This document shows, in pieces, positions 1 to 64,000 of a DNA stretch of 64,000 nucleotides. Each line of letters opens with the position of its first letter. The first letter of the stretch is position 1. Below the pieces are notes generated by a model. That model was not told the DNA's origin. It worked only from the letters and a program-made list of their open reading frames with translations, and did no database searches. The stretch is from Malacoraja senta (taxonomy: Eukaryota). The stretch covers positions 21,330,001 through 21,394,000 of the forward strand of contig CM075989.1 of NCBI GenBank assembly GCA_038087875.1. Reading direction: 5' to 3'. A program made the position numbers and the translations under genes.

Positions 1-205
1 GGTGCTCCGATTTCCTCCCACATCCCACAGATGTGCAGATTTATAGGTTAATTGGGCCTCAATAAAATTACCCCTAATGTGTATTGAGTGCATGAGACAG
101 TGGGATAATATAGAGTGAATGTGAACGGGTGGTTGATGGTCAGTATGGACTCGGTGGGCCAAAGGGCCTGTATCCATGCTGTATCTCTACATTAAAATAA
201 ACTAA
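1..205 (+). mobile_element. V-SINE (HE1-like) 3' half
   Basis: V-domain tttcctcccacatccc..., then tail ggactcggtgggccaaagggcctgt...ctgtatctcta. Confidence 0.75.
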
Positions 206-498
206 AGTAACAGCTTCATTTCTCAACCTTTTTAGCTGTACACATCAGTGTCCACTTTCCCTTTTAGATTTGTTTTTACAATCCTTTCTTCTAATACTTA
301 AATGTATTGATAATTCATGGGGTTGCATATCAAAAGGCAACTTAATTGAAAAGTTCTGCAATCGATAATTTTGCTCATTTATATGCAAAATAGTATTATA
401 TTTCTATGAGAATAATAATAGATAATTTTCTCAATAATGAGAAAAAAATTATAACCCTGAATGAGTTTTTTCCATGAAGATAAAACAGAATGCTACAA

Positions 499-646
499 GG
501 TAGACACAAAATGCTGGAGTAACTCAGCGGGACAGGCAGCATCTCTGGAGGAAAGGAATGGGTGACGTATTGGGTCACCAGCATTTTGTCCAGCATTTTG
601 TGTCTATCTTTGGTTTAAAATAGCGTCTGTAGTTCCTTCCTACACT
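499..646. mobile_element. Fold-back Penelope-tail short element
   Basis: Minus arm then plus arm of the PLE tail repeat; TSD gaatgctacaa at 488-498 and 647-657. Confidence 0.7.
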
Positions 647-1099
647 GAATGCTACAAAGGTTCTCTGCTCTTTATGAATGAATGAATGAATAAGTTTATT
701 GGCCAAGTATTCACATACAAGGAATTTTCCTTGGTGCTCTGCCCTCAAGTGACAACATGATAAACAGTGACAGTTAGGAATGACACAAAAAACATTAAAC
801 ATTAATAATAATTATGAAGACACACTATAGTAGCAAACTGGTTTAAATCTCAAGCAGAATCATGGAAGGCTGTACTCTACCAGCATTGTATAATGAGCTA
901 CCAATTAAACTTGCACCATCTAGTCACAGGAAACTCCTCAGCAAAGAGCAAGATTCATCTGCAGGAAGTGTTTCTGTCCATGGGGTTTGATGCACTAAGG
1001 GCGAGGAAGGACAAGTTCATCAAAGGTATCTCTTCCTTCCTGCTTGTGACTGATTACTCCTGATGTATTTTTGGATCGCGGATAGTTAGGTCGATAACA

Positions 1100-1462
1100 G
1101 CCACACAAAAAAAATGCAGGAGTAACTCAGCAGGACAGGCAGCATCTCTGGAGAGAAGGAATAGGTGACGTTTCGGGTCGAGACCCTTCTTCGGACTGAG
1201 AGTCAGGGGGGAGGGAAACAAGAGATTTCGATGGCGATGTAGAGAGGTGTAGAACAAATGGAAGAAAGATGTGCAACAAAAATAAAACAATGATCAAGGA
1301 AACGGTCCATTGTTAACTAAAACGAGTTCCAGCCAATGAGACTCATCAACATGACATTGAAACTGGCATAATGATTAGGGAGGGGGAGGGACAGAGAGGG
1401 AGGGGATGCAAGGGCTATTTGAAGTTAGAGAAATCACAATTCATACCGCTGGGTTGTAAGCT
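1100..1462 (-). mobile_element. Penelope-like element 3' end with degenerate hammerhead motif
   Basis: Reverse complement carries the ORF end agcttacaacccagcggtatgaa...ttctctaacttcaaatag (as at 58944-58990) and the hammerhead tail at 1167-1194. Confidence 0.7.
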
Positions 1463-1711
1463 CAATGTATAAGACACTTTGGTTTCAAGGTATAAGATCT
1501 TTACCCAGGGCCTGACTTCATCCAGAGATCACCCAGTGAATATAGACACAAAATGCAGGAGTAACTCAGTGGGACAGGCAGCATCTCTGGAGAGAAGGAA
1601 TGGGTGACGTTTCGAGTCGAGACCCTTCTTCAGACTTCACCCAATGAGGCTCCAATATCATCGATATGAATAAATTTGGACAAAATCCCCTCAACCATTG
1701 GAGCTCACTGG

Positions 1712-2554
1712 ATTTGATTTGATTTGATTCAATTTTATTGTCATTGTCCATAGTGCAAGTACTGAGACAACAAAATGCTTTTTTCCCATACAGCCATACG
1801 AATAAAATAAATAAATAAAAGCACAGAACACGTTATCAAAGTTGAACAGCGGTATCAAAGTTTCCCACTGTGAGGGAAGGCACCAAAGTTCAGTCAACCT
1901 CCACGTTGATGTTCTTTGATGCTCTTTGATGTTCACCCGTGGTCGGGGCCTCCCGAGCCCCCCGCAGTCACTGCTATGGGCGGCCCGATGTTCAGGCCCT
2001 CTCGCCGGGATGATGGAACTCCGACGTCAGAACGGAAGAACAACCTCAGCGGCTTGGACCTCCGAATCGGACACTTCCTACCTGAGTCCGCGGCTCCCGA
2101 AGTCTACAGGCCGAGCTGGGCGGAGATTCAACGCTGGCGGCCCTCGGCAAAGGGTCCAAGGACTCCGCGCTGGGAGCTCTGCAAACCACAGCTCCGCGAT
2201 GTTGATGCAGCAGGTCCAACACTACGGAACTTCAAACGGCGATCCCAGGTGAGGCATCGCCCGCTCCGCGATGTATCCAGTGCTGCGCCGCCGCTGCTGA
2301 AGCTCTGGTCCGCTCCCCAGGCAGGAAAGGCCACGCCAATCCAGTTGGTAGGCCGCGAGGAGGGGGGGCGAGGGCGCGACTCGGAGAATAGTCGCATCCT
2401 CGCCAGGAAGTGACTGAAAAACGGTTTCCCCCTTACCTTACCCTCCTCCCCCACATAAGATACTGAAAAAAATCCTCCAAAACATAATTTAAACAAACTA
2501 AAAATAAAAAAAGATAGAAAAACAAACAGACTGTAGGCAGAGGCAGCCATCTTG
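1712..2554 (-). mobile_element. GC-rich non-autonomous retroelement with L2/Rex1-like tail
   Basis: Minus strand begins caagatggctgcc, has a CpG-rich body and ends gacaataaaattgaatcaaatcaaatc; modules shared with 35635-36305. Confidence 0.55.
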
Positions 2555-2819
2555 CAGCCCCCTGGATGTACAAAATGCTACAAAAGCACGGATAAAGGGT
2601 ACATTGGAATGCCCACATTTCCAAGCGGGGCAACGTGGTCCCATGTGAATGAGAGCATTTCACCGCGCTGGCTTTAGCCTGCTCAAGACCGGTGGACTTG
2701 AAATGGTAATGAAGAGATCTACAAAGCTGCAATAGGCCATTGGAAATGTGAACACTCCAGTCAGTGTAGGATAAGATTGTGGAGGTCAGGACATCGTGAC
2801 ACCGCTCCCAGCAGCCATG

Positions 2820-3505
2820 AGGCAGCTCTGTAGGACTTTGGTCAGACCGCATATGCAGCATTGCGTGCAGTTCTGGTCGCCCCTGTTACAGGAAAGATGT
2901 GGAGGCTTTGGAGAGGCTGCAGAGGAAGTTTACCAGAAATAGACTCAAGCTGCTGGATAACTCAGCGATTCAGGCAACATCTCCGGAGACAAAGGACAGG
3001 TTGAGACATCAGCATCTGCAGATCTTAGTTTCTACATTGAGGTTTACCAGAAAGCTGCCCGGATTAGAGGGCTTCAGCTACAGGGAGAGGATGGAGAGAC
3101 TTGGATTGTTTTCTCTGCAACATCAGAGGTGGAGGGGAGATTTGATAGATTAATATAAAATAATGAGAGGCATAGATAGGGTAGACAGTCAGAACCTTTT
3201 CCCCATGATGGGAATGTCCAACACTAGAGGGCGCAGCTATAAGGTGAGAGCGGGAGGGTTTAATGGAGATTTGCGGGGCAAGTTTCATACACAGAGAGTG
3301 TTGGGTGCCTGGAACACATTGCCAGGGGTGGTGGTGGAGGCAGATACGATAGTGGTGTTTAAGAGGCTTTTGGACAGGCACATGGAAGTGCAGGGAATAG
3401 AGGGATATGGATCATGTACAGGCGGACAAGATCAGTTTAACTTAGCAGCATGTTCGGCACAAACATTGTGGGCCGAAGGGCCTGTTCCTGTGCTGTACTG
3501 TTCTA
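2820..3505 (+). mobile_element. CR1/HER1 LINE 3' fragment (RT C-terminus and 3' UTR), interrupted at 2940-3041
   Basis: Translations LERLQRKFTR, YRERMERLGLFSL, HTQRVLGAWNTLP; tail gggccgaagggcctgt. Confidence 0.85.
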
Positions 3506-4135
3506 TGATCTGTCTTCATGCAGCACACATTTACACCTCATTGCTGGCTATATTTGTGTACACTTTGTAGTTAGTTAAATAAAGCACCAACTCCAAAGGG
3601 AACAGTCACGACATAATTATTTTCCAATTGATTGAATTGCATAAGTTATATGGAACACTGATAGAGCAGAATGAGGAAATATTGTTTAACGCATTAGCCT
3701 AAGGTAAGGAGTTGGTGCTTAACATTCTATGACATAAGGATGTAAATCTGTTGGAAATTCTCCGATGAAACTTGTTCTTAACTGCCAGGTGATTTACTGT
3801 GCCTTTGTAAGCATAATTCTCTTATGTTTCTGAACAGAAGCACAATGCACCTAATACCCTCGGCCAATTAGAATTTTAATGTTTAGCTGTGGTCTCTTCC
3901 TAAAAACGTATTACCAAATGAAGTCCTTAAAAACCACTGCTGCGGGCTTTTACCAATTATGGCATTAAATAAAATCTGCACCATAATTATTCCGACAAAG
4001 TATGAATTTAACTTAATCCTTTCTTTCCTAATGTATGAAATCATTTCTGCAAGCTATCGATCATGATGTGGCAATGAAAGGCATGTCTCAGTAAGGCTAG
4101 GACGTGATCTAATAATTGCAAACTAGAGCAAACTT

Positions 4136-4447
4136 GGGGCGCAGCGGTAGAGCTGCAGCCTCACAGCGCCAGAGACGCGGGTTCGATTCTGACCATGGGT
4201 GGTGTCTGTACGGAGTTTGTACGTTCTCCCCGTGACCACTGTGGGTTTTCTCTCCGAGATCTTCGGTTTCCTCCCACACGCCAAAGACGTACAAGTTTGC
4301 AGGTTAATCGGCTCGGTACAAATGTACAATTGTCCCTAGTGTGGGCAAGGTAGTTTTAATGTGCGGGGATCGCTGGTCGGCGCGGACTCGGTGGGACGAA
4401 GGGCTTGTTTCCGCGCTGTATCTCTAGACTAAACTAGACTAAACTAG
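4136..4447 (+). mobile_element. HE1-like V-SINE
   Basis: tRNA-like head (gcgcagcggtagag, B-box gggttcgattc), V-domain, CR1-like tail, ctaaa-type repeats. Confidence 0.85.
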
Positions 4448-4470
4448 AACTACAGCAAGTAAAAACTAAA

Positions 4471-4566
4471 AGGTACACAAAAATGCTGGAGAAACTCAGC
4501 GGGTGCAGCAGCATCTATGGAGCGAAGGAAATAGGCAACGTTTCGGGCCGAACCCCTTCTTCAGAC
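4471..4566 (-). mobile_element. Penelope-tail short element (variant B) with hammerhead motif
   Basis: aacgtttcgggccgaaccccttcttcagac; TSD gtaaaaactaaa at 4459-4470 and 4567-4578. Confidence 0.7.
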
Positions 4567-5823
4567 GTAAAAACTAAACTAAAATTAAACTAAACTAAAG
4601 ATCAGCAGAATCGAACTTTCGACAACTTTTCTCAACTATAATTTATGAGAACCCCAGTTTTTGAGATGGGCGCACTGTGACAAACTGTTTTTTGTAAAGT
4701 TTCAGATGTTAAATTTTAGCCCCAGCAGAGCATGGGAAATGCATGCTGACCACCAATGATAAGATTTGTATCATGTTTCGTGAACTCCAACAGTTGCTTT
4801 GTATTGCAGCAGGCAAGTTGAGGATTTATACTTGTGAAGTTAAGGATCAAATCCTTCCACGAGGCTTTGACCCGCGGAGGTTATCAATTCCACACCCTAT
4901 TTTTTCCTCTTTCTCTGCAGAGCCAATTGTTTGCCAATCTGAAATTCTTTGCTTGAATTGTGAGAATTTGGTTCGGATCAGGTAACGACAGCCCAGGATG
5001 TGCTTTGCAGCCTTTGACAATTTGTCTCTTTTATTCTGTTGACAATATTTGCTGAATATAATATTCTGAAGCCTGTGAACTGTGAATAGAATCTGATAAC
5101 TGTAAAATATGACCCAAGCAAGGGAAGGAAAAGGAACTCGCGATGGAGCATTGTTTTGCCCGTTTGAAATAAATGAAGCAGAACGGAAACAAGATTTGGA
5201 TATCCAATTAATTAATTACCTCAGGTTAAAAGGAGTTGACCCTTGGAGTTGAACTGGTAACAATAACAAGCCACATTATTGCACACACACAATGGTTGCA
5301 CAATCTAACTTTTTTTGCTTCTTGAGCAAAACTTACAGGGTGGGGGGGGGGTCTCATAAATTATAGTTCCCAGAAGCTGAGCAAGGTTTCAGACTGCAAT
5401 CTTATTCAACCCTGGGCAACCAACACTAGCGAGAAACAGTCAATTGTTCCAACGCGGGGTTTTACTTGCAGAAGGGTTTTTCCAAGAGTTTTCAGGAAAC
5501 AGGACCCCTCACTGAAAACTATTTATCTTATTCCGCCTTGCCAGAACATTAAAAGGGAATGTGAATTTCAGCTGGGCTCAACCTCACCATGGAGCATGTT
5601 TCAGAATTAGAGTAAAGGGGTATGAATAAATTTGAAAGAATTTTATTTTTTTCCATTTATTTAAAAATACATAATTGTATTCAAGTATTTAAATAAGGTC
5701 ATAAGGTCATAAGGGAAAGGAGTAGGATTAGGCCATTCAGCCCAATCAAGACAACTCCGCCTATCTCGCCTTCCTAACCCCATTCTCCTGCCTTCTCCCC
5801 ATAACCTCTGACACCCGTACTTA

Positions 5824-6143
5824 TAGCCCTGTCCCACGGTACGAGTTCATTCCAAGAGCTCTCCCGAGTTTGCCCTGATTCGAACTCGGAGATTTACGGC
5901 AAAGGCCGCTCGTCGGTACTCGGGGCTCTCGTGGGCATTTTTCATCATGTTGAAAAATCTTCACGAGTCTTCCCGTGCTTACCTGCCGTTAGCGAGTCTT
6001 CCCGAGTACCTGCCGTTAGCGCTAAGAGACGTCCCCGAGCTCCGACGTACCCGCTACGTTCATTCTCCGTGCTTACCACGAGTTTGATTTTTTTTAAACT
6101 CGGGAGAGCTCTTGGAATGAACTCGTACCATGGGACAGGGCTT
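5824..6143. mobile_element. PIF/Harbinger-type MITE
   Basis: About 48-bp TIR (tagccctgtcccacggtacgagttcattccaagagctctcccgagttt); TTA/TAA flanks; splits a minus-strand CR1 fragment (5695-6285). Confidence 0.8.
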
Positions 6144-6368
6144 TAACCAAGAATCTATCTATCTCCGCCTTAAAAATATCCACTGACTTGGCCTCCAGAG
6201 TCTTCTGTGGCAAAGAATTCCACAGATTCACCACCCTCTGACTAAAGATGTTTCTCCTTCCTAAAAGAACGTCCTTTAATTTGAGGGTGCAGCGTTAATT
6301 GCAGCATAGGTGTCTCCCCTTTAAGGATAACGTTCATCTGTGTTACATGAAACTGGTAAACTCTGGAA

Positions 6369-6581
6369 AAATGTGCAGGAAGGAACTGCAGATGCTGGTT
6401 TGTATCGAAGATAGACACAACATGCTGGAGTAACTCAGCGGATCAGGCAGCATCTCTGGAGAAAAGGAGTAGATGATGTTTTGGGTCGAGACCCTTCTTT
6501 AGACCTGTGTAGGAAATGTCACCTGTTTCTTTCCCCCAGAGATGCTGCCTGACCTGTTGAGTTACTCCTGCATTTTGTGTC
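6369..6581. mobile_element. Fold-back Penelope-tail short element
   Basis: Inverted arms; TSD taaactctggaa at 6357-6368 and 6582-6593. Confidence 0.7.
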
Positions 6582-6689
6582 TAAACTCTGGAAGAATTCA
6601 AGTCAGTCAGCATCCATAGAGAAATATGTGTTTAATGTTATTCTTCACTCTTCAGAAGTGGAAAAGGTTTCATGGAATAGCTGGATTAA

Positions 6690-6885
6690 ACCAAATACAA
6701 GACACGGGAGCTAGTTTGTGACTTCAGGAAGCGTGATGGAATACATGCCCCAATCAGCATTGATGGAGCGTAAATGGGTGAAAGCTTCAAGTTCCTTGGT
6801 TTAATATTACCAATGATCTGTCGTGGACCAACCACATTGATGCGACAGCCAAGAAGGCTCTACTCTCTGAAGAGACTGAGAAAAA
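6690..6885 (+). mobile_element. Degenerate Rex1/L2 RT fragment
   Basis: Frameshifted ESFKFLG...NDLSW...RLYSLKRLRK motifs. Confidence 0.6.
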
Positions 6886-6967
6886 ATCATCCCTCTGAAG
6901 TGGATAATCTCACCCTTCGCCACATTGTCCCTCATCTGCCAACTTCTTGCCCACTCACTTAGTCATG

Positions 6968-7305
6968 GTGTCACGGTAGCGCAGCGGTAGAGTTGCTGCC
7001 TTCACAACAAATGCAGCACTGGAGACCCGGGTTCGATCCCGATTACGGGTGCTTGTCTGTACAGAGTTTGCACGTTCTCCCCGTGACCTGCGTGGGTTTT
7101 CTCCGAGATCTTCGCTTTCCTCCCACACTCTAAATACGTGCAGGTTTGTAGGTTAATTGGCTTGGCAAATGTAAAATTAAAAAATAATTTAAAAAATTGT
7201 CCCCAGTGGGTGTAGGATAGTGTTAGTGTACGGGGATCGCTGGTCGGCGCGGACCCGGTGGGCCGAAGGGCCTGTTTCCGCGCTGTATCTCTAAACTAAA
7301 CTAAA
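6968..7305 (+). mobile_element. HE1-like V-SINE
   Basis: Full head, V-domain and tail; diagnostic ttcacaacaaatgcagc variant. Confidence 0.85.
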
Positions 7306-7530
7306 CCCACCTTCCCCCTGTGTCCTACTAACCCAGTTATCTACTGTATGCAAGGTCAATAATGGGTCCATCAACATCTGCTCCGTAATAGCAAAAGTGG
7401 TGAATAAAGGCCCATCTTTAGCTGTAGAAGTTAAACAAGTTATTTATTTCCAGCTTTGTCTGTTTTCATTTCAGATTTACAATTTTACCCATTCTTTTCT
7501 TTATATCTTTGAATCATTTGCCAGGTTACA

Positions 7531-7819
7531 GGGCGGCACGGTGGCGCTGGGGTAGAGCTACTGTCTTACAGCGTCAGGGACACGAGTTCGATCCCGACTA
7601 AGGGTGCTGTCTGTACGTTGTACGTTCTCCCCGTGACCTGCATGGGTTTCTTCAAGATCTTCGGTTTCCTCCCACACTCCAAAGGTTTGTAGGTTCATTG
7701 GCATAAAAGTAAAAAACCTGTCCCTAGTGTGTGTAGGGTAGTGTGAATGTGCGGGGATCGCTGGTCGGTGTGGACTCGGTGGGGCAAAGGGCCTGTTTCC
7801 TCGCTGTATTTCTAAACTA
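7531..7819 (+). mobile_element. HE1-like V-SINE
   Basis: gggcggcacggtggcg head, V-domain, tail. Confidence 0.85.
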
Positions 7820-8279
7820 CCTCCCGCATTCTTATAAAAGGCAGGGGATGTCCATTTGTGGATTCAGCTGTCTTCTATGAATGCATTTGTTTTCCTTAGT
7901 GTTCGACACATAAGCTGTTTCCTTTCACGTGATCAAGGCTCACTTGCCCAAATCCCTCATCTTCATCATCTCAGTTAAAGCCATCTTTGAAGTTTTCTGG
8001 ATCATCCCAGGCCTTTCTGGGAAGTTAACAAAAACACAGAGGTCTCATGAGTCCTAACACTCCTTTCCTAATCATGGCGACAGTGGTGATTTCCGTTTTG
8101 CCTGGTGATAGGCAGGATCAGGTGCCTTCTCATATATAACAGGAACGGTTAAACCCACGTTCTTTCAACATCCATCACTCACGACAGGATGCGGATATTT
8201 CTGGCACTTATTCCAGCCTCAATCAACAATTTCTTTGTTTTATGCCAACTCTGTTGGAACTGTCTTTCTGAAGTCATCC

Positions 8280-8785
8280 AGAACGATGTGCCATTCTACA
8301 TTTCCTTGAGCATCGTCCCCTTTGATCTGTTTTTTCACACCTTACCCTTCCATATCTCTATCTCTCCCTCTCCCCTGATACTCAGTCTGAAGAAGGGTCT
8401 TGACCCGAAACGTCACCCAATCCTTCTCTCCAGAGTTCTATAGTTTGTTGTTATTATAGTGTCGGTCTATACTATGTACCAATATGCTTGCATCTAGCCC
8501 TTTCTTTAACTAACATTCTATCTATTTCACAGCTAACAATGAACCATTCCCTTGATCATCTTTATATTTACACATATTTTTCATTCATTTGTTATATATC
8601 TCTTATCTCTTAATATCACTGGCTATATCTCTTGTTTCACTTTCCTCTGACTCCTTGTCTAAAGAAGGGTCTCGACCCAAAACGTCACCCGTTCCTTCTC
8701 TCCAGAGATGCTGCCTGACCCGCTGAGTTACTCCAGCATTTTGTGTCTCTCTTCGGTGTAAACCAGCATCTGCGGTTCCTTCCTA
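8280..8785 (+). mobile_element. Tandem Penelope 3'-tail copies with hammerhead motifs (8387-8414 intact; about 8659 degenerate)
   Basis: ctgaagaagggtcttgacccgaaacgtc, then a second copy about 270 bp downstream. Confidence 0.7.
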
Positions 8786-9099
8786 AAGAAGGCATTTGGT
8801 GTGCTCACCTTCATTGATCGGGTCATTGACTACAAGCATCAACAATCATGTTGATTGGAATTATTCAGGACTTCCCCAACTTCTCTGACTTCAAGTAACC
8901 CTTGCATCCCCTCTCTGTCTATTCCCTCCCCCACACTAGTTGTCATACTAGTTTCACTGTCGTACTGTTGAGTTTTACCGTCTACATAACTCATTATCAC
9001 TGACCCCTCCCCCACAGTCAACAATGGACCATTGTGGGCTCCACGTTTCCTTGACCGCCGTTGCTTTTTGCATATGATTAGGCTGCATTTTGGGCTATT

Positions 9100-9430
9100 G
9101 TGTCGGAAGGAACTGCAGATGCTGGTTTTCACTGACGATAGAAACAAAAAGCTGGAGTAACTCAGCGGGACAGGCAGCGTCTCTGGAGAAAAGGAATAGG
9201 TGACATTTCAGGTCGAGACCTTTCTTCAGACTGACAGTCAGGGGAGAGGGAAATGAGAGGTATGGAAGCTACATAGAACAAATGAATGAAACAATGCAAA
9301 AAGCAACGTTGACCAAGGAAAGGTGGAGCCCGCAATGAGCCAGGGTGGGGGTGGGACGGAGAGAGAGAGGGGAAGCAAGTGTTACTTGAAGTTAGAGAAA
9401 TCAATATTCATACCGCTGGGTTATAAACTG
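9100..9430 (-). mobile_element. Penelope-like element 3' end
   Basis: Reverse complement of the GIY-YIG end (cccagcggtatgaatattgatttctctaacttcaagtaa) plus hammerhead tail. Confidence 0.7.
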
Positions 9431-9664
9431 GGGCAGTTTGGCCAAGTGGGAATTGGCAGGTTCTTGATTAGTGCGGGTGTCAAAAGATTATGGGGAGAAG
9501 GCAGGAGAATGGGGTTGAGAGGGAAAGATAGATCAGCCATGATGAAATGGTGGAGTAGACTTGCTGGGCCGAATGGCCTAATTCTGCTACTATGACTTAT
9601 GAAACGCCACCTATCCATTCTATCCACAGTGATGCTGCCTGACCGGCTGAGTCACTCCAGCACT

Positions 9665-9905
9665 AGGTGCACAGAATCTTTTACCCAGAGTGGGGGAATC
9701 AAGGATCAGAGGACATAGGTTCAAGGTGAAGGGGAAAAGATTTAACAGGAATCTGAGGGGTAACCTTTTCACACAAAGGGTGGTGGGTGTATGGAACAAG
9801 CTGCCAGAGAAGATAGTTGAGGCTGGGACTATCCCAATGTTTAAGAAACAGTTAAACTGGTACATGGGATAGGACAGGTTTTGGAGGGATATGGACCAAA
9901 GGCAG
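9665..9905 (+). mobile_element. CR1/HER1 3' fragment
   Basis: GESRIRGHRFKV...FTQRVVGVWNKLP. Confidence 0.8.
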
Positions 9906-9909
9906 GCAG

Positions 9910-10440
9910 TTTTAGAGATACAACGAGAAAACAGGACCTTCGGCCCACCGAGTCCACACCGATCAGCGATCCCCGCACATTAACACTATCCTACACACAC
10001 TAGGGAAAATTTACATATACACCAAGCCAATTAACCTACAATCCTGTACGTCTTTGAAGTGTGGGAGGAAACCGAAGATCTCTGAGAAAACCCAGTGTTT
10101 AAGAAGGAACTGCAGATGCTGGAAAATCAAAGGTAGACAAAAATACTGGAGAAACTCAGCGGGTGCAGCAGCATCTATGGAGCGAAGGAAATAGGCAACG
10201 TTTCGGGCCGAAACCCTTCTTCAGAAGCACGAAAAGTTGCCTATTTCCTTCGCTCCATAGATGCTGCTGCACCCGCTGAGTTTCTCCAGCATTTTTGTCT
10301 ACCTCTGAGAAAACCCATGTGGCCATGGAGAGAACGTACAAACTCCGTACAGACGGCAACCGTAGTTGGGATCGAACCCGGGTCTCCGGCGCTGCGAACG
10401 CTGTAAGGCAGCAACTCGACCGCTGCGCCACCGTGCCGCC
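9910..10440 (-). mobile_element. HE1-like V-SINE interrupted by a fold-back element
   Basis: Reverse complement of the SINE; insertion at 10095-10302. Confidence 0.8.
10095..10302. mobile_element. Fold-back Penelope-tail element (variant B) with hammerhead motif
   Basis: Near-perfect inverted arms; 15-bp TSD ctctgagaaaaccca at 10080-10094 and 10303-10317. Confidence 0.8.
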
Positions 10441-11361
10441 CTGTGGCTGGGACAAGTTGGCCGGTGCGGACAAGTTGGGCCGAAGGGCCTGTTTCAAGGC
10501 TGTATCACTCCATGACTTTGTGTTGACCAAGAGTTAACTTGGCAGGCTGCCGTCAGGTCAGGGCTGATCAATTTTTGACTTAAGCGGTCATTTAATCTGC
10601 CTGACTCTGTTCTGCGAGGGGGGGGGGGGGTTGCGTTAAGGCAGCGTGCCGTGGAGCCCAGCCAAGTGTGTGAGCGTACCCACCAAGAAGGCCCGTTCTG
10701 CAGCCCATCATTCTTTCTGCCCTTTCACAAAGAATATCAAGCGTGCAGTGTGGTTGTCAAGTCGTTCTGCTGGAATTATAGTGGTCACAAATCAATACGC
10801 AAAATCCCAACTTGACTCAATCCTTGTCCAGAAAGGTATCCGTTTCCATAAGGTCTCACATCTTACACCCCCCCCCCCCCCCACCACCCTTTGAAGTTAC
10901 GTATAAATTGTTGTCGTTCTCAGTCATAAGACTACATTCGAGAAATCTTTATCTTTCCCCAGAGCTTAAGGTTCTTTGGAGTCGGGTAGGCACACCCTTC
11001 CAACAAGTGTTCATGCTGCATTTTAAATTATGGTGTTAGTGATCATTACCACATTAGCCACAAATTATTGTCAACATACATATGGGAAAATGCCTATTGA
11101 AGCCAAGTTAGGGGAGTGAATCCATCTTTTTCATGGGCAACGTAATCTTTTAATCAGCAATCTCTTTATAACATTTACAAGTTCTGCGAACCTTGAAACC
11201 TCTTTGAAGTGGTCAGACTTTAACCCCTTCAAATTGTACATTCAAACTGCTGGAGGAAGATAGGACATATACAACGGTACAGCAGCAGGAACAGGCCCTT
11301 CGGCCCACAATGTCTGTGCTGAAGACCAAATCTTTTGTTCTTGTGTCGAGTGGGAAAGATA

Positions 11362-11547
11362 GGTTCAAGAAGAAACTGCAGAGGCTGGAGAATCGAAGGT
11401 AGACAAAAATGCTGGGGAAACTCAGCGGGTGCGGCAGCATCTATGGAGCGAAGGAAATAGGCAACGTTTCGGGCCGAAACGTTGCCTATTTCCTTCGCTC
11501 CATAGATGCTGCCGCACCCGCTGAGTTTCTCCAGCATTTTTTGTCTA
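11362..11547. mobile_element. Fold-back Penelope-tail element (variant B)
   Basis: Palindrome centred on gtttcgggccgaaac; TSD agtg(g/t)gaaagata at 11349-11361 and 11548-11560. Confidence 0.75.
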
Positions 11548-11561
11548 AGTGTGAAAGATAC

Positions 11562-11828
11562 ATCTTCTAGATGCGCAGGGACCCAATCCTCACTGATGTG
11601 ACCCTGGGGTCACCGGGTGTTTCGGGTCTCACAACATCAGACACCCTCGCCCAGGCGACCCAGCCGGGGTTGATCAGGCCCCGACTTGCATCCCAGCAGC
11701 AACCGCCCACGGATCAGCCCTCTTTATCCAAAGCCACCTAGTGGCTTTCTCTGCGGCTTCGCTTGCGGATTGAATGGCCCTCTTCTTTGCCAGCCCCGTA
11801 ATGCCCAACTGGTTGAGGGCTTTGCAGA
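11562..11828 (-). mobile_element. R2-Hero (HERO) non-LTR retrotransposon 3' end
   Basis: 11826-11674 translates CKALNQLGITGLAKKRAIQSASEAAEKATRWLWIKRADPWAVAAGMQVGA*; Hero-like 3' UTR gggtcgcctgggcgagggtgtctgatg...gacccgaaacaccc. Confidence 0.7.
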
Positions 11829-11932
11829 AGTTAAAAAGTAATGTATTTGATTACGATCATGATACAAAACCAAACCGTGGTAACACATCCCCCCCACCAT
11901 AGTACAAAATCCCCAAACTATCAAAATGTTAT

Positions 11933-12334
11933 CTTAGAGAAACATGTAAGGATCTTATAAATTTATAAAAGGACTGGACAAGCTAGATGCAGGAAAAATG
12001 TTCCCAATGTTGGGCGAGTCCTGAACCAGGGGCCACAGTCTTAGAATAAAGGGGAGGTCATTTAAAAGTGAGGTGAGAAAAAACCTTTTCACCCAGAGAG
12101 TTGTGAATTTATGGAATTCCTTGCCACAGAGGGCAGTGGAGGCCAAGTCACTGGATGGATTTAAGAGAGAGTTAGATAGAGCTCTAGGGGCTAGTGGAGT
12201 CAAGGGATATGGGGAGAAGGCAGGCACGGGTTATTTATTGATAGGGGACGATCAGCCATGATCACATTGAATGGCGGTGCTGGCTCGAAGGGCCGAATGG
12301 CCTCCTCCTGAACCTATTTTCTATGTTTCTATGT
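11933..12334 (+). mobile_element. CR1/HER1 3' fragment
   Basis: FTQRVVNLWNSLPQRAVEA; tail ttctatgtttctatg. Confidence 0.85.
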
Positions 12335-12392
12335 TCCCAAACAACTCTGTTACAATCATTACAAATATATTAAGTAACTACTATACAACGAT

Positions 12393-12556
12393 TTCCCTCT
12401 CTAACATCACCTGGGCGCGGACGTAATCCCGGTAAAGGCGCAAGCATCCGGCTCGGGCAAAGCCCTCTTCCGCCTGGAGCCATGACTCGCGGATGGCCAG
12501 CTTGGTCAGGCCTAGGAGCAACCCAACCAGGACATCTTCAGCCCTGCCCACTCGCT
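12393..12556 (-). mobile_element. Tx1-clade LINE ORF2 C-terminal fragment
   Basis: Translates RVGRAEDVLVGLLLGLTKLAIRESW...CLRLYRDYVRAQVMLERE, resembling the Tx1 ORF2 C-terminus. Confidence 0.6.
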
Positions 12557-12689
12557 AGATCCCGTCACCAGTCCTTCGGTCGCTGACATTAGAGCCGCTC
12601 CTCCCCCTACCGACCCGAGGTTGAGTGGCGGTGATCCTTGCCCTCCAGACCTTGGCTACAAGGGACGCTCTACTGGTCCCGAAGACCAA

Positions 12690-12965
12690 TTCTTATTTGC
12701 CTGCACATAATCCTTATCCTTCCAATCCCTGCATATCCATGTGTCTGTCTAATAGCCCCATAATGCCACTATCCTATCCATTACCACCCTTGGCAATGCC
12801 ATCCAGGCAACACCACCCTCTGTGTGAAAAACATGCCTTGCACATCTCCTTCAAACTTTCTCCCTCGTTCCTTAAAGCTACGCCCTCTAGTCTTTGATGT
12901 TTTAATGCTTGAATAACGGTTCTGACAGCCTACTCTATCTATGCCCTCCGTAAATTTATATACTT
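12690..12965 (-). mobile_element. CR1/HER1 3' fragment
   Basis: GIDRVG...SKTRGRSFK...FFTQRVV. Confidence 0.75.
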
Positions 12966-13009
12966 CACTCATAATCTTATCCACCTTACAGACAGGCAAT
13001 GTTTGACTT

Positions 13010-13292
13010 GAGACTTTAGAGACACAGGGTGGATCCACTCCCACCAGTGATCACCCGTTCACTAGCATTGTCCTACACACTAGGGACATTTATTTTACAA
13101 TTTTATCAAAGCCGATGAACCAACAAACCCTTACATCTTTGGAGTGTAGGGGGAAACCGGAGCACCCTGACAAACCCCACACGGTCGCTGGGACAATGTC
13201 CAATCTCCGTACAGACAGCGGCCATAGTCAGGATCAAACCTGGGTCTCCGGCGCTCTAAAGCAGCAACTCTACCGCTGCGCCGCCGTGCCCC
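13010..13292 (-). mobile_element. HE1-like V-SINE
   Basis: Reverse complement of head, V-domain and tail. Confidence 0.8.
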
Positions 13293-14634
13293 CCCCCTGT
13301 TTTGAGCCATTTTTCAGTCTGAAGACCCGACCTGAAACCTTGCCTGCCCCTTCCCCTCCACAGATGCTGCCTGATCCGCTGAGTTCATGAGTCATAAATA
13401 TATTCCGCCTAATTAGTCCCCATTAGTCTAATCCACCATTCAATCATGTCTTTGATCTATCTCTCCTTCCTAGCCCCGTTCTCCTGCCTTCTCCCCATAA
13501 CCCCCTGACACCCCACACTAATCAAGTACTTCCAGAGGTTTGTTTATTTTAGCTCATGATTTCGGCATCTGCGGTTTCCCGTTTGTCTCCATTTAACCCC
13601 TTGAAATGCTGCCGATGAAAAAGAAAATCTCTCTCCGGAGACTCTGCCGCGCTGTTGTTTATTTACAGGCCGGCTTCACGAGTGACCGGCTAATTAGCGC
13701 TGCGACTTTAATAACTCACTGACAGGCTTTGAGTGCAGGTGAAGAGAAGGGAAATAGTTAAACGCCTTTAAAATGTCCGTGTTGAAGCGATGCAAGAAGG
13801 CAAATTGATCAGATGGCAAGAGGATGAGAGAAGGCACATAATAATTGCCAGGTTTTATTTCCTAATAGGCAAGGAAACAATAATTCCAATGCCACTGATA
13901 CAATTTGATTAAATTGGCTTTGATGGTTTAGGGAGAAGTAATATGATTAAATGTCTAACAGCATGCTTTCTGGTTTGTGATGGACAGGTTGGTTTACAGA
14001 GTTTTGAACCCTGAGTTGGGACCAGCCTTAATGTCACAAAGCCTAATCCCTTTACAGCCTGTCATACCTCACGGAAAAGGTTCCTCTTATTAATTTTGCC
14101 GACTAGCACTCACTTAGCATTTGCTTTCCAGATAATTGACAGCAAAGGTGACGTGCGGTGGAGGGGACATTGTAAATCTGAAATAATTTCAAAATTGCCT
14201 GACTCTCGAATTGTTGGATAAGCATATATATGTAAAAATATCTTTATTAGGGCTGACAGGAACAGCAAATGTCATCTGAGTATTTCATAATGTACCAGAC
14301 AAGATTAATTTTGTCTCCGATTGTCAAGAGATTCAGTATTTTGTTGCTTCGTCTGACAGGTTCATTCACATGGGCCCATGTAAATTTTGGACAATTTGGT
14401 TTGTATTATTTATGAGTCAGCCATGCTATCGGTAAAAGGTCAAGTACGTACCAATCCACTTTCTTTCCTTATCAAAAATCAACTCGAAACTAGTAGGCGA
14501 TTAAATAATTCTTTTTGGGCCATTTTATTTCCCCCTTAATGTTTCACTTACAAGATATGAGTAATTACCGAGACACATGAAGCATACAATGGATTTAGTT
14601 CTCAGGTACTCTTGGACTGGGATTGGATTGACGA

Positions 14635-15040
14635 CAACTGGGTTATTACCTCTGGAACGTCAGAGATTGAGGGCTGACCTGATCAAAGTACAATATTTAA
14701 AATTATGAGATGCGGTAGACAGCCAGAACCTTTACATCAGGGTGGAAGTATCAAAGACTAGAGGTCATCGTTTTAAGGTGAGAAGGGCAAAGTTTAAAGG
14801 AGATGTGTGGAGCAAGTTTATTTTCACACAGAGGGTGGTGGGTGCCTGGAACGAGCTGCCAGAGGTGGTGGTGGAGGCAGATACGATAGTGGCGTTTAAG
14901 AGGCTTTTGGATAGGAACATGGATATGCAGGGAATGGAGGGATACGGATCATGTGCAGGCAGAGGAGATTAGTATATCTTGGCATCATGTTCGGCACCGA
15001 TATTGTGGACTAAAGGGCCTGTTTCTGTGCTGTGCTGTTT
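14635..15040 (+). mobile_element. CR1/HER1 3' fragment
   Basis: SKTRGHRFKV...FTQRVVGAWNELP. Confidence 0.8.
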
Positions 15041-15102
15041 TCTGTAGTCTTGGAAAACTGAAGAAGTTATATGCGTTTTATTTGTTGTAGAGTCTGAAGA
15101 AA

Positions 15103-15383
15103 TTTAGTTTAGAGATACAACGTTGAAACAGGCCCTTCGGCCCACCGAGTCCGCGCTGACTAACAATAGCACATGCACTAGTTTTATCCTACACACTAGG
15201 GACAATTTACAGAACCCAATTAACCTGTACGTCTTTGGAATGTGGGAGGAAACCAGAGATCCCGGAGAAAACCTCCACGGTCACGGGGAGAATGTACAAA
15301 CTCTGTACAGACAGCACCGGCAGTCAGGATCGAACCTGGGTCTCTGGTGCTGTAAGGCAGCAACTCTACCGTTGCGCCACCAC
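15103..15383 (-). mobile_element. HE1-like V-SINE
   Basis: Reverse complement of the SINE. Confidence 0.8.
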
Positions 15384-15436
15384 TGTGTAAGGCTTCTTAC
15401 AGGTTACAATTTTCTTCCACTACCCTCTCTTTAGAT

Positions 15437-15981
15437 CAGCGTTTCTCAACCTTTTCACCCTTGCGGAACCCTTGAAATAAATTTCATGTGTCAGGGAACC
15501 CCTACATAAAAATTATTATATACCTTCATTAACCTCTTTCTTTCTCTTTCATAAACTTAAAGTTCATAAGCAAACATAATATATTTTTCTGATAACAGGT
15601 TTAAGCAAAAAATAATTTATGTTTTTCTCAAGTTTATTGACAATGCAAAAAAAATCAACCATATCTGTAAACGCAGCTGCTGTCCACTGACCACTATAGG
15701 CCGTTTTACGCTGGCCCCATATAGATGTCGCTAAATATATTCCCTATGATTATTATATTTTTAAGTAATATAACAGGTTGAAGACTTTATTATAATACCC
15801 AAGAATTTTCCTAGAATATGCCGTACGTGTATAATAAAACAACGAATGTGAAATTAAACACAAAAATTGCTCAAAAATGCATTTACATATGATTAGCCTA
15901 TTTATCACTATTTTTCTCGGAACCCCTGGTGACCTCTCGCGGAACCCTAGTGTTCCGGGGAACCCCGGTTGAGAAACGCTG
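15437..15981. mobile_element. hAT (Charlie-like) non-autonomous DNA transposon
   Basis: Perfect 15-bp TIR cagcgtttctcaacc; 8-bp TSD ctttagat at 15429-15436 and 15982-15989; subterminal ggaaccc repeats. Confidence 0.9.
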
Positions 15982-16367
15982 CTTTAGATGGTAGGTTAAA
16001 CACTGAAATCTATCGCTGGTGATACATTTCTTCGTTTAACACGTGACTGATCGGAAATGCACACTTGCATTTGCAATAAGTATGTTGTTTACTCACTACA
16101 CCAAGCAACTTGATTGGAACAAAGATGGGAAGTATTTACGTTAAAGTGCTTCAAACCAACCTCAAAGTCTGAAGGTTCAGCGGAAAGTAAGCAAGCCACA
16201 AAAAAAGGAAGGACAAGGGTAATGTGGTGATAAGGATGTAATAGAGAACAATAAGGGTGCACCATTGTTTGGATGGCAATGCAGTGTGGTCAGACTCCTG
16301 TGGCAGTCTAATTTATAAAACCAGCCTGAGCGGTGCTTGGGAAAGTTTGCACACAATGTCAAATGGT

Positions 16368-16750
16368 ACATAGATACATAGATACATAGAAAATAGGTGC
16401 AGGAGTAGGCCATTCGGCCCTTCGAGCCTGCACCGCCATTCAATATGATCATGGCTGATCATCCAACTCAGTATCCCGTACCTGCTTTCTCTCCATACCC
16501 CCTGATCCCTTTAGCCACAAGGGCCACATCTAACTCCCTCTTAAATATAGCCAATGAACTGGCCTCAACTACCCTCTGTGGCAGAGAGTTCCAGAGATTC
16601 ACCACTCTCTGTGTGAAAAAGTTTTTCCTCATCTCGGTCTTAAAGGATTTCCCCCTTATCTTTAAGCTGTGACCCCTTGTCCTGGACTTCCCCAACATCG
16701 GGAACAATCTTCCTGCATCTAGCCTGTCCAACCCCATAAGAATTTTGTAC
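16368..16750 (-). mobile_element. CR1/HER1 3' fragment
   Basis: GLDRLDAGRLFP...FFTQRVVNLWNSLP. Confidence 0.85.
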
Positions 16751-16759
16751 GTGACCTAA

Positions 16760-17255
16760 AGGGCCTGTCCCACTTGGGCGACCTAATCCGCGAGTTTTCC
16801 CTCGACTCATACTCGCAGCATGGTCGACACGAGGTCGTAGGAGGTCTTTGTAACTCTCCTTCATGCTCGAGAGTGGTCTCCGTGTACTCGAGGCCTCAGC
16901 TAGGTCGCGGCGTTTTATTCAATATGTTAAAAAATGCCCGCGAGTAAAAAACGGTCGCCATTGAAAAAATAGATACTTTTTTTACTCGTAGGTTTAGTCG
17001 TAGTAGGTCGGCATGTTAGTCGTAGGTAATCGAGGGTAGTTGAAGGTAATCAAAGGTAGTCATAGATAGTCGAAGGGAGGTCGAAGGAGGTCGTCTTCAC
17101 TCTCCACTATTCGGTGCCCAATTTTCCCGAAGTTAGTCGTAGATAGTCGTAGCTGGTCTTCAACATAGTCGAAGGAGGTCTTCAACGTCATTTTTTCAAA
17201 CTCTCCTAAACTCTTCTAAACTCGCCAATTAGGTCGCCCAAGTGGGACAGCCCCT
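16760..17255. mobile_element. PIF/Harbinger-type MITE
   Basis: 28-bp TIR aggg(c/g)ctgtcccacttgggcgacctaat; TAA TSD on both sides. Confidence 0.85.
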
Positions 17256-17353
17256 TAACATTGTGACAACGTCTTCTAACTCGCTGAGTGAAAAGTCTCA
17301 GTAAAAATGATGATCTTAAGATGAAATGTCTTAAAATTAAAATCTTGAGAGTA

Positions 17354-17590
17354 AGGGGCTGTCACACCTGGCGAATTTGCTGGCATCATATCAGTGTCGC
17401 CAAAAGATTTTGAACATTTCAAAATCCAGCGGCGGCAAAACAAATGTTGCGACACTTGAAAAAATCACCGCGCGTCAATACGTCATCACGCCGCATCACG
17501 CCGCATCACGCCGCCTATTTTTCGGTGACCTGATACGTCAGCCAATGATGCCAGCAGTCACCGAAAAAATCGCCAAGTGGGACAGGCCCT
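17354..17590. mobile_element. PIF/Harbinger-type MITE
   Basis: TIR aggggctgtcacacctggcga / tcgccaagtgggacaggccct; GTA/TTA flanks; same family as 31592-31809. Confidence 0.8.
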
Positions 17591-18419
17591 TTAAATATCA
17601 CCAGCAACTTATCCTGGACCAGCCACTTGGAAGCTGTGGCCAAGAAAGCACTACTTCCTTAGAAGGCTGAGGAGGTTCGGCAAGTCCCCGACAACCCTCG
17701 CCATTTTATCGGGATGCATCACAGCGCGGTTTGAGGAACGGCTCCATCCAAGACCGCAGGGAATTGCAGAGACAACATAAACTAACCGACACGTGACAGT
17801 AACTGAACCAGAGTTGTTGGAATATGAACCATTCAACGAAAGAAGTGGATTCACGAAATAGCAGGTGACGTGATAAAATAAGACAAATAAAAATGTATTT
17901 GCTTACCATCACACTTACAATTGCGTAAATGTTGCCTTTTGCCGCCCTGTGTAGTTATTATTTTTCACATATATTGGGAAACCATGAAGTAAATAAAGCT
18001 GGTTTTCAAATGATGCACTTGGCTCCAAACCAACACAGTCAGACTGATAAAATAGGAATGTACTTGATCATTGGGTGATAAGGGACTGTGGTGTGATATA
18101 AATAGATGTTGCACAAGAGACCATGTACAGAGCACATGATTCACGTTATAGTACAATTAGGCCATTCGGCCCATCGCAACTACTCCGCCATTCAATTATG
18201 GCTGATCTCTGCCTCCTAATCCCATTTTCCTGCCTTCTCCCCATAACCCTTGACACCGATTCTAATCAGGAAACTGTCTATTTCTGCCTTAAAAATATCC
18301 ACTGACTTGGCCCCCACAGCCTTCTGTGGCAATGGGTTCCACAGATTAACTACCCTCTGACTAAAGAAGTTCCTCCTCACCTCCTTTGTAAAGGAGCGCC
18401 CTTTAATTCTGAGGCTATG

Positions 18420-19466
18420 TAGCAATGTTACAACATTTTGAGATTTAAAAAATCAAGTCTGTAATTTATCCCATCAGATAAAGCGTAAAAAGAAGTTTAA
18501 TTTGACACCTAATTCACTTTCATATCTTCAGTATTAATAAATTTATGGCTATTTTCATACTCGGAAATTAGCATCTTGTTCCCTATTGCTTTTCTATTGA
18601 CTTAACACAAAAGCTGTGATCCAGGACAGTCAAAAGCCCATAACTTTCTTAAAGATTAAGAGAACTGAAAGAAATGTTCAGTTATTATAGATTGAAGCAT
18701 TCTGAAACAAATATGAAACAATCTTACTTAGATGACATGAAATTAAAGCATATAATTAGTTAGTTACCTAATTGTAGCTAATTACAAAATTCAATTACTA
18801 GATCTAAACATCTATCAATTTCTTAAGAATAGATTAACATTTTTAAATAGCCTAAGTGTCCAAATAACATTCACACAAGAATTCACAATATAACATAATT
18901 TTTAAATCTCATTGTCATGGATTTATAGGCCAAATGGAAGGAATTTAATGTTTAATACCTGTAAATTAATGGCCATTTAAATCATCTTGCGAGTGGGTTT
19001 TTCTGGAACGCGATCATTTGGAACGTTGCGGTTGCGGTGAATTTAAACCCGTATCGGCATGAAAAATACTGCCGGTTCGTTCGGGGGGGAAAAATCACCG
19101 TTTCGCAACTTAAAATGTGAATTAAAGGCATCTTAAAGAGCACTTTTATACATAAAATAAACGGTTTTCCTTTACCTGTCCCGTGCGTGAAATCCGTCCC
19201 CGTTGTCGGCGTTGACGGCTTTAGAAGCTGATTTTAAAATAACTCCAGCGCTGAACTTGTTGGGCAATTAAAAAAAAAAATACACAAGAACGCCCGTCGG
19301 AACGATTCTTCAGCAAACGCTTGCAATCCAAAGAAATATAATACAGGACAAGGTAGGAGAAATCCGCGTTTTAAACCCGCCCCCCCCCCTCAAAGGCGCC
19401 AAAATCGCGCACACGGCCAGTGGCAGAATTGCAGCGCCGCTGAAGGTAAGTATTGTAACATACCTA
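18420..19466. mobile_element. Non-autonomous TIR DNA transposon with 7-bp TSD (possibly hATw-like)
   Basis: TIR tagcaatgttacaa / ttgtaacataccta; TSD ggctatg at 18413-18419 and 19467-19473; splits a CR1 fragment (18155-19556). Confidence 0.8.
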
Positions 19467-20704
19467 GGCTATGACCTCTGGTCCTAGACTCTCCCACCAG
19501 TGGACACATCCTTTCCACATCCACTCTATCTGTGCCTTTTATTATTCTGTAAGTTTCAGAATAAGGTCATAAGGTCATAAGGTCCTAAGGAATAGGACTA
19601 GAATTAGGCAATTCGGCCCATCAAGTGTACTCCGCCATTCAATCACGGCTGATCTATCTCTCCCTCCAAATCCCATTCTCCTGCCTTCTCCCCATAACCT
19701 CTGACACCCGCACCAATCAAGAATGGGGAGCTCTAAGAGCTTAGTGGGACTGGATGAAGGGGCCAAAGTTGTGGAAAGACATGAAAACAAGGATGAGGAT
19801 CTGGGATGAGGCATCCATGGGTTTAGAGTCATAGAATCATACAGTATGCAAACAGGCCCTTTGGCCCAACTTGCCCATGCCGACCACCATGCCCCATCTA
19901 AGATAGTCCCATGTGCCCGAATTTGGTCCATATCCCTATAAACCCTTCCTGTCCCATCTACCTGTCTAATTGTTTCTTAAACGTTGCAATAGTCCCTGCC
20001 TCAACTACCTCCTCTGTCAGCTCGTTCCTCATACCTGAAGAATCCCAGTGAATCTGGAGAAGAGTCGACACAAGGAACTGTGGATGCTGACTTACACAAA
20101 AGGAGCAACTCAGCGGGTCAGGCAGCATCTCTGGAGAACATGGATGGGTGACGTTTTGGGTCGGGAGCCTTCTTTACGTTGATTAAAGGGGGGGGGGTGG
20201 TAGAGAACTGGAAGAGAGATGGTAAGGGAGAAGCTGGAAGAAGGGAAAGGCAGGACAGTGTGGCATGTCCAGTCTCTGGTGGACAGTCTAGTCTCTGGCC
20301 CAAATATCCTGCTTGTAGTGTCGTTTTATGTGACCCATCGTTAGCACTTGGCTTGTATATTCTGCACATTCTGTGATAAAACCTAAAATTCCATTAGTTA
20401 TTTAACAACCTTATCGGCCTATCTTTAATGTCCCATGAACTTGTGTACCACAAATCCCCTCCGGCCTTTGCATTCTTTGGAATTCCACTTCCAATCAGAT
20501 GGTAACTATTCATGTTTTTTTATTAAAATAAAATGCATAGTTCTCTATGTGCAGAAAGTCATTTAGTTCGACCACTTTCCAGTCCATTCTCATTATGCCA
20601 ACAAAAGCTCCACAAAGTGCCTTCATATCATTTATTATCTTCATATCATTTATTATCGTGGTGTCATTGAATGCAATTACTTGTTGCAAGTGACTCATTT
20701 CTAA

Positions 20705-20932
20705 TGGGCCTGTCCCACTTAGGCGACTCTTTAGGCGACTGCCAGGGACTAGTTTTAATGGAATTCACCTACGACATCTGGTGACAACCTACGACAGCAC
20801 CTACGACAAACCTACGACAACCTACGAGAGCAAAAATTGTCACCAATGTCGCCGAAAATTTACCAACATATTTAAAATTTTGCGGCAGTCGCTTGTAGTC
20901 GCCCGAAAAATCGCCTGAGTGGGACAGGCCCA
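20705..20932. mobile_element. PIF/Harbinger-type MITE
   Basis: TIR tgggcctgtcccact(t/c)aggcga; TAA TSD; internal acctacga repeats. Confidence 0.85.
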
Positions 20933-21321
20933 TAAGTATTTTTGTGCTCGATAAAAACTTGATTGGAAAACACCTTGGTAGCAATATTTTGTTGTGCTGC
21001 CTGGGATATATGACAATAAAACTTGTCTTGACTCTTCTCTTGAAGTCAGCAAGTGTGCAAAAGGGATTGACCAGGATTTAACCTGGGCTTGCAGACTTGA
21101 GTTACAGGGAGAAGTTGGGTAGGCAGGGAGTCTTCTCTTTGGAGTACATGAGAGGAATAGATCAGGTTGGTGCACAGAGTCTCTTGCCCAGAGTAGGGGA
21201 ATCGAGAACCAGAGGACATAGGTTCAAGGTGAAGGGGAAAAGATTTAATAGGAATCTGAGGGGTAACTTTTTCACACAAAGGGTGGTGGGTGTATGGAAC
21301 AAGCTGCCAGAGAAGGTGGTT

Positions 21322-22242
21322 CTAAGATAGGTGGGGCTGTGGATAATGAAGTAGATTTTCAAAGTCTACAGAGAGATTTATGCCGGTTGGAAGAGTGGGC
21401 TGAAAGATGGCAGATGGAGTTTAATGCTGATAAGTGTGAGGTGCTACATCTTGGCAGGACAAATCAAAATAGGATGTACATGGTAAATGGTAGGGAATTG
21501 AAGAATGCAGGTGAACAGAGGGATCTTGGAATAACTGTGCACAGTTCCCTGAAAGTGGAATCTCATGTAGATTGGGTGGTAAAGAAAGCTTTTGGTGTGC
21601 TGGCTTTTATAAATCAGAGCATTGAGTATAGAAGTTGGGATGTAATGTTAAAATTGTACAAGGCATTGGTGAGGCCAATTCTGGAGTATGGTGTACAATT
21701 TTGGTCGCCTAATTATAGGAAGGATGTCAACAAAATAGAGAGAGTACAGAGGAGATTTACTAGAATGTTGCCTGGGTTTCAACAACTAAGTTACAGAGAA
21801 AGGTTGAACAAGTTAGGGCTTTATTCTTTGGAGCGCAGAAGGTTAAGGGGGGGACTTGATAGAGGTCTTTAAAATGATGAGAGGGATAGACAGAGTTGAC
21901 GTGGATAAGCTTTTCCCACTGAGAGTAGGGAAGATTCAAACAAGGGGACATGACTTGAGAATTAAGGGACAGAAGTTTAGGGGTAACATGAGGGGGAACT
22001 TCTTTACTCAGAGAGTGGTGGCTGTGTGGAATGAGCTTCCAGTGAAGGTGGTGGAGGCAGGTTCGTTTTTATCATTTAAAAATAAATTGGATAGTTATAT
22101 GGACGGGAAAGGAATGGAGGGTTATGGTCTGAGCGCAGGTATATGGGACTAGGGGAGAATACGTGTTCGGCACGGACTAGAAGGGTCGAGATGGCCTGTT
22201 TCCGTGCTGTAATTGTTATATGGTTATATTATATGGTTATAT
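21322..22242 (+). mobile_element. Young CR1 LINE 3' fragment (RT C-terminus) nested in an older CR1
   Basis: LQRDLCRLEEWAERWQMEFNADKCEVLHLG...LVRPILEYGVQFWSP; one frameshift near 21850; (ttatatgg)n tail; TSD ggtggtt at 21315-21321 and 22243-22249. Confidence 0.9.
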
Positions 22243-22439
22243 GGTGGTTGAGACTGGGACTATCCCAACGTTTAAGAAATAGCGTGACAGTGAACAGCAC
22301 ACACGCGTCTGGTGAGGGTTCTCCCAGAGTTCTGATTAACTACCAGGGCACACCCCTCAACCCAGTGATGCCTTCTTCCCGCCAAACACAGTCACTCTGC
22401 CAGTCCTAGTGCCGCGGGTTCGCTCAGTAAGTGGCCTAA

Positions 22440-22453
22440 CCACCAGGTGGCGC
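22440..22453 (+). promoter_or_regulatory. CTCF consensus core motif
   Basis: ccaccaggtggcgc matches CCASYAGRKGGCRS. Confidence 0.5.
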
Positions 22454-23163
22454 CACAAAGAAACAGTTAGACAGGTACATGGATAGGACAGGTTTGGAGG
22501 GATGTGGACCAAACGCAGGCAGGTGGGACTGGTGTATCTGGGACCTGTTGGCCGGTGTGGAAAAGTTGGGCTGAAGGGCCTGTTTCCACACTGCACCACT
22601 CTATGAGGCTGAGGGGTGGTCTTATTGAAGTGTACACTATCATGAGGACTCGTGGTGATGTTAACGCTCACAGTCTTGTGCCTAGTATAGAGGATTCTAA
22701 AACTAGAGGGCATAAACTTGAGGTGAGAGCATGGGATGATTTAAGAGGAACATTTTTTAAACCCAGAGAATAGTCCCTGTTTCGAATAGGTTGCCAGAGG
22801 AGGCTTTTAAAGCAGATATGATTACGATTTTAAAAAGGCACTTTGACAGCTATATTGAAAGGAAGGTAGACACAAGAAGCTGGAGTAACTCAGCGGGACA
22901 GGCAGCATCTCCGGAGAGAAGGAATGGGCGACATTTTGGGTCAAGACACTTCTTCAGACCCTTCTTCAGTTTAACCAGCACCTGCAGTCCCTTCCTACAC
23001 ATCTGATGAGGAAGAGTTTCGTGAACAATGGGGCCTATGACTTGAAGCTAGCTCTCATCACCATTCTATTTTACTCCAAGTTAAAATAGTTCTAATGGGT
23101 TCTTTTTTTTTGTGGACAAAAAGGTTCCCGAACAAATGACCAATAAACATATGTTCAATGTGT

Positions 23164-23459
23164 CAGGCCCACCACTGATTTTCCAGAAACTGGTGGTCCG
23201 GCACCTCCAATAATCCAGACAAAATTACGAGAGCGCACTTCCTCCGGAAAGTCCCCCCCAAAATGTGGCGCCTAGGCTGGGTAAGGCGGCCGGTCTGGAC
23301 CGCATCGGGTTTTCAGTACCGATCGACGGGTTGAATTTGCCCCCCCTGAGGCCAGGGCTCTGGAACTCTGTTCCCACAGCCGGCGTCCAAGGCCGACTTT
23401 GCGGGCCCGTAACTCTGCCACCCCTCCCCAAGGGTGCGGGAAAGCCGGAGGTGGACCTG
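23164..23459. mobile_element. Degenerate TIR element (Tc1/mariner-pogo/Tigger-like MITE)
   Basis: Imperfect 21-bp TIR caggcccaccactgattttcc versus caggtccacctccggctttcc; TA TSD not intact. Confidence 0.45.
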
Positions 23460-24199
23460 TGGTGACATTTAACAACAAGAGGTGCCAGTTCACCAAGGTA
23501 GCTCCGAGTCTAAGACTGTGTAGTCACAACTCATAATAATTCATTGATCAACTCCTAATGGAATGGCTGAGACTTTCTTCAATTGTAGAGCAAGCTCTGG
23601 TTGGATTGATACTACGAAGACAAATACAGCCCTGTCTGGCTGTACCATGGCTCAGGTACAGCAGACAATTCTCTTTCAGGCTTAACCCTCCGGTTTCAGT
23701 GGCAATGATAGAAAGTTCCTTTCTGCAAACACTCCAGGATGAAATGATAACAAGATTACAAGTAAAGCCTATCTTTACCGCTTCCACAGCCCCTGTCAGA
23801 CAGCGCAAGGTAAATTACAGTGCAGGCTAGAAAAGTATTGATCATGCTCTCGCTCCTTGCATGATGAGATCATACAACCCAGGGTGAAAAGAACTTCACA
23901 GGGGATAAGTGCAGTAATCTCAGGGAAGTTTATTTTAACTACTAGGGTTAAATGAGTTCAACAGGCAAGGACTTATAAACTCTTCACAGAGCAACCAATA
24001 GCATGGTGCACATTTATTACTGATCCATCTGGCGATAAGAAGGCAAGTGAGTTGTAAGTGCCATCATAGTGGCAGGTCGCAGAAATCCAGCCCTGTAAAA
24101 ATAGAACACATGTTTTGCATTACAAATTGATTCAGATGGTTTGTGCTTCCAGCGTGACTCAGGGCAGGACCATGCAAGGAAAGAGATCTACCTGAGGAA

Positions 24200-24395
24200 T
24201 ATAGACATAAAATGCTGGAGTAACTCAGCGGGACAGGCAGCATCTCTGGAGAATAGGAATGGGTGACGTTTCGGGTCGAGACCCTTCTTCAGGTCTCGAC
24301 CCCAAACGTCACCCATTCCTTCTCTCCAGAGATGCTGCCTGTCCCGCTGAGTTACTCCAGCTTTTTGTGTCTATCTTCGGTTTAAACCAGCATCT
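24200..24395. mobile_element. Fold-back Penelope-tail element with intact minus-strand hammerhead motif (24265-24292)
   Basis: gacgtttcgggtcgagacccttcttcag followed by an inverted arm. Confidence 0.75.
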
Positions 24396-24646
24396 CAATC
24401 AATCAATCAAGCCACTTTATTCATCCCCAAGGGGCAATTTAAAAGGGCGCATTACAGTAGCATCCAGCATCTGCAGTTCCTTCCTACCTTAAGAATATAT
24501 TCTAATTGAGATTGTTTTGACATACATTTTAAATATATATGATGGTGTCTGTACGGAGTTTGTACATTCTGCCCTTGACCTGCGTGGGTTTTCTCCGGGT
24601 GCTCCGGTTTCCTCCCACACTCCAAAGACGTACAGGTTTGTAGGCT

Positions 24647-24835
24647 TGTGTTTAAGAAGGAACTGCAGATGCTGTAAAGTCGTAGGTAGACAAAAATGCT
24701 GGAGGAACTCAGCGGGTGCAGCAGCATCTATGGAGCAAGGGAAATAGGCAACGTTTCGGGCTGAAACGTTGCCTATTTCCCTCGCTCCATAGATGCTGCC
24801 TCACCCACTGAATTTCTCCAGCATTTTTGTCCACC
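24647..24835. mobile_element. Fold-back Penelope-tail element (variant B)
   Basis: Palindrome centred on gtttcgggctgaaac. Confidence 0.7.
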
Positions 24836-25573
24836 GACATTAAAGAAAAGCAGCTTAAATCTGTCCCAACCCTAGTAGGTTGGCGCGGTGTCAGTGCAGG
24901 TTGCTCATCAGACCACTTTCTTCAGACCAACTCCTCTTCAGACCATGTTCCTCAACCCGAAACGTCACCTATTCCTTCTCTCCAGTGATGCTGTCTGACC
25001 TGCGGAGTTACTCCAGCATTTTGTGTCTCCCGTGATGTGTTATATGCGGAGGTGTGACCAGTGGTTTGCATTGAGCGAGGGAAAAAACACAGTCAGATGT
25101 GGACATGCCGAACTTCCTGAGTCTCTTGAGGAAGTAGAGGCGTTGATGTGCTTTTTGGCCTTCGCTTCCAGGCGGTTGTTCTCATTAAAATCTTGTTCCC
25201 ATTAGTTATTATTTTGCTAAAATTGAATATGAAAACATGAATAAGTTAAATATTGTATTAAACATGACCTTGTGCATACTTATGGATGTAATAAATGTAT
25301 TTAATTGGGCTTGATGGTGATCAATATACTGGGAGTTTGAACAATACTCATGTAAAAACAAAATATCCAGTTGGTGGAAGTGTTGCCTGTAAAGATATCC
25401 CAGAACTGGGAAAGTGGATTGAGAACTTGTTTACCCAGAGTCAGTGGAAACCAAGATAACAGGTTAATAAAATGGATGCAACCGATCGCGTTGTCAAGGG
25501 AAACAAAAGCGAAGAGCCCGGCTCAAAAATAATAATTTAACTCTAGATTTTGTTGGACTTTGCGTCTTATTTG

Positions 25574-26115
25574 GGATGGCACAGTGGCACAGCTGATAGC
25601 TCTGTAGCCTCACAGCACCAGAGACCCCGGTTCGATCCCGATCTCGGGTGCTGTCTGTGTGGAGTTTGCCCATTCTCCTCATGACCGTGTGGGTTTTCTC
25701 CGGGTGTTTAGAGATACAGCGTGGAAACAGGCTCTTCGGCCCACCGAGTCCACGCTGACCAGCGATCACTGCACGCGAACACTATCCTACACACACACGA
25801 GGGAACAATTTACAATTACGCCAAGCCAATTAACCTACAAATCTGTACGTCTTTGGAATGTGGGAGGATCACGGAGAAAACCCACACAGGTCACAGGGAG
25901 AACGTACAAACTCCGTACAGACAGCACACGTAGTCAGGTGGTCTGGTTTCCTCCCACATCCCAAAGACGTGCAGCTCTGTAGGTTAATTGGCCTCAATAA
26001 AATTGTCTTAGTGTGTGGGGAGTGGTTGTGAAAGTGTAGGGCTAGACTGAATGGTTGATCGATTGTCAGCGGGGAGTCGATGGGCTGAAGGGCCCGTTTC
26101 CACGCTGTATCTTTC
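25574..26115. mobile_element. V-SINE (+) with a nested HE1-like SINE (-, 25706-25937)
   Basis: Plus-strand head and tail separated by an inverted SINE copy. Confidence 0.75.
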
Positions 26116-26609
26116 TCTCAATGAATCTCGAGGACCATCACATTCGCCCGTGAACAAAACGCTATGGTTTGTCGTTATTCATGCGTAAACTACCAACTAG
26201 GTTATGCATCCTGTAATTGTGAAAGGAATTATTATCTGTGGAATGAACACAAACTCCACACATTAAGGGTCAGCTTTTTCGAATCATCGAACACAATCTT
26301 GGAACCATTGCGGTGTCAAAAGCAGGAGGCATCTGCTCTGGATTAGCCATGCAGCCTCGCTATCCTGCAAAGTTTGATTGCTTTGGAACAAAAACAGAAA
26401 TTTCCCAACTTTCACCTTTTGTAGAAATGCAGCTTGTGGTTGAATATCTTCTCTCGGGAATTAAATTGATTGAGGACATTGCCCACCCAAATTGTTGCGC
26501 ACCATGGTCTCTTCCCTTTGCTAGTCCCTTGGATCCACCACCCACACATGTTGTTGTCCTCCACCATTTCATCCCCCCCCCCCCCAACTCCACTCAATTT
26601 AACCGCTGT

Positions 26610-26888
26610 GTTTAGTTTAGAGATGCAACAGGCCCTTCGGCCCACCGAGTCCGCACCGCCCACCGATCCCCGCACATTGACATACTAGGGACAATTTACA
26701 ATTTACACTTACATCAGCCGATTGACCTACCGACCTGTGCGTCTTTGGAGTGTGGGAGGAAACCCACGCGGGTCACGGGGAGAACGTACAAACTCCATAC
26801 AGGCAGCACCCGCAGTCGGGATCGGACCCGGGTCTCGGGCACGGCAAGCGTTGTAAGGCAGCAACTCTACCGTTGCGCCACCGTGCCA
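26610..26888 (-). mobile_element. HE1-like V-SINE
   Basis: Reverse complement of the SINE. Confidence 0.8.
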
Positions 26889-27124
26889 CTCTGCGGTGAA
26901 ATGATAGAGAGCCTTACCCTGGCATGGATACACAAAGAGTAACATGCTCTGAGAACAATGAGTCTCTCCCCTCCCCTCCCCTCCCCTAGCCTCTACCTCT
27001 TTGCAATCTCTCCCCTGATCACACGGTCAATTCCACCTGCCTCCACACCGGGGCATTCCTTGTCATTGCCAACATTATTATCCAACCCCGACCCCCTTAC
27101 TCTCCTTAGTTAATCATTTTGATG

Positions 27125-27439
27125 GGAGCGGCACGGTGACGCAGCGGTAGAGTTGCTGCCTGACATCACCTGAGACCCGGGGTTCGATCCTGACTACGGG
27201 TGCTGTCGGCGTGGAGTTTGTACGTTCTCCCCGTGACCCGCGTGGGTTTTATCTCCGGTTTCCTCCCACACTCTAAAGACGTTCACGTTTGTAGGCTAAT
27301 TGGCTTGGTAAAATTATAAACTGTCCCTAGTGTGTGTGGGATAGTGTTCGTGTGCGGGGATCGCTGGTCGGCGCGGACACGGTGGGCTGAAGGGCCTGTT
27401 TCTGCGCTGTATCTCTAAACTAAACTAAACTAAACTAAA
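27125..27439 (+). mobile_element. HE1-like V-SINE
   Basis: Full head, V-domain, tail, (ctaaa)n. Confidence 0.85.
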
Positions 27440-27724
27440 TATGGAAAGGAGGTATTCAGCCCATCAGGTCCCAGTGGGCCCATTCTTCTTTTCCATTTAG
27501 TCCCGTCATGTTTTCCGATCTGCCCATTAAATACTTATTTGCCAATTATCTACACAAGGGGATAATTAACAGTTGCAAATTAACAACAGCAGATCTTTGG
27601 GATGTGGGAGGAAGCGAACTATGGTGCAATGTCACTAATTACTGTGTCTCAGTGTGTTACTCCTTCAGCATACATCCCATGGTAAAGCCCTTTATCATTT
27701 CACTTCCATCTGCACCTTGACATC

Positions 27725-27728
27725 CTCC

Positions 27729-27776
<48 letters not shown>

Positions 27777-28195
27777 TCCCTCTCGTTCTCTCTCTCTCTT
27801 TCTCCCTCCCTCCCTCCCTCTCTCTCTCTCTCCATCCCCCTCCCTCTCTCTCTTTCTCTCTCTCTCCCTCTCCCTCTCCCTCCCTCGTTCTCTTTCTCTT
27901 TCTCCCTCTCCCTCCCCCTCTCCCTCCCCCTCTCCCTCTCCTTCTATTTCTCTCTCTCCCTCTCTCTCTCTCCCTCCCTCTCCCTCTTTCTCTCTCTCTC
28001 TCTCTCTCTCCCTCTCTCACTTTCTCTCTCTCTCTCTCTTTCTCCCTCTCCCTCTCTTTCTCTTTCTCTTTCTCCCTCTCCCTCTCCCTCTCTCCCTCCC
28101 TCTCCCTCTCCCTCTCTCTCTCTCTCCCTCTCTCTCTCTCCCTCTTCCTCTCTCCCTCTCCCTCCCTCTCCCCCTCTCCCTCTCTCTCTCGCTCC
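27725..28195. repeat. (CT)n/(CTCC)n polypyrimidine tract
   Basis: About 470 bp almost exclusively C/T. Confidence 0.95.
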
Positions 28196-28688
28196 CTGTC
28201 CCCATCCAGCCCCCCCCCTTTATTGTTGGGAAGGTGATGTTATGTTCTAGCTGCACAAGACGTTGCTGAGGCCGCATTTGGAATATTGTCTTCAGTTTTG
28301 GACACCCTGCTACAGACGTTAAGCTGGAAAGGGTGCAAAGAAGATTTACGATGATGTTGGCAGAAGTTGAGGACCTGAGGTTTAAGGAGAGCATGGGCAG
28401 GACAGGGAGGAGGCTTATGGACAGCATGCCTGATGCTTCTCTCCTGTACAAGAGTGTGGTTTAAGTCAAATAGCAACACAGCCGTGCCTGTTACAGTTTT
28501 ACGTAGACCCTCATGGAACCTTTCCCTTTCAGTTAAACTTCCAGGATTTGCTTTCCTTTTTGCCACTTCACCTTGCAGTATTTCATGGCCAATTCTCAGC
28601 TTGAAGTCCAAGCTGGGACATGATATCAATCTAAAAATCAGTAGAAGATTTAAAAATCGCTAGTCCCCATTTTCCTTGAACAGCACAA

Positions 28689-28995
28689 GGGTGGCACGGT
28701 GGCGCAGCGGTAGAGTTGCTGCCTTACAGCGCTTACAGCACCAGAAACACGGGTTCGATCCCAACTACGGGTGCTTTCTGTACAGAGTTTGTACGCTCTC
28801 CCCGTGACCGCGTGGGTTTTCTCCGAGATCTTCGGGGTTTCCTCCCACACTCCAAAGAGGTACAGGTTTGTAAGTTAATTGGCTTTGATATCAATGTAAA
28901 ATGTCCCAATCTGTGTCGGATAGTGTTAGTGTGCAGGGATCGCTGGTCAGCGTGGCCTCGTTGGGCTGAAGGGCCTGGTTCCACGCTGTATCTGT
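28689..28995 (+). mobile_element. HE1-like V-SINE
   Basis: Full structure. Confidence 0.85.
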
Positions 28996-29009
28996 AAAAA
29001 AAACTAAAG

Positions 29010-29355
29010 TACAGCACAGGAACAGGCCTTTCAGCCTGCAATGACTAGGCCGGGCACGATGACAAGTTAAACTAATATCCTCTGGATGCAGCTGATCCAT
29101 ATCCCTCCATTCCACACATATCCATGTGACTATCTCAAAGCCTCCTAGATGCCACTGTTGTATCTGCCTCCTCCACCACCACCACCCCTGACAGTGCATT
29201 CCAGGCATCTACCACTCTCTGTGTAAAAAAAAAACACTTGCCCCATGCATCTCCTTTAGATTTTGCCCCTCTCACCATAAGGTTACGTCCTCCAGCCTTT
29301 GACATGTCCGCTCTGGGATGAAGGCTGTCTATCCATGTCAAAGGTTTATATACTT
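29010..29355 (-). mobile_element. CR1/HER1 3' fragment
   Basis: FFTQRVVDAWNALSGVVV. Confidence 0.75.
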
Positions 29356-29929
29356 CTGTCACAGAAATCAATTGAGGACTCGGACTTATGGAGAGCGAGA
29401 CTTTATCACGTGATATCACGGAGGAACCGCCCCGGGAGACAGTTCATAGAAACATAGAAAAATAAGTGCAGGAGTAGACCATTCGGCCCTTCGAGCCATT
29501 CAATATGATCATGGCTAATCATCTAAAATCAGTTCCTACTTTCTCCCCATATCCCTTGATTCCGTTAGCCCTAAGAGCTAAATCTAACTCTCTCTTGAAA
29601 ACATCCAGTGAATTGGCCTCCACTGCCTTCTGTGGCCAATTAACTTACTTAAGAATACAGGCGTCTTTATGTGTATGTGACGACTAGCCCAGAGCTGAGT
29701 TCTGTAGATTAGTCAGGGGTTGTGATTTGAATAAGACTACTAGTCAGTGAAGGTAGACAAAAGTGCTGGAGAAACTCAGTGGGTGCGGCAGCATCTATGG
29801 AGCGAAGGAAATAGGCAACGTTTCGGGCCGAAACCCTTCTTCAGTGAGTTGTGCTTTGATTAAAACTGCCTAAATGATATTACTCAGACCCATACACAGA
29901 CGCTGTTGGTTTTGCAGCTAACAAGAATC

Positions 29930-30720
29930 ACAAGTGTTTTATTGTCATATGTCCCGGATGGGACAATGAAATTCTTACTTGCTGCAGCACAACAGAATAT
30001 GTAAACATTGTACATAACGGGGAAGAGAAAAAAAAGAAAAAGTTCAATAAATAACAAATATAGTGCAATAATAATATAGTCTTTTGTAGTTCAGAGCTCA
30101 TAGCTTATTCATTGTGTTTAATAGCCTGATGGCTGCAGGGAAGAAGCTGTTCCTGAGCCTGGACGTTACAGTCTTCAGGCTCCTGTACTTACTTCCTGAT
30201 GGCAGTGGTGAGATGAGTGTGTGGCCAGGATGGTGTGGGGTCTTTGATGACGTTGGCTGCCTTTTTGAGGCAGCGACTACGATAGATCCCATCGACGGTG
30301 GGGAGGGCAAAGACGGTGATGGACTGGGCAGTGGTCACAACTTTTTGTCGTCATTTTCGCTCCTGGACGTTCAAGTTGCCGAACCAGGCCACGATGCAAC
30401 CAGTCAGAATGCTCGCTACCGTGCACCTGTAGAAGTTTAGGGGAATCCTCTTCGACATGCCGAATCTCCGTAATCTTCTCAGGAAGTAGAGTCGCTGATG
30501 TGCCTTCTTTATAATTGCATCGGTGTGCTGGGTCCAGGAAAGATCTTCGGAGATATGCACGACCAGGAATTTGTAGTTATTGACCCTCTCCACCATCGTC
30601 CCGTTGATCTGAACACGATTGTGGGTCCTCATCCTTCCCCTACTAAAGTCCACAATCAGTTCCTTGGTCTTACTGATGTTGAGAGCCAGGTTGTTGTGCT
30701 GGCACCATTTGGTCAGTCGG
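29930..30720 (-). mobile_element. Rex1/Babar LINE 3' fragment (RT C-terminus and 3' UTR)
   Basis: WCQHNNLALNISKTKELIVDF...KKAHQRLYFLRRLRRFG...FYRCTVASILTGCIVAWFG; TSRLRNSFFPAAIRLLN. Confidence 0.85.
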
Positions 30721-31069
30721 TAATAACAACACATGCAAAGAAACAGATATCTGTATACAATGCTCAATTATTCGGCGTAGGCTTTCATAAATTCTCTCAC
30801 AACGTCTATCAGGTCTCCCCTCAGCCTCCGATGCTCCAAAGAAAACAATCCAACACTGTCCAACCCCTCCTTGCAGTTAATGCCCTCTAACCCATTCTAG
30901 TAAACCCACTTCTGCACCCTCTCCAAAGTCTCCACATGAAACTGCCTTCCTGCAATGGGGCGAGCAGAACTGCATGCATTATTCTAAAGAAGTCTGCAGA
31001 TGGGTCTCGTCCTGAAACGTCACCCACTACTTCTCTCCAGAGATGTCTCCAGCTGCCTGTCCTGCTGAG

Positions 31070-31384
31070 TTTAGTTTTTTGTTTAGTTTAGAGATACAGT
31101 GCGGAAACAGGCCCTTCAGCCCACCGAGTCAGCGCCAGCCAGCAATTCCCGCATTTTAACGCTATCCTACACACACTAGGGACAATTTACACCTACGCCA
31201 AGCCGGTTAACCTACTTACCTGCACGTCTTTGGAGTGTGGGAGGAAACCGAAGATCTCGGAGAAAATCCGCACAGGTCACGGGGAGAACGTGTAAACTCC
31301 GTACAGACAGCACCCGAAGTCAGGATCGAACCCGGGTCTCTGGCGCTGCAAGGCAGGAACTCCACTGCTGCGCCACCATGGCTG
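31070..31384 (-). mobile_element. HE1-like V-SINE
   Basis: Reverse complement of the SINE. Confidence 0.85.
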
Positions 31385-31591
31385 CCCTCCAGCATTTAGC
31401 GTCTATCTTCGATTAAACCAGTTCTTTCATACACGTCCTGCGCAATGTGGCCTAAACAAACCCTTGTAACTTTCCATCCTCACTTCTTGACTCTTCTGCT
31501 CAATGCCGCGGCCAATGAAGGCAAGCATACCATATGCCGTCCTCACCCAATCTATCTAGTTGTGTTGCCACTTTCAGGGAGTTGCCACTTA

Positions 31592-31809
31592 AAGGGGCCT
31601 GTCCCAGTTGGCAAATTTGCCGGCATCATATCAGCATCGCCAACAAATTTTGAACATTTCAAAATCCAGCGGCGACAAGAAAAATGTCGCGACACTTGAA
31701 AAAACACCGCGCGTCAATACGCCATCACGCCGCGTATTTTTCGGTGACCTGATACGTCAGTCAATGATGCTGGCAGTCGCCGAAAAAATGGGCAAGTGGG
31801 ACAGGCCCT
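31592..31809. mobile_element. PIF/Harbinger-type MITE
   Basis: TIR gggcctgtccca; TTA flanks; closely similar to 17354-17590. Confidence 0.8.
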
Positions 31810-32149
31810 TTATGGACTTGGGCAACAAGATCAATACTGTTAGGAGACTTGCCATTAACTGCATACATTCCCCTTACATTTGACCACCTGGCACATCAGA
31901 GCATGGAAGGAACGGTTAAAGAGAAGCTTTGTAGGTCTGGTGTCACTCTGCTCTCAGGCCCTGACAACATCCTGGCTCATGGATATAACCACCCTAACAC
32001 CACCCACAAGGTCTTGTTACAAAACATTCGCTGGAAGCTGAACAAAGTGCTTGAAATCCATTACTTATCCCCAGGAGCAGTGTGTGTCATCCACACTTGC
32101 AGCAAAGGCTACAGCAGCTGGAAATACAGTATGAAACTCAGAAGGCAGT

Positions 32150-32645
32150 TCTGACATATGATGAAAGAATGGGTCGACTGGGCTTGTGTTCAATGCAATT
32201 TAGAAGGAAGAGAGGGGCTCTTATAGAAACATATAAAATTCCTAAGGGGTTGGACAGGCTAGATGCAGGAAAAATGATGATGAGGGAGTCCAGAACCAGG
32301 GGTCACATTCCCGATGATGAGGGAGTCCAGAACCAGGGGTCACAGTTTAAGAATAAGGGGTCGGCCATTTAGGACTGAGATGAGGAAAAACTTTTTCAAC
32401 CTGAGCGTTGTGAATCTGTGGGATTCTCTGCCACAGAAGACAGTGGAGGCCAATTCACTGAATGTTTTCAAGAGAGATTTAGATGTAGCTCCTAAGGCTA
32501 AAGGAATCAAGAGATATGGGGAGAAAGCAGGAACGGGGTACTGATTTTAGATGTTCAGCCATGATCATATTGAATGGCGGTGCTGGCTCAAAGGGCTGAA
32601 TGGCCTACTCCTGCACTGATTTTCTATGTTTCTATGTTTCTATGA
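32150..32645 (+). mobile_element. CR1/HER1 3' fragment with an internal tandem duplication of about 37 bp
   Basis: TYDERMGRLGL...; duplicated gatgatgagggagtccagaaccaggggtcaca. Confidence 0.85.
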
Positions 32646-32925
32646 ATTAAAGGTTCTTCAATGCTAAATAGAAAGTTGTGCTCCAATACATTTTTAATGG
32701 AAGCATCCGAAGGCAGCGCAGCTGGTAACGCCAATGCCTCGTAGCGCCAGAGACCCGGGTTTGATCCTGACCTTGGCTGCTGTCTATATGGAGTTTGCAT
32801 GGGTGTGCTCCAGGTGCTCCGGTTTCTTCCCACATGCCAAAGGCATGCGTGTTTGCAGGTTAATTGGCCCTTGGTAAACTAGCCCGAGCGGATGAGAAAG
32901 TGGGATAACATAGAACTAGTGTGAA

Positions 32926-33112
32926 AGCTACAAACTTGTACGTCTTTGGAGTGCGGGAGAAAACCGAAGATCTCGGAGAAATCCCACGCAGGTCGCGGGG
33001 AGAACGTACAAACTCCGTACAGACAAGCACCCGTAATCGGGATCGAACCCGGGTCTCCAGCGCTGCATTTGTTGTGAAGGCAGCAACTCTACCGCTGCGC
33101 CACCGTGACCGC
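32926..33112 (-). mobile_element. HE1-like V-SINE 5' part (paralog of the 6968 copy)
   Basis: Shares the ttcacaacaaatgcagc variant and upstream flank with the 6968 copy. Confidence 0.8.
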
Positions 33113-34279
33113 CATGCGTAAGTGAGTGGGCAAGAAGTTGGCAGATGAGGGACAATGTGGCAAAGGGTGAGATTATCCACTTCAGAGGGATGATTTTTTT
33201 CTCAGTCTCTTCAGAGAGTAGAGACATTGGTGTCGTATCAATGTTATTGGTCCACGACAGATCATTGGTAAGAAGAGTCAAGAGCCAAACTAACCGAAAG
33301 GGTGGGATACCTACAAGCAAACTCACTGAAAGGCCACTCTGCCGAAAAGGCAAATAACGGACATGATGTCACCAGGGGGGTAGGACTTGTCAGCGATTGG
33401 TCCAGACCCCCACATCCATCACATCACTGGCTGGTGGAGACGGGAGGGTGGGGGTCATTTTCCCACACAAGCCATAGGTGAGTGGGGACTCTGAACCCGA
33501 GCACCAAGTTGTAAGTTGTCGAAGGAGCGCATCCCTCGGGACAGCCCCCGCTCTCCCACGGCCACGGCCGCCCTCCGCCTCGTCTCCCCCGTGCAGCCGC
33601 ACTGTGACGGGCTGTGTGTCGGCAGCGCCGGGTGGAGCAGAGGTGAAAGATCAGCACCTACCAACAATGAAGGCACGATGAAACCAGCTGCCGCAAGCCC
33701 GTCCCACAGGACGGGGTCGGCATTAAAACTCAAATAAGAGTTACTGATTTAAAAACGAAAATGTTGCATGTATAAATAGTTCTTACATTCAGGAACCTGG
33801 TTAATTAAGTGGGGGGATGGATAGCGGGGGCGGCGATGGCGATGCCAGGGTCGCCCCAGAAACACCTCCAGCAATGAGCTGGATCTAACCGCTGTCAAAG
33901 AGCACCTACCGCCTCTGACCAACTTGCAGCAGCAACGCCAGGATGGTGTGGGTCTTTGATGATTTTGGCTGCCTTTTTGAGGCAGCGACTCCCATAATAT
34001 TAAAAGCAAGGAACTTGAAGCTCTCACCCATTTCCGCTCCATCAATGCCGATTGGGGCATGTACTCCATCACGCTCTCTGAAGTCAATAACCAGTTCCTG
34101 GGTCTTGTATTTGGTTTAATCCAGCTATTTCATGAAATCCAATTTCTAGGCGAATAAATTTAAAATATACTTCATGCAATTTACAAACAAACCAATGCCG
34201 TGCAAAGACATGTTCACAAATATTTTATGAAATGTCACCCTTAGACAACATTCCCCTCTGCGTAGAAACAAAAGCGCAC

Positions 34280-34582
34280 CGCGGTGGCGCAGCGGTAGAG
34301 TTGCTGCCTTACAGCGCTTTACTGCACCAGATTCCCGGGTTCGATCCCGATTACGGGTGCTGCCTGTGCGGAGTTTGTACGTTCTCCCCGCGACCTGCGT
34401 GGGTTCTCTCCTGGTAGTCCGGTTTCCTCCCACGCTCCAAAGACGTACAGGAATGTAGGCTCATTGGCCTGATATAAATGTGAATTGTCCCTAGTGTGTG
34501 TTGGATGGGGATATTGTGCGGGGATCGCTGGTCGGCGCGGACTCGGTGGGCCAAAGGGCCTGTTTCCGCGCTGTATCTCTAA
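34280..34582 (+). mobile_element. HE1-like V-SINE
   Basis: Full structure. Confidence 0.85.
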
Positions 34583-35634
34583 GAACAAAAAAAACCTAAA
34601 AGGCCAATGTCCTGAAAAGCGCTATATAAATAAAATGTGTTATTATTATTAATGTGGATGTGGCTGAATTGTCAATTTGAGCTGCAGATGGGACATGCTT
34701 AGTATCGGAAGCAGATGCCCGGGAATTATCATACGTTTAAGACAAGGTCGATGGCAAAGCTGCAAGAACTGCAAGGACCAGCAATGTCCGGATCACAAGC
34801 AAAGAGTCCTTGGCTGAGATCCATGAAACGTCGGAGTCCTGATACTGTACAATTAGGTAATGTTAGCTGACATGGAGTTTGCACTGTGGCATGTGATTAA
34901 CCAACATGGAAGGGGGGTGGGGGGGGCAGTACTGTAAACTGCTGAGCAAGTTTGTTTTCGATACAAGGTCGACTCTCCTGGGGTTACCAACTGTGGCCTG
35001 CTGGAGATAAGTACTAAGTCTCTGCCGGATCCCAGGCATTGCAGAAACATGGTTTTGCAGTCCATGTCATTTTTATCTACAGCAGGAGTTTCAAAGACAT
35101 CGTTCCCCAACCTCAACATCTTGATATTGATAAGCCCTTTTGTTTAAAAGAAGACATTTGCCAGAAATTAAAAAGCGAGACATGTTACTATATAGTTTAG
35201 AGACACAGTGTGGAAGCAAACCCTTTGGCCCACCGCTGGCCTTAAACGTGGCTCCATCATTACCTGCTTGAGAGCACCCCTTCACTCGTTCCTGAACTGT
35301 GGCCGTGCAGTCATGAACTTGTCGATATAAGCACCGGTGGCCGTCAGCCATTGCTCGTGGTGTCTCCCTGTTGATTGATCTGAGTGCTTGATTTCTTATT
35401 TGACTTTGGCCTTGCTGAAGTGAGTTATGCATTAATTCCACGTTTGAGAGATATCCATGCACAGCTTGCCAAGCATATCCTTGAAGGTACCCCACCCACA
35501 CTACAGTACTCAGCCAAGAGCATTGGGAGTACCAGACTCTTATCTATTATTTGCTTAAGTCAGCACTTTGTATTAGTTTGGCCGCTGAAACAGTCCCGCT
35601 GCAAGGAGCATAAAATGATGTATTATTTGTGCTT

Positions 35635-36305
35635 TTAAATGCCAACCGTCTGCGGTTTTTTCGTCTTTTATTGTTATTTTGAGTGTGTTTTAAAAGTTTG
35701 TGTAAATGTTCTCCAGTTTGTTTCATGTGGGGGGTGGGGGATGGGGTCGGGGGAAACTTTTTTTCAATCTCCTACCTTGCCGGAGATGCGATTGTTTTCC
35801 GTGTCGCATCTCTGGTCGCTCTGCGGCCTAACATCTTGGAGCTGGAGGCCTCGCTCAGGACTGAACATCGGAGCCGATCCCTTGCCTGGGATCGCTCCAA
35901 CCGCGGCCTGCGGACTTTACCATCGAGAGCTCGCAGTCTCGGGAGAGGCCAAGTCGGGAGCTCTAACAACGCAGAGGGTTTCGACCAGCCCCGACCCAGG
36001 ATCCGATCGCCGGCACGGGGGGAGCTGAGGTTCCCCCCGGATGCAGGAGCTGGTCGCCCCCGATGCGGAGGGCCCAAACGCCGCCGGCTACAGGAGTCAA
36101 GATCGTCCCGTCAACGGACGGCTCGAGGCCCCCAACCGTGGGAGAACAAAGAAGGGAAGAGATTGAACTATTTTTTGCCTTCCGTCACAGTGAGGAAAGT
36201 GGAGGAGTCACTGTGGTGGATGTTTATGTTAAAATGTATTTTGTGTGTCCCATTGCTTTTTATTTGTATGACTGACTTGGCAAACGAAGTATTAATGTAT
36301 TGTAT
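35635..36305 (+). mobile_element. GC-rich non-autonomous retroelement (related to 1712-2554)
   Basis: Shared module ggggaaac...gatgcgattgttttccgtgtcgc...gcggccta and 3' tgccttcc..tcacagtg.gga; fragments at 38040-38160 (-) and 61265-61325 (+). Confidence 0.55.
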
Positions 36306-36540
36306 TGTTTAATGTACATAATAGAGGTGAGTCATACACCACGGAAACAGGCCCTTCAGCCCAACTTTCAGCCATTCGGCCCATCAAGTCTACTCCGCCA
36401 TTCAATCATGGCTGATCTAGCTCTCCATCCTAACCCCATTCTCGTGCCTTCTCACCATAGTTTAGTTTAAAGATACAGTGTGAAAACAGTCCCTTCGGCC
36501 CACCGAGTCCGCGCCGGCCAGCGATCGGCCATTCACACAC

Positions 36541-36830
36541 TAGTTTAGTTTAGAGATACAGCGCGGAAACAGGCCCTTCGGCCCAGCGAGTCCGTGCTGA
36601 CCAACGATCCCCGCACGTTAACACTATCCTACACACACGAGGGACAATTTACATGTATACCAAGCCAATTAACCTACAAACCTATACGTTTTTGGAGTGC
36701 AGGAGGAAATTGAAGATCTCGGGGAAAACCCACTCGGGCCACGGGGAGAACGTACAAACTCCGTACAGACAGCACCCGTAGTCAGGATCGAACCCGGGTC
36801 TCTGGCGCTGCAAGCGCTGTAAGGCAGTGC
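36541..36830 (-). mobile_element. HE1-like V-SINE
   Basis: Reverse complement of the SINE. Confidence 0.85.
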
Positions 36831-37111
36831 TGTGCCACAGTCCTGTACTTTTCTATGTTTTATGCTTCATACCCAATTCTAATAACAAAACAGCCATCAA
36901 GTTACACCTGGCGGTATTATGTCGTTCAGCGCAATAAATGCTGATGAATAAATAATCGCACTTGCTTAATGTAATGTGAGGTTTCACCAGGTTACACTGC
37001 GGGAGGTTTGGAGATTTAGAGTCTTGCTTGGCCATCGTGTGATCATCGCCTAATCAGCCAAATTAAACCACGAGTTACACAATCCTTATTTCTTTACGAA
37101 CTGTTTAAATG

Positions 37112-37311
37112 NNNNNNNNNNNNNNNNNNNNNNNNNNNNNNNNNNNNNNNNNNNNNNNNNNNNNNNNNNNNNNNNNNNNNNNNNNNNNNNNNNNNNNNNN
37201 NNNNNNNNNNNNNNNNNNNNNNNNNNNNNNNNNNNNNNNNNNNNNNNNNNNNNNNNNNNNNNNNNNNNNNNNNNNNNNNNNNNNNNNNNNNNNNNNNNNN
37301 NNNNNNNNNNN
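37112..37311. other. Assembly gap (200 N)
   Basis: Run of N. Confidence 1.
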
Positions 37312-37356
37312 TGGAACACAAAGTACTGGAGGACCAAAGTGTAAATGATCCACTTA

Positions 37357-37655
37357 GCACAGTGGCACACAGCAGTAGAGTTGCTGCCTCATGGCACCAG
37401 AGACCAGGGTTCAATCCTGATCACGGGTTCTGTCTGTACCGAGTTTGTGTGTCCTCCCCGTGACCGCATGAGTTTCCTCCGGGTGCTCCGGTTTCATCCC
37501 ACGTTCCAAAGACGTGTGAAAGTTTGTACGTTAATTGGCTTCTGTAAATTGTCCCTAATGTGTAAGATCGAACTGATGCACGGGGTGATCGCTGGTTGGC
37601 GCGGGCGCGGTGGGCCCGAGGGCCTGTTTCCACGCTGTATCTCTAAACTAAACCA
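37357..37655 (+). mobile_element. HE1-like V-SINE
   Basis: Head, V-domain, tail. Confidence 0.8.
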
Positions 37656-38464
37656 AACTCAACTCAACGAATCTCTCACCAGGTATTGTCAATCCCCACT
37701 TCTTTTCCAGCTTCATTCCTCCCTCACACAATCAGTCTGAAGACGGGGTCCCGACCCGAACCGTCGCCCGTCCATGTCCTCCAGTGATTCTGCCTGACTC
37801 GCTGAGCTACTCCAACACTTTGTGTTTTGCTCAAGAGAAAAATAACATAATCTTGAAATCATTGCAACAGGCTAATTGTCATTCAAAGAGAGAAACCACT
37901 TTAAAGACTGCACGGTGGCGCAGCGGTAGAGTTGCTGCCTCACAGCGCCACGGATCCAGGTTTGATCCTGACTAGAATTAGAATGCTATTTATTGTCATT
38001 CAAACCTAGGCTTGAACGAAATATCGTTACTACAGTTTTTATTTTATTTTTTTTATTTTTTTTTTCACATGACAAAAAACCCCAAGACCCACACTTAACA
38101 CAGTTTACATAAACATCCATCACAGTGAGTCTCCAACACTTCCTCACTGTGATGGAGGTGTTGGAGACTCACTACGAGATCCATCTGTACGTTCTCCCAG
38201 TGACCGTATGGGTTTTCTCAGTGTGCGCCGGTTTCCTCCCACACGTACAGGCTTGTAGGTTAATTGACATTGGTAAAAAATTGTAAATTGTCCCTAATGT
38301 GTAGGATAGTGCTAGTGTACGGGATCGCTGGTCGGTGCGGACTCGGTGGGCCGAAGGGCCTGTTTCCAAAGCTGTATGTCTGAACTAAAGTAAATGGGCT
38401 GCAGCTAATTATTATTCAAAGTGAGAAACTACTTCAAAGACTTAACTAGCGAACGGCTATTATG

Positions 38465-38652
38465 CACAAATGCTGGAGTAACTCACCGGGACAGGCAGCA
38501 TCGCTGGAGAGACGTTTCGGGTCTGAGGAAGGGTCTCGACCCCGAAACGTCACCCATTCCTTCTCTCCAGAGTTGCTGCCTGTCCCGGTGAGTTACTCCA
38601 GCATTATTTGTCTATCTTCGGTTTAAACCAGCATCTGCAGTTCCTTTCTGCA
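38465..38652. mobile_element. Fold-back Penelope-tail element with hammerhead motif (38523-38551)
   Basis: ctgaggaagggtctcgaccccgaaacgtc between inverted arms. Confidence 0.7.
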
Positions 38653-39229
38653 CAAAGACCATTATACACTATTTTGCCAAGTTAAGGGCACACTGAATAA
38701 TTTTGTGCCTTCAATCAACCAGCCCAAACTGTAATTCCAAAAGAACGGTACATATGTGGTCCATTATTGCCGTTCAACTACACTTTAAATCACTTTAAAA
38801 ACACTCTAAGCGGCAGGCCAATTAGTTGGGAGAGAGGAGGAAACTGCAAAGATTTTTTTGCCAGAGATGTTAACAGTACTGTGAAACAAGGTAATTTTAT
38901 TTTATTAGTGTGGGAGTATATATTAATCAGCTGCCAACATGTGTGATTTCCTAAAGCACAAAGCATCAACAATAATAGCAATTGCAACCTATGGGTACAA
39001 TTTTAATACACAAATTACAGGTAAAGTAAGTGTAACAAGAGGTAATGAACACTGATGATCAGTGAGACTGGCCAGATATTTGTCTGGGCAATTCACCTTG
39101 GCCAAGCTAATGATAACATCACAGGCCATGCATTGTACGCGCTCTCCACTGCTCGATCTTTAGGGTGTGACTTTATGATCTTTGCAAATACAAAAAAAAG
39201 GTCATAAAAAAGGCATCTAATGATGAGAC

Positions 39230-39715
39230 ATCATTCAGCTGGAAAGAGTGCTGAGAGAAAGTTTGAGGAGACCTTATGATGGAAGATTTACCAGGACTCG
39301 AGGACCTGAGCTATTGGAGAGGTTGAGCAGGCTAGCACTTAGTCCTTAGAGCGCTGAAGGCTGAGACGTGATCATATGGAGGGGGGGGGGAGGGTCACGA
39401 GGGGAATAAACAGAGTGGATACACAGAGTGTTTTACCCAAGGTAGAGGACTAGAGTGCATAGTTTTAAGGTGAGAGGGGAAAGATTTAATAGAAGCTTGA
39501 AGGGTAACGATTTCATTCTGAGGGTGGTGGGTACATGGAACGAACTGCCGGAGGAGTTAGTTGAGGCAAGTTTTAGAACAGCGTTTAAAAGACACTGGTA
39601 TATGGATAGGGAAGATTTAGAGGGCTATTGGCCAAACGTGGGGAAAAGAGACTAACTTAGATGGTTAGCATTGATGAGTTGGGCAGAAGGGCCAGGTTCC
39701 ATGTTGTATGAATCC
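39230..39715 (+). mobile_element. Old CR1 3' fragment
   Basis: HSFKVRGERFNRSLKG...RVVGTWNELPEE. Confidence 0.7.
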
Positions 39716-40614
39716 ATGGAGTAACTCAGTGGGTCAGGCAGCATCTCTGGAGAACATGGATAGATGACATTTTACATCGGAACACTTCTCCAAATCAGGA
39801 GAAGGGTCCCAACTCAAAACATCACTTATCCATCTTCTCCAGAGAAGCTGTCTGACCCACTAAGTTACTCCAGCACTTTGTGTTATTTTTTTTGTAAACC
39901 AGCATCTGCAGTTCCTTCCGTCTCCACGATTCTATGAGTCGATGATTCTAATATCTTCTGCGCAGTCTGTTCCAGACTCAAAGCTCAGTATAATGGAATA
40001 ATTTCCTTCACCATCCAGAGCCGATCAAATTGGATCTGCATGTCTAGGAAGGAACTGCAGATACTGGTTTACAACAAAGATAGACTCAAAGTGCTGGAGT
40101 AACTCAGCAGGTCAGGCAGCATCTAGGAAGAAAAGGAATAGGTTATGTTTCAACGGAGACCCTTCTTCAGATTGGAGAAGGGTCTTGTGCTGAAACGTCA
40201 CCTATTCCTTTTTCTCCAGAGATGCTGCCTGACCCGCTGAGTTACTTTGAGTCTAAATTGGATCTGTGTGTCGGAGTTGCTGGCCATTTGATCAGCCCAC
40301 GCCAGGTAGCAGCATAGGACCCATTTGACACAGAACAACACGGCTGTTGGAGTTGCTGCCTCACAGCACCAGAGACCCGTGTTCACTCTTGACCTCGGGC
40401 GCTGTCTGTGTGGAGTTTGCATGTTCTCACTGTGACCTCCTCAGTTTCCTCCGGCTGCTCCGGTTTCCTCCACATCCCAAAGACGTGCAGATTTGTTCTT
40501 AAGTCATAGGTGCAGAATGAGCCCAGTTCAGTTTAGTTTATTATTGTCACGTGTACCAAGGTACAGACACAGAATAAGGGGAATGATGTTTAGTGCAAGA
40601 TAAGTTCCATGAAA

Positions 40615-40930
40615 GGGCGGCACAGTGGTGCAGTGGAAGAGTTGCTGCCTCACAGCGCCGGAGACCCGGGTTCGATCCCGACTGCAGGTGCTGTCTGTAC
40701 GGAGTCTGTACCTTCTCCCCGTAACCTGCATGGCTTTTCTCCGAGATCTTCGTTTTCCTCCCACACTCCAAAGACATACAGGTTTGTAGGTTAACTGGCT
40801 TGGTATAAATGTAAATTGTCTCCAGTGTGCGTCGGATAGTGTTAGTGTGCGGGGATCGCTGGTCGGCGCGGACTCGGTGGGCCGAAGGGCCTGTTTCCGC
40901 GCTGTATCTCTAAACTAAACTAAACTAAAC
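40615..40930 (+). mobile_element. HE1-like V-SINE nested in an L2/Rex1 tail (40525-41082, -)
   Basis: Full structure. Confidence 0.85.
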
Positions 40931-41677
40931 CAAAGTCCAATTAAAGACAGTCCGAGGGTCTCCAAGGAGGTAGACGGGAGGTCAGGACCGCTCACTAGTT
41001 GGCGATAGGATGGTTCAGTTGCCTGATAACAGCTGGGCAGACATGGCCACTGAATCTGGAGCTGTGCGTTTACAAACCACTGTTCTCTGGGTGCCATGGA
41101 TAGAGTTCCTTTAAGATCTAACTCATTTGCTCAAAGCAATGCTGAAGCAGCAGCTCGGAGCTTTGCAAGCAGCTGTTGACAGGAACCCTACTTTAGTGTT
41201 CCAGATGGATTTTTTTTACAACAATCCAATATTTTCTGTCATCCTTGTCACTTGGTCTGGCTGCTGCTGTTATTCCAAGTTACAGATTATTAACTTAATT
41301 TAAATTCCGCAGCTACTTTGGAGGGATATAAACTCCACGACTGCTCTGGTAGTTTAAACGCCATGTTACCACTGATGATTGCATGGCGGAGTAGACGATG
41401 GGCCGAACGGCCTCATTCTACTCCGATGACCTTATGACCTTATTCTGCTGCTTTGAAATATTGTCTTGCACTCAGCTAAGACAGCCCAACTAACTTAATG
41501 CAGAATACTTCAAGCTCCCAAATAGTTGGAAGGGAGGAATAGTTCATTTTGGCCAGAGTTATTAGCAACACTGCAAAACAAGGTCATTTTATTTTATTAG
41601 TGTATGACCACATATTAATCGGCTGCCAAATCATTAAATTTGCTAAAGCAAGGAGCATCAATAATAATAGAAATTGC

Positions 41678-42085
41678 CTGAAGAAGGAATCCGACCTGAA
41701 ACGTCGCCTATCCATGTTCTCCAGAGATGCGGCCTCACCCGCTGAGTTACTCCAGCACTCTGTAAAACGTCACCTATCCATGTTCCGGCAGCATCTATGG
41801 AGCGAAGGAAATAGGCAACGTTTCGGCCCGAAACCCTTCCGGGTTTCGGCCCGAAACGTTGCCTATTTCCTTCAGGGTTTCGGCCCGAAAGGTTGCCCAT
41901 TTCCTTCGCTCCACAGATGCTGCCTGACCCGCTGAGTTACTCCAGCACTCTGTGAAACGTCACCTATCCATGTTCTCCACAGATGCTGCCTGACCTGCTA
42001 AGTTACTCCAGCACTCTGTGAAACGTCACCTATCCATGTTCCCCACAGATGCTGCCTGACCCGCTGAGTTACTCCAGCACTTTGT
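41678..42085 (+). repeat. Tandem 66-bp Penelope-tail repeats with an embedded fold-back
   Basis: Unit gaaacgtcacctatccatgttctccacagatgctgcctgacccgctgagttactccagcactctgt, about 4 copies. Confidence 0.8.
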
Positions 42086-42184
42086 GCCCTTTTGTGTAAA
42101 GCTGCATAACAATCTTGCCCCGCACACCCCCTTCAAACTTTGCTTCTGCCACCTTGAAGCTATGCCCTCTAGTATTGGGCATGT

Positions 42185-42922
42185 TTACATGTTAAATCGG
42201 GTAGATGCACAGAGCCTCTTGCCCAGAGTAGGGGAATCGAGGGCCAGAGGACATAGGTTCAAGGTGAAGAGGAAAATATTTAATGGGAATCTGAGGGGTA
42301 ATTTTTTTCACACAAAGGGTGGTGGGTGTATGGAACAAGCTGCCAGAGGAGGTAGTTGAGGCTGGGACTATCCCATAATTTATGAAGCAGTTAGGCAGGT
42401 ACACGGATAGGTCAGGTTTGGAGGGATATGGACCAAATGGGTCTAGTGTGGCTGGGACATGTTGGCTGGTTTGGGCAAGTTGAACCGAAGGGCCTGTTTC
42501 CGCACTGCATCACTCTATGAATCTATGTTGCAGTTATATCAGACGTTGGTGAGGCCACATTGTGTTCAGTATTGGTCACCATGTTGTAGGAAAGATGCCG
42601 TCAAGCTTGAATGTGCTCAGAGCAGATTACCAGAATGTTGGCAGGACACGAGGGACTGAGGTACAGGGCGAGGTTGCGTAGGCTGGGACTATATTCATTG
42701 GAGCGCGGTAGGATGAGAGGTGATCTTATAGAGGTGTACAAAATCCTGAGAGGAATAGATCGGGTAGACGAACTTAGCCCAGAGTAGGGGAATCGAGAAC
42801 CATAGGACATAGTTTTAAGGTGAGGGGGGTAAGATTTAATAGGAACCTGAGGGCTAACTTTTTTTTACACAAAGTGTGGTGGGTGCATGGAACGAGCTGC
42901 CGGAGGAAGTAGTTGAGGCAGG
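42185..42922 (+). mobile_element. Two adjacent CR1/HER1 3' fragments
   Basis: RVDAQSLLPRVGESRARGHRFKV; LYQTLVRPHCVQYWSP. Confidence 0.8.
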
Positions 42923-44260
42923 TAGGAGGCCAGAGACCCGGGTTCAATCCTGACGTGTGGTTTTCTGTACAGAGTTGGTACGTTCTCTCCGTGACCTGTG
43001 TGGGTTTTCTCCAGGAGCTCCGGTTGCCTCCCACGCTAAGTTATCCCTAGTGCATGTAAGGGTAGTGTGAGTGTGCGGGGATCGCTGGTCGGCGCGGACT
43101 CGGTGACGGGCCGAAGGGCCTGTTTCCGCGCTGTATCTCTAAACTGAACTAAACTAATGTTGAAAAAAAGGGGATAAACAGAAGATTAAAAAGGCTGTGA
43201 GGAAGAAGACCCCGACACAGAATGCAAATCTCAAGAGGAGAAAATGGGTGATTTGTAGTCACAACACCATGGTGCCTCATTAGTTTGAACTCGACACAAA
43301 GATTTATACTTGAAGTTGATTATACCATTTGGCAGAGCGTGCAGTTATCGGCATGCTGCGACTGAGGCTTTTCCAGAATAACCGGTGTTTCGTAAGTATT
43401 GCAACCAGAACTCACCGACTCAGCCCTCTCTCCAAACCCCACACCGACCGTAATTGGCCTTAATATTTAAAGGTGCAATTGGCACAGAGGCTGCACCAGA
43501 GAGCACCGAGACTCAAATCAGATTCTGAATTATACAAGGAGTGCGGATTAAAGGTCAAATTGTGTGGGTCACGACTATTACAGGTCAGGGAGAGGGTTTT
43601 TTTTTTTTTTACAAGGGCTGTTGAAACGTGGTAAATATATCCATTTACAATCAGCTTCGACACAGATTAATCAACTTGACAATCTAGGACATTGTCAAAC
43701 ACACAGAAGCCATTTACACCGCAGTTGCTCTATCTGATTCCCTGCAGAACATGCTGTGAATCCGCCTCTGGAAGTTAGCGAGATAAAAAAACTGTCAGTG
43801 ACATTCATCAGGGAACTTGTAGAAGATAAAACAATGTACACAGAACTCATAATTCTTCTTCCCAGCGATGATGCCTCAAGTTTGTTACTGTGGTAACAGC
43901 ACCCATTTCTTCATCTCTATTGATTTTTCTCTTAATCCTTATGTTCCTCTTTTGTTCCGTCTGTCTGTCTTTTATTTCTCTCTTCCCTTCTTGATGCCTC
44001 CTGTATTTTCTCACCCCCACCCCCTCCCCTCCCCCCCCCTTGCCCTCCCCGAGTCTGCGACTGCGACTTTCACCGACCTCAGTCGACACGCTCCTCTCTA
44101 CTCAAGGTTCTCCAGGTGACTTTATCCAATGACCTCCCGACATCAATTGGCACGCTTGACATGACTGACAACAAGCTAATTGTTTCGTGAACTGCCGATA
44201 TTGATTTTAGTTTTGCGTGGAGCCGAACAAAGGGGAAAAAAATTCTTTATGTTAAGAGAA

Positions 44261-44450
44261 GGGAGACAAAAATGCTGGAGAAACTCAGCGGGTGAGGCAG
44301 CATCTATGGAGCAAAGGAAATAGGCGAAAGGGTCTCGACCCTAAACGTCGCCTATTCCTTCGCTCCATAGATGCTGCCTCACCCGCTGAGTTTCTCCAGC
44401 ATTTTTGTCTACCTTCGATTTTTCCAGCACCTGCAGTTCTTTGGGAAACA
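44261..44450. mobile_element. Fold-back Penelope-tail element
   Basis: TSD tttatgt(t/c)aagagaa at 44246-44260 and 44451-44465. Confidence 0.75.
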
Positions 44451-45384
44451 TTTATGTCAAGAGAAATGAGTTGCAGGCTGTACTGCTATCTACTGTCTGA
44501 AGGAGGGTCTCGACCCGAAACGTCACCCGTTCCTTCTCTCCAGAGATGCTGCCTGTCCCGCCGAGTTACTCCAGCATTTTGTCTCGACCTTCAGCTGTAA
44601 TAATCTCTCTTTCATGATCCTATGCGACACTCTCCTTCCTGTGTTAAGCGCATTGAACTTATTTCACAAGAGTGATGAAGTGTTGATTTAAAACTTAATT
44701 TTATTTTGTATTGGTATTCTGCTCTGGTCTGCTGTAAAACCAGCAATTATTAATTGGGCTATTTTTTCATTGCAATAAATGGCCATGCATCATGTTAGTA
44801 ACGTATTGGTCTCCTTTGCAACAATGCAATAATTACAAAAAGTACTGATCAGTAAATCATCAGTCATAATCAACTTTTTTCAAGACTTTTATTGACCAGC
44901 CAGTGAAATAACTCAACATGATGGACCCAGCATTTATATTTAAGTATAAATAGGGCAAGATAAAGCTACCGGTGATAGAATGATCAGAGCAATGGTTATA
45001 TTAGTTCTGACAAAATGCCAGAGGAGGAATGTATGTCTTTCTACTGTGTTATGCTGTTATTATTATTGAGACATAGCTCCCATTTGGGCTTGAATGTGGT
45101 CAATGTAACAATTAAAGACACAAGGAACTGCATGAGGTAATCTTGAACAAAGCACAATGTTAATGAGCAGAATTAGGCCATTCGGCCCATCAAGTCTCTG
45201 CCATTCAATCACCTCAGCGCAGTTGGCACATTCTTAGTGAAAGCTTGCTTTAGTGTGCGTTACACATATTGTACACAGTCTTACCCATGCCCATGTGAAT
45301 ATCACAGGACTGATGCCTACATCAATGAACATGTTGTGCATTGGCGGAAAAATCGTGAGTTCGCGACGTACAGTACAACAAAAG

Positions 45385-45892
45385 TGATGGGAGCAGAATT
45401 AGGCCATTCGGCCCATCAAGTCTATTCCGCCCTACAATCATGGCTGATCTATCTTTCCCTCTCAACCCCATTCTCCTGACTTCTCCCCATAACCCCTGAC
45501 ACCCTTACTAATTATGATTCTATCTATCTCTGCCTTAAAAATATCCATTGACTTTGCCTCCACAGCCTTCTGTGGCAATGAATTCCACAGATTCTCTGAT
45601 AAAAGAAAATCCTCCTCATCTCCTTCGTAAAGGAACATCCTTTTCTTCTAAGGCTATGACCTTTGGTCCTAGACTCTCCCACTACTGGAAACATCCTCTC
45701 CGCATCCACTCTATCCAGGCCTTTCACTATTCGGTAAGTTTCAATGAGGTCCCCCTCAACCTTCCAAACCCCAGTGAGTAGAGGGCCAGTGCCTTCAAAC
45801 GCTCATCATATGTTAACCCATTCATCCCTGGGATCATTCTCGTAAACCTCCTCTGGACCCTCTCCAGCACCAGCACATCCTTCCGCAGATAT
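45385..45892 (-). mobile_element. CR1/HER1 3' fragment
   Basis: KGLDRVDAERMFPVVGESRTKGHSL. Confidence 0.85.
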
Positions 45893-46582
45893 ACCCAGTC
45901 TGAAGAGGGGTCTCAACCCGAAATATCACCTATCCATGTTCTCCATGGATGCTGCCTGACCCGCTGAGTTACTCCAGCACATTGCAAAGCACAACATACT
46001 GGATGGATTAACTCAGTGGGTCAAGCAGCATCTGTGGAGGAAATGGACTGGTAGTGTTTTGGGTCAGGACCCTTCTTCAGCCACAGATGGCTGTGGAGGC
46101 CAAGTCACTAAGTATTTTTAAAGCAGAGATTGATGGATTCTTGTTAAGTACGGGCGCCAAAGGTTATGGGGAGCAGGCAGGAGAATGGGGTTGAGAGAGA
46201 AAAATTGATCCGCCATGATTGAATGGCAGAGTAGATTGGATGGGCTGAATGGCCTAATTCTATTCCTATGTGTAATGGTCTTCAGATTGAAGAAGGGTCA
46301 CAACCTGAAACCTCACACATCCATTTCCGTTACAGATGCTGCCTGACTCACGGAATCACCCCAGCACTTTGTGCTTCGCTAATGTAAGGATTATCTGTTT
46401 TTTTATTGGGAATCCATTCAGTTGCAGAGATGGGAGAAAGTTTCAGTCCGTTAAGGAATCTTGGGGTGATAAATATCTGGAGCAACAGAATACCGTGGAA
46501 TCACTTTGAAATTTATAATTTCCGACAACATTAGGAATTTGTTACATTGCAAAGTGATGAGCTTTTACAAATATAATTTAGT

Positions 46583-46850
46583 TGGGTTTAGTTTGGAGAT
46601 ACAGTGTGGAAACCACCGTGTCCGCGCAGACCTGCGATCCACGCACACTAACATTATCCTACATACACTAGGGACAATTTACATTTGATGCCAAGCCAAT
46701 TAACCTACAAGCCTGTACGTCTTTGGAGTGTGGGAGGAAACCGGAGCTTCCCGGAGAAAACCCACACAGCTCACGTGGAGAACATACAAACTCCGTACAG
46801 ACAGCACCCGTAGTCAGGATCGAACCAGGGTCTCTGGTGTTGTGGGGCAA
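46583..46850 (-). mobile_element. HE1-like V-SINE
   Basis: Reverse complement of the SINE. Confidence 0.8.
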
Positions 46851-47803
46851 TAAACGTATTATTTTGTAGTCTTATTCTCTTCTGTGAAAAATCTATTTGC
46901 TGCGCTTGCAACTGATGAGTCCATGTTCATAAGTGATAGGAGCAGAATTAGGCCATTCAGCCCATCAAGTCTACTCCACCATTCAATCATGGCTGATGTA
47001 TCTCTCCCTCCTGACTCCATTCTCCTGCCTTCTCCTCATTACCCCTGACACCCGCACTGATCAACGAGTTCTGTGACATGAAGATCTATTTGGCTAATTC
47101 AGCAACACTTTAAATGAAAGGTTTTTGTCAAAATACAAACAATCTCCGGTGAAACTTTTACCAGGTACAGCACTGGGTCAGCCAATGAGATGGTTTGTCT
47201 TTCTCCAGAAGTTGTGCTTTTATTGGAACTGCTATAGGCTGTGATGATTAAAGAAAACCTTTTTGACTTCATTCGAAATAGTCCCATCAAGTAGAATTCA
47301 ATACAGTGCAGAATAGAAAGTGTAGATGTAAACATAAGGGTATTTCACATCGCTCGAGTCTCTGGAGGGGTTGGTTGCCAAGCAGCAGTTAAGGGTCCGT
47401 GGCCTTTCCACAGTCTGTGGAAAACTTAATGGCCCGGAGTTTAAGGTAAAAATAACCATTGGCCCCCACTATTATTAAAGTAACAATTGGACAAGGTCTA
47501 TCGGTGACCCCAACTTTGCAATTAAACGCAGATATCAAGACATTCCTGCACAGCTTGCCACCCTGACAAAAGGCCTGGATAGATGTGGATGTGGAGAGGA
47601 TGTTTCCACTAGTGTGAGAGTCTAGGATCAGAGGGCGCAGCCTCAGAATAAAAGGGATGTACCTTTAGAAAGCAGACACGGTGGGCCGAAGGGCCTGTTT
47701 CCACGCTGCATCTCCGAAACCAAAACGAAACCTAAAGCCTATATTACATTGCACTTTGCACACTCTCAAGGAGCCACAATGTGCAGGATTCTCACTAAAG
47801 GAA

Positions 47804-48005
47804 TGAGTCTGTGGAATTCTCTGCCTCAGAAGGCAGTGGAGGCCAATTCCCTGGATGCTTGCAAGAGAGAGTTGGACAGAGCTCTTAAAGATAGCGGAGT
47901 CAGGGGATATGGGGAGAAGGCAGGAATGGGGTACTGAGTGTGGATGATCAGCCATGATCACAGTGAATGGCGGTGCTGTCTCGAAGGGCACATTGTCTAT
48001 TGTCT
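47804..48005 (+). mobile_element. CR1/HER1 3' fragment
   Basis: SLWNSLPQKAVEANSLDACKRELD. Confidence 0.8.
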
Positions 48006-48207
48006 ATTCCCAGATGAAATGAAGACCGGTTTGGCCGTCAAAATTGCATCTGTTGAAATTGGCAGCACATTTGCATGGTTAAGTAGTCGTAGTAATTATA
48101 GTCATAGTATAATTATACATTGAAAGGAGATATTCCAAGCCATTGTATGGGCAAGATACTTCCCAAACTTTGTACCTGCATTGTCCCATGATTTTCCACC
48201 ATTAGTA

Positions 48208-48505
48208 GAGTCATAGAATCATTGAGTGATACAGTGTGGAAACAGGCCCTTTGGCCCAACTTGCCCACACCAACCAACATGTCCCAGCTACACTAGTCCC
48301 ACCTGCCTGTGCTTGGTCCATATCCCTCCAAACCTGTCCTATCCATATACCTGTCCAACTGCTTCTTAAACATTGGGATAGTCCCAGCCTCAACTACCTC
48401 CTCTGGCAGCTTGTTCCACACACCCACCACCCTTTGTGTGAAAAAGTTATCCCTCAGATTCCTATTAAATCTTTTCCTCTTCACCTTGGACCCAGTCCTC
48501 TGGTC
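48208..48505 (-). mobile_element. CR1/HER1 3' fragment
   Basis: FFTQRVVGVWNKLPEEVVEAG. Confidence 0.85.
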
Positions 48506-48667
48506 ATCTAAATTATATTGATCTTATCCTATCAATAATAATGACAGTGGATCCATGATAGTCCTCTGGATGGTGAGGCACCTCACTGTCCATTTGGACT
48601 GAGGAAGTCTGTGTTATTTTGCTACTATCTGTATCCTGTGGAAACATAGATACCATATTGTGCCATT

Positions 48668-48999
48668 TAGTTTTGTTTAGTTTAGTTTAGTTTAGAGATA
48701 CAGCGCGGACACAGGCCCTTCGGCCCACCGAGTCCGCACCAACCAACGAACCCCGCACAATAACACCACCCTACACCCACTAGGGACAATTTACACACAC
48801 ACCAAGCCAATCAACCTTTAAACCTGTACGTCTTTGGAGTGTGGGAGGAAACCGAAGATCTCGGAGAAAACCCACGCGGTCACGGGGAGAACGTACAAAC
48901 TCCGTGCAGACAACGCCCGTAGTCGGGATCGAACCTGGGTCTCTTGCGCTGCACGCGTAGTAAGGCAACCACTCTACCGCTACGCCACCGTGGCCGCCC
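48668..48999 (-). mobile_element. HE1-like V-SINE
   Basis: Reverse complement, full length. Confidence 0.85.
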
Positions 49000-49389
49000 A
49001 AGTGCCCAATCTGAGTGCATGCATTATTAAATCTCGCTGAATAACACACTTTTGTGCAAAACTATGCTGGATGGCCAAAGATCTGTGTATTAGATCCATG
49101 GCTAAGTTAGACAGTCAGAACTTTTTTTTCCACCCAAGGTGGAGACGTCAAAAGCTAAAGACCAAATGAATATAGAACAAATGAATGAATAATTTTTTGC
49201 ATATCTTTCATTCATCTGTCCTACATCTCTCTACGTCACCATCTATATCTCTCGTCTCCCTTTCCTCTGACTCAGTCTGAAGATCGACCCGAAGCGTCGC
49301 CCATTCCTTCTCTCCAGAGATGCTGCCCATTCCCGCTGGGTTACTCCAGCATTTCGTGTCTATCTACACCAACCGTATATATTTTTCTG

Positions 49390-49498
49390 TTCAAGAAGGA
49401 ACTGCAGATGCTGGAAAATCGAAGGTAGACAAAAGTGCTGGAGAAACTCAGCGGGTGCTGTCGCACCCGCTGAGTTTCTCCAGCACTTTTGTCTACCT
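49390..49498. mobile_element. Minimal fold-back Penelope-tail element
   Basis: Inverted arms; 14-bp TSD tatatatttttctg at 49376-49389 and 49499-49512. Confidence 0.75.
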
Positions 49499-50178
49499 TA
49501 TATATTTTTCTGGTCCCTTAACACTTGGATTTATCTGCTCAAGGTCAAATTTCTCCCCCTATCCCCACAATATACATAAACAGAAAAACTGCAAAGTGGA
49601 TTTCTTGTTTGTATTGTTTACTGTCCTGCCTCGAAAGAAAATCCCATAGCTGTCAATTGGTTTTTGTTAAGTTCTCCCCAATAAAAGGCATCAGGCGGGA
49701 TTTATTAGGCACTCAAGGCACACATTTAGTTTTTCGCCAGTTATTAAGTGAAAATCAATACAAAGCAAGAAAATGGAAGTTGTACAGCTGTTAGTGTGCT
49801 GTTGTTTCCCAGATATTATGTCAGCTGTCTCATAGATTCATGGCGATCTCAAGCTGCAGGAGAGAACTTTTGCTTACATTGCAAGACCAAAGTGGGGTTA
49901 TTCATTAGCGAGGCGACGTGCCAGATAGATTTCCGCAGCTCCGTCCATTTGTCTTCAAAATGCTGGGTTCTAGAGAAAAGGAACACTGGTAAAATGTGAT
50001 ATCGATGTCAGTTTTATGTATCTCGATTGCGATTTATCGGTGGCTCTTTCTGCAGACCTTTCTATTTTTTTTTTTAAAGAAAAACACTTCACATGAAAAA
50101 GATATCTGCACCCTCATCTCAGGATCCTCTCCACCGCTGTTTATTTTGCCAGATTTATAGCCAAACTGGAGACTGAAC

Positions 50179-50181
<3 letters not shown>

Positions 50182-50226
<45 letters not shown>
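50182..50226. repeat. (GT)n microsatellite
   Basis: Perfect GT run. Confidence 0.95.
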
Positions 50227-50228
<2 letters not shown>

Positions 50229-50624
50229 AAAACATCAATTCCATGCAGAAGCAACCAAGTTGCTCAGTGTATGATATTGGAGACTTTTGGCTATCCAGAT
50301 ATAATGATCCCACCCAATTGCTTTGAACATTAACTGCAATAAAAGTTTGATGTTTGGCTTACTTTTAAGGGTTGTTTCCTTAGGTAACATTTCAAAGCCA
50401 GCTGACAACAACCACCCCCCCCCTACCCCCCCCACCGCCACCTCTACAAGTCCAAGGTCAATTATAATCGCAAACTAGAGATATCTTTAAATCAGAGAAG
50501 CATTCTGCACGGAAAGAGAGCCATTGGCACAACTTGTCCAAGCCAATCTAGATCTCTCATCTAGGCTAGTCCCATTTGATTGATTGAAAGATACAACATT
50601 GTATCGGCCCATCCAGTCCACACA

Positions 50625-50875
50625 AGATGGCGTAGCGGTAGAGTTGCTGCCTTCCAGCACCAGAGACCCGGGTTTGATCCTGACTGCAGGTGCTGCCTGT
50701 ACGGAGTTTGTACATTCTCCCCGTGACCTGCGTGGGTTTTCTTTGGGAGCTTCGGTTTACTCCCGCTCTCCAAAGACGTACAGGTTTGTAGATTAATTGG
50801 CTTGGTAAATGTTTGTACTTGGTGGGCCAAAGGACCTGTTTCCGTGCTGTATCTCTAAACTAAACTAAACTAAAC
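50625..50875 (+). mobile_element. HE1-like V-SINE (internally deleted)
   Basis: Head, V-domain, tail. Confidence 0.8.
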
Positions 50876-51171
50876 GAACAATTATGAGCTCAATGGAGAG
50901 CACGACAAGGCTCAAAGGCCTCTGGCCTGCTCGAGTTTTGGCCAATTGTCTCATTGCTGCTTTGAATGCCTCCGTCAATTGTCTCAGACTTGGGTTGTGA
51001 CGGTTGAGGGCATTAATGATTATTTTACCAACAAATGTCTTCATTCAAATCTGAGCATGTCCACGTTTCAACATATATCTTTTAATCTCTGGAAGATAGA
51101 GGCAAGACGTTAACCTGCATAATTAACTCCAGTTGAATGCGGTAATTAAATAAACCTTCAAAAACAGACAT

Positions 51172-51460
51172 TGGGCGGCATGGTAGGGCAGCGGTAGAGT
51201 TGCTGCCTTACAGCGCCAGAGGCCCGGGTTCGATCCTGACTACGGGTGCTGTCTGTACGGAGTTTGTACGTTCTCCCTGTGACCGCGTGGGTTTTCTCCG
51301 GGTGCTAAAAACCTGGTTTCCTCCCACACTCATAGACATATAGGTTTGTAGGTTGATTGGCTTTGGTAAATTGTCTCCAATGTGTAGGGTAGTGCCAGAG
51401 TATGAGGTGATCGCTGGTCGGAACGGACTCAGTGGGCCGAAGGGCCTGTTTCTCTGAAGT
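51172..51460 (+). mobile_element. HE1-like V-SINE
   Basis: Full structure. Confidence 0.85.
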
Positions 51461-52299
51461 CTAACTATATTCAGTTCTCAGTAAATACCATTGAACCTGT
51501 GCTGGTCTCCATCAGTGTTAGTGTTGTATAAAAACAGCTAAGTGAACAGGGGGCAGCTGGTGTTCATTTATTAGATATCAGCTACAGAAAACAACACAGC
51601 TTTTAAAAAAAATATTTTGGAAAACATTCTCATGGTCGTATAAAATCCGATTATGGGCATATTTTCATTTGATTTCAGTTCCCCTAGTGGGCTTACACTT
51701 CGCTCTCCTCACCTCTCGATTATCTTTGCAAGTAAATACAAGTGAAATGTTTTATATTCCACGCTGGTGTACTCTGTTGAGCTAGAGTTGCTCCAGGTAC
51801 AATGTAAACCCCAGCAATTCTTCTGCAAGGCAAGAACCTGATGATGGATCGACTTGGGACCTGGCTGGAGATGAGCACTGAAGGCGAAGGTGATAAAAGC
51901 ATCGTGAGAAAAGGAAACTTAGATGAGTCAGTCCTGCCTCCTCACGCTTGCTCAACAAATCCAAACCAGACCAAAGCTCAATGCTAAAATAATCAGAGAG
52001 ATTTCGTTTTTTTAGACTGAAGAATGTTCTCGAAACCGAAACGTCACCCATTCCTCCTATCCAGAGATGCTGCCTGTTACTCCAGCATTTTGCGTCTATC
52101 TTCGGCATCAGCCAGCACCTGCAGTTCCTTCCCACACAAGTTTAGTTTTTGTAGTTTAGTTTAGGTTAGAGATACAGCGCGGAAACAGGCCCTTCGGCCC
52201 ACCGAGTCCGTGCCGACCAGCGACCCCCACACAGTTCTGTCAAAGAATCACATGTAGTCTGCAGTTTTCCTTCACTTAGAAGCGGTCAGAAATGTGAGC

Positions 52300-53205
52300 T
52301 TGAGTTGAGTTTATTGTCACGTGTAGCGAGGTACAGGGAAAGGGTTATTGTTGCGGCTATCCCGTCAGTGAAAAGACAAGACATGATTACAATCCAGCCA
52401 TTACGGTGTATAGATACGTGACATGGGAGTAACATGTAGTGCAAGGTAAAGCAAGGAAAGTTCGAACAAGGATAGTCTGAGGTAGATAGTAGTTCAGCAC
52501 TGCTCTCTGGTTGTGGTAGGATGATTCAGTTGCCTGATAACAGCTGGGAAGAAACTGTCCCTCAGATTCAGATTCAGATTCAGATTCAACTTTATTGTCA
52601 TTGTGCAGTGTACAGTACAGAGACAACGAAATGCAGTTAGCATCTCCCTAGAAGAGCGACATAAATATGAGCAGTAAATAAATAAATCTAATCTAATAAA
52701 TCCTGGTGGGAGGAGTGTCCGGGGGGGGGGGGGGTGATTGGCAGTCACCGAGGTACAGTGTTGAGTAGTGTAACCGCCGCAGGGAAGAAGCTGTTCCTGG
52801 ACCTGCTGGTCCGGCAACGGAGAGACCTGTAGCGCCTCCCGGATGGTAGGAGGGTAAACAGTCTGTGGTTGGGGTGAGAGCAGTCCTTGGCGATGCTGAG
52901 CGCCCTTCGCAGACAACGCTTGCTTTGGACAGACTCAATGGTGGGGAGTGAGGAACCGGTGATGCGTTGGGCAATTTTCACCACCCTCTGAATCTGGAGG
53001 TGTGCGTTTTCACACTTTTATGCCTTTTGCCCGATGGGAGAGGGGCGAAGAGGGAGTGGCCGGGGTGCGACTCGTCCTTGATTATGCTGCTGGTCTTGCC
53101 GAGTCAACGTGAGGTGTAGATGGAGCCAATGGAAGGGAGGTTGGTTTTTGTGTGATGGTCTGGGCTGCGTCCACAATTCCTTGAAATTTCTTGCGGTCTT
53201 GGACG
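52300..53205 (-). mobile_element. Rex1/L2 3' fragment with a second Rex1 fragment nested (52563-52988)
   Basis: VKIAQRITGSSLPTIES...HPNHRLFTLLPSGRRYRSLRCRTSRSRNSFFP; (ctgaat)n tail. Confidence 0.8.
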
Positions 53206-55249
53206 GAGCTACCCGACAAAGTTGCACATTTGCAACTCTGTCGAAGCAAGAGAAGAAACTGCTGGGACGTTTTGACTCCGAAACAAGTGTTGTCCTTTCA
53301 GAATAGGGTCGGTGACCTGCAACCCTATTCACCCAGGCAACTCGGCTGCTGCCATTTTGAAATAGTCCAACCGTCTAACACTTGAAACGCCTGCCTGTTT
53401 CAGGCAATGGTCCCATACAAGAACTAAATTGGGTTCATTGACTCCTCCGATTGTTATTTTCTGTTGGAAATGGCTGGAGCGCACCTTGTTATGCTCTGAT
53501 TATTTTTGTAGGCAATAAAGAGGTAGAGCTGAAATAAGTTTAATAATATTTCCGTGGTGTAGGAGGAATATGAATGATCCTTCTGGTACCTAAAAAGTAA
53601 TTTGGATCCCTGGCACGTTGGAACCTTTCTTGCCCTTGCCCTCTGGAGATTACTTATGTCATTTGCTAACATTTCCGTTGGTCTTCACTGCCCAGTGTTT
53701 TGGGGCTTCAGTCCAGCAAGCTGTGTCTGCTTTTGTGTGCTCTCTTAATGAAGACATCATTCAAAATCACTGTTGTTCTCCCAGTCCGAATGGTGGCGGT
53801 CAGTGTTTAGCCACGGACTCGCGTCGGAGTCAGAACTCAGCCTCAGTGAGTCAGGGCTGGGAAGGCCGCGATAATGATAATGGCCAGCTTTGTTCTCAAC
53901 GCTGCAGACCTTCAGAGGGAAAACATTTTAAACACTGAGTCGCATTTCTTTGAATTCAAGTCCAAGCTGGGCTTGGGCGAGGAGAGGGTGCCGGATGCTG
54001 GTCAGCCAAGGAAGGCAATGGTTTCCGGCCTACAGCAGCCTGGGGCTCGCCTGGATCACAACACATGGAGACTTGACTTGGGAAATGTCACCAAAACATG
54101 GCTCCTCCTGCAGCTACCATCCACCTCATTGGAGACCCGTGGACTATCTTTACTGTATCTTGCACTAAACATTATTCACGTTATTTCCTTCATCGTGTAT
54201 CTGCACACTGTGGACGGCTCGAGTGAAATCATGTCTTGTCCTTCCGCTGACAGGTTAGCACGCAACAAAAGCTTTCCATTGTACCTCGGTACACGGGACA
54301 ATAAACTAAACTCAAACAGCAGTCTGAAGAAGGGTCTCGACCCAAAACGTCACCCACTCCTTCTCTCCAGAGATGCTGCCTGTCCCGCTGAGTTACTCCA
54401 TCATTTTGTGTCTATCTTCAAACTCATCATATTTCGCCCCTCTCGTCTTAAACCTACTGTATGTCCTCTGTTTCGTGATCCCCTCACTCTGGGTAAAAGA
54501 CTCTGTGCATAGTGCTGCAGGTTTTCTCGTGAGCCTGTTGCACGTGTGATACAGAGTGTTTCTGACGCTGTGATGCAACATTTGCGCGACGGTGCCGTGC
54601 TATTTATGTTTTTCTTGCATCATATTTGCAGCTCATTGCCTCTGTTTGTGACCTGCAGCAAAGTCACGCAAAGTGCATGTGGATGATCTAATGCATGGGA
54701 GCTAGCCCGTGGCAACGCTAAGATCAGATTTCCACTGCGTTAAGCAGAGATGTAGCACACAACATGCAACTGGCTGTTCTTACCGATTAGATTCCAAAAT
54801 GGCTGAAGGCAGCCTTCTTTCAAAGGGCTGGAGTCTTAGAAGAAAACCACGTTTGCAAAGGAATTACGGATTGTGAATTAGTTTTCCAAATTGGTTGGAC
54901 ACTCTCTGCTACCTCAGATTTAGATCTAACAAGGAGATACTCTATGATCTGTGCACAAGGTTTAAGAGGATTTGAAGTGCCAGGCCCTGGGGAATGTTGT
55001 CTTCCGCCACTCAAGGTGACTGCAGCGATTCCCATCATGTCAGTGTTACCTTTCTAATCGCTGAGGGTGACACCATGGGCAGATCAGACAGCGTTGTCAA
55101 AAACTATTTCTCAGCTTCCTGAAGCTTTGTTCAGGAGACACAATGGTTTCATCTGCCTCCCTTCTCTCCCGCAGCAATGGTTGAGGACAAGGCGAGCGAT
55201 TTTTTTTCCCGCACCAACGTCGAGATTTCTCAACACCCTCTGAGCCCCC

Positions 55250-55552
55250 ATCGCGTCTGAAGAAGGGTCTCGACCCGAAACGTCACCCATTCCTTTCTCT
55301 CCAGAGGTGCTGCCTGTCCCGCTGAGTTACCCCAGCATTTTGTGTCTCCCATCGCATTTGATCTCTCATTTTCACACCTCACCCCTCCATGTCTTTGTGT
55401 CTCCCTCTCCCCTGACTCTCAGTCTGAAGAAGGGTCTCGACCCGAAACGTCACCCATTCCTTTCTCTCCAGAGATGCTGCGTGGCCCGCTGAGTTACTCC
55501 AAAATGTTGTGTCTGTGTTCGGAGTAAACCACGTCTGCATCTCCTTCCTATG
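55250..55552 (+). ncRNA. Tandem pair of minimal type-I hammerhead ribozyme motifs (55257-55284, 55424-55451) in a Penelope-tail dimer
   Basis: Two identical ctgaagaagggtctcgacccgaaacgtc cores 167 nt apart. Confidence 0.6.
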
Positions 55553-56017
55553 CATCACATCGCTCCCATCGACGCCAGCCAGCAGCGCCAGATGGAGTGG
55601 GCTATCGACAATGGTCCCATGGAGAATGGCCGCCCCCCCCCGTGACGCATTTAAGGCTCCATGCATGCTCCCACAACCGTAGTACATTGCGATAAACCTC
55701 GAAGGACAGATGCAGTTCATTTGACTTCCCCTCCATTGCTAGACTCACCGCTGATCACATAGATAGCCCTTCAGCCCATCATGTCCATACTGATCCCTGC
55801 ACTTATCAATGAGAGTCCCATTTACCTACATTGGGTCCATAGCCTTGGCCATTCAGATGCCTGTCTCGATGCTCATTAAATGCTGTGAGGAACTCTGCCT
55901 CCTCCAGAGAACGTGTACATGACTCCAAACACCCAGTGTGAAACCAAAATACCCTTCTTAGCCTCCTACCGCTCCCCTTAAACCTTATGCCCTCTTGCTC
56001 AAGGCACCCGTATCATC

Positions 56018-56318
56018 CACGGCACAGTAGCGCAGGGGTAGAGTTGCTGCCTCACAGCGTCAGAGACGCGGGTTCGATCCTGACCACGGGTGCTGTCCGT
56101 ATGGAGTTTGTACCTTCTCCCCGTGACCGTGTGGGTTTTCTCTAGGTGCTCTGGTTTCGTCCCACACTCCAAAGACGTGCAGGTTTGTCAGTTAATCGTT
56201 TTCTGTAAATTGTAAATTGTGTAGGATGGTGTTAGTTTACGGGTTATTGCTGGTTGGCGCAGGCACGGTGGGCCGCCGGGCCTGTTTCCACGCTGTCTCT
56301 CGAAAACTAAAACTAAAA
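56018..56318 (+). mobile_element. HE1-like V-SINE
   Basis: Full structure. Confidence 0.8.
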
Positions 56319-56484
56319 CAATGAAAGATAGTTACATCTGGAAAAATCACGCCCTGCTACTCCCAACAACAACCCCCAAGCCCTTGCAATCCCTTCTCTT
56401 TAAGTGACACATGTATTCATGTGTAATATGTACAAATGCTACTCCTGTGTTGGATAGTGCTAGTGTACCGGCTGATCGCTGGTC

Positions 56485-57008
56485 AATAGACAATAGACAA
56501 TAGACAATAGGCGCAGGAGTAGGCCATTCGGCCCTTCGAGCCAGCACCGCCATTCACTGTGATCATGGCTGATCATCCACAATCAGTACCCCGTTCCTGC
56601 CTTCTCACCAAATCCCCTGACTCCGCTATCTTTAAGAGCTCTATGTAACTCTCTCGTGAAGGCATCCAGAGAATTGGCCTCCACTGCCTTCTGAGGCAGA
56701 GAATTCCACAGATTCATTCCTTTAGTGAGAATCCTGCACATTGTGGATCCTTGAGAGTGCGCAAAGTGCAATGTAATATAGGATTAGGTTTCGTTTTGGT
56801 TTTCCACAGACTCACAACTCTCTGGGTGAAAACGTTTTTCCTCATCTCTGTTCTAAATGGCCTACCCCTTATTCCTAAACTGTGGTCCCTGGTTTTGGAC
56901 TCCCCCAACATCTGGAACATGTTCCTGCCTCTAGTGTGTCCAGACCTTTAATAATCTTATATGTTTCAATAAGATACCCTCTCATCCTTCTAAACTCCAG
57001 TGTATACA
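56485..57008 (-). mobile_element. CR1/HER1 3' fragment with an 85-bp templated insertion
   Basis: GESKTRDHSLGIRGRPFRTEMRKNVFTQRVV; (tctattg)n tail. Confidence 0.85.
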
Positions 57009-58149
57009 ATTCGCAACTCTCTGGGTGACCCAGACACGATGGGCTGAAGGGGCTGTTTCTCTGACGTGTCTGTATCTCTAAAGTCTCATTGTGCCATTAT
57101 TTTGAAAGTGTGAAGCTTTATTTAGTGTTTTGCTGTTGGTGGGGTGGGGTGGGGGGGATTAACATTATGATGTGCTTGCATCTCCTGGCTTTTGCTTTAA
57201 CAGGCGGATATTTTCAGCCGCTCTTTTCACAGGTGGCCAGGGTTGCAATCTAAAGTCGTGACTCAAGTCACCAGGGTCAAATCCACAAAGTTCAGCCTAA
57301 GAACAATATAATCAAAAGCATCAAGTCAAATGATTAGTAATAGAGAGGGCTCTGGGGATTTTAAACATGTGTTTCCTTTGTTTGAATGTTATGGAGGAGT
57401 GAGCTTAGAGCAGAGTCCTAAGAGAGCTGACTTCATCTTTGCAGCAAGCTGTGTTTTATATAACATTCCTACCACCCGTAGTAGACCTTTCAAAGAGCAG
57501 CAACAATAAGAAAGATTTAGAGAAAAGGACACAAAGGAATACAGTAATGACGAGCAAGGATCACGGACCTGTGTAACGTTTCATTGCAGAAACACTTTAT
57601 ATAAAGATATTCCGTGGTTTTGGCAGATCTTAACTTGGTATGGTATCAGTTAGAGGTGAACTTGGTGGCACTGTTTAACAATGTTGTCTTTATTTAGTCA
57701 AGGCTACAGAATTAAAGACAATATTGTCTTTACCCCTGGAACCCTCTCGTACCTATCCTTTCCCTCTCCCTGACTCTCGGTCTGAAGAAGGGTCCCGAGC
57801 CGAAACGTCACCCATTCCTTCTCTCCAGAGAGGCTGCCCGTCCCGCTGAGTTACTCCAGCATTTTGTGTCAGTCTTTATTTAGACTTGGTTTGTGGCAGC
57901 TGTGATGTGCCTCTTCCGAACACTTTGAGTTTGTGCAACCACTAACTAAGCTTTCCTGTCTCCACCCTGAACAGACTAATCAAAACCAAAGTATTTTATC
58001 CACAGATGATTCCATTTGGGACATTTCAGGGTGTGTACAACCCTGTCCCTCCTACACTTGGTGTCAGCTTTGGCTCTGGGGGTAAAATTCTTACCAGAGA
58101 GTCAGAAGATCAGTGAGTTCACACACCACCCTTGAACATAGGCTGTGTC

Positions 58150-58462
58150 ATTTAGAGATACAGCGCGGAAACAGGCCCTTCAGTCCACCGAGTCCGCGCC
58201 GACCAGCGATCCCCGCACATTAACGCTATCCTGCACACACTGGAGACAATTTACACTTGTACCAAGCCAATTTACCTACAAACCCGCACGCCTTTGGAGT
58301 GTGGGAGGAAACCGAGGATCTCGGAGAAAACCCACGCAGGTCACGGGGAGGACGTACAAACTCCGTACAGATAAGCACCCGTAGTCGGGATCGAACCCGC
58401 TTCTCCGGTGCTGCAAGCGCTGTAAGGCAGCAACTCTACCGCTGCGCCACCATGACGCCCCC
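58150..58462 (-). mobile_element. HE1-like V-SINE
   Basis: Reverse complement, full length. Confidence 0.85.
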
Positions 58463-58771
58463 CTAGGCTAATCTAGGCCAACATAGAGGTGGCACAGTGG
58501 GGCAGATGGCAGAGCCACTACCTCACTGAGCGAGAGACCCTGTGGAGTTTGCCCGTTCTCCCTGTGACCGGGTAGGTTTTCTCCGGATGTTCCGGTTTCC
58601 TCCCACATCCCAAAATCATGCGAGTCTGTAGGTCAATCGGCCCGTGTGAATTGGCCCTAGTGAGTGGATGAGGAAGTGGGATAATCTGAATGTTTGAACA
58701 GGTGATCTATGGGCAGCATGGGCTCTGTGGGCTGAAGGGCCAGTTCCCATGCTGTACCTTTAAAAAAATAT

Positions 58772-58990
58772 TTCGCTCAAAACCTCTGCTCAGTCCGCCT
58801 TAACCTATCTGATCTCCAGGTTGCAAAGCACTTTAACTCCCCCTCCCATTCCCAATCTGACTCTTCTGTCCTGGGCCTCCTCCATTGTCAGAGTGAGGCA
58901 CAGTGCACATTGGAGGAACAGCACCTCATATTTCACTTGGGCAGCTTACACCCCAGCGGTGTGAACATTGACTTCTCTAACTTCAAATAG
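58772..58990 (+). pseudogene. Penelope-like retroelement GIY-YIG endonuclease C-terminal remnant
   Basis: In-frame FAQNLCSVRLNLSDLQVAKHFNSPSHSQSDSSVLGLLHCQSEAQCTLEEQHLIFHLGSLHPSGVNIDFSNFK*, matching the PLE pattern VA.HFN...H and E..LI..LG.L.P.G.N. Confidence 0.8.
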
Positions 58991-59088
58991 CCCTTGCTTT
59001 CCCTCTCTCACCATCCCCTCCCCATTCCCAGTTCTCCCAACAGTCTTACTGTCTCCGACTACATTCTATCTTTGTCCCTAACATCAGT

Positions 59089-59116
59089 CTGAAGATGGGT
59101 CTCAACCCGAAACGTC
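59089..59116 (+). ncRNA. Minimal hammerhead ribozyme motif in the PLE 3' tail
   Basis: ctgaaga-t-gggt-ctca-accc-gaaac-gtc. Confidence 0.55.
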
Positions 59117-59219
59117 ACCCATTCCTTCTCTCCAGAGATGTTGCCTGTCCCGCTGAGTTACTCCAGCATTTATATGTACATATATATAGATATATACACG
59201 CACATATATATACTATACA

Positions 59220-59540
59220 CTTCTCCGTGGTTTGTTACCTTGTCATGGTGCAGAAGCCACCCATGGAAGTAAGGTCGAGAGGGAGGTCTCTGACAAAGAC
59301 CAATCCAACCAAGACCTCAACGGTGGAACAGGCAGAGGATGATGGCTGACCTTAGTGGAACGTCACAATGGCTGGGAAGGCGGATGAAGGCTGCAGCAGA
59401 AAAGGGGCTCCGGTTGTCTTGGACTCCATGCCACTGGATCCTGACCCAGATCTGTCAAGGACTGTGGGGTGGCTGTCTGTGCACCAGTCTCCCCACGTTA
59501 AACAAAGTCACGCACAGGCGTCCTCCATAAAGGACTAAAT
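59220..59540 (+). mobile_element. RTE-related short non-autonomous element within a TA/CA microsatellite
   Basis: ccttgtcatggtg...gccacccatgg...aaggtc...ggaggtctctgacaaaga resembles RTE-clade 5' ends. Confidence 0.45.
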
Positions 59541-59547
59541 ACATACT

Positions 59548-59613
59548 TACATATATATATATATTACATACACACACATATATATATATATATACATGTA
59601 TGTGTGTGTATGT

Positions 59614-59655
<42 letters not shown>

Positions 59656-59890
59656 TATACATATATCCACCCACATACATGCACATATGCACACACGTGC
59701 ATACGCATACACACACGTGCACATACACACACACACGCACACACACAGACACGTACATTTACACACATACACATGCACTCACACGCACACTCACGTACAT
59801 ATACACACACACACACACGTACATATACACACACACACATACACATGCACACATACACACACACATATACACGCAGACATACACACACGT

Positions 59891-59926
<36 letters not shown>

Positions 59927-60002
59927 ACACACACATATACACACACACACATACACATGCACACATACACACACACATATACACGCAGACATACACACAC
60001 GT

Positions 60003-60038
<36 letters not shown>

Positions 60039-60217
60039 ACACACGTACATACACACACGTACATACACACACATACACACATGCACACACACACACACAT
60101 GCACACACACACACATACACACACACATATATACACGCAGACATACACACACGTACATACACACACATACACACATGCACACACACACACACACATACAC
60201 ACATGCACACACACACA

Positions 60218-60263
<46 letters not shown>
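59548..60263. repeat. Compound (TA)n/(CA)n microsatellite with higher-order repeats
   Basis: acgcagacatacacacacgtacatacacac recurs near 59871, 59983 and 60135. Confidence 0.95.
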
Positions 60264-60264
<1 letters not shown>

Positions 60265-61324
60265 GTCAGGGCTAGAGGAAGTACCATGCCTTTGGAAGAG
60301 AGACTGTGAACAGAGGTCCTGGCTGTGCTCTCAAGTGGAGGGAATGTACATCATAGTTGAACGAGGAGGACAGGAGTTGTCCTGACACCCTGAACAATGG
60401 GCCACATCTCAGCGCCAGACGACCTGATGGCTGATATCCGAGCTTGTGCTGATTTCCAAACGGGCTGCCGGCTTCCCTCAGCTCCAACAGAGATTACTCT
60501 TCACAAGTATTCCTTCGGGATCTCCTGCGGCCATGAAAAGCACAATTTAAAAACAACTTTTCATTTTTCTTCCTGCACTCACCGCGCTGAGGATCACGAT
60601 CGGTCTCGTTCGACTTGCAAGTAATATTTTTTCCAGTAAACTTCATGAAAGACCCAAATAGCACAGATGTTCTTATTCCCATGATACACCTTTCAAAAAT
60701 AAAATTGTTTTTGCTCCTCTATCAAACTGAACTGATAACAATAAAGAGGTTTTTTTATTTTCAAAATGTGCCAAGAAAAATCAAAGGAACGATAAGATGG
60801 AAACATAAACATGGTCTCTCCAAGTACCAATTGGACTTGAAAATCAACCCTGCATGAACTGAAAATGTCCAATTCAGTTAAGTTTTGGGTTTGAAAACAT
60901 TATTGGTCCTTTTTCAAATATAAAGTACTTTAAAATGTTTTCCGTTATTGTGAAAGGTTTTTGTTTATTAGCTGCTGGTTCACTCGGGTGTACTACAATG
61001 GTATCTGTCGGTCCCCTTTGTTATATTCTGGGGCAAACGCACATTTTGAAGTTTCTCTGAACTTTTCATTATCCATAAAAGATGATGCTGTGGGGAAAGC
61101 CGACTTGAGAGGCGGTTGATGAATAAACCTCTGGTACGATGCTTCAGGGGATGTTCTAATTTCCTCCCGTACTCCTCGGAGCCTGGGGGTCAGGTGCCAT
61201 TCTCTTGGACCGCTTTGAACTCCGTGGAGAAATTCTCAGCTTCCTGGCGACATCATCCATCGTCATTTGAGGAATGTGGAGGAGTCACTGTGGTGGATGT
61301 TTATGCTAAAATGTATTTTGTGTG

Positions 61325-61865
61325 TTCAAGATTCAAGATTCAAGATTCAAGTGAGTTTATTGTCATGTGTCCCAGATAGGACAATGAAATTCTTGCTTTG
61401 CTTCAGCACAACAGAATATAGAAGGCATGAATACAGAACAGATCAGTGTGTCCATATACCATTGTATAAATATATACACACATGAATAAATAAAACAGAT
61501 AATGTGCAAATAAACAGATAATGGGCTATTAATGTTCAGAGTTTTGTTTGAGTTGAGTTCAATAGCCTGATGGCTGTGGGGAAGTAGCTATTCCTCAACC
61601 TGGACGTTGCAGTCTTCAGGCTCCTGTACCTTCTACCTGAAGGTAGCGGGGAGATGAGTGTGTGGCCAGGATGGTGTGGGTCCTTGATGATACTGACAGC
61701 CTTTTTGAGGCAGCGACTGTGATAGATCCCCTCGATGGTAGGGAGGTCAGAGCCAATGATGGAATGGGCAGTGTTTACTACTTTTTGTATTCTTTTCCGC
61801 TCCTGTGCACTCAAGCTGCCGAACCAAGCCACGATGCAACCGGTCAGCATGCTCTCCACTGTGCT
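61325..61865 (-). mobile_element. Rex1/Babar LINE 3' fragment
   Basis: ESMLTGCIVAWFG...IIKDPHHPGHTLISPLPSGRRYRSL; (cttgaat)n tail. Confidence 0.85.
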
Positions 61866-62309
61866 CTCTACTATACTTTATTATAGTAGAGAGCACTTTA
61901 TTATAGTAGAGGCTGATAAATTATAACTGATTAATTGAAACGTAGAACATAGAAAAATAGGTGTAGGCCATTCGGCCCTTCGAGCCAGCACTGCCATTCA
62001 ATATGATTATGGCTGATCATTTAAAATCAAAAGCCTGTTCCTGCTTTTTCCCCATATCCCTTGATTCCTTTAGCCCTAGGAGCTAAATCTAACTCTCTCT
62101 TGAAAATATCCAGTGCATTGGCCTCCACTGCCTTCTGTGGCAGAGAATTCCACAGATTCACAACTCTCTGGAGGAGGTACTGACTCTGCTAAGTAGGATC
62201 CATATGACTCCATGGGAAGAGGAGGAAGGAACTGCAGAAGCTGATGCGCAAGGAAGATAAACACAAAATGCTGGAGTAACTCAGCCGGACAGGCAGCATC
62301 TCTGGAGAT

Positions 62310-62850
62310 CTATTTCCACTAGTGGGGGATTCTAGAACTAGAGGTCATAGCCTCAGAATTAAAGGACATTCTTTTAGGAAGGAGATGAGGAGACATTTGT
62401 TTAGTCAGAGGGTGGTGAATCTGTGGAATCCTTTGCCACAGAAGGCTGTGGAGGCCAAGTCAATAGATATATTTAAGGCAGAGATAGATAGATTCTTGAT
62501 TAGTACGGGTGTCAGAGGTTATGGGGAGAAGGCAGGAGAATGGGGTTTTATCAGAATCAGAATCAGAACCATTTATTGTCATTTGAACATAAGTTCAAAT
62601 GAAATTACGTTTCTGCAGGCATAATACACACAAGAATAAATAGATAAATAAATGAACAGATAAATAGATAAATAGATAAATAAAAGATTTTTAAAAAACA
62701 GACAATTGCACAATTCCACACAAACATTCATTAGGAGGTAGAGATAGATCAGCCATGATTGAATGGCGGAGTAGACTTGATGGGCCGAATGGCCTCATTC
62801 TACTCCTATTCCTTATGATTTATGACCTTATGACCTTATGACCTTATGAT
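62310..62850 (+). mobile_element. CR1/HER1 3' fragment interrupted by an L2/Rex-type tail (62550-62730)
   Basis: GDSRTRGHSLRIKG...FSQRVVNLWNPLPQKAVEA; (atgacctt)n tail. Confidence 0.8.
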
Positions 62851-63574
62851 TGGAGCACAAAACTCCCAGGTTTCACTCAGCTTGGATGTTTGTAGAACGG
62901 TATCCTGAATTCTTCATTGCCTTTTCTTGTTCTTCCTACCGAAAATGCCACACCTTTATTGTTTGTTTAAGAAGCAATTAGACAGGATAGGACAGGTTTA
63001 GAGCGATATGGGCCAAGGGCGGGCATGTGGGACTAGTGTAGATGGGGCATGTTGGTGGGAGTGGGCAAGTTGGGTGGAAGGGTCTGTTTCCACACTCTAT
63101 GACTCAAAACTCAAAACTAATGGAGAATTCCTGTGAACGACAACTACTTTCTTCTTTGTTTTATCGGTTTACAGTGAGTGCTAGAACGTGGAGAGAAGAG
63201 CCAACTTGTGATGGATGTGATAATAGAAGGCTTGAATTCTTTCTGTAACAGACATCATGCGAACACCAAAGGCTTTTAAAGCTAATGATGGCTTCAGCTT
63301 AATTTTCAATAGAATTCAATTAATGCTTACTAAACTTGGTAAATCACACAGCATGTGTACACATCTCAAAAGAAATGTAGAGAGGAATGGATTTTGTGCA
63401 AAACACATTGGCAATATATGGCCACGGGCTTGTCTGCAGAAGTTTCCAACAGCAGTTTTGTAGCTTAATTAAGCTCCATATTATCCAAAGATGCTGATGT
63501 CACCAACATTTCACACCACTATCATTGTGCACTATTGTAATAAGCAGAATAAAACAACAACTTCACACATTAGA

Positions 63575-63892
63575 ATTTTAGTTTAGCTTCGTTTAGAGAT
63601 ACAGGGCGTAAACAGGCCCTTCGGCCCACCGAGTCCACACCGACCAGCGATGCCCGCACACTAACGCTATCCTACACACACTGTGGAACAATTGACATTT
63701 ATACCAAAACAATTAGCCTAATAAACCTGCACGTCTTTGGAGTTTGGGAGGAAACCGGAAATCCAGGAGAAACCCAGGCAGGTCACCGGGAGAACGTACA
63801 AACTCCGTACAGACAGCATCCGTAGTCAGGATCGATCCCGGGTCTCTGGTGCTGTAAGACAGCAACTCTACCGCTGCGCCACCATGCCGCCA
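63575..63892 (-). mobile_element. HE1-like V-SINE
   Basis: Reverse complement, full length. Confidence 0.85.
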
Positions 63893-64000
63893 TTGTGTTT
63901 ACATGCCTTCTGTTACAGAACGATTGATAAATTCAAATCTAATATCTATGTATGCTTGAGTCTAATTTAACATTGTTTTACTCCAAAGAAAACAATCAGC

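What the first reader, a model, noticed from the sequence alone, without database searches (positions are those of the whole stretch)
499..59170. Window-wide family of short repeats built around a minimal hammerhead ribozyme
Seen: dozens of 100-300-bp copies contain CTGAAGA-A-[GGGTC tc GACCC]-GAA-ACGT-C (variant A) or CTGAAGA-A-[GGGT TTCG GCCC]-GAA-ACGT-T (variant B). Cores are intact or near-intact at 8387(+), 10197(-), 24265(-), 29817(-), 38523(+), 55257(+), 55424(+), 57782(+) and 59089(+). The two variants differ in helix II sequence but both keep the pairing. Known: Penelope-like elements carry minimal type-I hammerheads (CUGANGA/GAAA/NUH) in which helix III is replaced by a palindromic tetramer, and these are thought to cleave as dimers. 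Inference: this genome has a very abundant ribozyme-bearing, retrozyme-like family, and intronic copies could cleave or fold host pre-mRNA.
Basis: partly seen in the sequence, partly recalled or inferred. Interest (0 to 1): 0.75.

Follow-up and report, generated by a model that had tools for sequence, protein, structure and literature searches.

The report
Penelope retrotransposon ends carrying minimal hammerheads
These repeats are the short end pieces of a very abundant Penelope-type jumping gene and carry the tiny self-cutting RNA motif already known from such elements; the scattered copies are decaying and likely inactive, but many start at one fixed point that likely marks where the element's RNA begins.

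Summary
The motif is real: 17 matches in the window, none in 100 shuffles, and 62,682 exact cores genome-wide. It is not a separate retrozyme family. It is the terminal repeat (pLTR) of an autonomous Penelope-like element. It lies about 90-240 nt downstream of a GIY-YIG endonuclease stop, also inside the window at 58772-59116. A full-length copy elsewhere has a 1,224-codon RT+endonuclease frame with variant B at both ends. Variants A and B are older and younger subfamilies; their helix II difference is one-sided, not compensatory. Helix I has only 2 bp, so 1 of 13 window motifs meets the published descriptor. Core bases decay like flanking bases. Copy ends avoid the predicted cut site: 5' ends pile up just before the core (98 of 289) and 3' ends lie about 60-105 nt past the cut, so the copied RNA was uncleaved. 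No host exon was found, so cleavage of intronic pre-mRNA is unsupported. Verdict: new member of a known kind. The one open lead is the fixed 5' start, likely run-off at the transcript's 5' end.

The parts
58772..58990 (+). C-terminal remnant of the Penelope-like GIY-YIG endonuclease frame (72 codons and stop)
   Evidence: 82,699 first-look candidates genome-wide, best 150 at 78-100% identity
58991..59088 (+). Pyrimidine-rich 3' UTR between the endonuclease stop and the hammerhead core
   Evidence: same layout
59089..59116 (+). Minimal hammerhead core, variant A, in its native place in the element's 3' end; helix I 2 bp
55254..55540 (+). Two same-strand copies 167 nt apart, both with intact cores (55257, 55424): the window's one natural dimer candidate
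   Evidence: double-hammerhead fold predicted 21.3 kcal/mol above the minimum
8330..8437 (+). Copy with intact variant A core at 8387-8414, cut short on its 3' side
10123..10304 (.). Head-to-head pair, variant B; intact core 10197-10224 on the minus strand
24197..24389 (.). Head-to-head pair, variant A; intact core 24265-24292 on the minus strand; no helix I
29745..29844 (-). Short solo copy, variant B, starting exactly at the core; no helix I
38465..38639 (.). Head-to-head pair; core at 38523 gains a 4-bp helix I from the inversion junction, the only window motif that meets the published descriptor
57753..57876 (+). Copy with core at 57782-57809; helix II broken by a G-G mismatch
4458..4566 (-). 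Short solo copy, variant B, core 4537-4564, helix II 3 bp
1534..1636 (-). Short solo copy, variant A, core 1606-1633, starting 3 nt before the core
1107..1450 (-). Longer copy with the last endonuclease codons and 3' UTR; core mutated
9114..9430 (-). Longer copy with the last endonuclease codons and 3' UTR; palindrome lost by CpG decay
11395..11547 (.). Fold-back pair inverted inside helix II; no core left
24684..24835 (.). Fold-back pair inverted inside helix II; no core left
41670..42093 (.). Cluster of partial copies, including a 66-bp tandem array whose units lack the 5' half of the core
493..62308 (.). Whole family in the window: 52 segments, 5,129 bp; 46 carry the downstream anchor and 8 of these keep core, palindrome and 4-bp helix II

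Best explanation
The repeats are pLTR-end copies of an autonomous Penelope-like retroelement (reverse transcriptase plus GIY-YIG endonuclease, likely Neptune type) that carries a minimal hammerhead motif as cargo, and the dispersed copies are likely inactive debris. Shown: the motif sits in the 3' UTR and in both terminal repeats of a full-length element; variant B belongs to a young subfamily with intact frames and variant A to older ones; copies end at two fixed 3' points about 94 and 128 nt after the first core base; a third start within a few bases of the core. Inferred: the element's protein primes reverse transcription inside the 5' part of an uncleaved transcript at those two points, as shown in vitro for the Anolis element. 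The cDNA then runs off the RNA's 5' end just before the core, giving 95-135-bp solo insertions with target duplications, or folds back, giving head-to-head pairs. Longer copies come from templates that reach further upstream. Inferred: any ribozyme activity belongs to the parent RNA (dimeric or protein-assisted), not to host transcripts.
For: Endonuclease remnant 98 nt upstream of the core inside the window. Motif 89-219 nt past the endonuclease match by the script's offset in 19 of 20 hits; the 20th has a deletion in the core. L041: 726-bp 5' pLTR with 5 differences from the 3' end, 1,224-codon frame, weak RVT_1 (E 1e-5) and GIY-YIG (E 0.0015) matches, motif at 2398 and 6316. 14 of 16 selected young copies are identical over 95 nt. 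5' ends at -8..+2: 98 of 289 copies, and 33 of 75 non-inverted copies of at least 88% identity; at the cut site (+26..+30): 11 of 289 and 2 of 75. 3' ends at the cut site: 0 of 129. The optional 35-nt tail is present at the 5' pLTR-frame junction of L041 but not at its 3' end. Direct repeats of 8 nt or more flank 11 of 46 short solo copies versus 0 of 46 mismatched pairs. Core non-CpG mismatches 17 of 338 versus 21 of 488 in the flank; G12 mutated in 7 of 34. The same anatomy is described in PMC8557442, PMC11167929 and PMC4209133.
Against: No RNA data: neither transcription start nor cleavage was observed. The extra-G signal expected from a capped RNA is only modest and confounded. Both Pfam matches are below the curated cut-offs. 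The clade name rests on one linker motif, with no tree. The core is unchanged between A and B while the UTR upstream is unalignable, which fits selection on the parent elements, though 11 sites cannot show it. About 3 of the 11 flanking repeats are low-complexity or not adjacent. The sample (702 kb) was taken at round coordinates on large contigs plus this window and its flanks, so it is not strictly random.
Confidence: 0.85

Rival explanations
1. The short copies are an independent non-autonomous, SINE- or retrozyme-like family, transcribed from solo copies, cleaved and circularised by the hammerhead, and mobilised by the Penelope enzyme.
For: Short solo copies are very numerous, have fixed ends and target duplications. 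Retrozymes derived from pLTRs are reported in vertebrates, including one chondrichthyan (bioRxiv 10.64898/2026.07.22.740005). A solo copy that keeps an internal promoter could be re-transcribed.
Against: Copy ends do not fall at the cut site. The one tandem array in the window (66-bp unit) lacks the 5' half of the core. The short copies inspected match the autonomous subfamilies and have unrelated 5' flanks.
Confidence: 0.1
2. Dispersed copies act as ribozymes in host pre-mRNA, cutting or refolding introns.
For: 62,682 exact cores; 4,629 of them have a G at -3 that gives a 3-bp helix I; one same-strand intact pair lies 167 nt apart in the window; 77 of 289 copies have an inverted partner.
Against: Neutral-rate decay of the core. 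Helix II probability 0.12 or less and helix I 0.0 in four monomer folds. The natural pair's active fold is 21.3 kcal/mol above the minimum (no positive control run). Published minimal monomers do not cleave and dimers cleave weakly (PMC4209133); 8 of 9 frog dimers did not cleave. No exon detected in the window.
Confidence: 0.07
3. The parent is a Penelope-like element, but the 5' pile-up reflects a preferred stop or microhomology join of the reverse transcriptase at the edge of the pyrimidine tract on a longer RNA, not the RNA's 5' end.
For: 5' ends spread over about 10 nt, and several target duplications overlap the first bases of the copy. Purines in general, not only G, are enriched next to the 5' end. 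80 of 289 copies extend further upstream.
Against: No stable structure is predicted just upstream in transcripts starting at -3; the boundary coincides with an initiator-like TCAGT (consensus recalled) that all subfamilies keep; Penelope of D. virilis has an internal promoter in its pLTR (PMC2377424).
Confidence: 0.3

Closest known systems
[quoted passage not shown]
   Same: CUGANGA core, one extra base before helix II, G-C first pair, GAAA, palindromic 15.2-16.2, NUH; in both pLTRs of full-length elements and mostly found as solo or opposite-strand pairs. U at the cleavage site is common in their alignment.
   Different: Helix I is 2 bp (U-A or U-G plus G-C), below their 3-bp descriptor; their 2-bp cases (Culex, some Drosophila, Oikopleura) have two G-C pairs. 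The count here (62,682 by a pattern without helix I) exceeds their largest (about 9,000 in Xenopus, with helix I required), so the numbers are not like for like. No cartilaginous fish is among their 56 aligned motifs.
Endonuclease-positive Penelope-like elements, Neptune type (Craig et al. 2021, PMC8557442)
   Same: Single RT + C-terminal GIY-YIG frame, CX2-5CxxC linker, CCHH, partial tandem forming a pLTR, inverted 5'-truncated neighbour, optional 30-40-bp tail.
   Different: Frame of 1,224 codons with a long proline-rich stretch before the RT; clade not confirmed by a tree.
Poseidon of Anolis carolinensis (Frangieh et al. 2024, PMC11167929)
   Same: Two internal reverse-transcription starts bounding the tail; unprocessed RNA is the template; no ends at the hammerhead cut site.
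   Different: There the frame begins at stem II and priming is inside the frame; here the first ATG lies about 160 nt after the core and both priming points are upstream of it. Their hammerhead was shown to cleave with protein; this one is untested.
Non-LTR retrozymes of animals (PMC7229834, search listing only; bioRxiv 10.64898/2026.07.22.740005)
   Same: Non-coding, type-I hammerhead, related to pLTRs.
   Different: Defined as tandem repeats with a complete hammerhead in each unit; here copies are dispersed solos or inverted pairs and their ends avoid the cut site.

Membership tests
Endonuclease-positive Penelope-like element | One frame with RT followed by GIY-YIG endonuclease | tested here: met
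   L041 1,224 codons; RVT_1 and GIY-YIG in order, both below curated cut-offs; 912 full-length relatives at E<=1e-20
Endonuclease-positive Penelope-like element | pLTR made by a partial tandem of the 3' end | tested here: met
   L041 1767-2492 equals 5685-6410 with 5 differences
Endonuclease-positive Penelope-like element | Inverted 5'-truncated neighbours and optional 30-40-bp tail | tested here: met
   77 of 289 copies with an inverted partner; 3' end peaks near +94 and +128
Neptune clade | CX2-5CxxC linker between RT and endonuclease (shared with Nematis) | tested here: met
   present in the L041 translation; definition from PMC8557442
Neptune clade | Placement in an RT tree with named references | not tested
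   no named reference set was available
Minimal type-I hammerhead (published descriptor) | CUGANGA and GAAANNUH core with palindromic 15.2-16.2 | tested here: met
Minimal type-I hammerhead (published descriptor) | Helix II of 3-7 bp | tested here: met
   4 bp; 13 window motifs; predicted pairing probability low in context
Minimal type-I hammerhead (published descriptor) | Helix I of at least 3 bp | tested here: not met
   2 bp in the parent elements; 1 of 13 window motifs and 5 of 67 sample motifs reach 3 bp (descriptor)
Minimal type-I hammerhead (published descriptor) | Compensatory changes in the helices | tested here: not met
   A versus B differ on one side only; only two close subfamily types compared in detail
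Minimal type-I hammerhead (published descriptor) | Self-cleavage as dimer or with protein | not testable with these tools
   needs bench work
Rfam hammerhead families | Covariance-model match | tested here: not met
   no hammerhead family among 44 matches at E<=1
Non-LTR retrozyme | Tandem array with a complete hammerhead in each unit | tested here: not met
   window only: the 66-bp array lacks the core; one two-copy pair at 55257/55424; the genome was not screened for arrays
Non-LTR retrozyme | Cleaved and circular RNA | not testable with these tools
   no RNA holder listed

The most novel reading that the evidence does not exclude
Hundreds of thousands of 95-135-bp insertions are strong-stop-like products of Penelope retrotransposition: priming at two internal sites and run-off at a capped 5' end that lies 1-4 nt before the hammerhead core. 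The genome would then record in vivo both the element's transcription start and its priming sites, and show that the hammerhead stays uncut in the RNA that is copied, with its 2-bp helix I set by the transcript's first bases.
Probability: 0.5. Interest if true: 0.45.

Novelty: new member of a known kind. Interest (0 to 1): 0.22.

Why it matters
As a ribozyme discovery it is ordinary: minimal hammerheads in Penelope-like terminal repeats have been known since 2014. Two things are of use to specialists. First, this genome holds a young subfamily with intact frames and tens of thousands of intact cores, which makes it good material for the open question of what the hammerhead does for these elements. 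Second, the copy ends give genomic support, in a different lineage, for the internal-priming, uncleaved-template model shown in vitro for the Anolis element, and they predict an exact transcription start that one 5' RACE experiment can test.

Tried and rejected
Rfam scan: no hammerhead match; the microRNA-like hits are the fold-back pairs, all below gathering scores. Cap-derived extra G: G before AGT 5,425 versus A or T 8,206 (ratio 0.66, background 0.445) and G before GT 4,629 versus T 3,234 (ratio 1.43, background 0.58-0.78). A is also enriched (roughly 64 of the first 100 listed, hand count), and A-to-G decay and inversion junctions add G, so this is inconclusive. Splice acceptor at the CAG before the core, as in D. 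virilis: rejected for now because short copies have unrelated 5' flanks with no shared exon and no GT..AG joint appeared among the 15 joints shown of 164. Expression: no RNA holder listed; four coded runs of other organisms, kept as contigs and only guessed to be RNA, hold the family but cannot show starts or cleavage. Variation of the core across species was not obtained, so conservation beyond this genome is untested. Host gene: 140 non-repeat frames of 52 codons or more gave one Pfam hit, ALKBH8_N, which I recall as a LINE-derived false hit; short exons would be missed. Lunse et al. 2017 on dimer cleavage is not held; only its title was seen. Literature searches for this family in sharks or rays and for a pLTR start site with solo copies found nothing relevant; subscription journals and Repbase are not covered. 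In one search two rows (L014, L119) are misaligned at the core; dropping them by hand gives core 8 of 318 versus flank 18 of 460 (9 of about 420 without two subfamily-diagnostic sites), so the conclusion holds.
Full report
Observation. A 28-letter core pattern gives 17 matches with up to 2 mismatches, 8 of them exact, against none in 100 shuffles. The family covers 52 segments and 5,129 bp of the window. Genome-wide (1.94 Gb) the exact pattern occurs 31,560 + 31,122 times, with a reversed control of 0. In 702,400 sampled bases (64 stretches plus the window) 289 copies carry the downstream anchor, about 411 per Mb, which would scale to roughly 0.8 million; 167 of 289 cover the core and 39 keep core, palindrome and 4-bp helix II. 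No Rfam hammerhead model matches. Positions below count from the first core base (0); the predicted cut follows +27.

What it is. At 58772-58990 the window holds the last 72 codons of an endonuclease frame, 98 nt upstream of the core at 59089. Of the 20 best genome hits to this piece, 19 carry the motif shortly downstream and the 20th has a deletion in it. Walking upstream gave RT-bearing copies, and a search with the RT piece gave frames up to 1,224 codons. Locus L041 is a complete element: a 726-bp 5' pLTR with 5 differences from the 3' end, one frame of 1,224 codons with weak RVT_1 and GIY-YIG matches in order, and variant B at both ends. It has the CX2-5CxxC linker that PMC8557442 (passages) gives for Neptune and Nematis; no tree was built. 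Among 16 long-frame copies chosen, 14 are identical over 95 nt, so B is a young subfamily; A copies have broken frames and several different 3' UTRs. The host looks like a cartilaginous fish; this is recalled and echoed by unchecked earlier notes, not tested.

The ribozyme motif. The layout matches the minimal hammerheads of PMC4209133 (main text parts 1-2 of 4; supplement file 2 whole; file 1 not readable). It fails that paper's descriptor at helix I, which needs 3 bp: the parents have 2. Without helix I, 13 window motifs pass; with 2 bp, 10; with 3 bp, only 38523, whose helix comes from an inversion junction (0 in 20 shuffles). That paper does list 2-bp variants, all with two G-C pairs, so the motif is best called a weak variant of the known kind. 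Because many copies begin at the core, their helix I depends on the flank: 4,629 genome copies gain a third pair. A and B differ by a one-sided helix II change, a loop base and the cut-site base, so there is no covariation. Folding gives helix II probabilities of 0.12 or less in four contexts and puts the double hammerhead of the 55257/55424 pair 21.3 kcal/mol above the minimum; these models ignore Mg, tertiary contacts and protein, and I ran no positive control.

Selection. In 35 copies chosen by the endonuclease end and the downstream block, not by the core, non-CpG core sites differ in 17 of 338 cells, the flank +30..+43 in 21 of 488, and G12 (a CpG) in 7 of 34; 18 of 35 keep all 11 core bases. 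Dispersed copies therefore decay neutrally. The core is the same in A and B, but so is most of the -5..+95 block, and this cannot separate ribozyme selection from promoter or protein-binding constraints.

Copy ends. 3' ends cluster near +85-99 and +120-134; 0 of 129 core-anchored copies end at the cut. The 35 nt between the two peaks are present at the 5' pLTR-frame junction of L041 and absent from its 3' end: this is the Penelope tail, which PMC11167929 (parts 1-2 of 4) explains by two internal priming sites on unprocessed RNA. 5' ends pile up at -8..+2 in 98 of 289 copies (33 of 75 non-inverted copies of at least 88% identity) and at +26..+30 in 11 of 289 (2 of 75) (first pass 74 of 185, where about 6 rows belonged to a subfamily not yet among the references). 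Flanks upstream are unrelated, and 11 of 46 short solo copies have flanking direct repeats of 8 nt or more versus 0 of 46 controls, so they are separate insertions. Contigs of another organism show loose ends at -3 as well (19 contigs), a weak hint. 77 of 289 copies have an inverted partner, often folded back inside helix II.

Mechanism. Shown: element anatomy, fixed ends, neutral decay. Inferred: a transcript starts just before the core at an initiator-like site (consensus recalled; an internal pLTR promoter is reported for D. virilis, PMC2377424, passages), is not cut, is primed at about +94 or +128, and yields short cDNAs that integrate, fold back, or extend on longer templates. I put the parent identity at about 0.95, the inactivity of dispersed copies at about 0.85, and the start-site reading at about 0.5. 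The cap-G test was inconclusive. No RNA run was on record.

Host effect. No exon was found among 140 non-repeat frames, so 'intronic' is unverified. Published monomers do not cleave, dimers cleave weakly, the Anolis motif needs the element's protein, and 8 of 9 frog dimers did not cleave (bioRxiv 10.64898/2026.07.22.740005, parts 1-3 of 5; supplements closed, and they may name the chondrichthyan families). PMC6765202 and PMC6155905 were read as passages.

Verdict. A real, very abundant, ordinary member of a known class. Interest 0.22; the fixed 5' start is the part worth a test. Eight earlier notes from other genomes reach the same reading, several with the same start point; they are unchecked and are not counted as support.

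Noticed in passing
L131-L134 (G000 C1, four places; e.g. L132 near 3088 +): A separate AT-rich dispersed repeat of at least 400 bp with a different hammerhead-like core (short helix II, ACGU palindrome). No helix I next to the core, but a 5-nt complement of the 3' strand lies 18 nt upstream; no RT frame of 130 codons or more tied to it within 3 kb.
   Followed up: partly
L045:2660 (+): A diverged relative of the family with a 5-bp helix I, suggesting that older lineages had a canonical helix I that A and B lost; single copy seen.
   Followed up: partly
L041:2556-2564: The first ATG of the long frame overlaps a good splice-donor match, so an intron could remove the start codon, as in other Penelope-like elements; no spliced joint seen.
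   Followed up: no
L041:2395-2530: The predicted fold of an RNA starting at -3 pairs its first bases with the end of the tail, and the 5' strand of helix II can also pair with the bases just after the cut site: a possible switch that keeps the ribozyme off.
   Followed up: partly
L051 and L052: Large head-to-head pairs of RT-bearing copies with frames running outward from the inversion point.
   Followed up: no
window 21267-21869 (+), 3154-3567 (+), 30354-30767 (-), 61539-61877 (-): Fragments of LINE-type reverse transcriptase C-termini (CR1/L2-like by recall); about 55% of the window matches repeats in the other loci.
   Followed up: no
window 37112-37311; 27732-28202; 59551-60264: A 200-base assembly gap and two long simple-repeat tracts (CT-rich and CA-rich).
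   Followed up: no
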